A DNA stretch of 64,000 nucleotides from a virus. The notes under the pieces are model-generated. The model worked only from the letters and a program-made list of their open reading frames with translations, did no database searches and was not told the origin of the DNA. Below are positions 1 through 64,000 of this stretch, one piece after another. The stretch is taken from positions 1-64,000 of IMG/VR virus record IMGVR_UViG_3300021378_000014. One strand, given 5' to 3'. Both the position numbers and the translations under genes were made by a program. Numbering within the stretch: position 1 is the first letter of the stretch; every line of letters begins with the position of its first letter.

Positions 1-2
1 CT

Positions 3-3000
3 GTAGGTATTGATTCTGTAATGCAAAAGCTAATAGAAAAAGCTAGAGCCGCTGAACGTATTTATAATAAATATAACAACCGAGTAATTAAACCTGGTGT
101 TAGTGAAGAAGTTGTAGCAAGGCAACGAGCTTTGCAGATGGATGCTGAATTTAATTTAGATACACAACGTGATGAATTAACTAAAGCTGAATTAGAAGTT
201 GAACGTTTAATGCCAAATATGAGCATTACTACTTCTTTCTTTAGAGAAAGTGTTCAATTAAAAGCTAATCGTGAAGCTAAAGCTATTTTAGAAACAGCAC
301 TTACAAATAAAAATACTACAGATAAAGCTAAAGCTTCTATTGTTAAGCAAATTCAATTGCTTAAAGAAAATAATGAAGCATTAGCGGCTAGTTTAGATGC
401 TGTAAATCCTGGATTAGATAAAAGAGCTTTAACTGGCTCTGAACCTGATCAAGAATTATTAGATACAGCTACTGATGTAGTATTACGTAAAGCCATTATT
501 GCTCAAATTAGTGATAACTTACTTGATCTTTCTTTACCTAAGACTACCGAAGAAATTGCTACTTCTCTAGCTGAAGAAAAGGAACGTAAAACTAAAGAAG
601 CTTATACTCAATTTACTACAGAAGTAAATAATCCAACTACAACTTCTGCTAAGTTAGAATCTATGCTTAGCACTTTAGAATCTACTGATCCTAATTTTGA
701 TAAAAAATCTAAAGTTCTTACAAAACGGATTAAAGATACTAAACGTCAAGAAGCTATAGCTGAAACAGCAAAACGCAAGGCAGAAATTGCTGAAGCTGAA
801 AGATTAAAAAGTACAGAAGCTGCACCTGTAGCTGTAACTCCGGTTGCGGCAACAACTGCCCCAGCAATAACAGTAACTTCTGTAACTACTACAGAACCTG
901 AAGTTGAATCTGCAACTCAAAGTGAAGAGATAACTACTGAAAAACTAGTTGAAGAGCTTGGTACATTAAAAGCAAAACAAGTTCTTGAAGCTATTGAGAA
1001 TGTAAAGTATATGCTCGGAGAAAGTGGAGCTTTACTAGTTACTGAACTACGTAAACTAGCTAAAAAAGCTAAGAAATCTCTTGGTGATCTTGCGGCAGCT
1101 TATCTTAATCAAGAAGCAGATAAACTTGATCCGTCTATTGTTAAAACAGAACTTGTACCTGAAACTGTAGAAGATAGTACAGAAATTAATGCAGTAAAAG
1201 ATAATACAAATGAATTTACCGGAACAGAAACTTTACCAGAAACTTCAGAACCTGTTGTATCAACTATTGTTGAAGAGGTTCAAGGAAAAGAAACAGAAAC
1301 AGAAATTACCAAAGAGGAAGAGGTAGCAACTAAACCTACTCGTACAAGAGTATATAGTGTTATAGCTACCCCTTTTATTGGGGAGTTTAGTGCTAAAAAA
1401 ATTGAAGGATTAATTGGCACTAAGCTATTTGAAGGTGATGTTATTAATACAAGTTATGATAATGGACGTAATAACGGAACTCGTACTTTAATTACTTTTA
1501 TCGTTAAAGATGGTAAGTTAACAGCTAAAGGTTTACCTGCATTTAGTGTATCTAAATCTCGTCGTAGATTTGGTGCATTAGTTGTAAATGAAGATTTACG
1601 TCCAGCGCCTGTAGTTGAAGCACCGACAGTGACTGAAATTCCTGCAGTACCTGAACCTGCGCCTATTGTAGTTGAAGAAACTATTGTAATTGATAACACA
1701 AACTACGGTTCTGCTAATATTTTTGTTCAACCTCTGGCAAAAGGTTTAATTCAAAAAGGAGATACGTACAAAGCTAGTGAAGAAGCAGTAACTGTTATTG
1801 ATGTAGTAAAAGCTATGCAAGTTGGTGATGATATTACATTAGAAGTTGATACTAGTAATGAATATCATAAAGATAATGAAGATAACGCAGCTATAGTAAT
1901 TAAAAAAGATGGAATTGTAATCGGTATGTTAAATATTATTGATTCAATTCAAACTGCTATTAAAAATACGGAGGATCCGGCTGCTGCTAAAATCTTTATG
2001 ACTAACTTAGAAGCTACTCGTAAACTTAGATCAGTAGTTTGGAATAATGGTAATCCAGTTGTAGTATCTACTAAAGTAACTAAACTTACTAGTGGTACTT
2101 TAATTAAAGGTGAAACTTTCATTCCAGTACAAGATAGTTTAGTTGGAGAGTTTGAATTGTATTATGCTGATGATGGTGTAGCTGAAAATGTAGTAATTGA
2201 TCAGCTTATCTCTATTACTGGGAAAGATACTTATGTTAGAACAGGAAACAAAGATTTTCATAATTCAGATTTACAATATACACCTGGTGTATTTTATGCT
2301 TTAATTGCTGGATTAAATGATAATACTGGTTTTAATTCTAAAGAAGAAGTTCAAAATAAAGTAGTAGTAAGATTACGTGTAGCTAATTTAGGTACAAAAG
2401 AACAAAATACTTTATACGGTACTATTGGTAAAGTAATTGAACTAATGCGATCTGGTGAAATTGATTTCAATAAAAATGAAAATTTAAATCAGTTACGTAC
2501 AGCTATTGGTGATATTACAGCTTTTAATAAAAATAATGATAATACTGATGGTACAGTTACTAAGCCATATTTCAAAATACATAAACAGTATATTGAATTT
2601 TTAGCTTACGGTGATACTAAACTGGTACGTATTTATTTTAATAAAGGTAAAGCTAGTTCTACTGTTGTAGTTCATCCTTTTGATAGCAATGCTGGTGATT
2701 ATAATACCTGGGCCGGATTCCGAAAAATGGTAGGCGCAAAGGAATTAGAGGCAAATTTTGACCAGCAAACCGGCGAGAAAGCGCGTGAGATTGTTTTAGC
2801 GGCTTTAGCTACTAAACAGCACCAAATATCTTTGGCAAAGATTAAAAGCGGCCAGATCAGCGCAAAACAATTAATGGACGAAAAGAAGTTGCTGGCTGAT
2901 GTTGGAAAAGTAGTTGATTCTAAAGGTAAAGGTGTTACTAATTTTGTACCTAAAGAGAATAGAGAAAAAACTAGTAACTTAGTTATTAGTGTTGCTTCTG

Positions 3001-6000
3001 GAATTAATGATGGTACAAATACGCAGGTTAAAACCGCTTTCCCAGTAATAGAGAAGGCGAAGCCTGCAAAAAAACCAACTACACAACCCGCTGCTGAAGA
3101 TGATGATATTGCTGCATTACGTAAGTTTATGGAAGATAATCCTACTGAAACTGACGAACGTTATGATGCACTTACTATGCAAGTAGTTGGTCCTATTGCT
3201 ACAGAAGTTTCAGTTTCTATTGAAGAACGTACAGCTAATTGGGAACGTATGTTTGGTAAAAACGTACCATTTGATCCTAATGTTGATGGACTTATTCGAT
3301 ATAAAGGTAAACTTGCTTATGGTTTATTTTCACAAGCTGCCGTTCAATTAAGTAAATTTGCACCAGTTGGCGCTGAAGCCCACGAAGCTTTTCACGTAGC
3401 TATGCACATTTATCTTAGTGAAGAAGCTAGGACTAAAATATACGCAGAAGCTAAAGCTAAATATGGAGATTTAACTGAACGCCAACTTGAAGAATTACTT
3501 GCTGAAGATTTTAGATTATTTGCTATAACTAATAAAACCAAACAAACAGGTATTATTCGTACATTTTTTAATAGACTTAAAGCGTTTATTGAAAATATAC
3601 TTGGTAAATATTCTACTGATCGTTTATTTAATGAAATTAACAGTGGTTATTTTAATTATGCACCTACCGCTAAATCATTAGAATACGCACGTAAAATTGG
3701 TATGACTATGGAAGCTACTCCAGAAGATATTTACGGAGCTGCTAACTTAGATCAATATGTTAATTACATGACAGGAATTGTTAACCAGTGGATTGGTGAA
3801 CATCCTAATGTAACAATGAAAGAAAGAAGTAATAATAACGATTTAAATATTCGTTTAGTAACTAAAGATCAATTAAAGTTGCATTTAGGTACTTTATTAA
3901 ATGAATTAGATACTGTTACAGATAAAAATCGTTTAGCTTCTATTATTCAAGCTGGTAAAATTATTAAATCTTTAATTCTAGATTTAGATACTAAAGATAG
4001 TGCTCTATGGGCTAAAGTTGTAGATAATGCTGATCGCTTGCTTAATTTACGTATTGAAGAAGAAGTTGAATTTGAAGGTAACAATAAACTCAATAAAGAT
4101 TGGGATGATAGACTTGCTTATTCTCGCTCTAGTAAAGAATCATTTGACTTTGATTTGAAACGTATCATTATGGCTACAAGAGCTGTAGATGAATATACTC
4201 AAACTGAAGATGGTATGATGTATACTTATAAACAAGAGAATGCAGCTTTACTTCCTACTTTTATTAATTTCGATTATGTCTATGGTCATTTAGCTAGTCA
4301 AATGGCTAATGCTAGAGATGTAGAAGAAATGATGGCTAGACTTGCTAATATGGCTCAAGCTGATCCTAGCTTTATGTTATTGTGGGAGCGTATTACCGGT
4401 AATCCTTTATTTCAAGCTAAGTGGTTTAGTAACTTTAATAAAACATTTATTGAAGCTGACCATCATCGTATTGTAAGTACAGATGTTGGATTGCGAGTGA
4501 CTAAATCTATTAGTAATAAACGTTACACTTTAGCTGATAACTGGCTTTCTACTATTAATGCTTTAGTATTTGAAAGTAATAAACATGATAATAGTTTTTT
4601 TAATAGTACTTTTAAAATTAAAGTTACTAAACTATTAGAAGAAACTACTGCTTTGTTTAGAAATGCTGAAAGTACGCCACTTGAAATTGCAACGAGTTTA
4701 TCTAAATTAGCTAATGAAATTGGTATTGATTTGCCTGCTGATATTATCTTAAAAATTGGAGATAATCAAGCTTTAGCTGATGGTAAAACTTGGCAAGAAA
4801 CTGTTAATACTTTAATAAATAAACCTTTAAGTATTATTATGCGAGGATTTACTCGTACTATTGATACGGGTAATCCTATTAAATTTGAAAACAGAGGTAG
4901 ATTGAATGAATTAGCTGCTGTTACTAACTTCTTTATTTTTGATTCTACAGAGAACAGTTATTTTGGAGTTGATGGTAATATGCGTTTTAGTCTTAGCAAA
5001 CCATCTTTTATTACGGATTGGTTTGATGATATTAATCAACTTTTAAATCCCTTTACTGTACTTAAAAAGAAAGCTAAATTAAGAGTTCTTCGTAAGTTTC
5101 AAGCTTATGCTCAAGATCCTAGCTTTCAAGCAAGTAATTGGTTATGGAGTACTAAAAACAAACCGGGTATATTTAATGTACCTCATACTACAAATGTAAT
5201 GTCTTTAACTGTAGATAATTTGAATATGAATTTTATCTCTAACTTTAGTTTTACTAAAGATGATGGATTAAAAAACATAAACAAACGTAAAGGTGCTGGT
5301 TATGATGCTCAATCTACACAAGATTGGGATATTAGTAACTTATTGAAATACTTTACTGGTCGTAACAGTAGTATGGCTACTTATCCGATTGTAGTTCAAT
5401 CTGATAGTGGAAATATGTGGAATATTACTAGTACTCGTATCTCAATTTATGAAAATGGAGTTCCTGCTGTTGATGAAAAAGGTAATATTAGTAATACAAG
5501 TAAACTTTACCAAGCTTTATTTAATACTATTAATCAAGAATTAATACGTATGAAGCAAGCTAGAGAATTACTGTTTACAGTTGATCCTGTTACTCAAGAA
5601 CTTAAAGTTAAAGAGGGTATTGAATATGGCGCATTACAAGTTAGATATCATTATCAGAAATTAGATGAAAATGGTGTTCCTATTCTTTTAGTTGACGGTA
5701 AACCTACAGGTAGAGTATTTAGATTTGATAACATGACGTTTGCTGATAATACAGGTAAACTTCAAACGTTAAATAATCGAGGTATTACATATAACGGTAT
5801 GTACCGAGCTGAAGCTCATACTCAAGAAACTACTCAGATTATTGATAAGTTTATTAGAGAATTTGTTAAAAGTCAAGTTATTGCGGGTAATGCTAAATAT
5901 AAAGGATACAAAGAAGTATTAGCTAATTCAAAAGATAATTTTGGTAGTACAATATTAGGTCTTTATAATGATGTGGGTAAAGTAACGGCTTATCAATCTG

Positions 6001-9000
6001 CTATTACTGAACTTATGTTAAATACTTATCTTACTTACGTAGAACATGGTAATTTCATTAATGGAAATATCAGTGAATACAAAGATAATAAAGATACTAA
6101 TAAACGAGCAAAACAAAGTAGTAGTCCTCGTCAAATTCTTAGTACCATTTTTAGAGGTAAAACTTATAAAGGTATTACGTTTGCTGATATTGAAATTACT
6201 AGTTCATTTTATGATGGAATGGTAGAAAATGTAGCAAAACAATTAATAGCTAAAGGTGGATATGACGGATTGAGTTACGATGCAGCTAAAATGCGTAAGA
6301 AAACTCTTCCTGATAATTCTAATACTTTAGAAAAAGATATTCATTTTATTACTAGTGGATATTTATCTATTAATCGTGCCGATGCTCAATCGTATAATAC
6401 AATTGATCGTTATAAAGCTACAATGCAAGATGCTGGACGTTGGAATAATGTATCTGAAGCTGCGTTTCTTAAAATAAAAGTTGGTGAAGATTTAACTGCA
6501 TCTGAATTAAAAGGTTTTTTACAAGTTATTAAACCTTTTTATTACGATAATGTTTATGATTCTCGTATTGGTAAAATGAGAAGTCGTCAATTAAAGAATA
6601 GTATTTTACCATTGATACCTCAACTTGTTAAAGGTACAGCAATGGCTAAAGTACTAGCTGCAATGGAAACCGCAGGTATTGAAGAAGCTTATTTTCAATC
6701 TGCTACTAAAGTAGGTATGGGCTTTATCAATAAAATTACAGATGATCTTGGTAATCTTACTGAAGGCTTTGATGCTAATCTAGTTACTGAAACTTATTTT
6801 AATGCTCATTGGGGTTTACAGCTAGATGTACCTAGTCACTTAAAAGATCAAGAAAATAAACTAGGTGTACAAGTTAGTAAGATTCTTATAGCTAATTTAA
6901 GTAACGATGCTATTTATCAATACAAAGGTTCTTCTATTACTGGGAAAGAACTTCGAGAAAAATACTTTGATTTACTTAGTGCTAATATTGAAGATTCTGC
7001 TCGTAGTTTACTTAAACGTATTGGAGCAAAACAAGTTAATGGCACTTGGACAATTGAAGATTTAACTAAAATTCAAGAAGTACTTGTTAGTGAACTTGAA
7101 AGTAGAGGATTAAGTAAAAATTACACTGAAGCTTTAGAATTTGTAACTGATAGTTTAACAGGAGAAAAAGTATTTAATCTTCCGTTATTTGTTAGTAATA
7201 TGAGTACTAAATTTGAAAGTGTACTTACTAGTTTATTTACTAATAATGTAACTAATCAAAAATTTCCTGGAGGTCACGTTGTACTTGCTAGTGACGCTTT
7301 AATTACGCAGTATGATAATGTTATTAAACCTACCACAAAAGAACCTACTGTTGGAGATATTGTAACTATTGATTATTATTTTGCTGGGCAAGATAAACTA
7401 GTTCCAGTTAAAGCTAAAATAAACAAGCTTGAAAAGTATTATCAAGGAAAAAGTAGAACAACATTACCAAATGGAGAAGTTATAGAAAATCCAGGAACTC
7501 TTGAGTATTATGTAGAATTAACAAATGTAAATAACAATAAAGTTTATAAAGTAACAGTAGATACTTCTGGAATTATAGAACAAACTCATGGTAAAGGTAT
7601 ATTTATAGGAGGAGACAATTATATTAAAGAATTTGATATTAAGAATAGCATTTCTGAAAAAAATACAATCAACGCTACTGGAATTAATTTCCGTAATGAA
7701 GTTATGGATAGAGTAGTTGATGGTACTTTTAGACTTAATCCGCCTATTCTTGAAAATGGTAGAATTGTAGAAGCTGAAGCTTTACTTCCTGCTTGGAGTA
7801 AAAAATTCTTTGATGAAGAAGGTAATCGTATTGATATTAATGATTTACCAGAAGAATTACTGGTAATGATTGGTTATCGTATTCCTACTGAAGCTAAATA
7901 CTCTGTACCTGTAATTAAAGTTGTAGGATTTTTACCGGAAGGTCATGACAGTACAATTGTATTACCTTATGAACTTATTACACAAACTGGATGGGATTTT
8001 GACGTTGATAGTTTTTATATTATGCAACGTAGTTTTGAAGGTAGTGTAGCAGAAGGATTTAAATTAGTTACTGATGAATCTACAAGAGCTGGAAGAAATA
8101 ACGCTATATTTGATATTTATATGGCTATTCTTACTAATCCTTATCATTATGTAGAGAATATAAATCCTGGTAAGTTTACTGATCCTGTAGCTTTAAAGAA
8201 ACGACAAGAGTTTCTTACTGGTGTAGCTGTTGATGACATTAATCCTAATACACGTGATGGTCAAGATTTCTTTAGAAATACTAACATTGCAGGTCGAGCA
8301 CTTAAAGGTTTAGCTGCAAACTCAAATGGTATTTTACCAGTACTTCAAAATATAGAAGCTGAGTTTGGACAAGGTTTTACTTTTACTATGGCTTATGATT
8401 TAAGTAAATACAGTGAACAAGAGTTACGCGATAAATACGGAGAAGATGTTATTATTGAAGGTACTACAGCAATAGTTACACACCGTAAAATTGGCCATTC
8501 TCCTGATGGTAGTTTTACTAATATTAATGGAGATGTTACTACAGATCACGCAGCTCAAATGCTAGCTATGATTCTTGATATTGTTAAAGAAGGTTTACCG
8601 TATAATATCAATACTTATACGTTTGATACTTTTATGGCTATGCTGACTACAGGAATTGATATTAATCATGCTGGTATGTTTATGCGTCAACCCATCATTA
8701 ATAGTTTAGCTGAATTTAAATTAAACAGTGATGGTATTCTTGCTAATAGTACTACTAGACCTATGGAATATATGCGTCGTGATTATCAAACACGACTGTA
8801 TAAGTTAATGGTTATGGAAGGTATTATCAGTAAAGAAGATGCAGTTAAACGTGGACTTGCTATTAATAACGAGAATGGTTTCTACTTTAAAAAGAATAAA
8901 ACTATTTGGCTTACTCATAAAAATAATGATGAAACTAAGTTAGCTAGTGCTGTTTTAGGATTCGATTCTCGTGATACTAAAACTTGGACATTACGTGAAC

Positions 9001-10643
9001 TTGAAGCTGGAATTGCAGCAAGTAACGTGAATAATACAGATGCTATTAAAGCAGAAGGTTTTAAAGGTTGGGCTGATATGAGTAATTTAGAAAAAATAGA
9101 TTACTTTAAAAATCAACTAACTGTACTTGAAATGTTTACTCGTTACAAGAAAAGTGGTGATGCTTTTAGTGCTATTATGAAAGTATTAAATACTGATAAA
9201 TTAGGAGCAGGGCCTAGCCTTTCAGTTACTAATCTTTGGTATGAAAACTATGATGTAGCTAATGGTATTAATCCATTCACTGGAGCTCCTGGTGATATTC
9301 CTATTGTAGTTGGTAATAAATCTGCAGTAGACGCTGTATTTCAAGATGGTGCTTACAAGCCTATGAATGCTTATAAAACTTGGGCTAATGACTTGAGTTA
9401 TAGCGTACTTAGTAAGTTATTTATTGAATATAGCAAAGCTATTCAACAAACTCGGAGTTCTATTTATAGTGTACTTGGCAGACCTAATACTGAAAAAGAC
9501 GGAGTAATTTATACTTTTATGAAGCAAATGCTTAATAACAAGTTATCTTACTTTAAGAAGTTTGACCCTAAACAAGTATTAGGAATTGACTTAGAATTAC
9601 AGTTAACTTTAGATATTACAGATAGTACTAATTTAGAGGCATTTACTAAACTTAGTACTGCTAATAAAGTACAACTTGTTAAAACTCAGTTAGTTGAAGC
9701 GTACAGTGAAAATAGAGCACATATGCTTCATTTTCTTAAACCTAAATTAGATGAAAATTCATTAGATAATAATGAAATTCATCGCTTAGATTTTAGTAAG
9801 CCTAATAGTTCTGACGGTATTGATAACTTAGTTATTGATAGCTTTGATGAAATGTTTGATTCTGATAATCCTTTTATTAAACATCTTGCTGAAGATTTAT
9901 TAGCATATAATTATTTTACAACCGGTATTACTTTTAATAAAAGTAGTTATGCTACTTATATTCCGAGTAGAGTAATGGTTAGTGAAGATTATATGAATAT
10001 GCGTAATGAACTTCAAATATGGAAAACTCTATCAGATAACGATGGGGGTCTATTTGTTAGAAGAGGTGAATCTACTAATTCTGATATTGTAGATATCTTT
10101 ATGCGTAATAGCTGGAATAATGATATTATTGTTCCTAAAGTTAAAAGTCGTTACGTAAGAGATGCAGAAGGTAACTTTATTACTAACGAAGAATCAGGTA
10201 GTAATGAAACTGTAGATGGAACTCCAGATTGGAACTTTCATAATTCAAGTGCAGTACTTGCAGTTAGTTCTGCAGATTTAAACAAGGAAGATCCTAATAT
10301 TAGAAATGCTAGTTATATTCTTCTTTCTAAGTTTGTAGACGGAGCGTTAGAAACTACATTAATGAAACGTTATTTTTCAGAAGAAGCTTTAACTGAAGAA
10401 GATGTTGAAAAAGCAACACCAAAAGAAGATACTATTTATTACTATCCAGTTAGTAAACTTAGTACATCTAGTTCTGGTTATGAGTTTAGTCAAACTTCTA
10501 TTTTTAAAGAAAATAACGTACCTTACACGGAAGATTTATACGTTGAACAAATTGACGGACTTAAATCTGGTGAATATAAGAGTTTAATGGATATTATTAA
10601 CGAACGTAAAGCAAAGAATGATGACAATATCAGAGGTTGTTAG
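3..10643 (+). CDS. Giant virion (injected) RNA polymerase-containing protein, crAss-like; 5'-truncated by the window edge
   Basis: The frame is open from position 3, upstream of the ATG at 21. Two-barrel RNAP catalytic motif GWDFDVD (DFDVD at 7995-8009) is preceded by GYRIPTEAKYS. Zincin HEAFH (3381-3395) has a downstream EELLAEDF. Position at the end of the late block is typical of Crassvirales. Confidence 0.88.
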   Translation, partial: VGIDSVMQKLIEKARAAERIYNKYNNRVIKPGVSEEVVARQRALQMDAEFNLDTQRDELTKAELEVERLMPNMSITTSFFRESVQLKANREAKAILETALTNKNTTDKAKASIVKQIQLLKENNEALAASLDAVNPGLDKRALTGSEPDQELLDTATDVVLRKAIIAQISDNLLDLSLPKTTEEIATSLAEEKERKTKEAYTQFTTEVNNPTTTSAKLESMLSTLESTDPNFDKKSKVLTKRIKDTKRQEAIAETAKRKAEIAEAERLKSTEAAPVAVTPVAATTAPAITVTSVTTTEPEVESATQSEEITTEKLVEELGTLKAKQVLEAIENVKYMLGESGALLVTELRKLAKKAKKSLGDLAAAYLNQEADKLDPSIVKTELVPETVEDSTEINAVKDNTNEFTGTETLPETSEPVVSTIVEEVQGKETETEITKEEEVATKPTRTRVYSVIATPFIGEFSAKKIEGLIGTKLFEGDVINTSYDNGRNNGTRTLITFIVKDGKLTAKGLPAFSVSKSRRRFGALVVNEDLRPAPVVEAPTVTEIPAVPEPAPIVVEETIVIDNTNYGSANIFVQPLAKGLIQKGDTYKASEEAVTVIDVVKAMQVGDDITLEVDTSNEYHKDNEDNAAIVIKKDGIVIGMLNIIDSIQTAIKNTEDPAAAKIFMTNLEATRKLRSVVWNNGNPVVVSTKVTKLTSGTLIKGETFIPVQDSLVGEFELYYADDGVAENVVIDQLISITGKDTYVRTGNKDFHNSDLQYTPGVFYALIAGLNDNTGFNSKEEVQNKVVVRLRVANLGTKEQNTLYGTIGKVIELMRSGEIDFNKNENLNQLRTAIGDITAFNKNNDNTDGTVTKPYFKIHKQYIEFLAYGDTKLVRIYFNKGKASSTVVVHPFDSNAGDYNTWAGFRKMVGAKELEANFDQQTGEKAREIVLAALATKQHQISLAKIKSGQISAKQLMDEKKLLADVGKVVDSKGKGVTNFVPKENREKTSNLVISVASGINDGTNTQVKTAFPVIEKAKPAKKPTTQPAAEDDDIAALRKFMEDNPTETDERYDALTMQVVGPIATEVSVSIEERTANWERMFGKNVPFDPNVDGLIRYKGKLAYGLFSQAAVQLSKFAPVGAEAHEAFHVAMHIYLSEEARTKIYAEAKAKYGDLTERQLEELLAEDFRLFAITNKTKQTGIIRTFFNRLKAFIENILGKYSTDRLFNEINSGYFNYAPTAKSLEYARKIGMTMEATPEDIYGAANLDQYVNYMTGIVNQWIGEHPNVTMKERSNNNDLNIRLVTKDQLKLHLGTLLNELDTVTDKNRLASIIQAGKIIKSLILDLDTKDSALWAKVVDNADRLLNLRIEEEVEFEGNNKLNKDWDDRLAYSRSSKESFDFDLKRIIMATRAVDEYTQTEDGMMYTYKQENAALLPTFINFDYVYGHLASQMANARDVEEMMARLANMAQADPSFMLLWERITGNPLFQAKWFSNFNKTFIEADHHRIVSTDVGLRVTKSISNKRYTLADNWLSTINALVFESNKHDNSFFNSTFKIKVTKLLEETTALFRNAESTPLEIATSLSKLANEIGIDLPADIILKIGDNQALADGKTWQETVNTLINKPLSIIMRGFTRTIDTGNPIKFENRGRLNELAAVTNFFIFDSTENSYFGVDGNMRFSLSKPSFITDWFDDINQLLNPFTVLKKKAKLRVLRKFQAYAQDPSFQASNWLWSTKNKPGIFNVPHTTNVMSLTVDNLNMNFISNFSFTKDDGLKNINKRKGAGYDAQSTQDWDISNLLKYFTGRNSSMATYPIVVQSDSGNMWNITSTRISIYENGVPAVDEKGNISNTSKLYQALFNTINQELIRMKQARELLFTVDPVTQELKVKEGIEYGALQVRYHYQKLDENGVPILLVDGKPTGRVFRFDNMTFADNTGKLQTLNNRGITYNGMYRAEAHTQETTQIIDKFIREFVKSQVIAGNAKYKGYKEVLANSKDNFGSTILGLYNDVGKVTAYQSAITELMLNTYLTYVEHGNFINGNISEYKDNKDTNKRAKQSSSPRQILSTIFRGKTYKGITFADIEITSSFYDGMVENVAKQLIAKGGYDGLSYDAAKMRKKTLPDNSNTLEKDIHFITSGYLSINRADAQSYNTIDRYKATMQDAGRWNNVSEAAFLKIKVGEDLTASELKGFLQVIKPFYYDNVYDSRIGKMRSRQLKNSILPLIPQLVKGTAMAKVLAAMETAGIEEAYFQSATKVGMGFINKITDDLGNLTEGFDANLVTETYFNAHWGLQLDVPSHLKDQENKLGVQVSKILIANLSNDAIYQYKGSSITGKELREKYFDLLSANIEDSARSLLKRIGAKQVNGTWTIEDLTKIQEVLVSELESRGLSKNYTEALEFVTDSLTGEKVFNLPLFVSNMSTKFESVLTSLFTNNVTNQKFPGGHVVLASDALITQYDNVIKPTTKEPTVGDIVTIDYYFAGQDKLVPVKAKINKLEKYYQGKSRTTLPNGEVIENPGTLEYYVELTNVNNNKVYKVTVDTSGIIEQTHGKGIFIGGDNYIKEFDIKNSISEKNTINATGINFRNEVMDRVVDGTFRLNPPILENGRIVEAEALLPAWSKKFFDEEGNRIDINDLPEELLVMIGYRIPTEAKYSVPVIKVVGFLPEGHDSTIVLPYELITQTGWDFDVDSFYIMQRSFEGSVAEGFKLVTDESTRAGRNNAIFDIYMAILTNPYHYVENINPGKFTDPVALKKRQEFLTGVAVDDINPNTRDGQDFFRNTNIAGRALKGLAANSNGILPVLQNIEAEFGQGFTFTMAYDLSKYSEQELRDKYGEDVIIEGTTAIVTHRKIGHSPDGSFTNINGDVTTDHAAQMLAMILDIVKEGLPYNINTYTFDTFMAMLTTGIDINHAGMFMRQPIINSLAEFKLNSDGILANSTTRPMEYMRRDYQTRLYKLMVMEGIISKEDAVKRGLAINNENGFYFKKNKTIWLTHKNNDETKLASAVLGFDSRDTKTWTLRELEAGIAASNVNNTDAIKAEGFKGWADMSNLEKIDYFKNQLTVLEMFTRYKKSGDAFSAIMKVLNTDKLGAGPSLSVTNLWYENYDVANGINPFTGAPGDIPIVVGNKSAVDAVFQDGAYKPMNAYKTWANDLSYSVLSKLFIEYSKAIQQTRSSIYSVLGRPNTEKDGVIYTFMKQMLNNKLSYFKKFDPKQVLGIDLELQLTLDITDSTNLEAFTKLSTANKVQLVKTQLVEAYSENRAHMLHFLKPKLDENSLDNNEIHRLDFSKPNSSDGIDNLVIDSFDEMFDSDNPFIKHLAEDLLAYNYFTTGITFNKSSYATYIPSRVMVSEDYMNMRNELQIWKTLSDNDGGLFVRRGESTNSDIVDIFMRNSWNNDIIVPKVKSRYVRDAEGNFITNEESGSNETVDGTPDWNFHNSSAVLAVSSADLNKEDPNIRNASYILLSKFVDGALETTLMKRYFSEEALTEEDVEKATPKEDTIYYYPVSKLSTSSSGYEFSQTSIFKENNVPYTEDLYVEQIDGLKSGEYKSLMDIINERKAKNDDNIRGC

Positions 10644-11049
10644 TTATTTTGCTCATTATTGGGCTATTTTATTACTTCTTATTGGAGCTGGTACTGCTAA
10701 TGCTATTATGGATACTATACAATTCCATTTTGGAATTAGTATTTTTAAAAGTAGAAGTAATTGGTGGAACAATAAAACTAGTTGGGAGAATAAATGGAAA
10801 CTAGACGCTGAAGGTAAACCTATTGTTGGAAAACCTAGATTTTTTGGTAGTAGTACTTTTTTAGTATTTGTTACTGATGCTTGGCATTTTTTCCAATTTG
10901 TTATGTTTACACTATTTACAATTGCTATTCTTGCGTATAAACCTTATGCAACTGAATGGTACTTTTTTGTTGTTGACTTTATTGCATTTAAACTAATGTT
11001 TAGTGCTGCATTTATAGTTAACTGGAAATGGATTTTAGTTAAAAAGTAA
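10618..11049 (+). CDS. Small multi-pass membrane protein
   Basis: Three to four hydrophobic segments; overlaps the end of the RNAP gene by 26 nt; followed by a hairpin terminator. Confidence 0.75.
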   Translation: MMTISEVVSYFAHYWAILLLLIGAGTANAIMDTIQFHFGISIFKSRSNWWNNKTSWENKWKLDAEGKPIVGKPRFFGSSTFLVFVTDAWHFFQFVMFTLFTIAILAYKPYATEWYFFVVDFIAFKLMFSAAFIVNWKWILVKK

Positions 11050-11061
11050 TTAGTAAACTTG

Positions 11062-11093
11062 GTGCCGGTACTTTAATTAGTATCGGCACTTTT
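11062..11093 (+). terminator. Intrinsic terminator
   Basis: GTGCCGGTAC...GTATCGGCAC stem followed by TTTT. Confidence 0.65.
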
Positions 11094-11105
11094 AAATTAA
11101 ATAAC

Positions 11106-14100
11106 ATGGCAAGTACTTGTAAATATATAGCTCCTAATGGGGAACCTAGTAAATTGTATGATGGACTAGTTAAGAAATATGGTGCTGAAACTGCGTTAAA
11201 AACTTGGTTAAACGTAACCGTTAACTTTCCCAGTAATAGAGAATACTCTAGAGATACTAATGGAGAAATAACTATTAAAGAAGTAATAAAACAAGGTTTA
11301 GTAATACCATCCTTTTCTATTACTGGGAAAGATGAAAAGCTTAATTATCATACAAATAAAGCTAATGAACTAAAGTCTGTTTTTGCTGCATCTGGTATTA
11401 ATGTAGAAGTTGTAGTTGATTTAAATGCAAAACAAGCCGGAGCGTTTCTGGCTGTTGATGGTAAACCTACTATAACTATAAATCCTAATTTAGCTAAAGA
11501 TGATACTGTTTTTCACGAGTTTGGTCATATTTATGTTGACTTACTAGGAATGGACGATCCTTTAATTCAAAAAGGTATTGAACAATTAAAGTACACGGAG
11601 CTTTGGAATAAAGTTGCTACTTTATATCCTGATTTAAGTGAAGTTGCTTTAGCAAAAGAAGTATTAACCACTGCTATTGGTATTGAAGCGTCTAAACTTA
11701 AAGGTGTAGATCAATCTAGGTGGACATTATGGATTAATAGTTTATTTAGAAAAATAAGTGAATTACTTGGTATTGAAATTTTTGCAGCTAAACTATTAGC
11801 TCGACAACTTATTACTGGTAATCTTGGTGATAATCTTAATGGTAAATATGAACTTCATGTTCAGTATCAAAAAGATTTAGATTTAGTAAATGATAAATTT
11901 CTTGATAAATTTCAAGTAGTAGAAAAAGCTTTAGGTGTTATTAAGAAAAAGATTTCTACGTTTTATCGTAATATTAAACAAGAAGAAAGAGAGAAAGATA
12001 CTAACTATGTAGCTTTAAAAGAGCTTGAAGAAGCTTTAGTTGAACATACTAATACTGATGTAGAACTAGGTATTGTTGCTTTTATTTCTCAAGCGTTACT
12101 ACAAACTGGTAAGCTTGAACAACGGATTGATCGAATTATTAATCCTACTGTTGAAGATAAAGCTAACGGTAAAGATAAAATTACAGCAGCTGATTTACGT
12201 AAGCTGATGAAATATAATAGTACTTTTGCTTTAGCTAATGATTTAATTGATTTAACTACAACAGATCAAGAATTAAAACAAGCATTAATAGATGCAGGAG
12301 TATATACACATTTGTTACTTATTCAGCAACGACACGATAAAGTTAAAAATAGCGCAACTCGTGTAGCTATTACATTAATTAGTCAAAAGTTTGCAGGTAA
12401 AGGTAATGCTAAAGTTACAGCTATTCGTAGGCAAGAATTAGAACAAGAATATGATTCTCTTCATCGTGAAGAACGTAAAGCTGCTAGACAAAAAGATAGA
12501 AAGTTATTTAGCGATAAAGAAAAACAAGAGTACAGTCAAAAACGTAAGCGTTGGATTGATAGTATGATTGGTATGGAAACTAGCGCTATAGCTTTAAAAA
12601 CTGTTGAACGTTTTAAATATATACTTCAACAAACTAATCAAGATATTGCTTGGACAGATCGTATGTTTATTGACGGTGATGCTATAAACGATGAAATTAT
12701 TCAAGTAGTTATGGAATTATTAGACGCTGCTGATTTTAAAACAATGACAGCTACTAATAAAGAATATGACAAATTGAATGAATTATTTGAACGTTATAGT
12801 AAAGCGCATACTAGTGGAACTCAAACTATAAAATATGATCCATTAATTGAAAATGAAGTTGAACTACGTGATGGTAAATTAGTAGAAACTGGACGTAAAA
12901 CTAAGTATATGGTTAGTGAATATTATAGTGCGTTTCTTGTAGCAAAAAATGCTGCATGGGATGCATATAATAGTGAAGCTAAACGTTATGGTGAAGATAG
13001 TGATCAAGCTCAACTAGCTTTACAAGAAGCTAAAGATTGGGCCAGAGCAAATGAAGTAATTATGCCTGATGGTAGTATATTACCAGTAGGTAAATGGCGT
13101 AATCCTCAGTTTAAAACTATAAGTCAAGATACTACTGTAACTAAAGAAATGTATGATTATTTAATTAATCGTATAGAAGAGGATGATCGTAATGTTCCTT
13201 ATTGGGCTAAACTTACTGATGAAGTTAATGGACATAAATGGTTTAAATTACCATCTGTTAAAAAGAAAGGACTTGAGCGTATTTATGAGAATGGTTTATT
13301 TGATACTATTAAAGATAACGTTAAAAATGTAATTTCACGTGATCGTGAAGATAGTACTGAATTTGGTGGAGATAATGTAGCAGAGTCAGTAAGCGGTATT
13401 GTAAATCGTACTATATCTGTATTAACAGATGAAGAAGGTAACGAAAAGCACGATATTCCTATCAACTTTAGATATGATATTGCAGAAGCTGATCAATCTT
13501 ACGATTTACCTAGTTTAATGCTTCTTAATTATAGTATGGTACGTAATTATGAAAATAAACAAGAACTACAAGCTGATATTGAACTTACTCGTGAATTAGT
13601 AAAGGAACGTAAAGTTGTAAAACAATCAGCTGGATTTCTTAAAGGAGCGTTAACTAAAATTGATGTATTACTAGATACAGGTTTAACTAACTCTAAACCA
13701 ATTACTACTGAAGGTATTGATAGTAATAGCTATAAAGCTCTTGAATCTATAATCGAAGATCGTTTATACGGACTTGCTAGTAGAAGTAGTGTAAGAGCAA
13801 ATAAGATAGCAAGTAAACTAGCTACGTATACAGGTAGTGTATTACTTATTGGTAACTATTTAAGTAGTGGGGCTAACTTAACTGCTGGTATTACTTTTAA
13901 TTGGATGGGTAGACTGGGCGGTACGTATTATACTGCTAACGATATTACTCAAGCTAGTATTAAATACGGAGCTGATTTAGTAGGTATAGTAAACGACTTT
14001 GGTAAAATTAGATATTCAAGTAAAACTAATCTATTAATGGAAAAGTTTAATGCTTTATCTGATTGGAGTGCTGTTGCTAAGAAATTTTCAGATGATAATA

Positions 14101-15161
14101 GATTTAAACAACTAGCTAAGACTCATAGTCTTCACGCTATGAATGCTTTGGCCGAACATAGTATACAAAATGTATTGATGTACGCTATATTAAATAATAC
14201 TAAAGTCATGGATAGTCAAGGTAATTACTTAACTAAAGATGGCACTACTACAGTTTTAGCTGAAGCTATGTCATTAGATGAAGCTTACAGTGTAATTGAT
14301 GGTAAATTAGTATTAGACGAACGAGTTAGTAAAAATACTAAATTTGACGTAGGTGTTGGAGAAGATATGGAATTTGCAATGAGTCGTATGATACGTGACC
14401 TTAATGCTTATCTTCAAGGCCAATATAGTGATCAAAAAAGAAGTGAAATACAGAGATATTGGTATGGTAAACTGATAATGTTACTACGTAAATGGTTACC
14501 TAGAGGTTTAAAATATAGATGGGCTGGTATTGGTAAAGTTGGTATTGGAAAAGATCAGTTAGGTCCAGATGATATATTTTATAGCCGAGCATTAGGTACT
14601 ATAACTGAAGGTTATTATACTACTTCTTTAAGATTTTTACACGGTATTTATCTTGATCTTAAAGCGTTAAAAGCACAAGTTATTATGGAAGAATCTCGTA
14701 GGAATATACGAGCTTTAACTAGAGAACGATGGGAAGGATTAACTGATAATGAGCAGGGTAATGTACAGAAGACAATACGAGAAGCTGCTACTATTGTTAT
14801 ACTTACTCTAGCTGCTACAGCATTAAAAGAAGCTGGAGATGAAGATGATAAACGTGAAAAGTTTTATTATCTTGCTTCATTTTATGCTATTAGACTTCAA
14901 AAGGAAATGTTAACTTATATTAATCCTTCTGAATTTACTAATACTTTACGTAGCCCTAGCGCATCTTTAATTATGATTGATCGGATTACTCACGCTATAA
15001 GTCAATTAGTGTCTAATCCTACTGAAGTATACGCTACTGGACGAAGAAAAGGTACTTTAAAGGTTGCTAAGGATTTTGAAGATTTAGTTCCTATCTTAAA
15101 ACATATTGATCGTGATGTTGATGAAGCATTAGGATTCTTATTAGCTAAGAAGGTGAGGTAG
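11106..15161 (+). CDS. Large virion/ejection protein with N-terminal zincin-like domain
   Basis: 1351 aa; HEFGH at 11514-11528 plus a downstream KEVL; mostly helical; adjacent to the vRNAP like other crAss injected proteins. Confidence 0.75.
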   Translation: MASTCKYIAPNGEPSKLYDGLVKKYGAETALKTWLNVTVNFPSNREYSRDTNGEITIKEVIKQGLVIPSFSITGKDEKLNYHTNKANELKSVFAASGINVEVVVDLNAKQAGAFLAVDGKPTITINPNLAKDDTVFHEFGHIYVDLLGMDDPLIQKGIEQLKYTELWNKVATLYPDLSEVALAKEVLTTAIGIEASKLKGVDQSRWTLWINSLFRKISELLGIEIFAAKLLARQLITGNLGDNLNGKYELHVQYQKDLDLVNDKFLDKFQVVEKALGVIKKKISTFYRNIKQEEREKDTNYVALKELEEALVEHTNTDVELGIVAFISQALLQTGKLEQRIDRIINPTVEDKANGKDKITAADLRKLMKYNSTFALANDLIDLTTTDQELKQALIDAGVYTHLLLIQQRHDKVKNSATRVAITLISQKFAGKGNAKVTAIRRQELEQEYDSLHREERKAARQKDRKLFSDKEKQEYSQKRKRWIDSMIGMETSAIALKTVERFKYILQQTNQDIAWTDRMFIDGDAINDEIIQVVMELLDAADFKTMTATNKEYDKLNELFERYSKAHTSGTQTIKYDPLIENEVELRDGKLVETGRKTKYMVSEYYSAFLVAKNAAWDAYNSEAKRYGEDSDQAQLALQEAKDWARANEVIMPDGSILPVGKWRNPQFKTISQDTTVTKEMYDYLINRIEEDDRNVPYWAKLTDEVNGHKWFKLPSVKKKGLERIYENGLFDTIKDNVKNVISRDREDSTEFGGDNVAESVSGIVNRTISVLTDEEGNEKHDIPINFRYDIAEADQSYDLPSLMLLNYSMVRNYENKQELQADIELTRELVKERKVVKQSAGFLKGALTKIDVLLDTGLTNSKPITTEGIDSNSYKALESIIEDRLYGLASRSSVRANKIASKLATYTGSVLLIGNYLSSGANLTAGITFNWMGRLGGTYYTANDITQASIKYGADLVGIVNDFGKIRYSSKTNLLMEKFNALSDWSAVAKKFSDDNRFKQLAKTHSLHAMNALAEHSIQNVLMYAILNNTKVMDSQGNYLTKDGTTTVLAEAMSLDEAYSVIDGKLVLDERVSKNTKFDVGVGEDMEFAMSRMIRDLNAYLQGQYSDQKRSEIQRYWYGKLIMLLRKWLPRGLKYRWAGIGKVGIGKDQLGPDDIFYSRALGTITEGYYTTSLRFLHGIYLDLKALKAQVIMEESRRNIRALTRERWEGLTDNEQGNVQKTIREAATIVILTLAATALKEAGDEDDKREKFYYLASFYAIRLQKEMLTYINPSEFTNTLRSPSASLIMIDRITHAISQLVSNPTEVYATGRRKGTLKVAKDFEDLVPILKHIDRDVDEALGFLLAKKVR

Positions 15162-15211
15162 TCTTGACCTTAGAAATAAAACCCCTAGTAGGGGAAATTA
15201 TGGTAAAATAG

Positions 15212-15253
15212 AAAAGGCCGCTTACTGGATTGCTCCGGTAGCGGCCTTTTTTT
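15212..15253. terminator. Bidirectional intrinsic terminator between the convergent late and replication blocks
   Basis: AAAA-GGCCGCTTACTGGA-TTGC-TCCGGTAGCGGCC-TTTTTTT. Confidence 0.85.
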
Positions 15254-15361
15254 ATTATGACTTTCAACCAGGTGCAATATACAGCCGTTTTAAGCGACTT
15301 TATTACCTGGGTGATACTAGTCATTGACTTTCAATAAATATTGACTTAAATCAAACGTGTA

Positions 15362-16072
15362 CTAATCGACTTTCGACTTCCGATCTAATACTTGACTAAA
15401 ATTAGCAGGAATATAATCAATACATTTAAGTATTTTATCATCTTCAGTTCGCTTAACAATAGCAATTTTTTTACCATCAAGGTCTACCCATTCGAGATAA
15501 ACTTCTACATCATTGTCATCATAATAAGTAAGAGTATTAGCAACTTGTTCTTCGGTAAAACAAGCTTTACTCATATTACTATTATGAACAATAGTAAAAG
15601 CTTGAGGAAAAACACTTTCCATATTAGTACTAATGATTGTACCATCACATACATACCGAAGATCACAAAGAGCGTCTAGCGTATCTTTTTCATTGTATTC
15701 AATAGTGACACGACTATTCTTTTTATACTCTTTAATGAAATCTTGACAATTACTTGCCATTGCATCATAAGATGCACGACCCATTGCAACAGCTAATTCA
15801 GCTAATTCTTCAAAAATCAAATTAATACGGAGAGTTGTAATTTTATCACTAGGGTAATCTTCACCAAGTGAATGTCCAAATGCCGTATGAAATTGCTTAA
15901 CGCTACCTACTGTATCAAGAGTATCAATTACATCCATTGCTTCCGTTAAACGTGCTACAAAATGATCACGTTCTTTTTCAAGTTGTTGTACAGTTTTATT
16001 GAGTGCTTCGACTTGCACATCAACAGCAATACCACTACTTTGATTGCGAATACTACCAGATAATTTACCCAT
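15362..16072 (-). CDS. MazG/PRA-PH-like nucleotide pyrophosphohydrolase
   Basis: FHTAFG, LIFEELAEL, DALCDLRYV and VHNSNMSK motifs. Confidence 0.85.
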   Translation of the reverse strand: MGKLSGSIRNQSSGIAVDVQVEALNKTVQQLEKERDHFVARLTEAMDVIDTLDTVGSVKQFHTAFGHSLGEDYPSDKITTLRINLIFEELAELAVAMGRASYDAMASNCQDFIKEYKKNSRVTIEYNEKDTLDALCDLRYVCDGTIISTNMESVFPQAFTIVHNSNMSKACFTEEQVANTLTYYDDNDVEVYLEWVDLDGKKIAIVKRTEDDKILKCIDYIPANFSQVLDRKSKVD

Positions 16073-16119
16073 GCTAGTTTTGTATTTGTATCTTACCCAT
16101 TCTCTATTATTGGGAAAGA

Positions 16120-16425
16120 TCAGTTGTTAAATAATGCTCTATTACTTTCCATAAGAGAAGTTGGTTCAGCTTTTCGATAACCGTAAGTAATATCAATATT
16201 ACTATTTCTACCTAAAGCAAAACCTGTAACATAACCTCGTTTATACGTATTTTGAACATCAGTTTCATCATACAGAAAACGTTCTTTTCTTGTTTGATAC
16301 GCAGTATCTTTAATACGTATTGTATTATGTAAAGACATGATAGTATATAACTCAAACAAAGCTATTACTATTAACAGTATTATTACTAATTTATTCTTCT
16401 TCATCGGTTTTAATTTTATTTTCAT
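16120..16425 (-). CDS. Hypothetical protein with N-terminal TM anchor
   Basis: KK-LVIILLIVIALF hydrophobic stretch; lies in the operon. Confidence 0.65.
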   Translation of the reverse strand: MKIKLKPMKKNKLVIILLIVIALFELYTIMSLHNTIRIKDTAYQTRKERFLYDETDVQNTYKRGYVTGFALGRNSNIDITYGYRKAEPTSLMESNRALFNN

Positions 16426-16687
16426 TTAAACAATCTTGTTTATTTTTTAGTTGAATAGCTTTTATTTCATCAGATTTAAGTATTCCCCATGAACTACGAA
16501 AAGATTTAATATCTTGAATTGAATCTTCGTCAGTATATAAAGTAAAATCAAGCCCAGGATATTCTTTTTTAGCAATAGTAACAGCTTCAGTTGGATCAGT
16601 TTTTGTTAAAATAACAACATAATAATGATCCATATTAGTATTACGTACTTTAGTTTCAGGTTTAAATAATAGTAATGTTATGTGCAT
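16391..16687 (-). CDS. Hypothetical protein
   Basis: ORF in a tightly packed - strand operon. Confidence 0.6.
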   Translation of the reverse strand: MHITLLLFKPETKVRNTNMDHYYVVILTKTDPTEAVTIAKKEYPGLDFTLYTDEDSIQDIKSFRSSWGILKSDEIKAIQLKNKQDCLNENKIKTDEEE

Positions 16688-16718
16688 AATTATTTTAATT
16701 TATTAAAATTAATTAAAG

Positions 16719-17621
16719 TTACAAAACTTTCCCAGTAATAGAAATACGCTCCCTCTCAAGAATCATTCGTAGTTCTGTAATTAAATTATCAATAGTACTA
16801 TTATTTTCAATAACATAATTCCAATCATTATAATTATCTAATTCAAGTTCAGATATATGATTAGGTATAGTATCTTCTTTTACTGTTCTATTTACTCTAA
16901 TAAGTAAACCATTGTGTTTAATAGCTTCTACTTCATTAAGAAATCGAACATCAGTAATAATCCAATTAGGAAAACCTAATGATTTATAACTAGGGCGAGG
17001 ATCATGAAACATACCGATACCCCCAGATATAAACTTTTCTTTGTATTTATTCATTAAAGCATTTACCCATATATTAGGATGTATGATATTTCTACCTGCT
17101 TCTGTACCTATAAGTTGCATTAAAAGTCTAGGTGTAAGTATTCTTGTTTGTATACCAACACCTTCTGCATCTTTTCCCCATAAATAGGTATCGCTTAACT
17201 TAGGAAAATTATAAGTCATAGCTTCCTCTTTACTACTAAAATAAGGACTAATTCTACCATCACTATTATTAGTAATAAGTTTATAATGGGTATAATACCA
17301 CACTATCCATTCTTTTCCAATGGGTGTTTCTTTAAATCTACTATCTTCTAAATCTTCGCGAGTGCAATCAATTAACAAACAAACTATATCTTTAAGTTTA
17401 TCTGCAAATTTTTTAATTACAAAACTAGAATTTCCATACCTAGCTCCAACGCCAAATAATAACCAATCTTCATATCCAGCTTTTGTATACGCTGCTACAC
17501 CAAAATCTACTTCCCAAGTGGGTTGTGTTTTAAGTATATCTTGTTGTACAAGAATATACTGAATAATATTACCAATAGTATCTTTACCACTGCCGGCTTT
17601 ACCGCTTATTCCAATTATCAT
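16719..17621 (-). CDS. Deoxynucleoside monophosphate kinase (T4 gp1-like)
   Basis: IIGISGKAGSGKDT P-loop, FADKLK, TPRLLMQLIGTE, ITDVRFLNE, HISELELD. Confidence 0.9.
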   Translation of the reverse strand: MIIGISGKAGSGKDTIGNIIQYILVQQDILKTQPTWEVDFGVAAYTKAGYEDWLLFGVGARYGNSSFVIKKFADKLKDIVCLLIDCTREDLEDSRFKETPIGKEWIVWYYTHYKLITNNSDGRISPYFSSKEEAMTYNFPKLSDTYLWGKDAEGVGIQTRILTPRLLMQLIGTEAGRNIIHPNIWVNALMNKYKEKFISGGIGMFHDPRPSYKSLGFPNWIITDVRFLNEVEAIKHNGLLIRVNRTVKEDTIPNHISELELDNYNDWNYVIENNSTIDNLITELRMILERERISITGKVL

Positions 17622-17635
17622 AGTTTTATTATTTA

Positions 17636-17824
17636 TTAATCAAATAAATCATTTAACTTTTTATTCTGTTTTTTGATTTTTTTTAATTCTTTTGGAATTT
17701 CTGTAGAATCTCCATCAAGTATTTCTTTAGCTTGTTTAATATCTTTACCTGTAATTTTAGTTTTACGGTTATTCCAGATATTAGCTAATTCTTGTTCTTC
17801 TTTAGGTGTAAGTTTTTTACCCAT
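17636..17824 (-). CDS. Small basic hypothetical protein
   Basis: ORF with AT-rich leader. Confidence 0.6.
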   Translation of the reverse strand: MGKKLTPKEEQELANIWNNRKTKITGKDIKQAKEILDGDSTEIPKELKKIKKQNKKLNDLFD

Positions 17825-17845
17825 TAGTTATTTAATTTTAAGTAT

Positions 17846-17877
17846 AAAAAAACCTACTACCGTTTCCAGTAGTAGGT
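17846..17877 (-). terminator. Intrinsic terminator
   Basis: Minus strand ACCTACTACTG-GAAA-CGGTAGTAGGT followed by a T run. Confidence 0.8.
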
Positions 17878-17902
17878 CTAACATAATTCACACAACCCAA
17901 TT

Positions 17903-18382
17903 CTAATCTACAAAGTAATAAAGAGTTACAGATTTTCCATCTTCTTTAACATCTTTAACTTTTTTTGTAGATACATTAGTAATTGTAACTAATTCGGATT
18001 CATACAAATAAGCAGTAACATTCGATTCAATAAGATTATCGTATGTATCTAAACGTGATCTAACTTCTTTAAGAGTATCACGTAATTCAAGATTGGCTTT
18101 TTGCCATTTACTTATTTCATCACTTTCAGCAACACTAGCTATTTTTAGTGTATTTAGTTCTCGCCTTGTTTCAGAATAATCAGATTCAAGTTGACTTAAC
18201 TCTGCAAGTAACTTATCACGATTTTCAATTAAAGCATCTACAGAAACACTATTTGTATCAGCTACATCACTATCATTTTCTTTTACAGTATTACTAAATA
18301 CTGGAAACATAGCGTGAATAATAGCTCCTAATAGAATAAGTAGCATACTAGCTACAATATAAAAAATAGTTGAAGACATCAT
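17903..18382 (-). CDS. Membrane-anchored coiled-coil protein
   Basis: N-terminal TM helix, then a heptad-rich region. Confidence 0.7.
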   Translation of the reverse strand: MMSSTIFYIVASMLLILLGAIIHAMFPVFSNTVKENDSDVADTNSVSVDALIENRDKLLAELSQLESDYSETRRELNTLKIASVAESDEISKWQKANLELRDTLKEVRSRLDTYDNLIESNVTAYLYESELVTITNVSTKKVKDVKEDGKSVTLYYFVD

Positions 18383-18415
18383 AATAGTTAAATTATCATT
18401 AAATTAAGAAATAAA

Positions 18416-19060
18416 TTAAGAAAGTCGAATATAACCTTTTTCAGTATCTAGTTCTGCACCCGGTACTATAACGTTAGCTTTAAGTGCGGTATTAACGCGT
18501 TTATCATCAATTACCGCAGTAGGTTCAAATATATCTCCAAATGCTTTTGTACGATTAAGTACATCACAAATATATTCAGCGGTATGTTCAGGTAAATTAG
18601 TAAAATCTACTTCGATACGGTAAGTTTTATAATCATCTGGTACTTGCTTTTCATCTGTAATAACTGTAGGAAATTGTCGAATATATGTAACGTTAAGTAA
18701 AGGTGTTTCTAACTTTAAATTAGGTTTAATACTATCGTTAGTACCTTTAGTTTCATTTCCATACATTAATACAGCATCAGTAATACGTTGTTTAAGATAA
18801 GCAATATTAGCAGCTTTACGCTTTGCTAATTGTTGTAATCTTTTCATTTCGAGTTTAAGTACTGATTCTTGCGCTTTAAGTTGCTCTATCACTAAATAGT
18901 AATTACGAAGTTTATCGTTAACTTCATCTCTATTTACAGATAAACGTTCAAGAAATTCTTCAGGTACTTCATCAGTATCAGGATTATCGTAAAACCATTG
19001 TTCAAGTAACGCTAGTTCTTGTACGTATTCACTTTGAATTGTAAACAGTGATTTATCCAT
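18416..19060 (-). CDS. Siphovirus Gp157-like protein
   Basis: SLFTIQSEY start, coiled coil with EMKRLQ...YLK, VPDDYK, and VIVPGAEL...YIRLS end. Confidence 0.75.
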   Translation of the reverse strand: MDKSLFTIQSEYVQELALLEQWFYDNPDTDEVPEEFLERLSVNRDEVNDKLRNYYLVIEQLKAQESVLKLEMKRLQQLAKRKAANIAYLKQRITDAVLMYGNETKGTNDSIKPNLKLETPLLNVTYIRQFPTVITDEKQVPDDYKTYRIEVDFTNLPEHTAEYICDVLNRTKAFGDIFEPTAVIDDKRVNTALKANVIVPGAELDTEKGYIRLS

Positions 19061-19203
19061 TATATTATTTTTTAGGTTTAGTAAGTTTTACGCCTCTAGC
19101 GCAAATACAAGTTATTTTAGTACTATAACACACAAGACAATGTGTTTTTTTAAGTGCTGCCATTTCCTTATGATAAGAAAAATTGGCAGCACTTGATTCA
19201 ACT

Positions 19204-19779
19204 TTAATTTCTTGCGTATTCTTTTCGTAATTTTTTGGCATCGATAGTTGCAGGTTTACTTGAATAATCTCCAGTACGAATAGTACAATTTTCTTTGCCA
19301 AACCAATCAATTACATAGATAGCAGCTTGTACAGCGTCTTTAACAAACTTTTTATACATTTTTGCATAAAGAACGTCTGTTAATTGATCAATACGTGCTC
19401 CAAAATCTTTGTTACGTTTAACGTACCAACTTTCTTTATCTTCATTCCTTATAGCTTCAATAAGTCGAAGTTTTTTCCAGGTAAAAGAGGGAATAAAAGT
19501 AAAAGCTATAAGTCCGTCATTATTATAGGCAGTATATACATCCATATACGAAGTATGAATTAAACGTACAGCGACTTGTTCACTAACGTTTTGATTATAT
19601 AGTTCCATAGATTCGTAATTACTTCGTACTGTACTAGTATTAGGTAATGCTTTCTTAACGTTAGCTAATAAATGTGGTAATACATATCCATTATAATGAG
19701 CTGGGCTGACGTTGCTGTAAGCTTCAGTATAATACGTAACAGCAGGTAATCCATCTCGATCGGCAAATTGAATATTCAT
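19204..19779 (-). CDS. Hypothetical protein
   Basis: 191-aa ORF coupled to the upstream gene. Confidence 0.7.
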   Translation of the reverse strand: MNIQFADRDGLPAVTYYTEAYSNVSPAHYNGYVLPHLLANVKKALPNTSTVRSNYESMELYNQNVSEQVAVRLIHTSYMDVYTAYNNDGLIAFTFIPSFTWKKLRLIEAIRNEDKESWYVKRNKDFGARIDQLTDVLYAKMYKKFVKDAVQAAIYVIDWFGKENCTIRTGDYSSKPATIDAKKLRKEYARN

Positions 19780-20069
19780 TACTGTGATTTTAGTTGTGAA
19801 ATTAAATTTAGTATATTTTTATAAGCTTTACGAATTAAAGCTTCAAGTTCAATTACAGTAGTAGCTGGTTTAGCAGCTTCAGATAAATATTTACGAGTAG
19901 CTTGTTCAATATTATTAAAATACCAAACATTTCTACTGGTAATTACTTTTTTATCTTCTCCGGGAGTTTCTTTAACCCAAATTAGTACCCAATTATCAGT
20001 GTCACTACGTAAATAGTATTCATCGTCTAATTGGATACTTCCTTGTGTTAATGTTTCTTTCATTGTCAT
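19779..20069 (-). CDS. Hypothetical protein
   Basis: 96-aa ORF in the operon. Confidence 0.7.
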   Translation of the reverse strand: MTMKETLTQGSIQLDDEYYLRSDTDNWVLIWVKETPGEDKKVITSRNVWYFNNIEQATRKYLSEAAKPATTVIELEALIRKAYKNILNLISQLKSQ

Positions 20070-20070
20070 A

Positions 20071-20826
20071 TTACTGAATTAAATTAAGCGCTTTGTTAAT
20101 TTTTACAATTACCGCAGCTTTAGTAGCTTCAGTGCGTGCAGCTATATATTTAAAGTCACCTCTAAGTAATGCTGCTTCAAACTTACGTTTTTTAGTCAAA
20201 CCGGTATAAGGTTTAGGTCTGCACTTTTTACAATTCCTGCTGCAAGTATCACTATGTTTACGAGCTTTATTAAAACTCAAAATTTGTATTGCAGCTTTAT
20301 TGTAATCACTTCTTTTAAGAGAAGTGTCTAATTTACTACTTTCTAAATTACCACTACCTACATTGTAAACAAATAAAGTAATAGCCCATCTAGCTTCAAT
20401 AGTAATGTTAGGATAACGTTTCCCTACGTAATTCCAGTCTTTATTAAAGTCTTGCTTAAATAACTCATCGGCTTGAGCTACAGTAAGTGTACCAAAACTT
20501 TCTCCTTCTTTAATCCAGTGTCCCCAACCAATCGTACGACGATTAGCAACACAACGATATTCTTTAAGTCTTAAACCTTCACTAGCTTTAAGAAACCAAA
20601 TACAACTCTCATATAAATTAATAGTAGGTTGAATTTCTTTTTTCTCTTCAATTAGTTCTGGTAAAGTAATAATACTCATCTCTTGAGCTTTTTCAATTAA
20701 AGGGTAATCTATTTTAATTCTCGTACTTTTTATTTGGTACGGAATTGCTAACATTAACAATGCAATTACTGTTAATACTATTAGGTGTTTGTTTATCCCT
20801 TTTCGCGTTTCGTGGATAATTATCAT
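20071..20826 (-). CDS. GH24 lysozyme with N-terminal membrane anchor (SAR-type endolysin candidate)
   Basis: SEGLRLKEYRCVANRRTIGWGH gives an E-8aa-C-5aa-T triad; FVYNVG; GLTKKRKFE; N-terminal hydrophobic helix. Confidence 0.85.
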   Translation of the reverse strand: MIIIHETRKGINKHLIVLTVIALLMLAIPYQIKSTRIKIDYPLIEKAQEMSIITLPELIEEKKEIQPTINLYESCIWFLKASEGLRLKEYRCVANRRTIGWGHWIKEGESFGTLTVAQADELFKQDFNKDWNYVGKRYPNITIEARWAITLFVYNVGSGNLESSKLDTSLKRSDYNKAAIQILSFNKARKHSDTCSRNCKKCRPKPYTGLTKKRKFEAALLRGDFKYIAARTEATKAAVIVKINKALNLIQ

Positions 20827-20849
20827 GATTGTAGTTTTTAGTTACATAG

Positions 20850-21074
20850 TTAAATGTTTAAAATTTCATTTAGTTTAGTAGTTACAGAATTAAATACTTG
20901 TGTTGCTTCAGCTTCATTTACAATTTCATATTGAGCAGGAATACCACTCATGAAGTAAAATAATAAAGAAGTTGTACTGCAAACTAAGTATCCATTTAAA
21001 TATTGTTTCATGTACACTTCATCATGAAGTGTACTAGTTTTAGTCTTAATGTATTTAGGTAAATCTTTTGGCAT
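20850..21074 (-). CDS. Hypothetical protein
   Basis: ORF in the operon. Confidence 0.6.
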   Translation of the reverse strand: MPKDLPKYIKTKTSTLHDEVYMKQYLNGYLVCSTTSLLFYFMSGIPAQYEIVNEAEATQVFNSVTTKLNEILNI

Positions 21075-21085
21075 GGGTTTATACT

Positions 21086-21412
21086 TTAGTCTTTAATGGA
21101 TAAGTCTTTTAATAGTTGTTCGTATTTTTTTAAATTAACTTTTATAGTTACCATTACATTAGCATTTATAAAATCTAATCTAGCTTCATGTAATCTCATT
21201 ATATCTTCAGGAATAATAAGAGTACCAAGTAAATTTGCTAATTCGCGATCAGCTCCTGGTAAAAAAATTACTCTGTTAATAATACAAGGAGATATTTTAT
21301 CTGTACGTGAAATAATAGGCATATTAACAACATTAGATTCTTTTTCTTGTTTAATCCATTCGTCGTATTGCTTCATATCTTTACACACTATTAACGATAC
21401 TCTTTTTTGCAT
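21086..21412 (-). CDS. Hypothetical protein
   Basis: ORF downstream of a TACCTTTG box. Confidence 0.65.
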   Translation of the reverse strand: MQKRVSLIVCKDMKQYDEWIKQEKESNVVNMPIISRTDKISPCIINRVIFLPGADRELANLLGTLIIPEDIMRLHEARLDFINANVMVTIKVNLKKYEQLLKDLSIKD

Positions 21413-21470
21413 AATTTACTTATTTAATTTATTATTAATACCGGCTATAACGGAAAGTGCTTGAATTTCA

Positions 21471-21478
21471 CAAAGGTA
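21471..21478 (-). promoter_or_regulatory. Bacteroidota-type -7 promoter box (TAnnTTTG)
   Basis: Minus strand TACCTTTG in the intergenic gap, with TTG about 23 nt upstream. Confidence 0.5.
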
Positions 21479-22033
21479 CTAAAAATCTTCATAATAAGAT
21501 TCAAGTTTATCTTTAATATTTTCATCAAGATTTAAAGCTCGGCCAAATCTATTATTAAAAGTTGCAAATAATGTACTTAAAAATTCATAATCAAGTAGAT
21601 GTACTTCATTATTTTTAATAAAGTATTCAAGAGTTTCAATTATACGTAATTCTTCAATTCCAGCAGTTACGTAAAGATCAGAACTAGTTACATCATATTC
21701 TGCATGAAGTAGATCATGATGTACCCAAAAAATATGATCAACAACATAATCAACTTGAATATTATCACGCTGATCTAAAGCCCAAGCCAAGAATATAATA
21801 GTAGTATCATTACTAATAACTACATCTTTTTCTTTAAGAATATTAAGATAATATTCAGCTAGTTGTTCATAATCTTGATTATCTATTAAATCAAAATAAG
21901 GAATGTTCCAATCAAAATCAGAAGCAAACTCTTTAAAAGTTTCAGAATCAACTGTAATAGTTGTAGTACCTATTATTTCAACATTTTCACTTTTAATAAT
22001 TACATTAAGTACTAAGTTTTTATAATAAAGCAT
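21479..22033 (-). CDS. Highly acidic hypothetical protein
   Basis: 184 aa, D/E-rich, with HHDLLHAE. Confidence 0.7.
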   Translation of the reverse strand: MLYYKNLVLNVIIKSENVEIIGTTTITVDSETFKEFASDFDWNIPYFDLIDNQDYEQLAEYYLNILKEKDVVISNDTTIIFLAWALDQRDNIQVDYVVDHIFWVHHDLLHAEYDVTSSDLYVTAGIEELRIIETLEYFIKNNEVHLLDYEFLSTLFATFNNRFGRALNLDENIKDKLESYYEDF

Positions 22034-22045
22034 AACTATTGTTTT

Positions 22046-23314
22046 TTATTCATAATCTCTTACAGCTATTCCTACAGCATGAAAAGGCAGTTCTTTTGGT
22101 GGAACAGTCCTTTCATAAAATTCTACTGTAAGTAATTTACCAATAAGAATATCACGATCAATAAAATATTGACGTTTTTGTTCAACAGTACCTTCAGGTA
22201 CTACCGTAAACGTTTCATGATTTAAATCGTTACGGCATACAAACATACCAAGTTCTGGCGCATCTCTACTATCAATTACATCTAAGATAATAAATTCTGC
22301 ACTTTCTCTACGTTTTAGTTTAACAATAGTCATAGGACGTTTGCCAAATCCATATTCAGATTTATGATCTCGAAAAATAGCACCTTCGTATCCATTTTTA
22401 ATACAAATATCTGTATAGTATTGAGCTGTATCGTCGCTAGTAATATTAACACTAACTAAACCATGTACATTACTAAATCCCCAATTACCTATATTATTTT
22501 GTATAAATCTTAATCTAGCTTGTTGTTTAATATCGGCAACAGCTAAATCAAAAATGTAAAATTGTAATAACTGAGTTTTAAGATTAGGTTTAACAGCTGC
22601 ACTACGTATTTCACTAAGATATTCACCATGAATATAAATTTCACCATCAAATATTAATTCAGTTCCTTCTGGTAATCCACTAGTTTCAGTAGCATAAAAA
22701 TGATTTTCAGTAAATTGATCAGTAATTAATGGAAGATTATATTCTAATCCCATTTTACTAAATAGTACAGCACCACGTCCATCAACCCAGCGCATAAAAG
22801 CACGAATACCGTTAATTTTAGGTTGACCTATACATGGAAATTTAATACGTGGTTCAATACGTTCAATTCCTTTAACTTTACGTGTAACATAATATTGTTG
22901 ACATTTCATAGGTTTAATATTACCTTTGTCGTCAGTATTATCTTTAGGTAAGTGTTTTTCTAAAAATGTAAGTAAACTCTGGTTTTGTATAAAAGTCATA
23001 TGAACACCAGATTTATTAATATTTAATGATACAGCTAATGTAGCATCTATATCACCAATACTTTTATAACCTTTTTTCTTTTGCCGAGCGATCTTTGAAT
23101 TTGCCTCTAAAATAGCTTGCTGGAGCTGCGTAGTTTCGTTTAAACGGCCTATATTTTTGCCTTCGTGTATTGCTGTGATCTGCGGAGTTTGAATGCCGCC
23201 AAACAGCCCTGAACGAGTGACAATTTTAGGTACTGAACTTTCAGCATCATCAATAGTTATACTCCAAACTTTAATACTTCCATCGCTAGTTCTAGCATAT
23301 AAAACTTCTTTCAT
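22046..23314 (-). CDS. ATP-dependent DNA ligase with N-terminal WGR-like extension
   Basis: QPKINGIR (motif I), FDGEIY, YIFDL, GYEGAIFR, KLKR, and an OB-fold C-terminus. Confidence 0.92.
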   Translation of the reverse strand: MKEVLYARTSDGSIKVWSITIDDAESSVPKIVTRSGLFGGIQTPQITAIHEGKNIGRLNETTQLQQAILEANSKIARQKKKGYKSIGDIDATLAVSLNINKSGVHMTFIQNQSLLTFLEKHLPKDNTDDKGNIKPMKCQQYYVTRKVKGIERIEPRIKFPCIGQPKINGIRAFMRWVDGRGAVLFSKMGLEYNLPLITDQFTENHFYATETSGLPEGTELIFDGEIYIHGEYLSEIRSAAVKPNLKTQLLQFYIFDLAVADIKQQARLRFIQNNIGNWGFSNVHGLVSVNITSDDTAQYYTDICIKNGYEGAIFRDHKSEYGFGKRPMTIVKLKRRESAEFIILDVIDSRDAPELGMFVCRNDLNHETFTVVPEGTVEQKRQYFIDRDILIGKLLTVEFYERTVPPKELPFHAVGIAVRDYE

Positions 23315-23338
23315 AATTTTAGTTTCAGTTTGTAAATT

Positions 23339-23370
23339 AAAATGCCGCAGTCCTACTAGAAGACTGCGGC
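23339..23370 (-). terminator. Intrinsic terminator
   Basis: GCCGCAGTC...GACTGCGGC stem with a T run on the minus strand. Confidence 0.75.
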
Positions 23371-23404
23371 GAATTACACAATTAGTATTAGCTCTTACTG
23401 TTAC

Positions 23405-24205
23405 TTAGAAAGTAATACCGAGCTTAATACCCAGTTGGGGTGCAATATCGTTTCGACCGGGGCCAAAACGAGCACCACCCCTTAAACCCCAAGCAAGCGG
23501 TTTCTTTACATTAAGATATTCAAGGCTTGCACCTGGTTTAGTACTATTATCTGTATCCCATACATGAAAAATTTCCACACCAAGATAGTTATTACGAACT
23601 TTATTAGCCATAATAATAGGACGAATAATATCTACGTTAGTAACTTTAGCGTCAAGTGCTACAAGTTTACCTTGCACTTCTGCTACATAGTCAATAATTT
23701 GAGATTCAGGTGTAGTAATTGTGCCTTTATAAATTTGATTACCTGTATCTCGTAGTTTATCAATTTCAGCTTGTACAAGTTTAGTTTGACAAGTTTTATT
23801 TTCATCTTGTGCTACAATTAAACGAGATTCTACATCATCAAGAACATTAGTGTAAAATTCCTCAAGTTGAGCTGCTGTAGTGTTATATGACGTATCTGTT
23901 TTAATAAGTACAGGACGAGGTTTACGCGTATAAGTAGTAGTATTAGCTTCTAGTTTACCCATACGACAATCAAGTAGTTCTTTAAGTATTTGTTCATGCT
24001 GTTCATTAGTTACATAACCTACTTGTACAGGAATTACTTTCTCATCTTTTAATGCTAAGTATTCAAGTGTAAGGTTATCGTACTTCAATTGCAATTGATT
24101 GTACTTTTCCATACTAATCATTTGTTCTACTTTAGGTCTGGAACAGAACATAATTACTAACGCTAACGTAATTGCTACTGCAATTACAGTTTTAATATTT
24201 TTCAT
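23405..24205 (-). CDS. Membrane-anchored coiled-coil protein with C-terminal amphipathic beta-strands (spanin candidate)
   Basis: N-terminal TM segment ending ...IMFC, long coiled coil, C-terminus LGIKLGITF. Confidence 0.65.
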   Translation of the reverse strand: MKNIKTVIAVAITLALVIMFCSRPKVEQMISMEKYNQLQLKYDNLTLEYLALKDEKVIPVQVGYVTNEQHEQILKELLDCRMGKLEANTTTYTRKPRPVLIKTDTSYNTTAAQLEEFYTNVLDDVESRLIVAQDENKTCQTKLVQAEIDKLRDTGNQIYKGTITTPESQIIDYVAEVQGKLVALDAKVTNVDIIRPIIMANKVRNNYLGVEIFHVWDTDNSTKPGASLEYLNVKKPLAWGLRGGARFGPGRNDIAPQLGIKLGITF

Positions 24206-24218
24206 TTGTAGTTTATTT

Positions 24219-25079
24219 TTAATAGTTATGAAATTCTTTATAAAATTGATTACCTAAAACTAAAGCGTTAGTATCTGGTATAATACTAAAAACAAGTTTA
24301 CGTTGTGATTCATCATCTACAGGTATAAATCTAGCACCACAAGGATCTTGGGTGATAAACATAATATTATCATCCGGTAGTTTTGGCTCAAAATACTGTA
24401 CGTATTCATTATTAGCTTTTTTACCAGTTTTACCGGTAGCTAATAAATCAAGAAAAGCTTTAGCGTACGGAAATGCTCTATTACCTACATCCCAAAATTG
24501 GGATATAGAGAGTTCATCTAATACTCTATCAGTAGTTAATTTCGGAGTATCAAAGATAGTTAATTGAACTCGATAAGGAAAAGGTTTCTCTATTACTGGG
24601 AGAGTTTTTATATGTGGAATATAACTTTCTTTTATTGCTTGCATAACTTTACGTCTAGCAAACGGATTAAGATTACCACTATAAAAATCTTGTCCATTAA
24701 TTGTGTAAACTTTTGGAGTTCCAGCTTGAGTATTATTAGCAAGTACTCGTTCATTAGTTTCTTTATTTACTAGAAACACTTTATGTGTTTGCATATACTC
24801 ATGAACTCTTTTTCCTCTCCCAGTAATAGGAAAGGCTCGTACGGTATCAACTTGTTTATTACCTTTATATATACCAAGGTAATAATTATCCGCTATTTGA
24901 TCAGGTTCTACAATTCCAGTATGTCCAATTTTCATTCTAGAGCCTGGATTAGTATACTTAACAAGTAACTTTTTACCTGCACCTTTGATCGTAATACCAT
25001 CATACCGATAATATTTTGGTATCTGTTTCTTTGATAACTCTACTGTTCTGATATAATTAGGTATTATTACTTGATACAT
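24219..25079 (-). CDS. RusA-like Holliday junction resolvase domain protein
   Basis: C-terminal WDVGN...AKAFLDLL...LPDDN matches the RusA D-x-x-N/K/D/DD pattern. Confidence 0.55.
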   Translation of the reverse strand: MYQVIIPNYIRTVELSKKQIPKYYRYDGITIKGAGKKLLVKYTNPGSRMKIGHTGIVEPDQIADNYYLGIYKGNKQVDTVRAFPITGRGKRVHEYMQTHKVFLVNKETNERVLANNTQAGTPKVYTINGQDFYSGNLNPFARRKVMQAIKESYIPHIKTLPVIEKPFPYRVQLTIFDTPKLTTDRVLDELSISQFWDVGNRAFPYAKAFLDLLATGKTGKKANNEYVQYFEPKLPDDNIMFITQDPCGARFIPVDDESQRKLVFSIIPDTNALVLGNQFYKEFHNY

Positions 25080-25081
25080 AG

Positions 25082-25531
25082 TTAAAGTTTAATTATTAAG
25101 ATATAATCTGGATTACGTAATATTGCTTTTATAGCAATATATTGTTCTTCAGTATTACCTACCATAGTAGTAGGTATATACGCGTTACCATAATGCCCTT
25201 CAACATTACTTTTTAATGCAGCTAAATGATTTTTAGTTAAAGGCGCTTTTGTATATAAAAACTTTCTTACAATAGTAACACCTTCTTCTTTTACAGAATT
25301 ACGATCTGGCATTACTACTCTACTAAACTCAGCTGTATATCTATCTGTCATTAAAACAAGATGTTCTTTTTTAAGTTTTACTCTACGTATAGTACAAAAC
25401 TCTTTTTCTTTAATTTGATGATAAGCGCGTTCAGCTTCGTCTTTAGTAAGAGGAACAGCAAATAGTAAATCTACTGTGTCATTAATAAGAAATCCACGAA
25501 GGATATTTTGAATGATGTCTATTTTATTCAT
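25082..25531 (-). CDS. Hypothetical protein
   Basis: ORF coupled to the primase gene. Confidence 0.7.
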   Translation of the reverse strand: MNKIDIIQNILRGFLINDTVDLLFAVPLTKDEAERAYHQIKEKEFCTIRRVKLKKEHLVLMTDRYTAEFSRVVMPDRNSVKEEGVTIVRKFLYTKAPLTKNHLAALKSNVEGHYGNAYIPTTMVGNTEEQYIAIKAILRNPDYILIIKL

Positions 25532-26606
25532 AGTTATATTGTTGAAAATCTGAAAAATCTCTATTATTGAATTGATAAAAACCTTCAGATTTAATATAAT
25601 CTATCAGGTTTTGTGTTCGTTTAATTCCATGTTTATCTACGTGTTCACTAAAGTCTTTAGCTTTATAATCATAAGTTTCAAACTTACCATTTGTAAAGAA
25701 AAGAGCAGGTATGTTTTGTTTACGTAATTGTACAGCTAGTTTAATACCAGCATAATCAAAATCCATCAAGCTATATATATTACTCCAAATACTACGTAAA
25801 TATGCAATTTGAATTGGAGTAAGAATTACACTTTCTGCAGGTACTGCTACAGCTGTAATACCAAAACTATACAAAGACATTACATCTTTAAGAGATTTCG
25901 TAATAATTCCAGTATCAGCTTTTACTACTTGTTTAGTGCCTTGTACTTTATTACTATTAGTAATAAACTTATATTGTTTTCTACGTGGAAAGTATAATTT
26001 CCAATGTTCACCTTCAGTAGTCGTACCTAAATAATAAGCATAACAAGGATCATTCTCAAAGTAATGATAAATAGTGTTATTATTTAGATATGCAACTTGA
26101 ACAGGAAATACTTGATAATAATTAAGTATATCAAGATTTATATTAAATCTATCCCAGTAACAACGATCGGCATAATTCCAATCTCTAGTAAGTATATTAA
26201 TAAGAGTAAATTCTCTAGGTTTATTAAAGTTTTTAACAGAAATTAAACCACTAGAACCAACTGTAGTATATTCATGAATTTTAAACTCTTTAGCTACAAT
26301 GTGTAGAATTTTATTAAATCCTACTTTATCGTCAGCGTTAATACAGTTTTGATAGCCAACTACATCAAAACAATCTCCTGTAAAATAACCAGCAAAATCA
26401 TTAAAAGTAATTCTATTATCAGCTTTAACTAAAAATCCACAAGTAGGATTTTTATCAGCTCTAAGGGGTGATCTTATTAATTTATTTTTAGTTATACATT
26501 CATAAATAATATGAATAGAAATACCTAAAAATCTAGCCAATATAGCTTCTTGAGTTATACGATCTAATATATACTCTCTTGTTAACTTTGGTAGTATTCC
26601 TATCAT
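25524..26606 (-). CDS. DNA primase (TOPRIM, crAss-type)
   Basis: SPLRADKNPTC, ITKSLKDVMSL, MDFDYAG, KDFSE. Start moved to MIGILPK (26606) because the 26642 start lies inside a terminator. Confidence 0.85.
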   Translation of the reverse strand: MIGILPKLTREYILDRITQEAILARFLGISIHIIYECITKNKLIRSPLRADKNPTCGFLVKADNRITFNDFAGYFTGDCFDVVGYQNCINADDKVGFNKILHIVAKEFKIHEYTTVGSSGLISVKNFNKPREFTLINILTRDWNYADRCYWDRFNINLDILNYYQVFPVQVAYLNNNTIYHYFENDPCYAYYLGTTTEGEHWKLYFPRRKQYKFITNSNKVQGTKQVVKADTGIITKSLKDVMSLYSFGITAVAVPAESVILTPIQIAYLRSIWSNIYSLMDFDYAGIKLAVQLRKQNIPALFFTNGKFETYDYKAKDFSEHVDKHGIKRTQNLIDYIKSEGFYQFNNRDFSDFQQYNYE

Positions 26607-26625
26607 AAACTCATGTTTTAAAGTG

Positions 26626-26659
26626 AAAAAAAAAGCCAGCACTAACTGGTAGTGCTGGC
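26626..26659 (-). terminator. Intrinsic terminator
   Basis: GCCAGCACTA...TAGTGCTGGC stem followed by T9 on the minus strand. Confidence 0.85.
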
Positions 26660-26695
26660 CTCAAAAAACGTTAATAACAAAATGTAATCTATTCT

Positions 26696-27496
26696 TTAGA
26701 CATCAGGCCACAAATCACCAGCTGGCGGTGCACTGGGAATACCCGCAGGTGTACCAGGCAAATTACCAGATGCCGTAGTTTCAGGAACTAATTCGTAAAT
26801 ATCTTTTGGAGACACTGAAAGAATACTAACTCCACCCTCTTTGATAGCTTCAATACAATTACCAAGGGGCATCTGTAATACGTTAGGACGCTTACCTTGC
26901 CCAGCACGTACTAATTTAATACGAACAGGGATAGCTTTTTCTCCTACTTTATAAACAGGAGTACCTTTACGTAATGTGTTGAACGCATTAGCAATAGCTT
27001 CAAAGTAGCCTTTATAATAAAGACTAAGTTCATTTACTTCCGTAAATTTATTATCTTCAGTTTGAAGTGTAGCAGCTCCTAAATATTCAGCAGCTTTACC
27101 GGGAACAAACGCTTCAAAGATATGAGCAATACGTTCGTTAAGCATACGGTTTTTGTTGGTAAATTTAGGATCACCAGTTAACAAACTATATACTTGCTCA
27201 ATATGAATAAAATGACCACCATTATCTTGAAATACAAATTCAAGAGTAGTTTGACGGAATTTATCATCTACTTGGTGAAACTCTAATTCAGCTCCTTCAG
27301 CTACTTCTACACCATCAGAAGCAATAGCTCCTCGTTTAACTGCAGTACGTGCAAGTACATTCACTAATTCACATTCTACAAAAGGATGTGGGCGAGTTCC
27401 TGCTTTATATTCTCGGTAATATGTTTCAACGGGAAACGCCACATTAGAGACAGTTTTAGTTTCCTCATTAATACCCATATTTTTAAAATCCAGCAT
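26696..27496 (-). CDS. Putative single-stranded DNA-binding protein
   Basis: Beta-rich body, Pro/Gly linker and acidic-aromatic tail (GDLWPDV); lies between SSAP and primase. Confidence 0.5.
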   Translation of the reverse strand: MLDFKNMGINEETKTVSNVAFPVETYYREYKAGTRPHPFVECELVNVLARTAVKRGAIASDGVEVAEGAELEFHQVDDKFRQTTLEFVFQDNGGHFIHIEQVYSLLTGDPKFTNKNRMLNERIAHIFEAFVPGKAAEYLGAATLQTEDNKFTEVNELSLYYKGYFEAIANAFNTLRKGTPVYKVGEKAIPVRIKLVRAGQGKRPNVLQMPLGNCIEAIKEGGVSILSVSPKDIYELVPETTASGNLPGTPAGIPSAPPAGDLWPDV

Positions 27497-27531
27497 AAGT
27501 TTAGTATTTAAAATATTTGTACTAAATTAAT

Positions 27532-27564
27532 AAAAAAGGGGAGATCTTGCGATAAGACCTCCCC
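27532..27564 (-). terminator. Intrinsic terminator
   Basis: GGGGAG...CTCCCC stem followed by T6 on the minus strand. Confidence 0.75.
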
Positions 27565-27597
27565 AATGACTCAATCAATGATTAGAATTGTCGACGC

Positions 27598-28473
27598 CTA
27601 CAATTCAGTGTCAAAGTCGAAATCGGTATCTACAACAGGTGCAACTACAGGCTCAGGTGTAGGTGCGACTACAGGCTCAAGCGTGACTACAGGTGCAGGA
27701 GATTCATCACCTGAAACTTCTACGTCATCGCTATCACCACCTTTTACGCTTTTTTCCTTAAAGTGGCTATACTTTAACACAAAGAAAGGATTTTCAAGAG
27801 CTTCTGCAGTTTCTTCAACACCAACCCAAACACCAGGCTCACCACTACGGCTAAGCATAGCTACACTTTTAATTTCTGGATTTGCTTTGTTTTCGTCGGT
27901 TAACAAAACAATTTCACCAGAATTAAGTTCAGCAAGACCGTAAGCTTTAATGGTATCATAAAACTGACTTCCATCAGTAGTACCATTAAGTAATTGCCAA
28001 GGATTACGTGAACTGAACTGGTAACCACTACCAGTTTTACGAACAAGAGCGCCGTTATTGCCATTATCAGCAAGACCGCGAGCTTCAAGTTCCATACCAA
28101 TCCACAGTGCTTTTTCTTCTTCGTAAGCAGCAAGTTCTGCACTACCGGTAGCAAAAGATTGAGGATTAGCCATTTCAAATTCCATAGCAAGAATTTCACT
28201 ATTAGACAGTTCACCGACACCTACAGCGTAAGACATTCCAGTAATTTCTACAGTTACAGGAACACCGGTTACTTGTGGTACTTCTACCACGATCAGGCGT
28301 GAACCACTACCAGCTCCAAGTGCTTTCATCATCCAAGCATTAGCAGAACAGTTACCTTTAGTACTGGTCGTATAAAATTGCGGGAGGATCGTTGCGTCAC
28401 TACCACCACGGGTATTTGTAACAGCATCAGAAGCGGCATTAATTTTGTTAAGAAAATCAAGGTTGAAAGACAT
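27598..28473 (-). CDS. Abundant-type hypothetical protein with Pro-rich linker and acidic tail
   Basis: Has its own promoter-like box (TATCTTTA near 28520) and terminator; ends DTDFDFDTEL. Confidence 0.75.
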   Translation of the reverse strand: MSFNLDFLNKINAASDAVTNTRGGSDATILPQFYTTSTKGNCSANAWMMKALGAGSGSRLIVVEVPQVTGVPVTVEITGMSYAVGVGELSNSEILAMEFEMANPQSFATGSAELAAYEEEKALWIGMELEARGLADNGNNGALVRKTGSGYQFSSRNPWQLLNGTTDGSQFYDTIKAYGLAELNSGEIVLLTDENKANPEIKSVAMLSRSGEPGVWVGVEETAEALENPFFVLKYSHFKEKSVKGGDSDDVEVSGDESPAPVVTLEPVVAPTPEPVVAPVVDTDFDFDTEL

Positions 28474-28577
28474 AGTTTAATAATTAACTAGTTAAAAAAA
28501 TTGGTTGTTTTCAATGATGTAAAGATACGTCATTGATTTAATAATAAGAAATATTCTTTAAGATTTGACTACTTAAA

Positions 28578-29360
28578 TTAATCTACATTCAAATAGTCTA
28601 CATCTTCTGTTTTATATTCAATGTTAGCTGCATCCATTAGTTCAGTTTTTTCATAAACTCCGAGTAATAAATCATCAGCTATTCTACGTGCGCCTTGTGT
28701 ATAAGCTCTCCAATAAATCATAACTTTTGGACGTTTCTTCCAGTTATCTTTACCAGTAAGATCAGCCATTGCAGCATCACTCCACTTATAAATACCATAC
28801 TCTATACGTTCATACCACTCACCGTTAGGTAATTGCATCCAACGTATAAATTTAATTTTAGTTTCATAATCAATTACTTGACTACGTAGTACAGGTATTC
28901 CAGTTTTAGATTCATCGTTAGCTGCATCGGCAACTTGTTTCATAGTAAAGCAAATATAAAATCTATCAGGATAAGCATCTATATCTTCTTGACTATATAC
29001 TGTATCTTTAAACTGATATTGATAAACAGGTCTATAATCATAAACTAGTTCATCTATAATACTAGCCCTTTGAATCATCGCTTTGATAAGATGAGCATCA
29101 GCTCCTACTTTACCTTGTATATTAGTAAGGTGAGCAATACAATCCATAATTGGAAAATTATGATCTTTTGCCCATAACATACTAGCCATAATACCTTGTT
29201 TAGTAGTATGATTACCAAAGCCAGCTTTAAGTAATTCTTGTGCATATTCACTAAACAGCGCAATATTATCAAAATCTTTAAATTCGTTGTATTTAGCTAC
29301 GCCATATGTAACAGGAACTTTAGCTACAGCTGTTACGCTTTTTTCTACTTCTTCACTCAT
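28578..29360 (-). CDS. RecT/Bet-like single-strand annealing protein
   Basis: NWKKRPKVMIYWRA...ARRIADDLLLG pattern. Start moved to MSEEVEK, which gives an ATGA overlap with the helicase stop. Confidence 0.7.
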   Translation of the reverse strand: MSEEVEKSVTAVAKVPVTYGVAKYNEFKDFDNIALFSEYAQELLKAGFGNHTTKQGIMASMLWAKDHNFPIMDCIAHLTNIQGKVGADAHLIKAMIQRASIIDELVYDYRPVYQYQFKDTVYSQEDIDAYPDRFYICFTMKQVADAANDESKTGIPVLRSQVIDYETKIKFIRWMQLPNGEWYERIEYGIYKWSDAAMADLTGKDNWKKRPKVMIYWRAYTQGARRIADDLLLGVYEKTELMDAANIEYKTEDVDYLNVD

Positions 29361-30502
29361 AGCTTGTATTTTTTGTTGTTTAGAGTATGTCCAATACTCC
29401 AATTATGAAATTTACCTTTGTTATATTCTGGATAAGCTGGTAATAAATGACCATTAGCTAAATCATTATATAACCACAATTGACCATCATTATCATATCT
29501 TGATTTTATAAGGCCAAGATGTATAATATTTTGTGTTGTAACTTCACGCGGTCCATATTGCGGTATACCAAGTTTAGATGGCATAAGCATAGTAAAAACA
29601 AAATCACTAGCTTGAAACAGTTGTCCACCACAATAAATATCACTTTTTAATGGATAATGAAGTCCAGGTTTACTTCTACGTCTATCATCTTCAATTTCAT
29701 TATTGAATTGATTTAGTGGAATTACCATTGCTCCAAACACTTCGCGAAGAGAAATAAACATCTTACTTAAATTATTAATAAGTTCAGTATCTGATTTTTC
29801 TTTATCTTTAGCTACAAGTAATGTATGGTCTAATGTTACAATCAACTCTGTTGGTTCAGGATTATTACGTACATATTTATTATACGCAACTTCTACAGTT
29901 TTAAATATATCCATAACTGTACCAGCGTGATTGAAAAACAATACATTTTTAGTACGCTGTAAATAATTTAAAATAGTAGTGGTAAACCTATGTTCTTCGC
30001 TGGTTAATACATTATATTCATACACACCGTTACTTATCTTTTTAGCAAAAGAACTGTGCAAGTAGCTGTAATTCATACCAGCATAATCACAAACACTACG
30101 CGCTATTTCTTTACCAGGATTCATTTCAAAACCAAAATGAAGCATACATACTTTAAACGTAGCATCTTTATTTATAGCCGGAAATATGAGTTCTTTCCCA
30201 GTAAAAGAAATAGAAGCTTTAGTTTCAATATGTTTAATAAGTTCTTCATCATTAGTCTCAAAAGGAAGAATTATTTCTTCTGTACTTCTAAAATCATCAC
30301 GAAGATTATTCAATAAGAAACTTTTTGCACTGCCACTTGCTCCCGCAATAGTATATATGCTAGCGAACCGCATATATTTCATCATTGCTTTGTTAAGCGG
30401 TGTAAATCTAGTAATTAAACCATTTTGATCACCACTTAACTCCCTAGTTATTTCTCGATTTGCTGTTTTAACAGCACTTGTATATGTAGTGGGAGTTAGC
30501 AT
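29357..30502 (-). CDS. DnaB-like (SF4) replicative helicase
   Basis: IAGASGSAKS, FGFEM, TLDH, LNQFN, SDIYCGGQLFQASD, KSRY. Confidence 0.88.
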   Translation of the reverse strand: MLTPTTYTSAVKTANREITRELSGDQNGLITRFTPLNKAMMKYMRFASIYTIAGASGSAKSFLLNNLRDDFRSTEEIILPFETNDEELIKHIETKASISFTGKELIFPAINKDATFKVCMLHFGFEMNPGKEIARSVCDYAGMNYSYLHSSFAKKISNGVYEYNVLTSEEHRFTTTILNYLQRTKNVLFFNHAGTVMDIFKTVEVAYNKYVRNNPEPTELIVTLDHTLLVAKDKEKSDTELINNLSKMFISLREVFGAMVIPLNQFNNEIEDDRRRSKPGLHYPLKSDIYCGGQLFQASDFVFTMLMPSKLGIPQYGPREVTTQNIIHLGLIKSRYDNDGQLWLYNDLANGHLLPAYPEYNKGKFHNWSIGHTLNNKKYKL

Positions 30503-30505
30503 AGA

Positions 30506-31084
30506 TTAAAAATCTTGATCATGAACAATATATGTACCTGTTTGATTGTTTTCTAACCTACGTTGTCTAATATCCCACCAACCTTCAGATCGTACAAAGT
30601 TTTCAATGTTAACTTTAATAAGATCATGTCTTTTACCAAAATCAAGGTCTAGTAATATACGATCATGTTCAGCTTTACTGTAATTAATTCGTTGTGCGTA
30701 AAGATTACGTACAACTTCTCTATCACTATTTTTTAACGGGGCGTTACCTCCGTTAATTATAGTAAATCCAGGATAAGCAGCAATAAACTCTTGTCCTGCA
30801 ATATACGTAGTTATAAAACTACTTGTAAATTTATCAGTCACTTCGTATCCTAGTTGACCCCCTAATCGAAGCCAACCGTGTTCTATAAGCATCACTTTAT
30901 CTACTTCAGTAGTTAGTGATTTTTTATCTCCTATGGTTATACCATGTACTTCAATAAATTGCTTCATTAAAGCAAAGTTTGCTCTATCTTCTTTAGTAAT
31001 GTAAAGAAAATAAAGCAAACTAAATTGTCGTTCATTTATCCTATTATTAATAAGATAAGTAGTGTATTCTTTAAAATCTATCAT
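30506..31084 (-). CDS. Hypothetical replication protein between the SF2 helicase and DnaB
   Basis: 192-aa ORF with translational coupling; function unknown. Confidence 0.7.
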   Translation of the reverse strand: MIDFKEYTTYLINNRINERQFSLLYFLYITKEDRANFALMKQFIEVHGITIGDKKSLTTEVDKVMLIEHGWLRLGGQLGYEVTDKFTSSFITTYIAGQEFIAAYPGFTIINGGNAPLKNSDREVVRNLYAQRINYSKAEHDRILLDLDFGKRHDLIKVNIENFVRSEGWWDIRQRRLENNQTGTYIVHDQDF

Positions 31085-32592
31085 AGTGACAATTTTGTGA
31101 AATCTAAATCAGAACTACGCCCAGATCCAATTTCTTGTACAGTATTAATCCAATAAATAGTTTCTCCGCTAGATTGTACATTTTGTAATGTACGTTCTTC
31201 TTTGCTATTTCTAACGTACATACATATTATTAAAGCTTTTTTATTTTCTTCTAAAGGATTAATACGAATAGCTCTACCAAGTCGTTGAATAAACTGACTA
31301 GGATTAGACGTAAGAGATGTAATTATAGCTAAATTAAGTCCAGGCATATTACTACCTTTGTCGAGTGCTGATGCGCTCATGATTACTCTAGCAACACCAG
31401 TTAATACAGCTTTAAGTATTAAGGTTTTTAGTACTTTAGTACCAAATAATTTAACTTCACCGTATTTTTGACTACTTTTAGTAGTATATGTAATATAAGG
31501 CCCACTACCAAATAACGTAGGACTACCGGCTTCATCTTGACGAAGAGGTCGACTTTCTAAATTACTATGATAAGCTACAGAAACAATACCTTCGTTATTT
31601 AATTTAGCTGTTACGTTATCTGCAAAATCAGTCGATTGACCAAATCCAATAATTCTTGCTTTAGGTATAGCTTTGGCAATATCAATAAATAAATTTATTT
31701 TATTACTAGCTTGCCATAAAATCTTATTTCTAATTTTAATATAACGAAATAATTCTTTGGCATAACCCATTACAAGATTAGGTGTCCATTGACTTAATAC
31801 TTTTAATGCATACTCTTGAGTAGCTTTATTTGCTGGTATAGTACCATCTGCAATTTGAGCTAAATCCGGTCGCCATCCTAAATGACTAGCCCACATAATA
31901 GAACATTCATAAGCACTATGATCATTACCTTTATCGTCTTTATGTCCAGATAAACATCTAGCAGCAAATTCAAAGTTATTATTAAATTTGCTTAGAGCTT
32001 TATCAATTACATCGCTAGCATGACTATACGCCTGTTCTTCTTCTTCAGTTAAATCAACTCCAAGATTATATATCTCGTAGTTACTAATCCAACCTTTTTC
32101 AATAGCCTCTTCTGTTGTTATTACATCAACAGTTGGATAAAGTTTTACAAATTCAGTATCTCGTTTTTGTTTATCAGCTGGTGTGGCACTAAGCCATAAC
32201 AACCAATTAAACTTAATCCAAGTGCCATTCCAAATATTACTTCTTCCAGCAGCAAAATATTCATCTACTTCATCAAGAATAAGAAGATCACAACTATATT
32301 GTAATCCTTTAGCTTGAAATGCTTGTACAGTATCTACATAAATTCTCCCTCGAAATTCGGGGATAAGTTTATCAATTTCATTACGCCATTGTGTACGTAA
32401 ATTATCAAATGGTACAACTACAATAACTCGAGTATTTGGTTTTTTAAGCAACATTTTACGAGCAGCTACAAATAGCGCTGTAAAAGTTTTCCCAAATCCT
32501 GTAGGACATTGAATACCGCCTTTACCTTTATGCCATATCCATTTAGTAATTGTTTCCTCTTGCCGAAATAACTTACTTTCATCTATCTTCAT
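31081..32592 (-). CDS. SF2 (DEAD/DEAH-like) helicase
   Basis: CPTGFGKT, LILDEVD, LSATP, QRLGRAIR. Confidence 0.92.
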   Translation of the reverse strand: MKIDESKLFRQEETITKWIWHKGKGGIQCPTGFGKTFTALFVAARKMLLKKPNTRVIVVVPFDNLRTQWRNEIDKLIPEFRGRIYVDTVQAFQAKGLQYSCDLLILDEVDEYFAAGRSNIWNGTWIKFNWLLWLSATPADKQKRDTEFVKLYPTVDVITTEEAIEKGWISNYEIYNLGVDLTEEEEQAYSHASDVIDKALSKFNNNFEFAARCLSGHKDDKGNDHSAYECSIMWASHLGWRPDLAQIADGTIPANKATQEYALKVLSQWTPNLVMGYAKELFRYIKIRNKILWQASNKINLFIDIAKAIPKARIIGFGQSTDFADNVTAKLNNEGIVSVAYHSNLESRPLRQDEAGSPTLFGSGPYITYTTKSSQKYGEVKLFGTKVLKTLILKAVLTGVARVIMSASALDKGSNMPGLNLAIITSLTSNPSQFIQRLGRAIRINPLEENKKALIICMYVRNSKEERTLQNVQSSGETIYWINTVQEIGSGRSSDLDFTKLSL

Positions 32593-32915
32593 AAGTCATA
32601 AACTTTAGCGTAATGGGCAAAATCTTTAACTGGTAAAAACATAGCAATAACATCACGTGGATTATTACAAACTTTTAAATCAGTTATAAGATTACTAACA
32701 GTAATTTGTACTTCTTCTTTAGTAAGGTTATTATAATCTTCGATAAAAATACAAGCATTATGTTTATAATATTGTAAACATATGTGAAAAGTATAATAAT
32801 CACCGTAACGTTTATTATTCCATATACTATACGTAATGGATGTAGTAATATTACTATTATCAAAAATACGATTTAACTCTTTTTGTAACAGTTTTTGTTG
32901 CGTTAAACTTAACAT
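32589..32915 (-). CDS. Hypothetical protein
   Basis: ORF coupled to the helicase gene. Confidence 0.65.
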   Translation of the reverse strand: MLSLTQQKLLQKELNRIFDNSNITTSITYSIWNNKRYGDYYTFHICLQYYKHNACIFIEDYNNLTKEEVQITVSNLITDLKVCNNPRDVIAMFLPVKDFAHYAKVYDL

Positions 32916-32921
32916 CAGTTT

Positions 32922-35366
32922 TTATTTTGTCCATGTATCTAATACTTCATAATCACATCCCATCTTATAATGTTTAAGATAACGATTAGCAGCATTAGTC
33001 ATAGTATTTTTAACAAATTCAGGATAATTACATTTAATAACATCACCTGTTTCCAGATATTTATCTAAATCTTTGTGTTTAGATATATCTACTGTTTGCA
33101 GTACACTTTTATTTGGTTGTAATTGTTTTTTTACAGTATCATTACACCAATATAAAGTAGGTTTAATTAACGGTTTCTCAAAACGAGAAACTAATTCATC
33201 ATGTACCATTCCAGGTACAGTAGCTTTAATTTGTAAACGTTTAAGTGCATAACTAAGCTCTACTATGCTTTCTTTCATCATATCAGCTTGAGTTCCTTGA
33301 AACGGAGCATTAGCAGCTGCACCACTAACTTCAGAAAGTAATCTCCAACTAGGCTCTTCGTTATTTTTATAACAACGAATAAGCTCTGGAAACCAAATAC
33401 GACTATTAGTTCTAGTATTTAGAACTAAATAACCTTGATTAATTGCTTTTCCTATGTTAGAATCTACAAAAGCAAATGTAGCGGGAATTGCATTTTTAAT
33501 TGATTGGATGCCAACAGCACCCTCATCTTTTGATATATTAAGCGTTTGACCAGCTTTATCCGCTTTCATTTGATAAATAGTACCAAATGTCATTGGTTTA
33601 AAAGCAGTACGTAAATCTTTATTTACGCTTTTATTAATTTCAAACGTTTGAGCATTACGCCAATCTGCTTTAATATCAGTATTTTTTAAACTAAAAGTAT
33701 CAAGAAGAGCTTTAGCGTAAGTACTATGTTGTAATTTAAAAAACATAGTAGGATTAGTCCAAATACCGCATTTATAACCAGCGCGATACCAAAATATATC
33801 TCTCCATGTAGCTTGCGCTATTGGACTATGCGCATCATCATTAATAACAGCCCATTCATACAGTTGTTTATCGTGAGCAAAGTCACATACTATTGTAACT
33901 TCTGCCCCTGATAGATCCGCTGTAAGTACAAATTCATCAGCACTACCGCGAAAACAATTTCTAATACGTTTTTCTCGTGGTATATTTTGTATATTAATTT
34001 TATCTGGAAGCATTGTACCACCACCAGATTGATAACGTCCTGTTTTAGCAGTATCTGTTCGATATTGTGTATGTATTAAACCTGTAACTTCACTTATTTT
34101 AGCCATAAAACCAGCACCGTAAGTTTGAAGTTGTTTAGTTACTTTACGATGTTTAATAAGAATACGCAATAAACTGTTACCTTTAGAGTGTGGTAATTCT
34201 ATTGCCATTGCTTCAAGAGCACCCTCTTTAGTAGTATATTTACGAGCTTTATCGTCAATACACCATTTTGCTCCACCTTTGAGTGATTTTTTGTAAAATG
34301 TAGGTACGTGATATGGTACTCTACGATCATCAGTCGGTAGTTCAAATTTAAGTCTACCAAATAAATACTTTACTTCATCACTACTACCCCAATTAATAAC
34401 ATTGGTAGATTTAACATTCTTATTACTGGGAGAGATGTCATCAAACAGACTATTCTGCGTAAAAGTATAATTACTACGATTATTATCGTATTTTTTTCCT
34501 TTTATATATATAGCTTCATCTTTAGATAAAATAGTATCTCTAAGTCTACGAAACTCTGTATCTAAGTCAATTTCTAATTGAAATTGCTTAGTTTTATTTT
34601 CTTCTATCATTGTAAGCCACTGCTCACAATCAAGATAAAAACCACTAAGTTCCATATCACCAACAGCCCAAGGTTGTTGTCTACCAATTTCATCAATATA
34701 AAACTCTAAATTATACTTTGCAATGTCATATTTCTGTTGATCATAAATAGCTATTAGCCATTCAATATCTTCAGCTAAATAATTAAGATGTTGAAGTTCA
34801 ATTGTATATCTATTTTTAGGTATACCGATAAATTGATCTCTTACATCTTTATCTAGTTCAATTGAATATTTCTTAAATCTACGTTTAAGTAATGCAGCAA
34901 GACTAAAACTAAATCCCATTTGATTACTAACTGATTTACCACAACCTTGCCATATTTTTTGATCAGCGATCATAGTACAATACCAGTTATCAATTATAAC
35001 ATTACAATTATAATTAAGAATAGTATAATCGTATTTAGCATTATGAGCTACATATTTGATAGTTGGTAAAATAAAAGATTCAATATTGTAAATAGATACA
35101 ACATCTAATATATAAACAATATTTTTATTACCAATACCAAGTAATAATACATCGTTCATTAACGGATCAAGTCCATTGCATTCAGTATCTAATCCTGCAA
35201 TAGTATTATTTTGATACCAATCAAGTATTTCTTTACGTCCAGTATCTTCAGTTACTACTTCTATATTATTTACACTATTAAAGTGCTTATAGCTAGAATT
35301 ATTAGTTACTAAAATTATCTGCTGCCCGGCTTGAACGTCCGAGAAAAGCGGGTCTAAATCGTTCAT
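32922..35366 (-). CDS. polA: Family A DNA polymerase with 3'-5' exonuclease
   Basis: Exo motifs GLDTEC, AHNAKYD, YLAEDI; motif A ADLSGAE; motif B RTAFKPMTFGTIY; motif C VHDEL. Start moved to MNDLDP (35366), downstream of a terminator. Confidence 0.92.
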   Translation of the reverse strand: MNDLDPLFSDVQAGQQIILVTNNSSYKHFNSVNNIEVVTEDTGRKEILDWYQNNTIAGLDTECNGLDPLMNDVLLLGIGNKNIVYILDVVSIYNIESFILPTIKYVAHNAKYDYTILNYNCNVIIDNWYCTMIADQKIWQGCGKSVSNQMGFSFSLAALLKRRFKKYSIELDKDVRDQFIGIPKNRYTIELQHLNYLAEDIEWLIAIYDQQKYDIAKYNLEFYIDEIGRQQPWAVGDMELSGFYLDCEQWLTMIEENKTKQFQLEIDLDTEFRRLRDTILSKDEAIYIKGKKYDNNRSNYTFTQNSLFDDISPSNKNVKSTNVINWGSSDEVKYLFGRLKFELPTDDRRVPYHVPTFYKKSLKGGAKWCIDDKARKYTTKEGALEAMAIELPHSKGNSLLRILIKHRKVTKQLQTYGAGFMAKISEVTGLIHTQYRTDTAKTGRYQSGGGTMLPDKINIQNIPREKRIRNCFRGSADEFVLTADLSGAEVTIVCDFAHDKQLYEWAVINDDAHSPIAQATWRDIFWYRAGYKCGIWTNPTMFFKLQHSTYAKALLDTFSLKNTDIKADWRNAQTFEINKSVNKDLRTAFKPMTFGTIYQMKADKAGQTLNISKDEGAVGIQSIKNAIPATFAFVDSNIGKAINQGYLVLNTRTNSRIWFPELIRCYKNNEEPSWRLLSEVSGAAANAPFQGTQADMMKESIVELSYALKRLQIKATVPGMVHDELVSRFEKPLIKPTLYWCNDTVKKQLQPNKSVLQTVDISKHKDLDKYLETGDVIKCNYPEFVKNTMTNAANRYLKHYKMGCDYEVLDTWTK

Positions 35367-35393
35367 AGCTTGTTTTGAGTTGTTGTATTGAAA

Positions 35394-35430
35394 TAAAAAG
35401 GGGTTACTAGTAGTATATACCAGCAACCCC
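35394..35430 (-). terminator. Intrinsic terminator upstream of polA
   Basis: Minus strand GGGGTTGCTGG...CTAGTAACCCC followed by TTTTT. Confidence 0.7.
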
Positions 35431-35446
35431 ATAAAAGCCATTAAAA

Positions 35447-35851
35447 CTAAAAATTTACAGTAATTCGCCGCATGAACTCGGCAGCAATATCAGCTTTACT
35501 AACAAAACCATAAAAGAATATAGTATTGTTAGCGTGATCTACTCTTATCTTACCTATAATACCATCTTCTAGTTTAATACTAGCTATAATCATAGCCATT
35601 TCGGTAGATGGAAAATCAAGAGAACTTACTTGAATGTAATTTACTGATTCAATAGCAGTATAAAAACAAATTTGCTTGTTGTTACTTATAATAGAGACAT
35701 CACAATTACGTGATAGATCAATTATAAGATATGTATTACTTGTTGTACTATTCCCCAGAATTATTGTCGGCTCTTTCGCCATTAACTGCGAGAATAAGGT
35801 CTGACTCAAGAACAATAGAATTGCTATCGTCATTAACTTTAAGTTTTGCAT
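35447..35851 (-). CDS. Secreted hypothetical protein
   Basis: MQNLKLMTIAILLFLSQTLFS|Q: Sec signal with Gln at +1 (Bacteroidota Q-rule). Confidence 0.6.
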   Translation of the reverse strand: MQNLKLMTIAILLFLSQTLFSQLMAKEPTIILGNSTTSNTYLIIDLSRNCDVSIISNNKQICFYTAIESVNYIQVSSLDFPSTEMAMIIASIKLEDGIIGKIRVDHANNTIFFYGFVSKADIAAEFMRRITVNF

Positions 35852-36404
35852 TGCTTTTATTTTTACGTTGTTTTTCAATAAAATAGTGTGTCCCACTATT
35901 AATGCGACTAGCAGTTAAAGCTTTAAGTTCAGCTTTAAGTTGTGTACTTTTATTAGGATCTTCGTTAGTTTTAAGTACGGTTTCTGCTGCAGCAATTAAC
36001 GCTTGATGTTCTGTGTTTGTAGTATATCTTTTTTGTAAACTAAGTAATGCATCCATACCTTTTGGTACGACATACATACTTGTAACTCCATTACCATAAG
36101 TAGCAATAACTACATGACTAGGAAGATCATTCCAATCAGTAATTCCGAGGTCAGCAGCTAATCTCATAGCTGCTGAAGTTTTCTTATATTGATTAAGAAA
36201 GGATTTCATTGTACCTTTACTTACATAAACAGCTGCTTCCATTTTTACAAGTAAATCACATTCTGTTTTGTATCGACGTACAACTACACCGGCCATAGGG
36301 CCAGTAGTAATACGAATACACTTTTTCTTTTCAATTACCATTGTTTGTTTAATTGTGTAAATATGATTAAATAATTTGATCAAGTCCATTAACAATAAAC
36401 TCAA
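35748..36404 (-). CDS. Hypothetical protein
   Basis: ORF in the operon; the true start is probably MVIEKK. Confidence 0.65.
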   Translation of the reverse strand: MSLLLMDLIKLFNHIYTIKQTMVIEKKKCIRITTGPMAGVVVRRYKTECDLLVKMEAAVYVSKGTMKSFLNQYKKTSAAMRLAADLGITDWNDLPSHVVIATYGNGVTSMYVVPKGMDALLSLQKRYTTNTEHQALIAAAETVLKTNEDPNKSTQLKAELKALTASRINSGTHYFIEKQRKNKSNAKLKVNDDSNSIVLESDLILAVNGERADNNSGE

Positions 36405-36687
36405 GTTTAGAGTTTAGTGTATTTAATGCGTCAGCAATATCTGATAATTTATGAATAGCACTATTACCAGGTAGCGGTTTTAGGGGTTTATCTGCTAACG
36501 CCATAGTTTCTCTAAATATTTCAGACACATCTCCAAGATGATTTGTAATATCATCTACAATTTCTGACGTTGTATTGATTTTATCAGAAATAATAGTAAT
36601 AAATCCTGTTAAATTAATCGGTTCACAATTTACAAGAATATCATGATCTGTTTGTAGTTGTGGTTGTGATTCTGCTTTATTTTTCAT
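36367..36687 (-). CDS. Hypothetical helical protein
   Basis: 106-aa ORF. Confidence 0.65.
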   Translation of the reverse strand: MKNKAESQPQLQTDHDILVNCEPINLTGFITIISDKINTTSEIVDDITNHLGDVSEIFRETMALADKPLKPLPGNSAIHKLSDIADALNTLNSKLEFIVNGLDQII

Positions 36688-36693
36688 TGTATC

Positions 36694-37206
36694 TTAATAT
36701 GCATATTCATGTCTACCACTACGATTAGTTTGGTATTTACTACGAATATAAGTTATAAATTTATGATTAGTTGCAATAGCTGGATTATAAAACCAGTATG
36801 TACTGGTTGGGAACGTATGTGACTTCTTTCCCAGTAATAGAGAAGTGGCTAGAGTTAGCACCTCATTACTTATTACTTTATTATAATTAGTAGTTCTATA
36901 ACCATTAAATTGGCTACGTTGAGTTACTACTCCATGTACAGTGTTAGGCCATTTGTTAGAACGCATACGGTTAAGTACCGTCTCCATTACTAACGTCATA
37001 CCTAGCATACCTTCACCGATAGCTTCGCCTTGAGCTATTCTGGCGAGTATTTTGATTTCAGCTTCTGTTTGTACAGAAAGCGCAGTAACGAATATAGTTA
37101 CACTTGTGTAACTATAGATTTCATCAACTGCAGGTTCATTACTAACACTAGAAGCTAAAATAGCTACTAAAATTAGTAATGCAAAGATAATATTTGCATT
37201 TCTCAT
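36694..37206 (-). CDS. SleB/CwlJ-like cell wall hydrolase (Hydrolase_2) with signal peptide
   Basis: LARIAQGEAIGE...VLNRMRS..WPNTVHGVVTQRSQF, WFYNP, GRHEY; hydrophobic N-terminus. Confidence 0.9.
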   Translation of the reverse strand: MRNANIIFALLILVAILASSVSNEPAVDEIYSYTSVTIFVTALSVQTEAEIKILARIAQGEAIGEGMLGMTLVMETVLNRMRSNKWPNTVHGVVTQRSQFNGYRTTNYNKVISNEVLTLATSLLLGKKSHTFPTSTYWFYNPAIATNHKFITYIRSKYQTNRSGRHEYAY

Positions 37207-37211
37207 TTTAA

Positions 37212-37550
37212 TTAATTAAGTTCATATGTTGAGATATACACACGTTGCATATCTTTTTTTCTTTCGTCAGATAGTACAGTAAAATACCAATGATGAAGAG
37301 TGGGAGGGTTCCCAAACATGGCTGTAACCATGCTAGTTTCTTCATCATCGGTATTAGCAAATAGAGGATTATAGTTATTTATATAAGAAACGTAATCTTC
37401 CAAATCCTCCGGTTCTAGTATTACACGAGTTTCTAAATAGTATAAACCATTTGGAAATCTAATGTAAGGTTTAGCTATTACTTGATCGTATTGCCAATTA
37501 GTAATAACTAATTTATTCTTAGACATAGATAATACTTTTCTCTTTAGCAC
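37212..37550 (-). CDS. Hypothetical protein
   Basis: ORF in the operon. Confidence 0.6.
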   Translation of the reverse strand: MLKRKVLSMSKNKLVITNWQYDQVIAKPYIRFPNGLYYLETRVILEPEDLEDYVSYINNYNPLFANTDDEETSMVTAMFGNPPTLHHWYFTVLSDERKKDMQRVYISTYELN

Positions 37551-39051
37551 GACTAAGTGCTACGTATAAAAGATTAAAATATTGTATCTTTTTTATACGT
37601 AGTTCTTCATCTCCAACTTTAAGTCGAATTGCAATATTTTTACCATCAACAAAACTATTGCTGTAAGTACTACCTTGTGATTTATGGGTAGTGATTACGT
37701 AGCCATAATCTATATCTTTTTTAGGTAAATTTTTAAGAACAATATTATTAGCTTTAGCGTATTTAGCTACAGGACTAGTTTTATAATCATTAAAACTATC
37801 AAGTAATAAATAATTTTTACGCCATTTAAAATATTCAACCCAAGCTCTACCTTTTTGGGTACGAGCAGTATAATGAATACTTTCATGCAATAAAGCAAAA
37901 TTATCATACGATTCAGGTTTAACAATATTTAACCAAGGAGTTAGTTCTTGATTACCTGTGTTTTGTAATTGTACTTGCCATGATTTAATAGCGTCTTTAT
38001 CGTTATGTTCTAATTTAACTACTTCGTATTCTTGTGAATTAGTTACAATTTCACTTCCTTTTCCTGCAGATACAGTAGTGTAACACATCAATAAATCGTT
38101 AAGTGTTATAATCTCATCAGTACCAATAATGGCACTACGTACTATGTTATTCCATTCTTTTACTGATTCATTAGTAAAAGTACAAAGTCTTGCGTAATTA
38201 GGATCAAATTTAAACTGTTCATTGCCAAATGTATCTAATACTTTATCTGTAAAATACTTTTTATCTCTAGTAAATTCATACCCTTGTCCATATTGATTAT
38301 AAATCATTGAGTGATTAATACAAATGTATCGAAAGAGATGTTCACGGATTAATTGACCTCTATCGTCACGATCATTATTTACACGTAAGAAATTAAAACC
38401 AGGTACAAGATGTTCAGCACTTTCTGTAAATTTAGCGTATTCATCTGTATTAAAACCACTAGTAAGAGTAGTAATATCACAACGTATAGCGTTAGCTAGA
38501 AATACCAATGGATTATCGGGTTTCTGACGTACTGGTTGTCTTAATTCAAATATATAATCAGATAGTATAAATACAGGACTAGCAGCTTCACCAACAGGAG
38601 GTACTTGATAACCATCACCAATAAACAGAATTTTAGTCTTAAATCGGTATGCTAGTTCTTTAATAAATTCAAACAGTTCAGTATTAATCATACTAGCTTC
38701 GTCAATCAGAAGCAGTTTATATAATCCCATTTGTGGCTCATTTCTACGAGCAAACTTTGGGTTATTTATATCGAAATTGTCAAGTAAAGTATTAGGAGCA
38801 AGACCACAAAGAGCTTGTACAGTAACAGCTTCAAGTCCAGTTACTAAACGTATAACATTCTTTGCTTTGTGAGTAGGTGCTGATACAGCAACTCCAAATT
38901 TATATTTAGAGTTCTTTGTAATTAGTTCAGACAAAAAAGTCTTACCAGTACCAGCAGGACCGATAAGACTACAAAGATAAGTATCAGTATCGTTATTAAT
39001 CCATTCAACTATCCTAGTTAGAGCAGTTTCCTGGTCATTGGTTAAAGTCAT
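37519..39051 (-). CDS. SF1B (Dda/RecD-like) helicase
   Basis: GPAGTGKT, SAPTHKA, IDEASM, GDGYQVPPV, TTHKSQGSTY, YVALSRA. Confidence 0.92.
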   Translation of the reverse strand: MTLTNDQETALTRIVEWINNDTDTYLCSLIGPAGTGKTFLSELITKNSKYKFGVAVSAPTHKAKNVIRLVTGLEAVTVQALCGLAPNTLLDNFDINNPKFARRNEPQMGLYKLLLIDEASMINTELFEFIKELAYRFKTKILFIGDGYQVPPVGEAASPVFILSDYIFELRQPVRQKPDNPLVFLANAIRCDITTLTSGFNTDEYAKFTESAEHLVPGFNFLRVNNDRDDRGQLIREHLFRYICINHSMIYNQYGQGYEFTRDKKYFTDKVLDTFGNEQFKFDPNYARLCTFTNESVKEWNNIVRSAIIGTDEIITLNDLLMCYTTVSAGKGSEIVTNSQEYEVVKLEHNDKDAIKSWQVQLQNTGNQELTPWLNIVKPESYDNFALLHESIHYTARTQKGRAWVEYFKWRKNYLLLDSFNDYKTSPVAKYAKANNIVLKNLPKKDIDYGYVITTHKSQGSTYSNSFVDGKNIAIRLKVGDEELRIKKIQYFNLLYVALSRAKEKSIIYV

Positions 39052-39066
39052 AATTTTGTTTATTAT

Positions 39067-39465
39067 TTAAAATGGCGTTTTATCCATTATATGTTCATTT
39101 AAAAATTTAAAAGCATAAGCAAGTGCTTGTAAATATATTTCACTTGTAGTATTAATTACAGGATATGGTTTTTGATAGGCTATATATAGTATATTAAGAT
39201 CAACATCAATATAGTCTAAATTACTATCTTGTGGTAATGTTCCTAACAATACATTATGTATAACAAATACATCGTAGTTATTTGCATAAATACTACAACA
39301 TATATTATGAGCATAGAGAAAGTCTATAAATATACCTATTTGATAATCAAAATCTAGTGCAAGAAAACTTGCAATAGGCATTTGACCAGCTTTATGCTGA
39401 GTATACCATTTTATAAATACTTCTCTTGTTTTAAGTAAAGTTCCAAGATACTTAGCGATATTCAT
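39067..39465 (-). CDS. Hypothetical protein
   Basis: ORF coupled to the RepL-like gene. Confidence 0.65.
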   Translation of the reverse strand: MNIAKYLGTLLKTREVFIKWYTQHKAGQMPIASFLALDFDYQIGIFIDFLYAHNICCSIYANNYDVFVIHNVLLGTLPQDSNLDYIDVDLNILYIAYQKPYPVINTTSEIYLQALAYAFKFLNEHIMDKTPF

Positions 39466-39926
39466 ATATCTAGTATTAACGGTTTAACATTTAAAAAATT
39501 ACCTTTAAACAAAATATTCGGATTAATCCAATATACTGTTTTTACTTTGATATGTTGAGCTATAATATCATTATCCTTAAGGTCTTTAATACCTCTAAAA
39601 TATTTATTACGTTCAATTGGAATATTATTGTTTAATACTATACAATCCCTTTCGTACTCTAAGTTTTTAAAGATATACCAAAAGACTTCAAGTCCAGCAC
39701 TATTAAGTTTTTCTATTTCATCAATAGAAAATATTTTAGTGAATGGTCTTTTATCAACTTCTTTTAATATAATAGTTTCACTATCAAGTTCAATTCCCGT
39801 TGCTCTTTCAAACACTTGAAAGTGCCCAAGTCTAAGTCTACCTGCTTCTATCTTTCCTACTTTGGTTTCTACAACAAACGGATTTGTTGTTCCAGTATCC
39901 ATTAATATTTTAAGGCTACTACTCAT
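39462..39926 (-). CDS. RepL-like winged-HTH replication protein
   Basis: YFRGIKDLKDNDII...YWINPNILFKG is the RepL-type C-terminal pattern. Confidence 0.7.
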   Translation of the reverse strand: MSSSLKILMDTGTTNPFVVETKVGKIEAGRLRLGHFQVFERATGIELDSETIILKEVDKRPFTKIFSIDEIEKLNSAGLEVFWYIFKNLEYERDCIVLNNNIPIERNKYFRGIKDLKDNDIIAQHIKVKTVYWINPNILFKGNFLNVKPLILDI

Positions 39927-39979
39927 TGCAGTATTAATTTTAACATTATTAATAATGTAAATTTACGAAATTTAGTTGT

Positions 39980-40018
39980 AAAAAGTGAGATTTCCGGCTA
40001 TCGAAAATCTCACTTTTT
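39980..40018. terminator. Long inverted repeat / bidirectional terminator
   Basis: AAAAAGTGAGATTT...AAATCTCACTTTTT. Confidence 0.7.
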
Positions 40019-40098
40019 GAACTTGAAAACTACTGATTATCAGCGAGTTATGAAGGTTTCCTTCTTAAAGAAGGGAGGGTGTAAAAATTAACACCAGT

Positions 40099-40539
40099 CT
40101 AATCTTCATCTTCATCATTAGAATCAGTTTCAGCTTCACCAGAATCAATATGATTTTCATGAAAAAACACTTGATTTTCGTGTTCATCATAGATACGTAT
40201 TGCTATTCTATTATCACCTTTAAGAAGAACCTGTAGTTCAATCTTTTCCTCAAAATATATAAATAAAGCTTTTCTTTTAAACTCTAGCCCTTTGAATATA
40301 GCATTATTAATAAGTTCGTAAATAGTTTCATTACGAACAATAATGGTTTGCGTATATTTCCAAAGTTCACGAGCACTAATACTAAAGTAACAATCCACGT
40401 ATTGCTTATTGTCACGTATCTTATTCTTATACTTAGTCGGTATACTAGTGATAGTTTTACTAGTTGTTTTTACAGCAGCTGTATTTTTAATTAACGGCGC
40501 TATGCTATTTGCTTTAGCGATAAGATTTTGTAAATCCAT
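40099..40539 (-). CDS. Hypothetical protein with acidic tail
   Basis: 146-aa ORF. Confidence 0.7.
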   Translation of the reverse strand: MDLQNLIAKANSIAPLIKNTAAVKTTSKTITSIPTKYKNKIRDNKQYVDCYFSISARELWKYTQTIIVRNETIYELINNAIFKGLEFKRKALFIYFEEKIELQVLLKGDNRIAIRIYDEHENQVFFHENHIDSGEAETDSNDEDED

Positions 40540-40615
40540 CGAGGTATATTTCTATTACTGGGAAAGATTAAGGCAGTCCTAACTTCTTTCCCAGTAATAA
40601 GAAAGGGCTGCTTAG

Positions 40616-40879
40616 TTATAACTTGATTACTGCGTTAGCAGTAGTTTTAAGCTTATACGTAGCTTTATTACGTTGTACAGTAAGCGGTTTACCAAATCTA
40701 GCTCTTTGCCATTGTTTAGGCGTAAGCTTAAAATGCATTATACCACTAGTTTTAAGTTCTTTATCTTCAAAGTGTTCGTATTGAGCTACCACATCTATGG
40801 CAGATGTAACTGGTTTTAAATAATTATAATTACTTCTTTCCAACTGCACCCCGCCCGTGGCATAATGCGCATTCTTCAT
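40616..40879 (-). CDS. Hypothetical protein
   Basis: Probable start MKNAHY, which minimises overlap with the Zn-finger gene. Confidence 0.55.
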   Translation of the reverse strand: MKNAHYATGGVQLERSNYNYLKPVTSAIDVVAQYEHFEDKELKTSGIMHFKLTPKQWQRARFGKPLTVQRNKATYKLKTTANAVIKL

Positions 40880-41021
40880 GTCTTCCTCTATTTCCACAAC
40901 AACTACATTTACCTCCAACAATTTTAGCCTTACAGCATTTACTGACTTGACCTCTACCGCCACAAATAAAACAAGTTGTTGCTTTGATTATTTCAATTAA
41001 ATTAGTTATAAGTTTAATCAT
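40830..41021 (-). CDS. Small Zn-finger protein with DnaJ-type CxxCxGxG repeats
   Basis: CFICGGRG, KCC, CSCC, CALCHGRG. Confidence 0.7.
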   Translation of the reverse strand: MIKLITNLIEIIKATTCFICGGRGQVSKCCKAKIVGGKCSCCGNRGRHEECALCHGRGAVGKK

Positions 41022-41127
41022 GGTTTATTGATTAATAATGCCGACTTCAACAATCAAGTCAAAGCCGGCATAAGTTTATTACTATCGGTCACCAATACTC
41101 ATACCAGTACTGGTAATGATGTCATAT

Positions 41128-41361
41128 TCACCCATGTTGTTTAGGTTTACGGAGTTTTTGCTTAAATTTAAACGTATCTCCTTCCTTGATTAATTTATTA
41201 AGATGTTCTTTTGCAGCTTCAGACGTACGAAAGCCATTTGCAGGTTGATTTGCTATATCAGCATTACTTACGTTTTGTTGAATAGCGAAAGAACTAGTAT
41301 TATTTTTCTTAATTACTTTAATGTAAAAAGGAATTGCAAATACACGCTTTTCGTTTTTCAT
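41128..41361 (-). CDS. Small basic hypothetical protein
   Basis: Stop/start overlap with the upstream ORF. Confidence 0.6.
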   Translation of the reverse strand: MKNEKRVFAIPFYIKVIKKNNTSSFAIQQNVSNADIANQPANGFRTSEAAKEHLNKLIKEGDTFKFKQKLRKPKQHG

Positions 41362-41681
41362 TATTTTGTAGTTTTAGCTGCAATTTCATGAGCATAGGCC
41401 ATTCTCCACATATTACCACCCATACAAATCATTTTATCTAATTCATATACATTTTGATGTGGTTCGCGGGCAGTTTCAGCTCCAACACGAGTTTGATATG
41501 TATCAATCAACGTCCCTTGACGATCAGTTACAAAACGAAACACTCCAAATTCTTTACCAGTATATGGATTTTTACCGGTAGCGTAATTTTTTGTTTTTCC
41601 ATTGTTATTACGTCCAAGTTTACGATTAGCTGCTTTTACACCGCTGGACTTAGTACTACTTCTTTTCTTAATTGCCATCAT
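41361..41681 (-). CDS. Small basic hypothetical protein
   Basis: K/R-rich N-terminus. Confidence 0.65.
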   Translation of the reverse strand: MMAIKKRSSTKSSGVKAANRKLGRNNNGKTKNYATGKNPYTGKEFGVFRFVTDRQGTLIDTYQTRVGAETAREPHQNVYELDKMICMGGNMWRMAYAHEIAAKTTK

Positions 41682-41730
41682 GTAATTGTTTGTGTTATAA
41701 CTTATAGGTTATAACGGATTAATAAATTAG

Positions 41731-41899
41731 TGGGAATAGTGGGATTCGAACCCTGATATATATTTATTACAACTAGTATTATGTAATATCAATCATTTTA
41801 CTTAGTTAACCAACAGCGTAACAATTTCAGTTACTAGTACTGCTAAAATTAACACTAGAGTTTGTATCTAGTCTAACTCTCCAACGTTAGCGTATTCCC
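41731..41899 (-). ncRNA. tRNA-like RNA with ~100-nt structured insert in the variable region
   Basis: Acceptor GGGAATA/TATTCCC+A; D arm CTAAC-GTTGGAGA-GTTAG; anticodon arm ACTAGA-TACAAAC-TCTAGT; T arm GGG-TTCGAAT-CCC; insert 41754-41853 folds into two hairpins. Confidence 0.65.
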
Positions 41900-41933
41900 C
41901 CCAGTACCGTAGGTACAGAACTTTAATTAATAG

Positions 41934-42017
41934 TACCGGGAAAGGGACTTGAACCCTCAATTCCAGATGGAAACAGGATTTTAAGTCCTGCGTGTCTACC
42001 AATTTCACCACCCCGGT
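41934..42017 (-). tRNA. trnL: tRNA-Leu(UAA)
   Basis: ACCGGGGTGGTGAAATTGGTAGACACGCAGGACTTAAAATCCTG...GAGGGTTCAAGTCCCTTTCCCGGTA; long variable arm; CCA not encoded. Confidence 0.93.
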
Positions 42018-42044
42018 ATGTAATGCAGTAATCAATACATTTAT

Positions 42045-42212
42045 TTATCGTATAATCAATTTGTGTAACTGAAATATAATAATAAACAAAAGTATAGCTT
42101 CAATGTTTACATCTAGCACTGTAGATACAATAGCTATTATACCGAATATAATTACTAGTACTAATAGTGTAAACATTAGTTTCTCTATTTGCAGTTTGTT
42201 TATTTTAATCAT
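42045..42212 (-). CDS. Small two-TM membrane protein (55 aa, absent from the ORF track)
   Basis: MIKINKLQIEKLMFTLLVLVIIFGIIAIVSTVLDVNIEAILLFIIIFQLHKLIIR. Confidence 0.55.
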   Translation of the reverse strand: MIKINKLQIEKLMFTLLVLVIIFGIIAIVSTVLDVNIEAILLFIIIFQLHKLIIR

Positions 42213-42357
42213 AACGAGTATACAGGTGAATGAATAAAAAGTCTATTTGGAATTGGTATCCATCATAGGTGATAGATAGTAAACTACGTTCATTAAAGCT
42301 GGTAATAAACGTAGCTATTGCAATTCCATAACGAAAACTAAGTAGTTCAAATTTCAT
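42205..42357 (-). CDS. Small hypothetical protein (50 aa, absent from the ORF track)
   Basis: MKFELLSFRYG...LYTRYD; its stop overlaps the next start. Confidence 0.5.
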   Translation of the reverse strand: MKFELLSFRYGIAIATFITSFNERSLLSITYDGYQFQIDFLFIHLYTRYD

Positions 42358-42436
42358 TATCTTGCGTTTATAGATATAGGAGCAGTTATCTTATATTGAT
42401 AAGCTCTATACCGGATTGTATATAAAGTTTTCAGTC

Positions 42437-42619
42437 TCATAATCGTACGTTTAACAATAATAATAATCCTGTGAATATTCCAATGACAACTATAATTAGC
42501 TGTAAGCCTAATATTATATCATTGTCATAGGTATATTTACATACTGGATATATACATATAATACATAGAATAATAAATGCTGTATATAGTATATTTAATC
42601 GTTGTTTAGTTATTTTCAT
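42437..42619 (-). CDS. Small two-TM membrane protein
   Basis: Two hydrophobic segments. Confidence 0.6.
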   Translation of the reverse strand: MKITKQRLNILYTAFIILCIICIYPVCKYTYDNDIILGLQLIIVVIGIFTGLLLLLNVRL

Positions 42620-42757
42620 CTAGTAATTGTTTTGTTTTGTTTGTCATTGTATTATGTTTTTCGTCAGTGCTACAATATTATAGCAGACTACCACCCGTAA
42701 AGGTACAAGAACTTTAACTTGTTTATTGGTAGTTTCGATCAGTTTTTTATGTTAAAA

Positions 42758-42982
42758 TTATTCAGGCAAAAGTATCGTGATATTTACACTTTCTTCCGTA
42801 ATTGTAACATCAATGTTGTATTTAGTGAATAATTGTGAGTTCTGTAGTTGTAATCCTAGTATGAATAACAAATCAGTTGCAAAATTATTTGTTACTATCA
42901 TATTGGAATTGAACATATCACGTATTACAATTACTAGTCGGGCTTCAATAGTACCTTTAGGGTATGCATGGGTTATTTTCAT
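42758..42982 (-). CDS. Hypothetical protein
   Basis: Probable start MKITHAYP after an A-rich leader. Confidence 0.55.
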   Translation of the reverse strand: MKITHAYPKGTIEARLVIVIRDMFNSNMIVTNNFATDLLFILGLQLQNSQLFTKYNIDVTITEESVNITILLPE

Positions 42983-43200
42983 GGTATTAGTTTTAGTAGT
43001 TATTTTATGTCTTGAGGTTTGCGATGTATTGCGGAACATTGAAGTTACGCTTTAATAATAAGAGGGTGATGGGTAATAGTATGATTATGGTTAATAAAAA
43101 GGGAATTAATATTAGGGATTTGGGTATGGTTAAGGGGAAGAGTACGGAGTACAGGAACACTATCACCTATCCTAATCTCCGTACTCTTACCAATTCACTT

Positions 43201-43395
43201 CTAATTCACTACTGTAATTCTTCCGCATTCTGGACATTTGCAATTACCTTTAGGTTCTTTTCTAGTTCTAGTTACAGAACCACACCATTTGCATATCCAC
43301 AAGTAAGCCTTATTCATCGCCGATGTAAGTTTCACATCCACATTCGTCACATTCTTTAGTACCTCTTGGTTTAAATAATGTACGATGAATAGCAC
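43201..43395 (-). CDS. Small Zn-ribbon protein
   Basis: CKWCG...CKCPECG. Confidence 0.6.
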   Translation of the reverse strand: MLFIVHYLNQEVLKNVTNVDVKLTSAMNKAYLWICKWCGSVTRTRKEPKGNCKCPECGRITVVN

Positions 43396-43433
43396 TACAC
43401 CATTTACATATCCAGAAATGAGATTTAAGTTTG

Positions 43434-43727
43434 TTAAACATTGCTTATAGCATTAAAGGTTTCATTAATAGCTTCATACGATCGCTTAATCGTAATCCAC
43501 GTTCCAACTTCGGTAATAGCGTTAAATATATGCTCGCTATTACCATTCATTTCCGTAAGCATATCTACGGCAGTATTCCAGTTCTCTATTAGTTGATTAC
43601 TATGTGTAATCAAGTTATGAACTACATCTCTATTACTATTGGTAGCTACAGTATCTCTGTAAACTACCATTTCTTCTATCAGTAATCTTAGTGTATTAAT
43701 AGAGAACTGATTAGTTTCAGTTCTCAT
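43434..43727 (-). CDS. Hypothetical early protein
   Basis: 97-aa ORF with AT-rich leader. Confidence 0.65.
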   Translation of the reverse strand: MRTETNQFSINTLRLLIEEMVVYRDTVATNSNRDVVHNLITHSNQLIENWNTAVDMLTEMNGNSEHIFNAITEVGTWITIKRSYEAINETFNAISNV

Positions 43728-43924
43728 AGTTATATATTTAATTTATAGTTGTACGATGTTTGCAACTTATTTAATAGTACGATGTTTGCAGCTACGTTGG
43801 GTAGCAGAAACAATTGTACATCTAAGTGTGCATTTAAGAACACTTCACATATTAGTAGGTAGTTCTTTATTGAGGTTGCGATTAACAGCATCACGAGTTC
43901 AGTTAAGAACGCGTGATATTGCTG

Positions 43925-44107
43925 CTATTGAGAGATAAAAACAGATGTTCCTGTGCCAGTATTACCTAAATACACACCAAGTTTACCGTTAGGTAACGTT
44001 TCGGTGTATTCTTCAGAATACTCTACACATACCATATTTGGATGGTTTTGTTTAGCTTCAGCTACTGTATTATATACGTAGTAAGCTTTAGTTGCTGGAT
44101 AGTACAT
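43925..44107 (-). CDS. Hypothetical early protein
   Basis: 60-aa ORF adjacent to the next gene. Confidence 0.6.
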   Translation of the reverse strand: MYYPATKAYYVYNTVAEAKQNHPNMVCVEYSEEYTETLPNGKLGVYLGNTGTGTSVFISQ

Positions 44108-44109
44108 AG

Positions 44110-44349
44110 TTAAAAAATTTGGGTATAATCGTGTACAATATAAGTATAACCAAGGCTATTACCTTCTGGCACATTTTCCCAATCCTGATGAAGTAGCTGC
44201 TGTACTAGCAGCAGTAACTTCAGCGTAATATCGTAATATTTAGCAGCGGCTTCTTTAGCTTCCTCTACAGTTTCAAATTCTCCTACAGGCGCTGACCACG
44301 CAATGTGGTTACTTTGAATTTGATCACTAACTTGAGCTACAGTAAACAT
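44110..44349 (-). CDS. Hypothetical early protein
   Basis: 79-aa ORF with FETVEEAKEAA motif. Confidence 0.65.
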   Translation of the reverse strand: MFTVAQVSDQIQSNHIAWSAPVGEFETVEEAKEAAAKYYDITLKLLLLVQQLLHQDWENVPEGNSLGYTYIVHDYTQIF

Positions 44350-44359
44350 AGTTAATTCA

Positions 44360-44412
44360 TTTAAAAGATTAATAAAAAGGGTAGCAGCCTTACGACTACT
44401 ACCCCTAATTCA
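44360..44412 (-). repeat. Intergenic cassette copy 1 (terminator hairpin plus leader)
   Basis: TTTAAAAGATTAATAAAAAGGGTAGCAGCCTTACGACTACTACCCCTAATTCA; near-identical to 44668-44720. Confidence 0.85.
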
Positions 44413-44423
44413 AAATGTTATCG

Positions 44424-44657
44424 TTAAGCTATTCGTCTAACACTTAACGGCATAATCTTTTCTTTTAGAATCTTCCGATTATAAAGATTATCCGTTTCTT
44501 TTTTATTAATACAGCTAACTTCTACGTTAACTGTATCTTTTTCTTTATCGTAATTAAAGATTTTTTCTACTTTCCAATCACCTATCCCAGATTGGATCAT
44601 AGAGTGCATATGATGCACTTTCATAATAAAAGTTCTTGTTTTCTTTGAATTATTCAT
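44424..44657 (-). CDS. Hypothetical early protein flanked by the repeated cassettes
   Basis: Probable start MNNSKK, since the longer start lies inside the hairpin. Confidence 0.6.
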   Translation of the reverse strand: MNNSKKTRTFIMKVHHMHSMIQSGIGDWKVEKIFNYDKEKDTVNVEVSCINKKETDNLYNRKILKEKIMPLSVRRIA

Positions 44658-44667
44658 TGTTGTTTTG

Positions 44668-44720
44668 TTTAAAAGATTAATAAAAAGAGTAGCAGTCATA
44701 AGACCACTACTCCTAATTCA
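44668..44720 (-). repeat. Intergenic cassette copy 2 (terminator hairpin plus leader)
   Basis: TTTAAAAGATTAATAAAAAGAGTAGCAGTCATAAGACCACTACTCCTAATTCA. Confidence 0.85.
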
Positions 44721-44732
44721 TTAAATACTAGA

Positions 44733-45380
44733 CTACGGATTTACTTCTTCCAAATCTAGCTCTTCAGCAGGCACTTCTACTTTACTAGCAGATGGTACAT
44801 TAGATGTAGTCATCATGCTAACAAACATCTGTGTTGCTGCATTCTCGGTCATACGGCCAAGTTTACCTGCAACTTCAGCAGACGGAATGTAAGTAAAGCC
44901 AGTAATTGAAAGAAAAGTGCTGGTATAAGTACCAGTAACTTTACGGCCAGCTTTCTTTCCAGTATACGTTTCACCTTCGATATTAAGTTTAACATCAAGA
45001 GTAAATCGACCTTGGTCAATCGCGCCAGTTGTTGCAATACCCATGTGCGAAAAATTAGCGAAACGTGCATTTTTAGCTACAACATCGGCACGTCCAGGTG
45101 CTAACAAAATAGTGTCATGCTTTTCGCCGACGCACAAGCCACGAGCAAAGGTTTCATCCATATCATCAGGATCAATACCAATAGATACACGTGGCGCACC
45201 ATTTACCATATTAGGTATAATGCCTAATGTAGTAATGCCTACTGTTACTTGTGCAATACCAGTTGGATTGTCAATACGAAACTGCTTTATGTAAGCAGCC
45301 AACGCTGCTGCATAAGTTGCAGCATCTTCATCACTTAAAGCCGCTACTTGGGCTTTAGTAAGAAATTGAAATGTGTTCAT
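44733..45380 (-). CDS. Hypothetical early protein with acidic tail
   Basis: 215 aa, ends EELDLEEVNP. Confidence 0.75.
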   Translation of the reverse strand: MNTFQFLTKAQVAALSDEDAATYAAALAAYIKQFRIDNPTGIAQVTVGITTLGIIPNMVNGAPRVSIGIDPDDMDETFARGLCVGEKHDTILLAPGRADVVAKNARFANFSHMGIATTGAIDQGRFTLDVKLNIEGETYTGKKAGRKVTGTYTSTFLSITGFTYIPSAEVAGKLGRMTENAATQMFVSMMTTSNVPSASKVEVPAEELDLEEVNP

Positions 45381-45457
45381 ACTAAAAGTGTTTAAAGGTT
45401 AAAAAGAATATGTCAAGTATTAGTAGGTGGTTTACGATTAAGGTTACGTCTAAACAG

Positions 45458-45487
45458 AGGAATATTACTATTGCTAGTAATATTCCT
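45458..45487. other. Perfect 13-bp inverted repeat
   Basis: AGGAATATTACTA-TTGC-TAGTAATATTCCT. Confidence 0.8.
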
Positions 45488-45492
45488 TACTG

Positions 45493-45705
45493 TTAGAACT
45501 GTTGTACGTCAGTTAAGAGGCTCGCGCATACTTCAAATATAGCAATGCTATTAGTTATATAAACTAATACAGCAATACCAGATTTAAATTCAGAATGTAC
45601 TCTTTGGTTTAGTATTCTAACCGTTGTACCTCTAGCATAATGAGTACCGAGGGGTTTAGTACTAGTTCTGCAAGGTACAATATCGGCAGCTAGGTATCTG
45701 CGCAT
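45493..45705 (-). CDS. Hypothetical protein, first gene of the leftward block
   Basis: 70-aa ORF. Confidence 0.5.
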   Translation of the reverse strand: MRRYLAADIVPCRTSTKPLGTHYARGTTVRILNQRVHSEFKSGIAVLVYITNSIAIFEVCASLLTDVQQF

Positions 45706-46543
45706 TTTTTGTGAGAATTGCGGCTGTTTTTACCAACCAGATTGAAAATAAGGCACCTAAGAGCTGTTTTGAGCGACTTGAGGCAAGGGCTAAGGTATTA
45801 ATACCTGTTAGCGTTCCGTGTCAGCACAACAGCACAAAGGTGCCCATTTGAAATGAAAATCGCAATCTCGATGCCTATTAGTATAGATGATCGAGATTTA
45901 ACGACTAATAGTAAACAATCAAGCATTGTATTAATACAATACTTGTTAGAATTTAAAATAGAGTGAAGTATCTAAGCATTTGTGAATCTAGTGATAGATT
46001 ACAACTACTTAGAATTAATAATAATAAGATGTAGATCACCATTGCCAGGGCAAGGATCAAGACATTTCTACATATTAATTCCCCAAAAAACTTTTGTTAA
46101 AGTTGCTATAGGGGATACTTCAACTCCAAACATTAGTAGGGGGTTGATGTTATGGTGGGTCACGACCCCTCTGTTAAAACATAACCCAAAAATTTTAAAC
46201 ATAATTTTTTAAAATCAAATTATAACTAATCTTTAACTTACTGTTAAAACTTCCCTTAAAAAATATACTATAAAAATTTTTAAAACTAATTTCTAACTTA
46301 ATTTTTTACTTATAGTTAAACCTACTGTTAAAACATAACCTAATAATCTTACAACTAGTCCAACTATTAATATTCCACATATACCTCCAAACATCACCAA
46401 ACATACCCTTATTATATAACGTTATATAACGTTACAACAAGTCTTAACTTATCTTTTACTCACGATATTCTTACTATATCTTATAATGTGTATATTTACA
46501 TAGAAAATAATCTACAATTAATTTTACAACTAAAAACTAAACA
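45706..46543. other. Divergent non-coding region; candidate genome-terminus junction or origin
   Basis: Strand switch; G-poor AT-rich tract; CTGTTAAAAC x3 (46171, 46241, 46325); tandem TTATATAACG at 46412-46434; several palindromes. Confidence 0.55.
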
Positions 46544-46963
46544 ATGAATTTTGATAGAGTTGATGATAAACTAATTATTAAAATGCAAGAACGGTTAAAT
46601 CAAAACCGGCTAGTACCTTTGAGTGTAGAACAAATTAAAGCAGTAATACGAGGACAAAGTGCTTCTATAAAAGCTGCTATTGAAATAGGAGTACCTATTC
46701 GTTTATTGTATACTGGTAGTTTTACTTTAAAACCTGCAGTACTATTAAGACAAAATCAAGGAAGAACTTTTACGGGAATTACTGATGATTTAAATTTAAT
46801 GGAAGATAAGAAAGTAAGTAAAAAACTAACGGCCTCTAAAGCTGAAGAATTAACTAGACTAGAAGGAGTACTTAAATATAAATATACAGTTGCTCCTGAA
46901 GCTAAATCAAGTTTCTTATCTGAACTTAATAAAAACAAGTCTATTACTCAACGTAGAAACTAA
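46544..46963 (+). CDS. IHF/HU-like DNA-binding protein
   Basis: IKAVI...IKAAIEIGVPIRLLYTGSFTLK resembles the HU/IHF helix-strand core; crAss-like phages carry IHF homologues in the head block. Confidence 0.6.
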   Translation: MNFDRVDDKLIIKMQERLNQNRLVPLSVEQIKAVIRGQSASIKAAIEIGVPIRLLYTGSFTLKPAVLLRQNQGRTFTGITDDLNLMEDKKVSKKLTASKAEELTRLEGVLKYKYTVAPEAKSSFLSELNKNKSITQRRN

Positions 46964-46970
46964 TAATAAC

Positions 46971-47001
46971 TTGCATTATATACTAGAACACCTTATCTTT
47001 G
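46971..47001 (+). promoter_or_regulatory. Bacteroidota sigma-type promoter
   Basis: TTG (46971), 20-nt spacer, TATCTTTG (46994-47001). Confidence 0.6.
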
Positions 47002-47044
47002 TACTATACTTAACGAATTAAGTATTTAATCTTTTAAATCAAAA

Positions 47045-47263
47045 TTGATATGTGTTATGAAAACTTTGCAAATTACAGATTGTATTTTTAATCGTTATTC
47101 TGGTTTTTACGTCCAGAATAAGGGTGTATCACCAAATGACGCTTATAAGTTTGTAATGAACGCTAGGCTTCGTAATATAAATGATTTCAATATTGCTCGA
47201 ATGGTTAAAGTGCAAGTTGGTGATAGTATAGAATCTTTATTGAATCTACTTACTAAAGTATAA
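47045..47263 (+). CDS. Hypothetical protein
   Basis: ORF downstream of the promoter. Confidence 0.6.
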   Translation: MICVMKTLQITDCIFNRYSGFYVQNKGVSPNDAYKFVMNARLRNINDFNIARMVKVQVGDSIESLLNLLTKV

Positions 47264-47272
47264 CTACTACAA

Positions 47273-47965
47273 ATGAAACTATTTAAAGTTGATGTACTAC
47301 AAGGAACAATAGAGTTCCTGGAGAATGAGTTTGGGGCCATACGAGAATTTAAAGCGGTAATGTCAAAACTGCGAAAGGTACAAGGCGACTCACAAGGTCG
47401 GTACAAGTTGCAGAACAAACGAGAACTACTATATATATTCTTTATGGCCGACTGGACTGGAGCTAATCCTTATCATAGTTTAACTGAAGTAGAACGGCAT
47501 CATAAAGCTGTTGAGGCTGCTGGGTTAGAACGTGGTTATGTTCCTGATGAGATAGTTCTTGATGCTTGTAATAAGTATATTGAACTACAGCAAGAAATGT
47601 CACCTACTACTAAGATTCTTGTTTCTCTTAAACGTAATATGCAACAAAGTAGTAATTACTTTGAAGGACTTGCTGAAGAGAATGAAAAACTTATTAATGT
47701 TAAGAAAAGTTTAACTCTTGAATTAGGAGGACAAACTGATGCAACATTATTAGAAAGTATTAGTGAGATTAATAAGATGTTACAAAGTAATATCTCTGCT
47801 GCTCAAAAATTTACAGTTAGTCTTGAACAAGCTATTGAAAAAATAGATAAACTTCAAGATAAAGCTAGATTTGAAATGACTAATAGCCGTCGGATAACTG
47901 GCGGTGGTGATTTGAACAATAGAGAACTTCCCAGTAATAGAGAAGATATTTCGGGTAATAGATAA
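47273..47965 (+). CDS. Coiled-coil protein, possible small terminase subunit
   Basis: Small N-terminal domain (RELLYIFFMADW..NPY) plus two long helices; upstream of TerL. Confidence 0.5.
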   Translation: MKLFKVDVLQGTIEFLENEFGAIREFKAVMSKLRKVQGDSQGRYKLQNKRELLYIFFMADWTGANPYHSLTEVERHHKAVEAAGLERGYVPDEIVLDACNKYIELQQEMSPTTKILVSLKRNMQQSSNYFEGLAEENEKLINVKKSLTLELGGQTDATLLESISEINKMLQSNISAAQKFTVSLEQAIEKIDKLQDKARFEMTNSRRITGGGDLNNRELPSNREDISGNR

Positions 47966-48041
47966 TGATACTAACCAGTAATATTCCTATTACTGGGAAA
48001 GATTTCTTAACTTTAATTATTAATTAATTAAATTAGAACTC

Positions 48042-48215
48042 ATGAAAGGCGATAAAAAGAAACAACTAATACCACAAACAACTAGAACTAAAGCAGTACG
48101 AGAAGTTGAAGAGGCAATTAGAGATAATAAGATAAGTAAACAATTTGTTAAAGATCACCTTTGTTCTGATCCTAATTGTAAAACTTGTAACGCTTTTCGT
48201 GCAGTAATAAAATAA
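48042..48215 (+). CDS. Small basic protein with HxCx4CxxC motif (57 aa, absent from the ORF track)
   Basis: MKGDKKKQ...DHLCSDPNCKTCNAFRAVIK; fills the gap before the nuclease gene. Confidence 0.6.
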   Translation: MKGDKKKQLIPQTTRTKAVREVEEAIRDNKISKQFVKDHLCSDPNCKTCNAFRAVIK

Positions 48216-48221
48216 TGAATT

Positions 48222-49274
48222 ATGACAATGCAACAACGTACTATTACGTTTGATCCTGGACCGCATACTTATACTGATGAAACTGGTGCTCCTTATATTA
48301 GTGTTACTACTTTAATTGGTAGTGTAGAGCCTGAGTATCCTGCAAGATTTTGGGCTATGTATAGAGCTGTAGATCAAGTAGGTATATATAAGCCTAGACC
48401 TTTTTTAGAACATGATAGTATCGAAGTTACATTTAGAGGTAAAAGGATTAAATTTGGATTAGATGCTCTTTACAACGGAGTTATACCGTTAAACAAATCA
48501 GCAGCTAGTATTAATGCTGAATGGGAAGAAGAAAAAGATTTAGCTTGTGAATGGGGTACTAATAAACATGATTACCTTGAAGGTTGTATTAATAAATTTG
48601 CTACCACAAATTATGTAAATGTACACGAGATATACGAACGTAGTAACTCTTTAGGTTTTGCTTATAAAGTTACTAATATGGAAGAGCTGGAAGCTAGTCC
48701 ATTACGTTTAATGTATCCTACTATTTATGAGCAAATTGCTCGTTATATTAAAGCTGGATGGATAGCGTATGCAGAGAAACGTATATATTCTAGTATTCAT
48801 AAAGTAGCCGGAACAATTGATTTATTATTAGTTAAAAATGGTAAGTTTCTTATTATTGATTGGAAAACCAATAAAGATAAGTTAACTTGGGAAGCTGGTT
48901 ATTATAAGAAAGAGTGGAACGCTGATCGTAGCCGTAAAGTTAAAACTAGTGAGTTTATTAAACGTAACGATTGTTTTCTTTTTCCATTAAATAAACTACC
49001 ATTATGTAAAGGTAATATTTACACACTTCAACTTTCACTATATACTTATATATGTGAACTATGGGGATTAAAAAGTGTAGGTACTTTACTTTGTCATATA
49101 CGACCACATCTATCTAACGATGGAGAAGTGCTGTATGAAGCTGATGGTATTACTCGTAAAGAACATGAACCTGAATTTTATAAGATTGCTTATAAGAAAG
49201 CTGAGGTTGCCCGGTTATTATCTTGGCGATTAGGCGAAATACACCGTTTTCAGCAACCTGAATTTAGTATCTGA
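48222..49274 (+). CDS. PD-(D/E)xK nuclease
   Basis: YISVTTLI, GTNKH, AEKRIY, AGTIDLL, IIDWKTNK, YTLQLSLY. Confidence 0.88.
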   Translation: MTMQQRTITFDPGPHTYTDETGAPYISVTTLIGSVEPEYPARFWAMYRAVDQVGIYKPRPFLEHDSIEVTFRGKRIKFGLDALYNGVIPLNKSAASINAEWEEEKDLACEWGTNKHDYLEGCINKFATTNYVNVHEIYERSNSLGFAYKVTNMEELEASPLRLMYPTIYEQIARYIKAGWIAYAEKRIYSSIHKVAGTIDLLLVKNGKFLIIDWKTNKDKLTWEAGYYKKEWNADRSRKVKTSEFIKRNDCFLFPLNKLPLCKGNIYTLQLSLYTYICELWGLKSVGTLLCHIRPHLSNDGEVLYEADGITRKEHEPEFYKIAYKKAEVARLLSWRLGEIHRFQQPEFSI

Positions 49275-49361
49275 CCATTAGTATGGGATTGATAGTCAAA
49301 TTCACTGGTACAGCTCAAAACAACGTATAAAGGAATTGGATGTGAGGATTTGGTATATTTC

Positions 49362-49392
49362 AGCCCGGCGGTCTAACTGTCGGGCTTTTTTT
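49362..49392 (+). terminator. Intrinsic terminator
   Basis: AGCCCGGCGG...CTGTCGGGCT followed by a T run. Confidence 0.8.
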
Positions 49393-49449
49393 GTACCTAG
49401 TGTAATAAGAAATAAAACTATTATAAAATATTAAATTAGAAACGATGTT

Positions 49450-51765
49450 ATGAATCCTTTTAGTACTACGCTTGAAGAAGAGAAAGCGAATAATAATCCA
49501 GCACATTCTTTTAGGTGGGTAGCTAATAACTTTGAAAAGACTGGGCTTTATCGTACTGAAGATATTACTTTTGCTAATACCGATATAATTAAAGAAGCAA
49601 GTAGGCATTTTCAAAAATACGGTATTTACAATGATATTGATCCTAAAACTGATCCTATTGCTTTTTCGAGGTGGTGGGATAGATGGGAATATCGACGTAA
49701 ACATGGAATGGTAGTTAATTGTAAATTAGATAAATCTGGAGGTAATTCAGATAAAGATTTGCAACCTCTTTGGATTCCTGGTAAAATGGTAGGTCTTATG
49801 AATTTCGGACCCATTCTTCGTACTGCTGATCCTGATGATCTAACTATATTAGATGCTAATACTGCTACGTTAGATCAACGTAAAAGACTAGGGATTGATG
49901 AAGAAATGGAACAACTATTTAGTAAAATCAAAGTAAACGAAACTGCTGATATTACACATGACTTTATGGATTTCTGGGATGGTCACTTTCATTATTGGGT
50001 TGCTCAAGATTTTAGTGAACGTATTGGATTAGATATGGTTGTAGTTAAAGCCCGACGTAAAGGTTTTAGTTATATAGGTGCGTGGGATGCTTGGGATGAA
50101 GTTTACATGAATCCTTTTATTAGTATCTTTTTAGTAGCTTATGATATGAAATATCTTACAGCTTCTGGTGGTCTTTTTTCGTTAGTTCAACAGTATTTTA
50201 ACTTTGAACAAAAATATACAGACTGGCGTAAACGTACACTTAGTAAAACTAAAGATCATATTAAGTTTGGATTTACATTTACTGGCGATCAAGAAGAGTA
50301 TGGTTTCCTAAGTAGTATTACTTGTTTTTCTGCTATGGATAATCCAGATTGTTTACGTGGTAAAATGGCTAAAAAGATTAAATGGGAAGAAACAGGTACG
50401 TTTCCTAATCTACAACAGACAAGAGAAATTGCATATTCGGCTGCTGAAGCTGGGGGATACAAACTTGGACATAGCACTTATTGGGGTACTGCTGGTAGTA
50501 AAGATGGAGATTATGGTCCACTTCGTAGTGCTTTTTATAAACCTATTAGTTTTGAAGCTTTACCGTTTGATAATATTTGGGATATTAATAAAGAAGGTAC
50601 AGAAGCTGCTTTATTCTTTGGTCAACTTCAAAATCTAGTTTATGATAAAGATGGTAATACAGATATAGAAGCCGGTAAACAATTCCATTTACGTAAAACA
50701 GAAAGAGCACGTAATAGTAAAACTGCTAGTCAATTCCAGCAATGGTCTGCTGAAAGAGCTACTACTCCTGCTGAAGCTTTGAACAGACAAGGTGATAATA
50801 TCTTTTCTGCTTTAGCGGGCAGACTACAAATGCAAGTTGATCGTTTAGATATAGACCCTGTACTTAAATCAATTGGTCGTTGTGGAAGATTAGAAGAAAC
50901 AACTAGTGGTATTCGTTTAATTACAAACGAAGAATTAAAACTACAAGGTAAACCTTATCATCTACCAATTAATGATACACCTGAAGCTTTAAGTAGAGAT
51001 ATGGATATGCATGGTTGTGTAGTTGAATGGTTTAGTCCACATACTATATCTTATGTTGATCCTCATGATCCATTCTCTTTTACTGGGAAAGTAAATTCAG
51101 TTGTACCCAAAGGATTATACTATATTTGGCATGATCCGTATGCAACTGATAAAGATAGTACTCAAATTACTATTAAAGATTCTCTTGGTGTTGCTTATGT
51201 ATACGAAAAAGCAAACGGATTTACTCCGAGTAAAGGTGATCGTATAGTAGCTAGTTGGATTGGTAGACCTGATACAACTGATGGTTATAACTCTCAACTT
51301 TTACTTTTATGTAAGTATTATAATACAATAGATGGTTTACTTTTTGAGAATGACCGAGGTGATGTTTATCCTTATTTTAAACATCATAAAGCTTTACGTT
51401 ATTTAATGGAAGAACCTGAAATGTTAACACTTAAAGAACTTAGTGGTAAGACAGGTAGAAATTATGGTTTATCTATTGGTAAAAACTTTAGACGTAAAGC
51501 GGAAGGTGCTCGTATGCTTAAAGATATGCTTAGTTCAGTATTTAGTAAAAATCAAGAAACTAATATTGAAACTACGTTTATAGAGTATATATACTGTAAA
51601 CGTTTATTGAAAGAGTTATTACGATGGAATAAAGATGGTAACTTTGATTGTGTTTCTGCTTGTATTGTAGGTCAATTTATGATTAGAGAAATAGAAGAAA
51701 GAGAAACAGAAACTGAAGATACATTTAAAGAAGTAGATGATTTCTTTACGCGTGCTCATTTTTAA
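49450..51765 (+). CDS. terL: Terminase large subunit
   Basis: KARRKGFSY Walker A, WEETG Walker B, WGTAG, and nuclease motifs WHDPY, FENDRG, GNFDCVSA. Confidence 0.93.
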   Translation: MNPFSTTLEEEKANNNPAHSFRWVANNFEKTGLYRTEDITFANTDIIKEASRHFQKYGIYNDIDPKTDPIAFSRWWDRWEYRRKHGMVVNCKLDKSGGNSDKDLQPLWIPGKMVGLMNFGPILRTADPDDLTILDANTATLDQRKRLGIDEEMEQLFSKIKVNETADITHDFMDFWDGHFHYWVAQDFSERIGLDMVVVKARRKGFSYIGAWDAWDEVYMNPFISIFLVAYDMKYLTASGGLFSLVQQYFNFEQKYTDWRKRTLSKTKDHIKFGFTFTGDQEEYGFLSSITCFSAMDNPDCLRGKMAKKIKWEETGTFPNLQQTREIAYSAAEAGGYKLGHSTYWGTAGSKDGDYGPLRSAFYKPISFEALPFDNIWDINKEGTEAALFFGQLQNLVYDKDGNTDIEAGKQFHLRKTERARNSKTASQFQQWSAERATTPAEALNRQGDNIFSALAGRLQMQVDRLDIDPVLKSIGRCGRLEETTSGIRLITNEELKLQGKPYHLPINDTPEALSRDMDMHGCVVEWFSPHTISYVDPHDPFSFTGKVNSVVPKGLYYIWHDPYATDKDSTQITIKDSLGVAYVYEKANGFTPSKGDRIVASWIGRPDTTDGYNSQLLLLCKYYNTIDGLLFENDRGDVYPYFKHHKALRYLMEEPEMLTLKELSGKTGRNYGLSIGKNFRRKAEGARMLKDMLSSVFSKNQETNIETTFIEYIYCKRLLKELLRWNKDGNFDCVSACIVGQFMIREIEERETETEDTFKEVDDFFTRAHF

Positions 51766-51795
51766 AGTTACTAAATAATTAAAACTAATAATGTA

Positions 51796-54237
51796 ATGAA
51801 TGGTTATCCTAGTCAGTATATTTCTCTAAGTGAGAAATTAAAAATAGCCCCACATAAAAAAGTACCAGATTGGATTATAGCTAATTATAATTACTGGTCA
51901 CAACAAGCTTCACCTCATATAGCAGATATTGATATTTTTCAAGAATTAGAATCTGTAGCTGAAGGAAAGATTAGTACTAACAAGTACAAATATATTGAAA
52001 ATCCTTTTAATACAGATAATCCTGATTATAAACGCTATCCAGCAAGAATTAGGAATTATGATATTATCAAACCTATTCTTGAACGTTATATTGGAGAACG
52101 TCTTGAACGACCAGATACACAACAAGTATACGCTAAGAATGAGGAAGTAGTTAATGAATTTAAAGTAGCTCGTAGTCAATTCTTTGAAGGAATTTTACAG
52201 CAACAATTTATTAACGAATTAAATAGTCTAGGTATGGATACTGGTATGGACTCAAAAGAGATACCAGGTATGAAAGACTTAGAGGATGAATTTATTCTTA
52301 ATTATACTAAGAAACGAGCTAAGTATGGTAGTGAAAGTCTTGAGCTTTTAAAATCACAACTATTATTAAAAGAGAAGTATCAAAAAGCATTTTACTATTG
52401 GTTAGTCTTTGGTAGAGTTTATGCGATGAAAGGCATTAATTATGATGATGTTCAGTATAGTATACTTGATCCTAAAGATGTAACTGTAATTGGTTGGAAT
52501 GACGATAGTAGATATGCAGAAGATGCTCAAGCTAGTATTGTTACTAAGCAATGGTCTTTAGCTAGTATTATAGATAATTGGGGACCTCAATTAATAGAGC
52601 GTTACGGTAAAGGTATTATTAAACAATTAGAAACCAGAATGGGTAGTCAAAGACTTCCTACTTCAGGTGCTGTTGTTCGTAATGGTGAATTTGTTTATAC
52701 TCCGTCTGGTGATCGTTATGGTTTAGAAAATACAGCAATGTTAGATGTTCAATATATTAATTGGAAATCTATTGCTAAACGTGGTATTCTTACTTTTATA
52801 AATGAGAAAGGTTTACCTGATACAGCTATTGTTGATGATGAATATCGTCCTGATCCAATGGCTGGAGAAGTAAATATTGAATGGATACCGGAGAATGAAG
52901 TATGGCAAATGATAGTTATAGCTGATGGCTTAACTAGCACTAATACTACATTTGGAACTAACGCTAATTTAAACGAATTAACCGGAGATAGTGAAGGTTT
53001 TGCTGGAGCTATATTCTTAGAGTATGGTCCTGTTCCTGTACAAAGGAATATGATTAATAATAGTTCAATTTGTAAGTTACCACTTAATGGTACTTATTTT
53101 GGTTACGATCCTTCTATTATTGACAGTATTGTTAAAAAAGGAATTAGTTACCAAGAACTATATAATATATTTCATTATAGGTTTGAACTTACACTAGCTA
53201 AGAATAAAGATAAACTGATGCTATTTCCATTAGGTCTTATACCTAAAGATAAAGGTTGGACTGTTGATACTTGGATGTATCAAGTTCATGCTTTTAGTTT
53301 AGCATTCTTTGATGAAACTAGCGAAAAAGCTATGGCTGCTATGCAAGCTATGAAAAGTATTGATATGAGTTTAAGTCAGTACATGGGGCAGATGTGGGAG
53401 TTTATGCAAGGTATTCGACAAGAGTGGTGGGATAGCATTGGTATGAATAATCAACGTTATGGAGACATAAGTTCTAGTGCTGGTAAAGGAACTACACAAC
53501 AAGCAGTTTATCGTAGTAGTGTTAGTACTAAAGAATTAAACTTTCAATTTGATTGTTTCTTAGATCAAGAAGCAAATGGTTTAATTGATTACAGTAAATA
53601 TGCTTGGGCAGAAGGTAAAAAAGGTAGTTACATTACTAGTACTGGAAGTCAAGTATTTTATGATATTAATGCGGAAGATCACGCTACTACTGAATATGGT
53701 GTTTTTTCTACTTCTTCTATTGAAGAATATGATAACGTTCAATTCTTAAAAAATGTATTACTTCAACCTATGGCTCAGAATGGTACTCCTGGTAGTATTG
53801 TTACTAAAGTTATTAAAAGTAATAATTTAGCTAAGATTGAGGAGTTGATGGAAAAAGGAGAACAAATACAACAGAAGTTAGTGGCAGATCAGCAAGAACA
53901 ACAAAATGAAACTCAACGTTATATTGCTGATAGCGCTAACAAAATGACAGCTGATTCTAATCAAGTTAAACTTGATATTGCAAATATTGCAGCAGATAGT
54001 CGAATTGAAGTGGCAAAAATTACAGCTGATAGTTTTAATGCTGCAGCTGGAGATGCTGACGGTGACGGTATACCAGAATCTGATGAAATAATGGCAAGAG
54101 CTTACCAAAGACAATTAGCTAGAGAACAACTACAAGAACAAAAAAGAGCGTCTTTAGCTAAGGAAGACTTAGCGCGGCAAAAGGTCAATACATCGTTAGC
54201 AGTAGCAAAAGAAAATAAAAATAAACATGATAACTAA
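51796..54237 (+). CDS. Portal protein
   Basis: 813 aa directly after TerL; RIRNYDIIKPILERYIGE, YQELYNI, QRYGDI; crAss gene order. Confidence 0.88.
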   Translation: MNGYPSQYISLSEKLKIAPHKKVPDWIIANYNYWSQQASPHIADIDIFQELESVAEGKISTNKYKYIENPFNTDNPDYKRYPARIRNYDIIKPILERYIGERLERPDTQQVYAKNEEVVNEFKVARSQFFEGILQQQFINELNSLGMDTGMDSKEIPGMKDLEDEFILNYTKKRAKYGSESLELLKSQLLLKEKYQKAFYYWLVFGRVYAMKGINYDDVQYSILDPKDVTVIGWNDDSRYAEDAQASIVTKQWSLASIIDNWGPQLIERYGKGIIKQLETRMGSQRLPTSGAVVRNGEFVYTPSGDRYGLENTAMLDVQYINWKSIAKRGILTFINEKGLPDTAIVDDEYRPDPMAGEVNIEWIPENEVWQMIVIADGLTSTNTTFGTNANLNELTGDSEGFAGAIFLEYGPVPVQRNMINNSSICKLPLNGTYFGYDPSIIDSIVKKGISYQELYNIFHYRFELTLAKNKDKLMLFPLGLIPKDKGWTVDTWMYQVHAFSLAFFDETSEKAMAAMQAMKSIDMSLSQYMGQMWEFMQGIRQEWWDSIGMNNQRYGDISSSAGKGTTQQAVYRSSVSTKELNFQFDCFLDQEANGLIDYSKYAWAEGKKGSYITSTGSQVFYDINAEDHATTEYGVFSTSSIEEYDNVQFLKNVLLQPMAQNGTPGSIVTKVIKSNNLAKIEELMEKGEQIQQKLVADQQEQQNETQRYIADSANKMTADSNQVKLDIANIAADSRIEVAKITADSFNAAAGDADGDGIPESDEIMARAYQRQLAREQLQEQKRASLAKEDLARQKVNTSLAVAKENKNKHDN

Positions 54238-54276
54238 AAGTTATCCTTATTATTGTAACACTAAATTAATTTAATT

Positions 54277-55485
54277 ATGCCCACAGAAACGGATACTAAC
54301 GTAGGGAATGAAGGTAATGCTGATTTTGGAAACATCACTATTGGTAATGTTTTTAGTGCCGGAGGTACTCCTCCTTCACAACTGGATAATAAAGATACTA
54401 AAGCTAATCCAGACGGTGAACCTACAACGCCAATTACTACAGACACTAAACCTGTAGAAACTGTTGTTACTGATACTAAAGCTGATCCTGCAGAAGAAGA
54501 GATTGTTGAAGAATATTCTCAAAATACTGCTGGTGATCTTTTAGATAAAGATGGTAAAGTTGTAGCTAAAAAAGGAGAGTATGAAGTTGACGCAGAGGGA
54601 ACCATTTCTTTTACTGGGAAAGAAGACAATCTTAGTCCTGTTCTTAATATAGCTAAAGAAAAAGGTTATGACCTAGTCGATGAGGATGGTAATCCTATGG
54701 AGTTTGAAAATACGCCAGACGGTGTATTTGCATTAGCAACTACTATTGGTGAACGTATGATTGATGAGTATGAAATTAAACTTCTTACTACCTTTCCTAT
54801 TGTTGAAGAAATTGTTAATCACCTTAAAGCAGGAAAAAGTCCTGAAGACTTTTTTAAAAGTAAAGTAGAAACTACCGATTATACTAAAATGACTTTTAGT
54901 AAAGATGATGTTGGAACACAACGTAATTTAATTAGAAATTATTATACCAACGTTGGCAATCTTACTGCAGAAGATGCAGAAGAAGCTATTAAGTTATTTG
55001 AAGATTCTGGTAAATTAGAAGAAAAATCTAAATCTGCTTTAGAAAGATTAAAACAACACCAGATTACTACTGAGAATGCTCGTAAAGCTGCTAATCAAGA
55101 AGCTATTCGCGTAAAAGAAGCTAATACAGCTCAGTATTGGGATGGTGTTAAACAAACAATTAATACAGGTAATCTTGGAGATATTACTATTCCTGAAAAG
55201 GATAAGAATGATTTCTTAAAGTTTATTGCTGTACCTAATAAAGATGGTGTAGTTGGAGTTTCTAAAAAATACAATGAACTACCTACTGATAAGAAACTTA
55301 TGATTGATTATCTTTTATATAAAGATTTATCTTTAGAAGATTTAGTTAGTCTTAAAGTCAATCAAAAACAAGTTAATGATTTGCGTAAACGTAAAGCTGT
55401 TCTTACTCCTACAGCAGGTTCACGTAAAGTTATTAAAAGTTCTGGTGCCGAAGGAGGTGACTACACTCTTGGTAATTTAGCATAA
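54277..55485 (+). CDS. Acidic protein preceding the MCP (scaffold-like)
   Basis: Acidic disordered N-terminus, helical C-terminus; conserved crAss position. Confidence 0.7.
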   Translation: MPTETDTNVGNEGNADFGNITIGNVFSAGGTPPSQLDNKDTKANPDGEPTTPITTDTKPVETVVTDTKADPAEEEIVEEYSQNTAGDLLDKDGKVVAKKGEYEVDAEGTISFTGKEDNLSPVLNIAKEKGYDLVDEDGNPMEFENTPDGVFALATTIGERMIDEYEIKLLTTFPIVEEIVNHLKAGKSPEDFFKSKVETTDYTKMTFSKDDVGTQRNLIRNYYTNVGNLTAEDAEEAIKLFEDSGKLEEKSKSALERLKQHQITTENARKAANQEAIRVKEANTAQYWDGVKQTINTGNLGDITIPEKDKNDFLKFIAVPNKDGVVGVSKKYNELPTDKKLMIDYLLYKDLSLEDLVSLKVNQKQVNDLRKRKAVLTPTAGSRKVIKSSGAEGGDYTLGNLA

Positions 55486-55519
55486 TTGATTTTTTTATTT
55501 TAAAATTAAACTTAAACGT

Positions 55520-57010
55520 ATGTCTGATTTTCAATCTCGCATTGTAGTCCATAATGAGACTTTTGATGCAAGTGGTATTAGTGATCAAAATCGACTTGAT
55601 CGAGCTTTGATGTCTAAACCTGATCAACTAACTCCTGTTATTACTGCTCTTATGGGTGGTTGGAGTTCTAATTTTCCTCTGCTTTCATTAACTGAAGGTC
55701 AGATGGGCGGAACTAAGGAGAATGCAATTAATGATATTCAATACGAGTATCCTGTAATTACTAAACCTAAGCGTAGCGAACGTCTTGTTCGTTATGATGG
55801 CCCTGCTGGAGTTGCAAAAGGAGTTAACTTTACTCCTATTTTTGTAGTATTTCCTAGTGCTTGGTTTCCTTTCCAATCTTCACTCCGTAGTCGTAGTGGT
55901 ACACAAGTTCGTGTATCTGCTGAACCTATTAAAGTTAGTGGAGGTTATCGGTATGAATTGAATCACTTTGAACCTAATGCTGATTTTACTCTACCTGATA
56001 GTGACTTTGAACCTGGCGCTGTTTGGGCTCGCGTAGGTGGTAGTACTGTTACTGAAAGCCGGTCTATTGGTAATAGTAATCCTGTACAGAATCCCGGTAA
56101 ACGTAAAAACCAAATTGGTATTTTGCGTGAATCTTATCATTATGCTGGTAATATTGCTAACAAAACTGTAGAGTTTCAATTGTATAACGGTGGTGGTAAA
56201 TCCAGTAGCCTTTATATTGATTGGGAAAACTTTCAGCATATGTTGAACTGGCGCCAGTATAAGGAAGAGCAATTGTGGGTATCACGTTATTCACGTAATG
56301 CTGACGGTAGTAACCCTTTACGTGATAGCCGTTTAAATCAAATTATTCCTACGGGTGCTGGTTTGCTTCAGCAGATTGTTAATAGTGATACTTATTCTAC
56401 CCTTACGGAGAAGAAAGTTCGTAGCATTATTAGTGATGTATTCCGTGGTGCTCCTGATACCGGAGCTATGGATATTATCCTGTATACTGGTACTGGCGGC
56501 AAGGATGAATTTGACGCAGCTTTCAAAGATAGCAATATCTTTAAACTGGTAGCTGAAGGTGTAGGTGATAAATTTGTACGTAGTGCAGGTGGTAACTTAC
56601 AACTTGGTGGTTACTTTACTTCTTATAAGCATATTGATGGTCACTTTGTTACTATCAAAACTCTTCCCATGTTGAACTTGGGTGGTTATGCTGATGCAAG
56701 TGGTATTCATCCTGTAAGTGGTTTGCCTATTTCTAGTTACGAAATGTATTTCATTGATCAATCTCGTTATGACGGTGTACCTAACGTACAAATGGTCTAT
56801 CAAAAAGGTCGTATGGAAGTTCGTGGTATTCAACAAGGTATGACTATCTTGAATGAATCTACTTATGGTGACTTTAAAGGAATGCAAAAATCTGGTTATT
56901 TAAACTTAGCAACTGAACAAGATGAAACTAGTGTTCACTATCTTTGTACCGCTGGTATTCAAATGATGCGTGATACTCATAGTTTTTCTTTGCTTCCTTC
57001 TATTGGGTAA
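55520..57010 (+). CDS. Major capsid protein
   Basis: 496 aa; FPLLSLTEG, KNQIGILRESY, TGAGLLQQI, LYTGTGG, GGYFTSYKHIDGH as in crAss MCPs. Confidence 0.9.
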   Translation: MSDFQSRIVVHNETFDASGISDQNRLDRALMSKPDQLTPVITALMGGWSSNFPLLSLTEGQMGGTKENAINDIQYEYPVITKPKRSERLVRYDGPAGVAKGVNFTPIFVVFPSAWFPFQSSLRSRSGTQVRVSAEPIKVSGGYRYELNHFEPNADFTLPDSDFEPGAVWARVGGSTVTESRSIGNSNPVQNPGKRKNQIGILRESYHYAGNIANKTVEFQLYNGGGKSSSLYIDWENFQHMLNWRQYKEEQLWVSRYSRNADGSNPLRDSRLNQIIPTGAGLLQQIVNSDTYSTLTEKKVRSIISDVFRGAPDTGAMDIILYTGTGGKDEFDAAFKDSNIFKLVAEGVGDKFVRSAGGNLQLGGYFTSYKHIDGHFVTIKTLPMLNLGGYADASGIHPVSGLPISSYEMYFIDQSRYDGVPNVQMVYQKGRMEVRGIQQGMTILNESTYGDFKGMQKSGYLNLATEQDETSVHYLCTAGIQMMRDTHSFSLLPSIG

Positions 57011-57055
57011 GTAACTAAATAATCTATAAATTAATATAAAATAAAGATTAACAAT

Positions 57056-58012
57056 ATGTCTACAATTAATGATACAGTAAGCAGTGGCGATAAACCATCT
57101 GAAGGTGCCGCCACTGCTTCACCAGTTACAATACCAGAGTTTAATAACTTCCCATATACTGTTCGTAAATCTGTTACAATTAAACCTAAACGAACAACAA
57201 CTGTACTTCCTGAAATAAACACCCTTGGTAATACAGCTGAATTTTATATTCAAAAGATTGGAGGAGCTTTTGCTGGTCATGGTAGTACTTTACCGCTTGG
57301 CCGTCGAGCTTTAACGCGTGAAGAAGAAAAAGCGTGGTTTCCTATTATTTTAGGTATTGCGCCTACTCACCAAGATTGGGATAAATATTTAAATAATTAT
57401 TGGCATGATATTTCTGTTCCTGTTCCTTTAGAAGGATTAGAACTAAATTGTAATTTAGTTATTGAATATGAAGGTCATGTTGGAACTCCAGCTAATGCTG
57501 TGCATTACATACTTTATAAGTATTGTTTAATTTACGGGGATGTTGCTAATACGGTAGAAGATGTTAATAAATCTCCTAAAATTCGTTTTTATCTTTGGAC
57601 TAAAGAAGAAGATGTTAAACTGAAATTAACTAAACAACAACTTACCGATGCTGCCTTTATTGCTCGTCTAAAACTAGATAAAACACCTCAACGTGCTGAA
57701 TCTATTATTATTATGTTTAATAAAGAATTGCCTCTTAATGATGGAGATAAAAAGTTAATGCTTGCTGAACTTCAAGATAGCGAACCTGCTAAGTTTTTAG
57801 AGTTTGCTAATGATGAAAATTTACAAGATAAAGCTTTTATTCAACGATGTATTAATGCGGCTTTACTGCGTCGACCTTTGAATAGTCAAATGATTATGTA
57901 TAAAGATGAAGTTATTGGTAATAGTTTTTCAGAAGCTATCGGATGGCTTAACCAAGCTGGTAATAGTGTAACTAAAGCTGAACTACAAAACTCACTTAAA
58001 ATTAGTAGGTAA
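57056..58012 (+). CDS. Conserved crAss virion protein following the MCP
   Basis: Position, plus YILYKYCL...SPKIRFYL. Confidence 0.7.
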   Translation: MSTINDTVSSGDKPSEGAATASPVTIPEFNNFPYTVRKSVTIKPKRTTTVLPEINTLGNTAEFYIQKIGGAFAGHGSTLPLGRRALTREEEKAWFPIILGIAPTHQDWDKYLNNYWHDISVPVPLEGLELNCNLVIEYEGHVGTPANAVHYILYKYCLIYGDVANTVEDVNKSPKIRFYLWTKEEDVKLKLTKQQLTDAAFIARLKLDKTPQRAESIIIMFNKELPLNDGDKKLMLAELQDSEPAKFLEFANDENLQDKAFIQRCINAALLRRPLNSQMIMYKDEVIGNSFSEAIGWLNQAGNSVTKAELQNSLKISR

Positions 58013-59073
58013 TGACTATACAAGAAATGCACATCGACTTTCAGTTAAAACTGCAAGAAGTGTATGCTTATACTTTTGGTGATTTTACTAAAGAAGAAAT
58101 TGATTGGGTATTAAATGAACATATGTTTAAGTTTATTGAGTATCGTTCTGATCCTAAAAGTAATAGAAAACAAGAAGGATTTGAAAGTACTCAAAAACGT
58201 TATGACGATATTGAAAGTTTAATAACTACAACCTCTCTCCCAGTAATAGAGAATGTGGGGTATGTAAGTGCATTTCTTCCTAGTAATTATTTTAAACTAG
58301 TTAGTGAAAGACCTGTAGTGTCTTGTTCTCCTAAAGTTATTGTAGAACAATCATTATCAAGTTTAGGAATTAATTTAATTAATTCAACTCAAACATCTGT
58401 AGCTACTTATCAACTTACAATTAGTACTAATGGTGATAGTTTTTTATTGTTTGATAAAGCCGATTATACAACAAAAGTTTTAGGACAAAGTGAAATTCCT
58501 TTTTTAACGGCTTTAGTTATAAATAAACTAAGTAGTTATAAACCAGGTCAGCTTATAGCTGCTTGGGAATCTATTGGGGATTTTCACACCCCTAATAAAA
58601 CTGCTGTTGTTGGTTATTATGATAATATAACTATCACCATTACTAGTACTAATAGTACTGGTAATACGTTTACGACAACCTTTACTTTTTCAGCTACTAC
58701 TATTAATAAAGCACAAGTTGCTAATGATAGTAAAGAGGTTGATGCAAGGTTACTTAATCATGAGTTTCTTCATCGTCTATTAGGTAATTATTTTAGTAGA
58801 ACTAGACCTGATTCGCCAGTGTGTGTAATAGAAGATGGTATAATTAAGGTTTACTATTCAAATTTTAGCGTTAGTAGTGTTAATATAACTTATGTTAAAT
58901 CTCCTAGATTAATGAGTAATTCTTTAAGTATAGATTGCGAATTAGGAAGTAGAACTGGTCAACGTTACAATATTTGTAGACAGATTGTAGATGCTGCTGT
59001 AGCGAGTGTTGCTGGTAGAATTTCTGCTGGTAACACTCCTATTTTAACTGAAAATTTTTTAATAACTGAATAA
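58012..59073 (+). CDS. Head-tail connector/ring-type protein
   Basis: MTIQEMH...EIDWVLN...EGFESTQKR...YVKSP...IVDAAV; crAss gene order. Confidence 0.7.
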   Translation: MTIQEMHIDFQLKLQEVYAYTFGDFTKEEIDWVLNEHMFKFIEYRSDPKSNRKQEGFESTQKRYDDIESLITTTSLPVIENVGYVSAFLPSNYFKLVSERPVVSCSPKVIVEQSLSSLGINLINSTQTSVATYQLTISTNGDSFLLFDKADYTTKVLGQSEIPFLTALVINKLSSYKPGQLIAAWESIGDFHTPNKTAVVGYYDNITITITSTNSTGNTFTTTFTFSATTINKAQVANDSKEVDARLLNHEFLHRLLGNYFSRTRPDSPVCVIEDGIIKVYYSNFSVSSVNITYVKSPRLMSNSLSIDCELGSRTGQRYNICRQIVDAAVASVAGRISAGNTPILTENFLITE

Positions 59074-59084
59074 ACATATAATAT

Positions 59085-60077
59085 ATGTATCCTGTTGAAT
59101 TGTTTGTAGCACGTGATGTACTTTACGGAGCTAAGCAAGGAGGTGGTACTATTGCAAATTTAGGTGAAATTGATGATCTCGTCGTTGGCGGTATTGCTCT
59201 TTTTGCTGATAATGGTAGTATCATTTTAGCAGCTACTACAGCTGCAAGTCTTAAAAATGTTAGTCAATTTCGTATTGCGATTAACGACGGTAACGGTGTT
59301 CGTTTAAGTGCGCCTATTGATCGTGAAGCGTATAACGCTACTAAGCAAGGTTACGTTGCTGCTGTAAAACAAGTAGTAGTTGTAGGAGAAAGTTCTACCA
59401 CCAACGGTGATATGAACTACCCTACCACTTTGGTACCTGGTACAGTTGCTGAACTAGTTATCACTGATACTACAACTGCTGATTATCGTGTTAATTTGAC
59501 TAAACGATATTACGCTGAAGTTACTGCTGCTAGTACAGCAGCTACGTTGAATGCCGCTTTAATTGCAGCTATTAACGCAGATCCAACTTCAATTGTAGTA
59601 GCTAGTGCTCAAGGTACTGTGGGTATTATCTTAACAGCTAAGTTGTTTGCAACTACGTTTGTTGTGGGTGTTACTGAAATTATCGAATCTGCTACTATTT
59701 GGAAAGATGGAACTAACGGTTCTGTTATTTTCAATCCTGGTCGTGGTAATGTTTCTCAGCTACTTGAACTTCAAACTGAAAGTGATATTCTTTTAGGTAA
59801 ATCTAATTTTGCTGGTCAACAACAATATTGGTGGAGTCGTCAAGATGAAGTTGCTGCAAGTGGTATTACTGGATTTGAAATGTTTATTTTCCAAGATGCT
59901 AGCGAGGCTCGTAAAGCAGGTAAAGTAATGAATGTAGCTACGAAAGATACAGTTCTTGCTTATCCTACGGGAACCACTGCAACTACTGGTATTGAAGATG
60001 TTTTAACTGGTATTCTTGCTGTTGTACTGAAAGGAGCCGAATCTAGTTCTGGTTCTTCTACTGATTCTAATAATTAA
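59085..60077 (+). CDS. Virion structural protein (auxiliary capsid-type)
   Basis: A/T/G/V-rich, 330 aa, with codon usage like the MCP. Confidence 0.65.
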   Translation: MYPVELFVARDVLYGAKQGGGTIANLGEIDDLVVGGIALFADNGSIILAATTAASLKNVSQFRIAINDGNGVRLSAPIDREAYNATKQGYVAAVKQVVVVGESSTTNGDMNYPTTLVPGTVAELVITDTTTADYRVNLTKRYYAEVTAASTAATLNAALIAAINADPTSIVVASAQGTVGIILTAKLFATTFVVGVTEIIESATIWKDGTNGSVIFNPGRGNVSQLLELQTESDILLGKSNFAGQQQYWWSRQDEVAASGITGFEMFIFQDASEARKAGKVMNVATKDTVLAYPTGTTATTGIEDVLTGILAVVLKGAESSSGSSTDSNN

Positions 60078-60098
60078 TAATCTTATAACCTCATTAAT

Positions 60099-61685
60099 AT
60101 GAAATATCGTTTCAAAATATATGAGGTTAGTAAAGACGGGGGGACTGGCCTAGTATGTGGACAGGCCCCCTTTCTTATTACTAATTTCTCAACATTAACT
60201 ATAGCACTAGCTGTTAATGGTACTGAAATACATAATGGTGTATTTGCAGTAGGAGGTGCAAATCCTTCTGTAGTTGTTACAACTACTATAGTTGGGAGTA
60301 TTACAGTTACTTTAACTGTTCAAGATACTGGTCAATTATTAATAGAAATTCCATCTACTCAATACGATTTACCTAATAATCTTTATATTAAAGTTGCTAA
60401 AGTTGGAGGTAGTGCTAATACGTACGAAAACAATTTAATTGTATACGGATATGATTTAGGTAATGATGCAACAGTAACAAATGATTTAGGTTTACCTGTT
60501 ACTAATAATCCAGATATGGATATTGTACTTGTAGACGAAACAGCAACTGATACATTTACTAAATTTGTAGGTTATAATATACCATTAACAAGTAATGTAG
60601 CTTTAGTAGAACTTGCAAGTGGTGATGGGCTTACTACTTATCATAAAGCATTAACAGCAGAAGTTGTCGGTACTGGTTTAGTTACAACTGCAAGTATTCA
60701 AAATTTAGATTATTATTCTAAAAGCTATCGTGCTGATAGTAATGTCAGTTGTGTTTCTAACAATTTACCATTACGTTTGTGGAATTATTGTCCTCATATT
60801 AATATGAGCATTATTAATGGTAGATATGATGAAGTGATGGTTCTTTCTAGAGTAACTGGGCCTGCTTTACGCACTTCTTTAGATTTTATGGATATAGCAC
60901 GACTTAGTATTGATGATGTAGTTACAGTTCCTTTTATCTCTCCACGTATTGTTTACACATTACGTAATAGATTAGGAGAAGTTGTAACTGCTACTACGTT
61001 TGCTTTAAACTTTAGTACAATTTTTACAGCTGGTTCTGATAATACATTTTACGATTGGTTGTTACCTACTCTTGATATTACTCAGAATTATACAATAACA
61101 GCTGAAATTATTAGTGATTGTCAATTCAATTGTGTTTCTACTCTTACAATTCCTTTTTGTTATACTGAAGATATTACTCACGTAGAGTGTAATAGTTACG
61201 TACTTACAAACAATATTCCAGTAACGGTTACAGTTAGTATAAACAAATGGAATGGTACAACGTTTGTTGAAGATGCAAATTATATTTTAGTAGCAGATAG
61301 TAGTAGAGCTATTGAATTAACTGATGGTGTTTATCAAATTAGATTTACACGAGGTGAAGAATTTTACAATAGAATAGTATTAGCTGATTGTGGTATTCGT
61401 ACCTGCATCATGACTCTTATTCAAGATTTTGTATGTAAAGTTGCTACTATTGATTGTGATTGTGAAAGCACTTGCTCTTGTACTAATGTTCAATATGTAA
61501 ATGATAAAGATCTGTTTGATGTTAATATGATTAATATTCAGTATATTCAATATTTGAATTTAGTTAATCATCTTCTTAATCTTAATCCTATCTTTACTAC
61601 ACTTAATAACGAAACTGAAGCTGCTATTATTCAAATTGATAAACTAATACAAGCTTTTAGCGTGTATTGTGAAACTTGTAAATAA
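60099..61685 (+). CDS. Putative virion protein, beta-rich with Cys-rich C-terminus
   Basis: 528 aa; CDCESTCSC and terminal CETCK. Confidence 0.65.
   Translation: MKYRFKIYEVSKDGGTGLVCGQAPFLITNFSTLTIALAVNGTEIHNGVFAVGGANPSVVVTTTIVGSITVTLTVQDTGQLLIEIPSTQYDLPNNLYIKVAKVGGSANTYENNLIVYGYDLGNDATVTNDLGLPVTNNPDMDIVLVDETATDTFTKFVGYNIPLTSNVALVELASGDGLTTYHKALTAEVVGTGLVTTASIQNLDYYSKSYRADSNVSCVSNNLPLRLWNYCPHINMSIINGRYDEVMVLSRVTGPALRTSLDFMDIARLSIDDVVTVPFISPRIVYTLRNRLGEVVTATTFALNFSTIFTAGSDNTFYDWLLPTLDITQNYTITAEIISDCQFNCVSTLTIPFCYTEDITHVECNSYVLTNNIPVTVTVSINKWNGTTFVEDANYILVADSSRAIELTDGVYQIRFTRGEEFYNRIVLADCGIRTCIMTLIQDFVCKVATIDCDCESTCSCTNVQYVNDKDLFDVNMINIQYIQYLNLVNHLLNLNPIFTTLNNETEAAIIQIDKLIQAFSVYCETCK
60139..60176 (+). 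terminator. Intragenic terminator/attenuator
   Basis: GGGGGACTGGCC...GGACAGGCCCCC-TTTCTT, 40 nt into the 528-aa gene. Confidence 0.6.
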
Positions 61686-62047
61686 TGATAATAGGAGAAG
61701 TAGCTACTGCTAATATCGCTTTAAACACGATTTTTGTTAAATACAAGAGTCGTGTTTTTGCTATGTTAGCTAAAGTAGAAAAAGAACTTTGTGAAGTAGG
61801 AAAAACTAAAGCTCATGTAGATATAGCTATTTATAATTCTGCTTTAGTTTATCTTACTTTAATATATACAGATGTTAATACTAATACACTAAGTGTTCGA
61901 GATACTACTTATTTCCAGTGTAAGTACAACTGGACTGCGATGGTAGCTTGGTATAAGTGTTTAGGTATTAACATAGAAGAAATGGCTAATTTAATTAATT
62001 TATTTACAAAACAAAGTGGTATTGAATATACTGAACTTTGCGCATAA
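61685..62047 (+). CDS. Hypothetical virion-block protein
   Basis: TAATG coupling to the upstream gene. Confidence 0.65.
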   Translation: MIIGEVATANIALNTIFVKYKSRVFAMLAKVEKELCEVGKTKAHVDIAIYNSALVYLTLIYTDVNTNTLSVRDTTYFQCKYNWTAMVAWYKCLGINIEEMANLINLFTKQSGIEYTELCA

Positions 62048-62056
62048 TCTAAACCT

Positions 62057-63193
62057 ATGTCTAATTTTGGAACAACTAGCTTTACTGTAACTCCTGCAAC
62101 AGGTTCTTGTAGAGAAGCTCTTATTGCGCAAATTACAGATGCTTTAGGAGGAGAAATTACAAATGAAAGCTTACATAACATTCTTATCAGTTTAATTGAA
62201 TGTTTAAATAATACAAGCACCGGAACTGGTGATAGTGATGGAGTAATTACAGGAATTACAATTTCAGGTAATCTTGTAACAGTAACTCGGAGTGCTGGCT
62301 TAGGTACAATTACAGCAGCTGTTGATATCAGTGGTAATAGTACAATTGTAACAATCAATGGTAATGTTACTGCTTTAGATACTCGTATAACTACAAATGA
62401 AGGAGATATAGCAGCTATTACTGCTGCTCTTACACCGTTACTTGATAGCGTCGTCGTAGATCCCTCTCTACTGGGAAATGGTACTGTTGGTAATGAACTT
62501 AGTGTTAAACTAGGAGCAGAAGCTGATAATATTGTTGTACGCGGTGCAAATGGTGGATTATATGTACCGCCTCCTGGTTTATCTGTTAATGTTGTAGAAT
62601 ATCTAGCAGATAATCTAGCTCGTTTAGCTCTTGTATCTCCACTTCAAGAAGTTATTTATACTGTACTTGATAGTGATGGTAATGGATTACGAGAATCTTA
62701 TACTTGGAATGGTACAGATTGGATTTTACTACGTGGGCCTGTTGTAAGTGCTCCTGGTAATATGTTAATTTATACTGATGGTAATATGCTTACTAAAGCA
62801 GACGGACTTGGTATTAATTATGTATTAGCCGGCAATGTGGCTACTGTTATTATTCCTAATGGCGTAATGCCTGATCGTATTCGTATTAATGAAAGCTACG
62901 CTAGTATTGGCAATAGTGAAACGTTTTATGTAAAGATTGTTGATAATGGCGGAGTTGTTAATGAAAGTCTTGCTACATTTTATCCTTTTGATGCTACAGT
63001 AATAGAGCGTGATTTACTGAGTGGAACTTTACCAGATAATAGTGGTTCTACATTTAGATACGAATCTGGTAATGTAGCTCTTAATAGTAGAGCTAGTAAG
63101 GATATTGTTGAAATTAATACTATTAGTAATTATATTTTGTACCGATTTACGAATTTAGGTACAGATACAAAATGGTCTATTTTGCTCACCTAA
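62057..63193 (+). CDS. Tail fibre/spike-like protein
   Basis: G/T/V-rich; coiled LDTRITTNEGDI; SLLGNGTVGNELSV and DN...GANGGLYV fibre-like motifs. Confidence 0.65.
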   Translation: MSNFGTTSFTVTPATGSCREALIAQITDALGGEITNESLHNILISLIECLNNTSTGTGDSDGVITGITISGNLVTVTRSAGLGTITAAVDISGNSTIVTINGNVTALDTRITTNEGDIAAITAALTPLLDSVVVDPSLLGNGTVGNELSVKLGAEADNIVVRGANGGLYVPPPGLSVNVVEYLADNLARLALVSPLQEVIYTVLDSDGNGLRESYTWNGTDWILLRGPVVSAPGNMLIYTDGNMLTKADGLGINYVLAGNVATVIIPNGVMPDRIRINESYASIGNSETFYVKIVDNGGVVNESLATFYPFDATVIERDLLSGTLPDNSGSTFRYESGNVALNSRASKDIVEINTISNYILYRFTNLGTDTKWSILLT

Positions 63194-63233
63194 GCCGTTT
63201 ACAGCGGATTTGCTAACACTTAAAAATTATACT

Positions 63234-64000
63234 ATGTTACGATATTGCTTGCTCTTTTTTATGGCTTTATATGGGCTACAAACAAGCGCACAAACAACAA
63301 CGATTGAAACTTTTAATGGTTATGGTATTATTGGATTACTTGATAGTACAACTGTTAATGGTGGAGATTATACTGTTACTATTCCTTTTCGAAATGATAG
63401 TGGTAAATATTCAGCAGATTCTGTTTCTGTTGGAGATTTTATATGGGATACTAAATGTGATCGTTATATGATTGTTCATATTAATGATACATCTCCTTTT
63501 TTAGAAGCAGAAGTTACTATACAAAATAGTAACGGATCGCCACCGGCCGTTGGTGGTGGAAATGCTTTGATTTATCGACCTACTCCTAACTATGGCTATA
63601 TGCCTAGTTTAAGTAAACTTAATAATACGCTACGAGATTGTATTGATAATTATCGTATGAATGAATTAGATACTGATATTTACACAGCAAGTCAAAGTGG
63701 CGGCGGTGGTGTTGATAGTTTTGATTTTAATAGACCGATACTTCGTTTACCTTTAGTTGGTACTACTGTTGGTGTACAAACTATTGAAGAATATTTTGAA
63801 TGGCAGTTTTTTACGGCTCCTACACTAGCTTTAACGTTAGCTCCAACTACTACTGTTTATGAAGTAGGAGATACAGCAACTATTAATTTAATTACTAATG
63901 TTATTAATCCAGCCTCTGCTGTTCTTACGCTTGGGGTGTTACTTAAAACTGTTGGAGGTACAGTAGATACAATTACTAATATTGGAACAACAGCTGGCAA
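63234..64000 (+). CDS. 3'-truncated protein with Sec signal peptide (absent from the ORF track)
   Basis: MLRYCLLFFMALYGLQTSA|QTTTIETF...; frame open to the window end. Confidence 0.75.
   Translation, partial: MLRYCLLFFMALYGLQTSAQTTTIETFNGYGIIGLLDSTTVNGGDYTVTIPFRNDSGKYSADSVSVGDFIWDTKCDRYMIVHINDTSPFLEAEVTIQNSNGSPPAVGGGNALIYRPTPNYGYMPSLSKLNNTLRDCIDNYRMNELDTDIYTASQSGGGGVDSFDFNRPILRLPLVGTTVGVQTIEEYFEWQFFTAPTLALTLAPTTTVYEVGDTATINLITNVINPASAVLTLGVLLKTVGGTVDTITNIGTTAG

Follow-up and report, generated by a model that had tools for sequence, protein, structure and literature searches.

The question raised by this locus is what a DNA word of ~20 bp does when it recurs throughout a phage genome, on both strands and mostly inside genes. 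The window is the stretch of 64,000 nucleotides that forms positions 1-64,000 of IMG/VR record IMGVR_UViG_3300021378_000014, and the whole genome (G000) comprises 81.4 kb. The word is asymmetric. A CT-rich tract is followed by TAC, one further base, a run of G and then purines, and conservation extends over ~20 positions (-8 to +11 relative to TTAC), which exceeds the 14-bp core of the original prediction. A sequence search of the 64-kb window gives 17 exact TWTTACTGGGARAG, against a mean of 0.01 and a maximum of 1 in dinucleotide shuffles, and 3 near copies. The 17 exact core matches agree in number and position with those first reported. Both near matches given with them (16100 and 47927) are real, with one mismatch (16103-16118, plus strand) and two mismatches (47926-41, minus strand) to the 16-mer, and when they are included the split of 10 plus and 9 minus holds. 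The weak copy placed at ~62461 is CCCTCTCTACTGGGAAAT, at about 62460-62479 on the plus strand. The proposed search of the rest of the genome adds four copies between 64 and 81.4 kb (68916-, 69502+, 74173- and 75579+), and the entire genome carries 24, 13 plus and 11 minus, a density of ~one per 3.4 kb. The copies in the window are as follows.

2207-2226, plus strand: word copy in the vRNAP gene, sense (SITGK)
3037-3056, minus strand: word copy in the vRNAP gene, antisense (FPVIE), 824 bp from its opposite-strand partner at 2207
6929-6948, plus strand: word copy in the vRNAP gene, sense
11225-11244, minus strand: antisense word copy in the 1351-aa gene that follows vRNAP, at its N-terminus, divergent with 11312 (93 bp)
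11312-11331, plus strand: word copy in the same 1351-aa gene, sense
16099-16118, plus strand: near copy TCTATTATTGGGAAAG, one mismatch, intergenic
16727-16746, minus strand: sense word copy in the dNMP kinase gene, at its C-terminus
24585-24604, plus strand: word copy in a 286-aa replication-module gene, antisense (LPVIEK)
24815-24834, minus strand: word copy in the same 286-aa gene, sense, paired with 24585 (224 bp)
30193-30212, minus strand: word copy in the DnaB-like helicase gene, sense
34415-34434, plus strand: antisense word copy within the gene for family A DNA polymerase
36826-36845, minus strand: sense word copy within the cell-wall hydrolase gene, read in the third frame as LLLGK
40547-40566, plus strand: intergenic word copy, left arm of a hairpin-capable convergent pair
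40586-40605, minus strand: intergenic word copy, right arm of the pair with 40547, ~630 bp upstream of a weak RepL-like ORF
47926-47945, minus strand: near copy, two mismatches, at the end of a 230-aa gene
47982-48001, plus strand: intergenic word copy upstream of the PD-(D/E)XK exonuclease gene, divergent with 47926 (62 bp)
51072-51091, plus strand: sense word copy within TerL, whose loop at this place exceeds that of relatives G002 and G003 by 7 aa
54603-54622, plus strand: word copy in a 402-aa gene between the portal and MCP genes, sense
58235-58254, minus strand: word copy in a 353-aa structural gene, antisense
62460-62479, plus strand: variant copy CTCTACTGGGAAAT, sense

Most copies lie in coding sequence (20 of 24 inside ORFs; ORF fraction of the genome 0.95), with 11 sense, 8 antisense and 4 intergenic, and five reading frames are used in all. 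The encoded peptides are as originally listed, SITGK/SFTGK in 10 of the 11 sense copies and LLLGK in one, with five FPVIE-type and three FPSNR-type readings among the antisense copies. The codons said to be forced by the word are indeed rare, GGG accounting for 6.3% of Gly codons and CCC for 4.8% of Pro codons, and 10 of the genome's 97 GGG codons are found inside word copies. After synonymous-codon shuffling the 17 genic copies fall to 0.19. Across the genome, synonymous-codon or codon-order shuffling leaves the 3 untouched intergenic copies and ~0.2 new ones, as against 20 observed 14-mers. These codon-preserving shuffles, which the original prediction had put forward as a check, give chance counts far below those observed and bear out its claim that selection acts on the DNA rather than on the proteins. 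Orientation is also unlinked to gene direction, as had been claimed, and this rules out ordinary promoters and ribosome-binding sites. The possibility of an assembly artefact is excluded, as contigs from independent sea, fresh-water and estuary samples span the sites and a JGI contig 98.8% identical to the window retains sites 47926, 47988 and 51078 unchanged. The word is a cis-acting DNA signal of ~20 nt that is maintained by selection independently of genes. Within the proteins the copies occupy variable loops, and most of them substitute residues without a change in length. The TerL copy, which coincides with a 7-codon insertion, is the sole insertion-like copy, and an insertion origin of the copies was rejected.

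The two DNA strands bear separate regular arrays, each with a copy per ~3-10 kb. The word recurs ~every 6-7 kb on each strand, essential genes included, and no same-strand gap is shorter than 3.1 kb or longer than 10.7 kb. The coefficient of variation (CV) of the spacing is 0.32 for the plus strand (P<5e-5) and 0.30 for the minus strand (P=1.5e-4). Spacing in crAssphage is regular too (CV 0.43, P=0.001 on one strand; CV 0.31, P<5e-5 on the other). In seven genomes all neighbouring pairs closer than 1.5 kb (29 of 29) are on opposite strands, and no genome contains a same-strand pair closer than 2.0 kb; the two orientations are therefore not interchangeable. The tight opposite-strand pairs are mostly divergent. 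The 40547/40586 pair has a calculated single-strand DNA fold of -16 kcal/mol (z -5.7), and two partial word copies lie between 47926 and 47982. A hairpin within a single word was considered and rejected, positions -5 and +9 being without covariation on inspection. The seven copies of G010 alternate between strands without exception along the record. The counts are 10 plus and 9 minus in G003 and 13 plus and 18 minus in crAssphage, and the only strand-skewed genome is G001, with 14 plus and 7 minus. Very probably the word is recognised, on one strand or in one direction, by a factor that the phage encodes.

The word is not confined to this genome but is one dialect of a clade-wide signal. A whole clade within the crAss-like phages, prototype crAssphage among them, keeps lineage-specific dialects. 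Those of relatives include TACAGGGA, CTACCGGC and TACAGGCG, often at orthologous positions, and coincidence of position across genomes within 100 nt is observed 14 times where 5.5 are expected (P=0.004). G001 and G003 use TA(C/T)AGGGAG(A), the cultured phage crAss002 carries 14 copies of YYYYACGGGG, and prototype crAssphage (BK010471.1) shows the same grammar, per-strand regularity and opposite-strand pairs. TAC (YAC in crAssphage) and GG are invariant in all dialects and the flanks vary. The CT-rich tract with YAC and a G run, the regular strands, the opposite-only close pairs and the dialects in relatives all hold for the word.

Several copies can be matched individually. G003 has a word pair at the place equivalent to the 11225/11312 pair, and its orthologue of the 286-aa replication-module gene has a copy in the same alignment column as 24585. 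G001 has a copy in the same TerL loop as 51072 and another at the same position as 58235 on the other strand, and copies in G002 and G010 map within ~100 nt of the 54603 position. The word CTACAGGAG of G007 (7 copies) and weak words in G005, G008 and G009 were not counted as dialects, their flanks being unconserved. The word is absent from phi14:2 and from five further relatives. In a TerL, portal and MCP tree the word-bearing genomes all fall into a single clade, and capsid proteins are only ~31% identical between lineages that share the word grammar. The closest relatives in Logan/ENA assemblies have MCPs 60-74% identical, and no close relative was found among GenBank phages (MCP identity <=35%). 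A TerL metagenome scan returned one near-identical strain, the remainder being distant relatives. No description of the word was found in papers on crAss-like phages, consistent with the initial failure to recognise it as a described Crassvirales element.

Three genes are present only in word-bearing genomes among the 11 genomes compared.

28578-29402, minus strand: RecT-like gene, a weak PHROG match, 29% identical to crAssphage RecT gp18
37519-39051, minus strand: Dda-like SF1 helicase gene
48222-49274, plus strand: gene for a PD-(D/E)XK-type exonuclease, in the late region and immediately 5' of TerL

Because of this restriction the exonuclease is a candidate reader of the word or partner of its reader, by association. 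The association of word and genes is confounded by descent, since the word-bearing genomes form one clade, and independent gains of the word and the three genes were rejected for the same reason. The replication module contains Toprim, DnaB-like, family A polymerase (an 839-aa ORF) and ATP-dependent ligase genes, and the genome also has vRNAP and cargo genes. The Toprim protein is 36-38% identical in relatives that have no word at all. A search of the ESM Atlas with two uncharacterised replication proteins gave nothing usable, and the sole Rfam match is a tRNA.

The function proposed here, tentatively, is to signal where a strand starts, by way of a nick or at a primer site. Each copy would mark the start of a new DNA strand of that polarity, and the tight, mostly divergent opposite-strand pairs would be two-way start points. 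The setting would be multi-fork, recombination-dependent replication. Counted in favour are the enrichment, the DNA-level selection, the per-strand regularity, the opposite-strand pairs and the invariant TAC and GG, together with the position of copies in variable loops and at orthologous places, the replication-module genes and the three word-linked genes. Gene-independence, one-base dialects and similar positions, all shared with nick motifs (PMC3517423, PMC11780129), also count towards it. Against it are counted the word-less relatives that keep Toprim (36-38% identity) and the link between word and genes that is confounded by a single clade.

Either route to a strand start is, taken singly, doubtful. 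A primer might begin at the invariant AC, the complement of 5'-GTA, on the model of the T7 5'-GTC and T4 5'-GTT sites with their pppAC-starting primers. The G run would provide a stable primer-template hybrid in a genome of 32% G+C, which would explain why the sites are written in and not left to chance. Known primases, however, need just 3-5 nt and not ~20, and a spacing of 6-7 kb would imply long Okazaki fragments. The other route would be a site-specific nick leaving a 3'-OH, but opposite-strand nicks 28-100 bp apart would produce fragile sites, and known phage nick motifs are confined to one strand and spread unevenly (PMC3517423, PMC11780129).

An unlikely alternative to the strand-start signal is a phage-private, Chi-like 'self' mark read by the phage's SF1 helicase, PD-(D/E)XK nuclease and RecT. 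These enzymes would track from DNA ends until a correctly oriented word switched degradation to recombination, so that host or rival DNA lacking the word was destroyed and phage DNA escaped. Such a mark would be needed in both orientations, and the strands are indeed regularly covered with opposite-strand pairs common; the density of ~one per 3.4 kb also resembles that of Chi in E. coli. Across 11 genomes the word and the helicase, nuclease and RecT-like genes are always present or absent together, although this is a single-clade event and the exonuclease gene adjoins TerL among the late genes. Chance would not place a 20-nt word in a host genome, and rapid dialect change would fit a contest among related phages; that the word is a self mark whose dialects diverge through competition between related crAss-like phages is itself unlikely. 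Known Chi sites, however, are 5-8 nt and host-read, whereas ~20 positions are conserved here, and we know of no biochemical precedent for reading of Chi by a phage-encoded enzyme. Chi-like sites were among the original candidates, but reading by host enzymes seems a poor fit on the evidence of five Bacteroidota genomes, in which the core 8-mer occurs once per ~29-56 kb (1.2-2.7x control), as against once per 3.3 kb in the phage. In IMG/VR, and among the 120 stretches listed for GTDB, which come from scattered taxa, exact 16-mers give single matches per contig, as chance would predict.

Binding sites for a dsDNA genome-organising or regulatory protein, such as a stoperator, P1 C1 operator or matS-like site, are improbable. 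L5 stoperators and P1 C1 operators are likewise dispersed and asymmetric, and the tight pairs could hold a dimer. If orientation were irrelevant, however, a second copy 30-1400 bp away would add nothing and direct pairs should make up half of the close ones, whereas 29 of 29 are inverted. Orientation is independent of transcription, and ~20 near-invariant positions exceed the typical need. The orientation-blind parS/matS-like site that had been suggested fits poorly with an asymmetric word, per-strand arrays and close pairs that are all on opposite strands; the word is no palindrome, and its arms are without covariation on inspection. Near the hairpin pair there is a weak RepL-like ORF of the winged-helix type, and both RepL genes of crAssphage are ~270-550 bp downstream of a tight pair. 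Nevertheless, RepL does not track the word, as Pfam RepL was not detected in G001, G003, G010 and G011 and is present in word-less G012, which speaks against the earlier suggestion of a RepL-like protein as the reader.

Less probable still are promoters or start sites for the phage's own RNA polymerase (virion RNAP), which would give transcripts or primers both ways and might, for example, engage the DNA wherever a permuted genome enters the cell. The word is ~20 bp, asymmetric and near-invariant per genome, with a lineage-specific upstream part and GG at a fixed place as in T7-type promoters, and the vRNAP and cargo genes are present. The TA(C/T)AGGGAG(A) of G001 and G003 is one base from the T7/T3 start-region consensus. 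On the other hand, 8 of the 19 genic copies are antisense, 20 of 24 copies are inside ORFs, and a scan of large ORFs gave no T7-like RNAP gene. Moreover, phi14:2 has a vRNAP without the word; no common motif was found upstream of its vRNAP transcripts, and its promoters of the middle class resemble those of sigma70 (10.1101/2020.03.07.982082).

It is very unlikely that the copies are recombinase/invertase target sites or were left by a small mobile element: within-genome copies are nearly identical, the TerL copy coincides with its insertion and the inverted-only close pairs recall shufflons, but most copies replace residues with length unchanged, no recombinase or Y1 transposase was found in the genome, no contig joints occur at the sites in four runs, and regular spacing and conserved positions are unexpected for insertions. 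Reading by an HUH/Y1 enzyme, or as a REP/RAYT or IS200-IS605 target, was rejected because PF01797 (Y1/HUH transposase) is absent from G000, G001, G003, G011 and crAssphage.

Essential genes accommodate the word by accepting rare codons and altered loops, and it is in register on each strand and has a grammar shared across lineages; it is therefore a strong sign of an undescribed, essential strand-reading step in phage DNA handling. In the human gut the crAss-like phages rank among the most abundant viruses, and in water they are common too. To our knowledge, their replication, recombination and DNA packaging are largely uncharacterised. The question is directly testable because the cultured crAss002, which has Bacteroides xylanisolvens as its host, carries the word. 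Should a nickase, site-specific primase or Chi-like switch prove to be the reader, its enzyme specificity of ~20 nt would be new, and the dialects offer a practical marker for sorting crAss-like lineages.

In comparison with the word of the gut phages crAssphage and crAss002, the grammar, per-strand regularity and opposite-strand pairs are alike, whereas the dialect of this genome is AT-richer and has one extra base between TAC and the G run; its lineage is aquatic and has a family A polymerase instead of family B. Primers start with pppAC at the T7 (5'-GTC) and T4 (5'-GTT) primase sites. The TAC of the word corresponds to 5'-GTA on the template strand, so that a primer would similarly start with AC, such sites are also needed on both strands, and the G run after TAC recalls the strong T7 sites GGGTC and TGGTC. 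The resemblance to 5'-GTN sites is one of sequence only, TAC/YAC being invariant in every dialect. Primase sites differ in being 3-5 nt and very frequent, as against ~20 nt every 6-7 kb per strand, and the likeness is limited by relatives that have a similar Toprim protein without the word.

The T7, T3 and SP6 promoters are also ~20 bp, asymmetric and near-identical per genome, with GG(G)AG at the 3' end and an upstream part that diverges between lineages. They are, however, gene-directed, mostly intergenic and matched by a cognate RNAP gene, whereas the word is intragenic in either sense (11 sense, 8 antisense). L5 stoperators and P1 C1 operators are 13-17-bp asymmetric sites, tens per phage genome with some inverted pairs, but they serve a temperate-phage repressor and are tied to transcription direction or overlap promoters, which the word is not and does not. 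Chi (RecBCD/AddAB) is similarly direction-specific, has a few-kb density and is useful both ways, and the word is accompanied by helicase, nuclease and annealase genes. Chi is 5-8 nt, host-read and host-enriched, whereas the word is ~20 nt, phage-lineage-specific and unenriched in five Bacteroidota genomes. Nick-associated motifs are described for T5, phiKMV-like phages, tf/LUZ24-like phages (TACTRTGMC) and Rembedalsseter (WACTRTGAC) (PMC3517423, PMC11780129). These are uneven, 7-19 nt and on one strand, whereas the word is regular, paired and on both strands (13/11 here, 10/9 in G003, 13/18 in crAssphage). Like the word they are short, contain TAC, are dispersed independently of genes and mostly in coding sequence, and show one-base dialects at similar places in relatives (PMC3517423, PMC11780129), a dispersal and conservation of place that the word matches with 20 of 24 copies in ORFs and a positional coincidence of P=0.004.

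The word is an asymmetric site of ~20 bp, made up of a CT-rich tract, TAC, one base, a run of G and purines. Its core, TWTTACTGGGARAG, has 17 matches in the window against 0.01 expected, which bears out the count of the original prediction; the near copies that had been placed at 16100 and 47927, and the weak one at ~62461, were found at 16103(+), 47926(-) and ~62460(+). The final 17 kb of the genome adds four further copies, and a position table of 22 copies gives ~20 informative positions in the form (C)(W)TYTCTATTACTGGGAAAG. The sites are spanned by contigs from three separate DNA runs and by one JGI contig, so that an assembly or adapter artefact, considered earlier as a refutation, is ruled out. 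The 23 copies are divided between 11 in sense, 8 in antisense and 4 intergenic, and the genic ones use all five stop-free frames. When synonymous codons were shuffled gene by gene, keeping every protein unchanged, the genic copies fell from 17 to ~0.2. Word copies supply 10 of the 97 GGG codons of the genome, and in orthologue alignments they occupy variable loops with the residues usually replaced; the copy in the terminase (TerL) is the exception, coinciding with a 7-residue insertion. Given the loss on shuffling, the mixed senses and frames, the GGG use and the loop positions, selection acts on the DNA, as had been proposed.

The densest word-like sequence in the genome is the 47926-47982 cluster, where two partial copies, TCTATTACCCGAAAT and ATATTACTGGTT (minus strand), lie at 47946-47981, inside the pair formed by the copies at 47926 and 47982; L238, a JGI contig of a near-identical strain, has a 2-bp deletion within 47946-47981. 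The RNA run X16, a fresh-water metatranscriptome with contigs of this phage (window 34000-53999), includes a 9-kb contig covering TerL and the portal. One X16 contig starts at 47963, 25 nt ahead of the word at 47988, this being a strandless assembled-contig edge and not a mapped RNA end.

Each strand carries its own regular array. Gaps between plus-strand copies are 3.1-9.8 kb (CV of same-strand spacing 0.32) and between minus-strand copies 3.8-10.7 kb (CV 0.30), a per-strand regularity reached in <2/10,000 trials of random placement. Opposite-strand copies are often close (33, 62, 93, 224, 587, 624 and 824 bp). In seven genomes (this virus, G000; its relatives G001, G002, G003, G010 and G011; and crAssphage) all 29 neighbouring pairs <1.5 kb apart are opposite-strand and the closest same-strand pair is at least 2.0 kb apart. 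One orientation thus cannot stand in for the other, which favours a reader specific to strand or direction over a simple double-strand binding site. Fold prediction allows the intergenic pair at 40547-40605 a hairpin with a 14-bp stem (-16 kcal/mol, z -5.7).

The window (G+C 32%) is the first 64 kb of a single-contig record of 81,416 bp. Judged by its genes G000 is a divergent crAss-like phage, with a giant virion RNA polymerase (vRNAP) ORF, Pfam matches to the crAss muzzle protein, ring proteins 1 and 2 and the crAss-type major capsid protein (MCP), and a portal ~25% identical to gut crAss portals. Near-identical DNA was found in sea-water, fresh-water and estuary runs from 18 studies. The vRNAP ORF is truncated by the contig start (window 1-21) and the upstream cargo ORF by the contig end (79368-81416); with no direct join between the two frames, this is probably an assembly that is permuted or falls just short of closure. 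A small-ORF region at the divergent junction (45713-46420 and 44991-45497) is a strain-level mosaic, showing dense substitutions and indels against L238, with one segment 75% identical and flanks ~99%. A sole tRNA gene was noted:

41933-42017, minus strand, tRNA-Leu(TAA)

Summed contig depth is highest at this gene (up to 439x in run X2, 41337-42003) and many loose contig ends lie at ~41974-42016; tRNA contigs of other organisms have therefore been placed there.

Relatives were found via MCP and TerL alignments and their whole genomes then used. Several of them carry the word as lineage-specific spellings, or dialects, and no such word was found in G005-G009, G012 or Cellulophaga phage phi14:2.

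Dialects in relatives, with identity to G000 and copies (reversed-pattern control in brackets)
G001, MCP 53%: CT-rich tract + TA(C/T)AGGGA; TAC[AT]GGGA core, 20 copies (1)
G003, MCP 50%: CT-rich tract + TACAGGGA; 20 copies (2)
G002, half genome, MCP 52%: word as G003; 10 copies (4)
G010, TerL 38%: CAGGCTTTCYYCTT-CTACCGGC-RA; 7 copies (0), strands strictly alternating
G011, TerL 34%: RCAAYTTTAG-TACAGGCG-A; 14 copies (0)

G001 has a second spelling behind the same CT-rich tract, TATAGGGAG (7 copies vs 0.36 expected, e.g. 19506, 43546, 60314 and 68936), which matches the start region of T7-type promoters exactly. Copies from different genomes share an orthologous position within 100 nt in 14 cases vs 5.5 by chance (P=0.004), and within 200 nt in 25 vs 10.7. 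At these shared spots the strand often differs between genomes, which points to reuse of permissive loops besides inheritance.

The prototype gut crAssphage (BK010471.1) contains 31 copies of CCATCCTC(T/C)ACGGGG(A/G)GT, 13 plus and 18 minus, with per-strand CVs of 0.43 (P=0.001) and 0.31 (P<5e-5) and 7/7 close pairs opposite-strand; in cultured crAss002, YYYYACGGGG occurs 14 times vs 0 for the control. The dialects share one grammar, namely CT-rich tract, YAC, 0-1 base, GG. In a TerL, portal and MCP tree the word-bearing genomes form one clade, with G012, G005-G009 and phi14:2 apart, and from this placement the signal is old and inherited.

By tblastn against five other complete word-bearing genomes and five word-less ones, four G000 genes have homologues in 5/5 and 0/5, respectively:

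37519-39051, Dda-like SF1 helicase
48222-49274, PD-(D/E)XK exonuclease, just upstream of TerL
28578-29402, RecT-like gene
upstream of vRNAP, one cargo gene

Toprim, DnaB-like, SNF2 and polymerase genes do not separate the two groups, being present in each. Because the word-bearing genomes are one clade, the association is a lead and not independent evidence. In crAssphage (gp83) and crAss002 (gp4) the exonuclease gene likewise precedes the terminase gene closely, the distance being within 0.2-2 kb across the three phages, and in the gut phages a few small ORFs intervene; the arrangement recalls packaging-assisting nucleases. RepL does not track the word among genomes, although a RepL-like protein had been named in the original prediction as a candidate to bind it. 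G000 and crAssphage nevertheless each have a tight word pair some hundreds of bases ahead of a gene for RepL or a RepL-like protein. The weak RepL-like ORF of G000 (39462-39926, minus strand; 20.0 bits vs cut-off 20.3) is ~630 bp from the hairpin pair, and the crAssphage RepL genes (28718-29272 and 96138-96794) are ~270-550 bp downstream of tight divergent pairs at 28077/28174 and 95745/95866. In a published prediction, one origin is placed directly upstream of the first-position repL gene (PMC10983915).

What the data require is a reader able to tell the strands apart and in need of a site every few kb on each of them. The top-ranked reading, held tentatively, is that a strand would start at the word, by nick or by primer. 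A Chi-like mark read by the phage would account for the dialects, for the length of the word and for its link with the helicase, nuclease and RecT genes, but has no known biochemical precedent and seems unlikely; in the genomes sampled, a host repeat or a host Chi fits the word poorly. A double-strand binding site, against which the strand rule of the close pairs stands, is more doubtful still, and a promoter for a phage RNA polymerase slightly more so. The word differs from the sigma70-like middle promoter of phi14:2 and relatives, and the early transcripts of the vRNAP likewise yielded no motif (10.1101/2020.03.07.982082). A mobile element or recombinase site is very improbable, and the remaining probability goes to readings outside this list. 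An HUH-transposase target was rejected for the word, and to the extent that contig joints can tell, it is not part of an inversion system. No description of the word strings or the phenomenon was found in the literature searched.

For a strand start at the word, the invariant TAC corresponds to template 5'-GTA, parallel to GTC in T7 and GTT in T4 primase sites, at which primers begin AC. The 20-nt length and the Toprim gene of word-less relatives count against the primer. The nearest precedent is that of published nick motifs, which are gene-independent, show one-base dialects and occupy similar positions in relatives (PMC3517423, PMC11780129). These motifs lie on a single strand with an uneven spread, whereas the word is found on both strands in regular arrays.

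What the first reader, a model, noticed from the sequence alone, without database searches (positions are those of the whole stretch)
41731..41899. tRNA-like RNA with a 100-nt, two-hairpin expansion, next to tRNA-Leu
Seen on the - strand: perfect 7-bp acceptor stem, 5-bp D stem with a GG-containing loop, 6-bp anticodon stem with the 7-nt loop UACAAAC (central CAA, but A instead of the invariant U33), and a canonical UUCGAAU T loop on only 3 bp of stem. It has the same ACUA 3' end as the neighbouring tRNA-Leu. The variable region is replaced by 100 nt that fold into hairpin 1 (GUUAA/UUAAC, AGCAG/CUGUU, GUAAC/GUUAC) and hairpin 2 (UGAU/AUCA, UAUUACA/UGUAAUA). It is too short for tmRNA, which also lacks a D stem, and too short for a group I intron. 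Inference: a tRNA mimic or scaffold, for example a decoy for anticodon nucleases (PrrC/RloC/PARIS-type) or a ribosome/synthetase modulator, or a tRNA with a non-canonical intron. Intact stems argue against simple decay.
Basis: partly seen in the sequence, partly recalled or inferred. Interest (0 to 1): 0.8.

Follow-up and report, generated by a model that had tools for sequence, protein, structure and literature searches.

The report
Remodelled tyrosine tRNA in crAss-like phage
A freshwater crAss-like phage carries a copy of its host's tyrosine tRNA that keeps the tRNA shape, but its anticodon has been rewritten and about 85 extra bases added, so it probably no longer reads codons and does some other, still unknown job.

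Summary
On the - strand, 41899..41731 folds as a cloverleaf carrying about 100 extra bases. ARAGORN and Rfam miss it, and chance does not produce it.

The new result is its origin. A covariance model built from the element alone hits only chromosomal tRNA-Tyr(GUA) genes of Bacteroidota (58 bits, E 9e-12 for the best). So it derives from a class II tyrosine tRNA, not from a leucine or lysine tRNA.

Against the closest host gene:
- All 24 unpaired core positions outside 32-35 are identical.
- Stems differ only by compensated pairs.
- Positions 32-35 are all changed (CUGU to UACA), which removes U33 and the GUA anticodon.
- The variable arm keeps its closing GUU/AAC pairs but is 49 nt long.
- A 46-nt AU-rich insert splits the T stem. 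Read this way the stem has 5 bp, not 3.

This focused remodelling argues against plain decay and against decoding. I saw no splicing and found no homologue outside the species, and the function is untested. My best guess is a processed, non-decoding tRNA-Tyr mimic acting as a decoy or binder.

The scan has noted other oversized tRNA-like families in crAss-like and freshwater phages. This sequence matches none of them.

The parts
41731..41899 (-). Whole 169-nt tRNA-Tyr-derived tRNA-like gene (G1 at 41899, discriminator A73 at 41731)
   Evidence: Sequence. Minimum-energy fold. Model R1 hits host tRNA-Tyr genes.
41893..41899 (-). Acceptor stem, 5' strand GGGAAUA. It pairs with 41732-41738 (UAUUCCC).
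   Evidence: 7 of 7 Watson-Crick pairs. Host G301 has GGGAGUA/UAUUCCC.
41873..41890 (-). D arm: CUAA / loop CGUUGGAGAG / UUAG
   Evidence: The D loop matches host tRNA-Tyr of G301 at 10 of 10 positions, including C14. Pair 11-24 is changed on both sides.
41854..41872 (-). Anticodon arm. The loop UACAAAC lies at 41860-41866. Positions 32-35 are rewritten from host CUGU to UACA.
   Evidence: The stem is kept through a compensated pair.
41805..41853 (-). Elongated variable arm (hairpin 1, 49 nt, 18 bp including 4 G-U pairs)
   Evidence: Best 3% of 49-nt windows of the genome by folding energy. It has the same closing GUU...AAC as the host variable arm GUUU-GAAA-AAAC.
41800..41804 (-). UAA-GU: the ancestral linker plus T-stem positions 49-50. 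GU can pair with AC at 41739-41740.
   Evidence: The model aligns it with host UGA-GU. Manual comparison. The nearest-neighbour energy model disfavours these two pairs by 3.6 kcal/mol.
41754..41799 (-).
   Evidence: Absent from all eight host tRNA-Tyr genes looked at. Its stability is at the genome background level. It is not repeated elsewhere in the genome.
41741..41753 (-). Inner T arm: GGG-UUCGAAU-CCC
   Evidence: The T loop is identical to the host. Pair 51-63 is changed on both sides, A-U to G-C.
41933..42017 (-). Canonical tRNA-Leu(UAA), 33 nt upstream; the only standard tRNA of the 81-kb genome
   Evidence: ARAGORN and Rfam, 55.7 bits. UUA makes up 48% of Leu codons.
41694..41715 (-). 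GUUAUAAC-N6-GUUAUAAC hairpin between the element and the next ORF. RNA-library contigs of three studies end at or just beside it.
   Evidence: Sequence. Contig ends at 41692-41722, while a DNA contig runs through. This is only a weak hint.
41361..41681 (-). Downstream 106-aa ORF of unknown function, probably co-transcribed
   Evidence: no family found. Covered by RNA-library contigs.

Best explanation
The element is a phage-borne, remodelled copy of a Bacteroidota class II tyrosine tRNA. It is kept under selection for tRNA shape but no longer built to read codons.

**Shown**
- Its acceptor, D, anticodon and T helices and its D and T loops are those of host tRNA-Tyr.
- The stems were maintained by compensating changes.
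- Positions 32-35 were rewritten, so U33 and the GUA anticodon are lost.
- The variable arm was lengthened to 49 nt.
- 46 nt were inserted in the T stem at 50/51.

**Inferred**
- It is co-transcribed with tRNA-Leu(UAA) and the downstream ORFs.
- Like a tRNA, it is released by RNase P at G1 and by a 3' endonuclease after A73, and receives CCA from the host enzyme. Host tRNA-Tyr genes also lack an encoded CCA.
- It persists as a stable RNA of about 170 nt.
- The tRNA-Tyr body then acts as a handle for whatever binds tRNA-Tyr. The rewritten loop and the T-stem insert, which sits where EF-Tu reads the T stem, keep it out of decoding.
- Most likely it is a competitor or decoy for a tRNA-Tyr-binding factor, such as a defence tRNase or TyrRS. 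Its cutting may also free the downstream mRNA.
For: **Origin**
- Model R1, built from the element alone, hits one gene per genome. ARAGORN calls tRNA-Tyr(GUA) in the four it was run on; the other three carry the same GUA loop:
  - three Chitinophagales genomes at 43-46 bits;
  - G301 at 58 bits, E 9e-12;
  - three further genomes of G301's family.
- G301's gene sits among ordinary chromosomal genes at about 41% GC.

**Pattern of change against G301**
- 0 of 24 unpaired core positions outside 32-35 differ, while 4 of 4 differ at 32-35. By hand count that is about 5e-5 (1 in 20,475).
- Against L239, 5 of 7 anticodon-loop positions differ but only 2 of 21 other unpaired positions (Fisher p = 0.004).

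**Stems**
- 100% of cells are paired.
- 10 of 20 pairs changed on both sides.
- 0 of 500 shuffles reach this, and slid controls give 35-51% paired.

**Variable arm and T stem**
- The closing pairs of the variable arm and the linker-plus-GU are retained.

**Demand for a leucine tRNA**
- UUG, the codon a CAA anticodon would read, is only 6.8% of Leu codons.

**Presence in samples**
- The stretch, or part of it, is held by runs of 18 studies.
- The element is identical in an independent contig.
- An RNA-library contig spans the whole unspliced element, 41722-41938.
Against: - No homologue with the expansions was found outside this phage species, so hairpin 1 and the 46-nt insert have no covariation support.
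- The compensating stem changes may date from a time when the gene was still a working phage tRNA-Tyr.
- Hairpin 2 and the insert look like ordinary AU-rich spacer DNA.
- The two outer T-stem pairs are disfavoured by the nearest-neighbour energy model.
- Processing, CCA addition, stability and any binding partner are untested.
- The RNA-library contig is at depth 4 and could be DNA carry-over.
- In the one studied case, phage tRNA-Tyr rescue from retron-Eco7 needed an intact anticodon (PMC11555353). This element lacks one.
Confidence: 0.55

Rival explanations
1. It is a dead tRNA-Tyr gene. A once-functional phage tRNA-Tyr was knocked out by insertions and a loop mutation. It now does nothing, or survives only as an RNase P / RNase Z cutting mark that separates tRNA-Leu from the downstream mRNA.
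For: - The extra sequence is AU-rich (24% GC), and its second half folds no better than the genome background.
- There is no conservation beyond the species.
- RNA-library contigs of three studies end 9-39 nt downstream of the element, while a DNA contig runs on. This would fit a cutting-mark role.
Against: - Decay long enough to change all four of positions 32-35 should also have hit the other 24 unpaired core positions, yet none differs from G301.
- No stem pair is broken except through the insert itself.
- The anticodon stem is not needed for RNase P or RNase Z cutting, yet it is kept through a compensated pair.
Confidence: 0.25
2. It is a working decoder: a giant-armed tRNA with anticodon CAA that reads UUG, charged with Leu or Tyr.
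For: - A 7-nt loop with CAA at positions 34-36, A37, A73 and a class II body.
- ARAGORN calls tRNA-Leu(CAA) once most of the insert is deleted in silico.
Against: - A33 replaces the near-universal U33 (that U33 is near-universal is from general tRNA knowledge).
- The insert sits at T-stem positions 50/51, where EF-Tu contacts the tRNA (general knowledge).
- UUG is rare in this phage, at 5.7 per 1000 codons.
- The anticodon identity bases for TyrRS are gone.
- Rfam's tRNA model does not score it even at E up to 10.
Confidence: 0.05
3. It is a tRNA gene with one or two unusual introns that are spliced out to give a normal tRNA.
For: The extra sequence lies inside an otherwise complete cloverleaf. 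Removing positions 101-146 would restore a contiguous 5-bp T stem.
Against: - No joint was seen in three RNA libraries, and the one contig across the element is unspliced.
- It is too short for group I or group II introns, and Rfam finds no ribozyme.
- Even after removal, the anticodon loop would stay non-canonical.
- Bacteria have no bulge-helix-bulge splicing (general knowledge).
Confidence: 0.03
4. It is a diverged member of one of the oversized tRNA-like families that this scan has already noted in crAss-like and freshwater phages. These are the 'giant-armed Asp-type' RNAs and the 'anticodon-less Leu-chassis with cargo' RNAs.
For: - The habitat, phage group and general design are the same.
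- Look-alikes of the Leu-chassis type lie upstream of the helicase in other phages.
Against: - Model R2, built from seven Leu-chassis look-alikes, scores the element at only 17.5 bits (E 0.059), with the D arm and outer T stem mismatched.
- R1 hits none of those look-alikes beyond the shared acceptor and T arm.
- There is no GUC anticodon, U1-A72 or G73.
- The body is demonstrably tRNA-Tyr.
- The scan's index holds no sequence look-alike.
Confidence: 0.05

Closest known systems
Chromosomal class II tRNA-Tyr(GUA) of Bacteroidota (G301/L244 1501-1586; G417, G447, G461; Chitinophagales L239-L241)
   Same: - Acceptor stem (one G.U became A-U).
- C8 and G9.
- D loop CGUUGGAGAG (10 of 10).
- A26.
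- Anticodon stem.
- Positions 36-38.
- Closing pairs of the variable arm.
- T loop.
- A73.
- No encoded CCA, and even the ACUA 3' context.
   Different: - Positions 32-35 are UACA instead of CUGU, so there is no U33 and no GUA.
- The variable arm is 49 nt, not about 12.
- There is a 46-nt insert at 50/51 in the T stem.
- tRNA finders do not recognise it.
Phage T4 RNAC and RNAD, small stable RNAs from the tRNA region (PMC3014915)
   Same: Extra small RNA gene sitting with phage tRNA genes; role unknown.
   Different: There is no sequence relation. The T4 RNAs are known as transcripts, while this one is only predicted. Here the ancestry (tRNA-Tyr) and the exact remodelling steps can be read.
Oversized tRNA-like RNAs of uncultured phages with a Leu-type chassis
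   Same: A tRNA acceptor, D arm and T arm framing a long foreign middle. Found in freshwater phages, several of them upstream of the same helicase gene.
   Different: - Those have U8 and a Leu-type D arm, and lack a 7-nt anticodon loop.
- This element keeps a complete anticodon arm, has a Tyr-type body and carries its extra RNA in the variable arm and T stem.
- R2 score is only 17.5 bits.
Phage tRNA-Tyr that rescues T5-like phages from retron-Eco7 PtuAB (PMC11555353)
   Same: A phage-encoded tRNA-Tyr-type gene. It shows that tRNA-Tyr is a target of anti-phage defence.
   Different: Rescue there needs a decoding tRNA with an intact anticodon. This element has lost its anticodon, so it could only act as a competitor, not as a replacement.

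Membership tests
Functional bacterial tRNA-Tyr(GUA), class II | 7-bp acceptor stem with A73 | tested here: met
Functional bacterial tRNA-Tyr(GUA), class II | D arm and D loop with G18 G19; T loop UUCGAAU | tested here: met
   Both loops are identical to G301's tRNA-Tyr.
Functional bacterial tRNA-Tyr(GUA), class II | Anticodon loop with U33 and GUA at positions 34-36 | tested here: not met
   The loop is UACAAAC; the host has CUGUAAC.
Functional bacterial tRNA-Tyr(GUA), class II | Contiguous 5-bp T stem and a short (about 12-16 nt) variable region | tested here: not met
   A 46-nt insert lies between positions 50 and 51, and the variable arm is 49 nt.
Functional bacterial tRNA-Tyr(GUA), class II | Recognised by the Rfam RF00005 model and by ARAGORN | tested here: not met
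Leu-chassis 'cargo' tRNA-like RNAs of phages (uncatalogued; model R2) | U8, a Leu-type D arm (GAAUUGGUAGA loop) and a contiguous 5-bp T stem | tested here: not met
   R2 gives 17.5 bits, E 0.059, with the D arm and outer T stem marked as mismatched.
Giant-armed Asp-type tRNA-like RNAs of Bacteroidota and phages (earlier notes of this scan only) | GUC anticodon loop, U1-A72 and a Leu-like class II D arm, as described in the notes | tested here: not met
   By inspection this element has CAA, G1-C72 and a Tyr-type D arm. No family sequence was available for a profile test.
tmRNA | G3.U70, a tag reading frame and pseudoknots; called by ARAGORN -m | tested here: not met
   It has G3-C70, and ARAGORN -m finds nothing.
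Intron-containing tRNA | A spliced form in RNA, or a recognisable self-splicing intron | tested here: inconclusive
   No joint was seen and one unspliced contig covers the element, but these are contigs only, at depth about 4. Rfam finds no intron family.
Stable tRNA-like small RNAs of phage tRNA clusters (T4 RNAC/RNAD type) | A discrete, processed, stable transcript during infection | not testable with these tools
   Only assembled contigs of metatranscriptomes were available.

The most novel reading that the evidence does not exclude
The element is an 'anti-tRNA-Tyr'.
- Positions 32-35 of its loop (UACA) are the exact complement of U33-G34-U35-A36 of the host tRNA-Tyr. In effect it shows a tyrosine codon plus a purine on a tRNA-Tyr body.
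- It could kiss the anticodon loop of host tRNA-Tyr, shielding or sequestering it.
- Alternatively it could sit, uncleavable, in a tRNA-Tyr-directed defence nuclease.
- The long variable arm and the T-stem insert would keep it off EF-Tu and the ribosome.

By my hand estimate, UACA turns up in a random 7-nt loop of this base composition about 2.5% of the time. The idea has not been tested in any other way.
Probability: 0.15. Interest if true: 0.85.

Novelty: new variant of a known kind. Interest (0 to 1): 0.55.

Why it matters
Phage tRNA genes are usually read as codon supplements or as replacements for tRNAs destroyed by host defence. Here the steps that turned a host tRNA into something else can be read base by base:
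- the body and elbow were kept;
- the four bases that make the U-turn and the first two anticodon positions were replaced;
- two expansions were added on one face of the molecule.

That makes this a clean test case for what tRNA-shaped non-decoders do in phage infection. The partner to look for is obvious: anything that binds tRNA-Tyr. tRNA-Tyr is already known to be a target of anti-phage defence (PMC11555353).

The element also shows that standard tRNA finders and Rfam miss such genes. A covariance model built from a single sequence was enough to recover the ancestor.

Tried and rejected
The 99%-identical sister contigs seen in protein clusters could therefore not be fetched.

**Homologue searches that found nothing useful**
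- Exact scans of viral contigs with the 3' half, the 5' half and a degenerate Tyr-type 5' half gave either only an unrelated jumbo phage sharing the acceptor and T arm, or nothing.
- The 3' half has no exact match in 185,579 species genomes.
- Neighbour-protein searches found no relative.
- The one metagenome contig recovered (L083) is identical across the element. It lies in a near-identical block, so it carries no information on constraint.
- R1 found no long form in 50 viral contigs or in about 450 Bacteroidota genomes.
- blastn against 50,697 phage records matched only the tRNA-Leu.

**Readings rejected**
- MITE or repeat origin of the insert: it has no second copy in the genome.
- tmRNA.
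- An Rfam ribozyme or intron.
- 9/3 or 8/4 'allo-tRNA' geometry (PMC5389517): positions 8-9 cannot extend the acceptor stem.

**Context searches with no hit**
- No CCA-adding enzyme or TyrRS gene was found in the phage. The Rnl1 search was uninformative because its control rang nowhere.
- The neighbouring ORFs have no Pfam or PHROG family.

**RNA libraries**
- Two of the three RNA libraries have no contig over the element. Contig holes prove nothing.
- No joints were seen.

**Weak leads set aside**
- A single variant (41806 T>G, depth 4) would break pair U48-A94. It may be a sequencing error.
- A 5-bp match between the anticodon loop and 128-132 (UUGUA) is within chance expectation.

Full report
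**1. What is there**

The window is bases 1-64000 of an 81,416-bp viral record that is 98% complete.
- It is a distant crAss-like phage. The Pfam crAss capsid family matches at 1e-52.
- The capsid protein is only about 33% identical to named crAss phages.
- GC content is 32%.
- The stretch, or part of it, is held by runs from 18 studies, mostly freshwater, with some seawater and estuary metagenomes.

On the - strand, 41899..41731 reads as follows:
- GGGAAUA-CG-CUAAC-GUUGGAGA-GUUAG-A-CUAGA-UACAAAC-UCUAG-U
- then about 100 nt
- then GGG-UUCGAAU-CCC-AC-UAUUCCC-A, followed by CUA.

The unconstrained fold gives exactly this cloverleaf: -41.6 kcal/mol, z = -3.1.

ARAGORN and Rfam see only the neighbouring tRNA-Leu(UAA) at 42017..41933. 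That is the sole standard tRNA of the genome.

I wrote a scan for this layout. It requires a 7-bp acceptor stem, a T loop, a D arm with GG, and a 5-bp/7-nt anticodon hairpin, in 100-400 nt. It finds only this element in about 1.5 Mb of related phage DNA, and nothing in shuffled DNA.

**2. How good are the two 'hairpins'?**

I compared them with all same-length windows of this genome.
- The whole element is in the best 5%.
- Hairpin 1 (49 nt) is in the best 3%.
- Hairpin 2 is at the 46th percentile.
- The 100-nt block as a whole is at the 30th percentile.

The insert is not repeated elsewhere in the genome, so it is not a miniature transposon.

**3. Relatives of the phage**

- The nearest helicase relatives are 99% identical (the same species); the next is at most 36%.
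- One JGI contig (L083) has the element 100% identical. However, the surrounding 1.8 kb differs at only four bases, so this says nothing about constraint.
- None of 79 helicase-anchored viral loci holds an element with this full layout, and none of 50 whole viral contigs holds a homologue.

**4. Expression**

I laid three metatranscriptome runs and one DNA run on the stretch, as assembled contigs only.
- One RNA-library contig (217 nt, depth 4) spans 41722-41938. That covers the whole unspliced element plus the spacer.
- No joint was reported.
- RNA-library contigs of three studies end at 41692-41722, at or just beside an 8-bp hairpin (GUUAUAAC-N6-GUUAUAAC, 41694-41715). A DNA contig of similar depth runs through.
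- This is a weak hint of an RNA end 9-39 nt downstream of the element. It is compatible with tRNA-type 3' cutting that frees the downstream mRNA.
- No Bacteroidota-type -7 box lies between tRNA-Leu, the element and the next ORF. One lies about 70 nt upstream of tRNA-Leu. I infer that they are co-transcribed.

**5. The key result: ancestry**

I built covariance model R1 from the element alone. An exact 33-mer of the phage tRNA-Leu led me to Bacteroidota genomes, mostly Chitinophagaceae and relatives.

| Genomes searched with R1 | Matches |
|---|---|
| 151 Chitinophagales | one strong gene (43-46 bits) in each of three genomes, plus two weak matches (E 0.1-0.9) judged spurious |
| 151 sampled across the phylum | one gene, in G301, at 58 bits (E 9e-12) |
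| 151 of G301's family | G301 again, plus three further genomes |

- ARAGORN calls tRNA-Tyr(GUA) for G301 and the three Chitinophagales genes. The three further family genes carry the same CUGUAA anticodon loop.
- All of these host genes are 82-86 nt long and canonical.
- G301's gene sits among ordinary chromosomal genes at about 41% GC.

Host G301 and the phage element, segment by segment:

| Segment | Host G301 | Phage element |
|---|---|---|
| Acceptor, 5' strand | GGGAGUA | GGGAAUA |
| Positions 8-9 | CG | CG |
| D stem, 5' strand | CCAA | CUAA |
| D loop | CGUUGGAGAG | CGUUGGAGAG |
| D stem, 3' strand | UUGG | UUAG |
| Position 26 | A | A |
| Anticodon stem, 5' strand | CCAGA | CUAGA |
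| Anticodon loop | CUGUAAC | UACAAAC |
| Anticodon stem, 3' strand | UCUGG | UCUAG |
| Position 44 | U | U |
| Variable arm | GUUU-GAAA-AAAC | GUUAAU ... GUUAAC (49 nt) |
| Linker | UUG | UAA |
| T stem, 5' strand | GCAGG | GU-[46 nt]-GGG |
| T loop | UUCGAAU | UUCGAAU |
| T stem, 3' strand | CCUGC | CCCAC |
| Acceptor, 3' strand | UAUUCCC | UAUUCCC |
| Discriminator and trailer | A-cua | A-cua |

Several features that I first took for decay turn out to be ancestral to this tRNA-Tyr type: C8, C14 and the odd D loop.

**6. Pattern of change**

- *Against G301.* All 24 unpaired core positions outside 32-35 are identical: positions 8, 9, the D loop, 26, 36-38, the T loop and 73. All four of positions 32-35 differ. 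By hand count that is 1 in 20,475, about 5e-5.
- *Against L239.* Five of 7 anticodon-loop positions differ, against 2 of 21 other unpaired positions (Fisher p = 0.004).
- *Stems, on the five-sequence alignment.* All 100 cells pair, and 10 of 20 pairs show a change on both sides. No shuffle out of 500 reaches this. Sliding the partner by one to three columns gives 35-51% paired.

Two caveats apply. There are only five sequences, and the alignment was fitted to the model.

The compensated changes of the phage copy, in standard tRNA numbering:
- against G301: 11-24 and 28-42 (both C-G to U-A), 51-63 (A-U to G-C), and G5.U68 to A-U;
- against the Chitinophagales genes: also pairs 4-69, 5-68, 7-66 and 13-22.

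**7. The T stem and variable arm re-read**

- The model aligns host GU (positions 49-50) with G99-U100 of the element. It treats positions 101-146 as an insertion.
- G99-C161 and U100-A160 would then restore a 5-bp T stem split by a 46-nt AU-rich insert.
- Relative to G301 (C50-G64), the pair U100-A160 is itself a compensated change.
- The nearest-neighbour model disfavours these two isolated pairs by 3.6 kcal/mol. This part is inference from homology.
- Hairpin 1 starts and ends with the same GUU...AAC that closes the host's variable arm. It is therefore a grown variable arm, not foreign DNA.

**8. What it is not**

- *A leucine decoder.* U33 is replaced by A, and UUG is only 6.8% of Leu codons.
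- *An intron-bearing tRNA* (section 4). In addition, no Rfam intron or ribozyme is found.
- *tmRNA*.
- *A member of the Leu-chassis 'cargo' RNAs.* I found those in other phages (L004, L018, L026, L037, L117, L118, L002). A model built from them scores the element at only 17.5 bits, E 0.059, with the D arm mismatched.
- *A member of the 'giant-armed Asp-type' family named in earlier notes of this scan*, judged by its described features. The scan's sequence index holds no look-alike.

**9. Mechanism**

*Shown:* a host-type tRNA-Tyr body is preserved, with a focused rewrite of positions 32-35 and two expansions.

*Inferred:*
- The RNA is cut out like a tRNA and receives CCA from the host. Host tRNA-Tyr genes also lack an encoded CCA, and the phage has no CCA-adding enzyme of its own.
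- It cannot decode. There is no U-turn base and no Tyr anticodon, and the insert sits where EF-Tu reads the T stem (general knowledge).
- It therefore acts through its tRNA-Tyr shape, most plausibly as a competitor for something that binds tRNA-Tyr.

tRNA-Tyr is a known defence target. Retron-Eco7 PtuAB depletes it, and T5-like phages answer with their own tRNA-Tyr, but that rescue needs an intact anticodon (PMC11555353). A decoy role here would therefore be a different mechanism.

One curiosity is that UACA at positions 32-35 is the exact complement of the host's U33-A36. By hand estimate this arises by chance about 2.5% of the time. I list it as the bold reading.

**10. Verdict**

The element is real, it derives from tRNA-Tyr, and it was remodelled non-randomly. 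Its function is unknown, and the added parts have no comparative support. Phage tRNA-like small RNAs are a known kind (T4 RNAC and RNAD, roles unknown, PMC3014915), and this is a new variant with an unusually readable history.

Noticed in passing
L041 6277-6660, L044 3983-4370, L045 6248-6630: In three related crAss-like contigs, tRNA-Leu(UAA) is followed directly by a conserved, GC-rich, ORF-free stretch of about 380 nt (it begins AAGTGTCCAAATGATGGAC). An Rfam gathering scan of L041 reports only tRNAs there. It may be an uncatalogued structured RNA.
   Followed up: partly
L004 3356-3512; L037 4952-5111; L018 521-649; L026 863-974; L117 2349-2494; L118 938-1039: Oversized (102-160 nt) tRNA-like genes. 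Each has a 7-bp acceptor stem, a Leu-type D arm, a 5-bp T arm and an unrelated middle part. Several lie upstream of the same helicase gene in unrelated phages. Most are not called by ARAGORN.
   Followed up: partly
L002 6376-6512 and L003 3173-3329 (350-kb phage IMGVR_UViG_3300048854_000081): A 137-nt tRNA-like gene shares its acceptor stem and T arm exactly with a normal tRNA(CUA) elsewhere in the same jumbo phage. Two adjacent CUA-anticodon tRNAs suggest that this phage reads TAG as a sense codon.
   Followed up: no
window 41694-41715: Two copies of the palindrome GTTATAAC, 6 nt apart, lie just upstream of the 106-aa ORF. This is the only such pair in the genome. It could be an 8-bp RNA hairpin or a dimer-binding site. 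RNA-library contigs end here.
   Followed up: partly
window 40100-41405 versus 41405-43194: Against sister contig L083, a block with about 120 differences abuts a block with 4 differences in 1.8 kb. This looks like a recombination mosaic between strains, with its boundary inside the 106-aa ORF.
   Followed up: no
window 41933-42017: A 33-nt core of the phage tRNA-Leu(UAA) has exact matches in more than 120 genomes. Most are Chitinophagaceae, Cytophagales and Saprospiraceae. Together with the tRNA-Tyr match to G301, this points to a freshwater Bacteroidota host.
   Followed up: partly
window 41900-41932: The 33-nt spacer between tRNA-Leu and the element holds a small hairpin, GUACC-UAC-GGUAC, ending 3 nt before G1 of the element.
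   Followed up: no
window 59265-60277: With introns allowed, ARAGORN reports a 'tRNA-Ile with a 921-nt intron' across coding sequence. This is almost certainly a false call.
   Followed up: no
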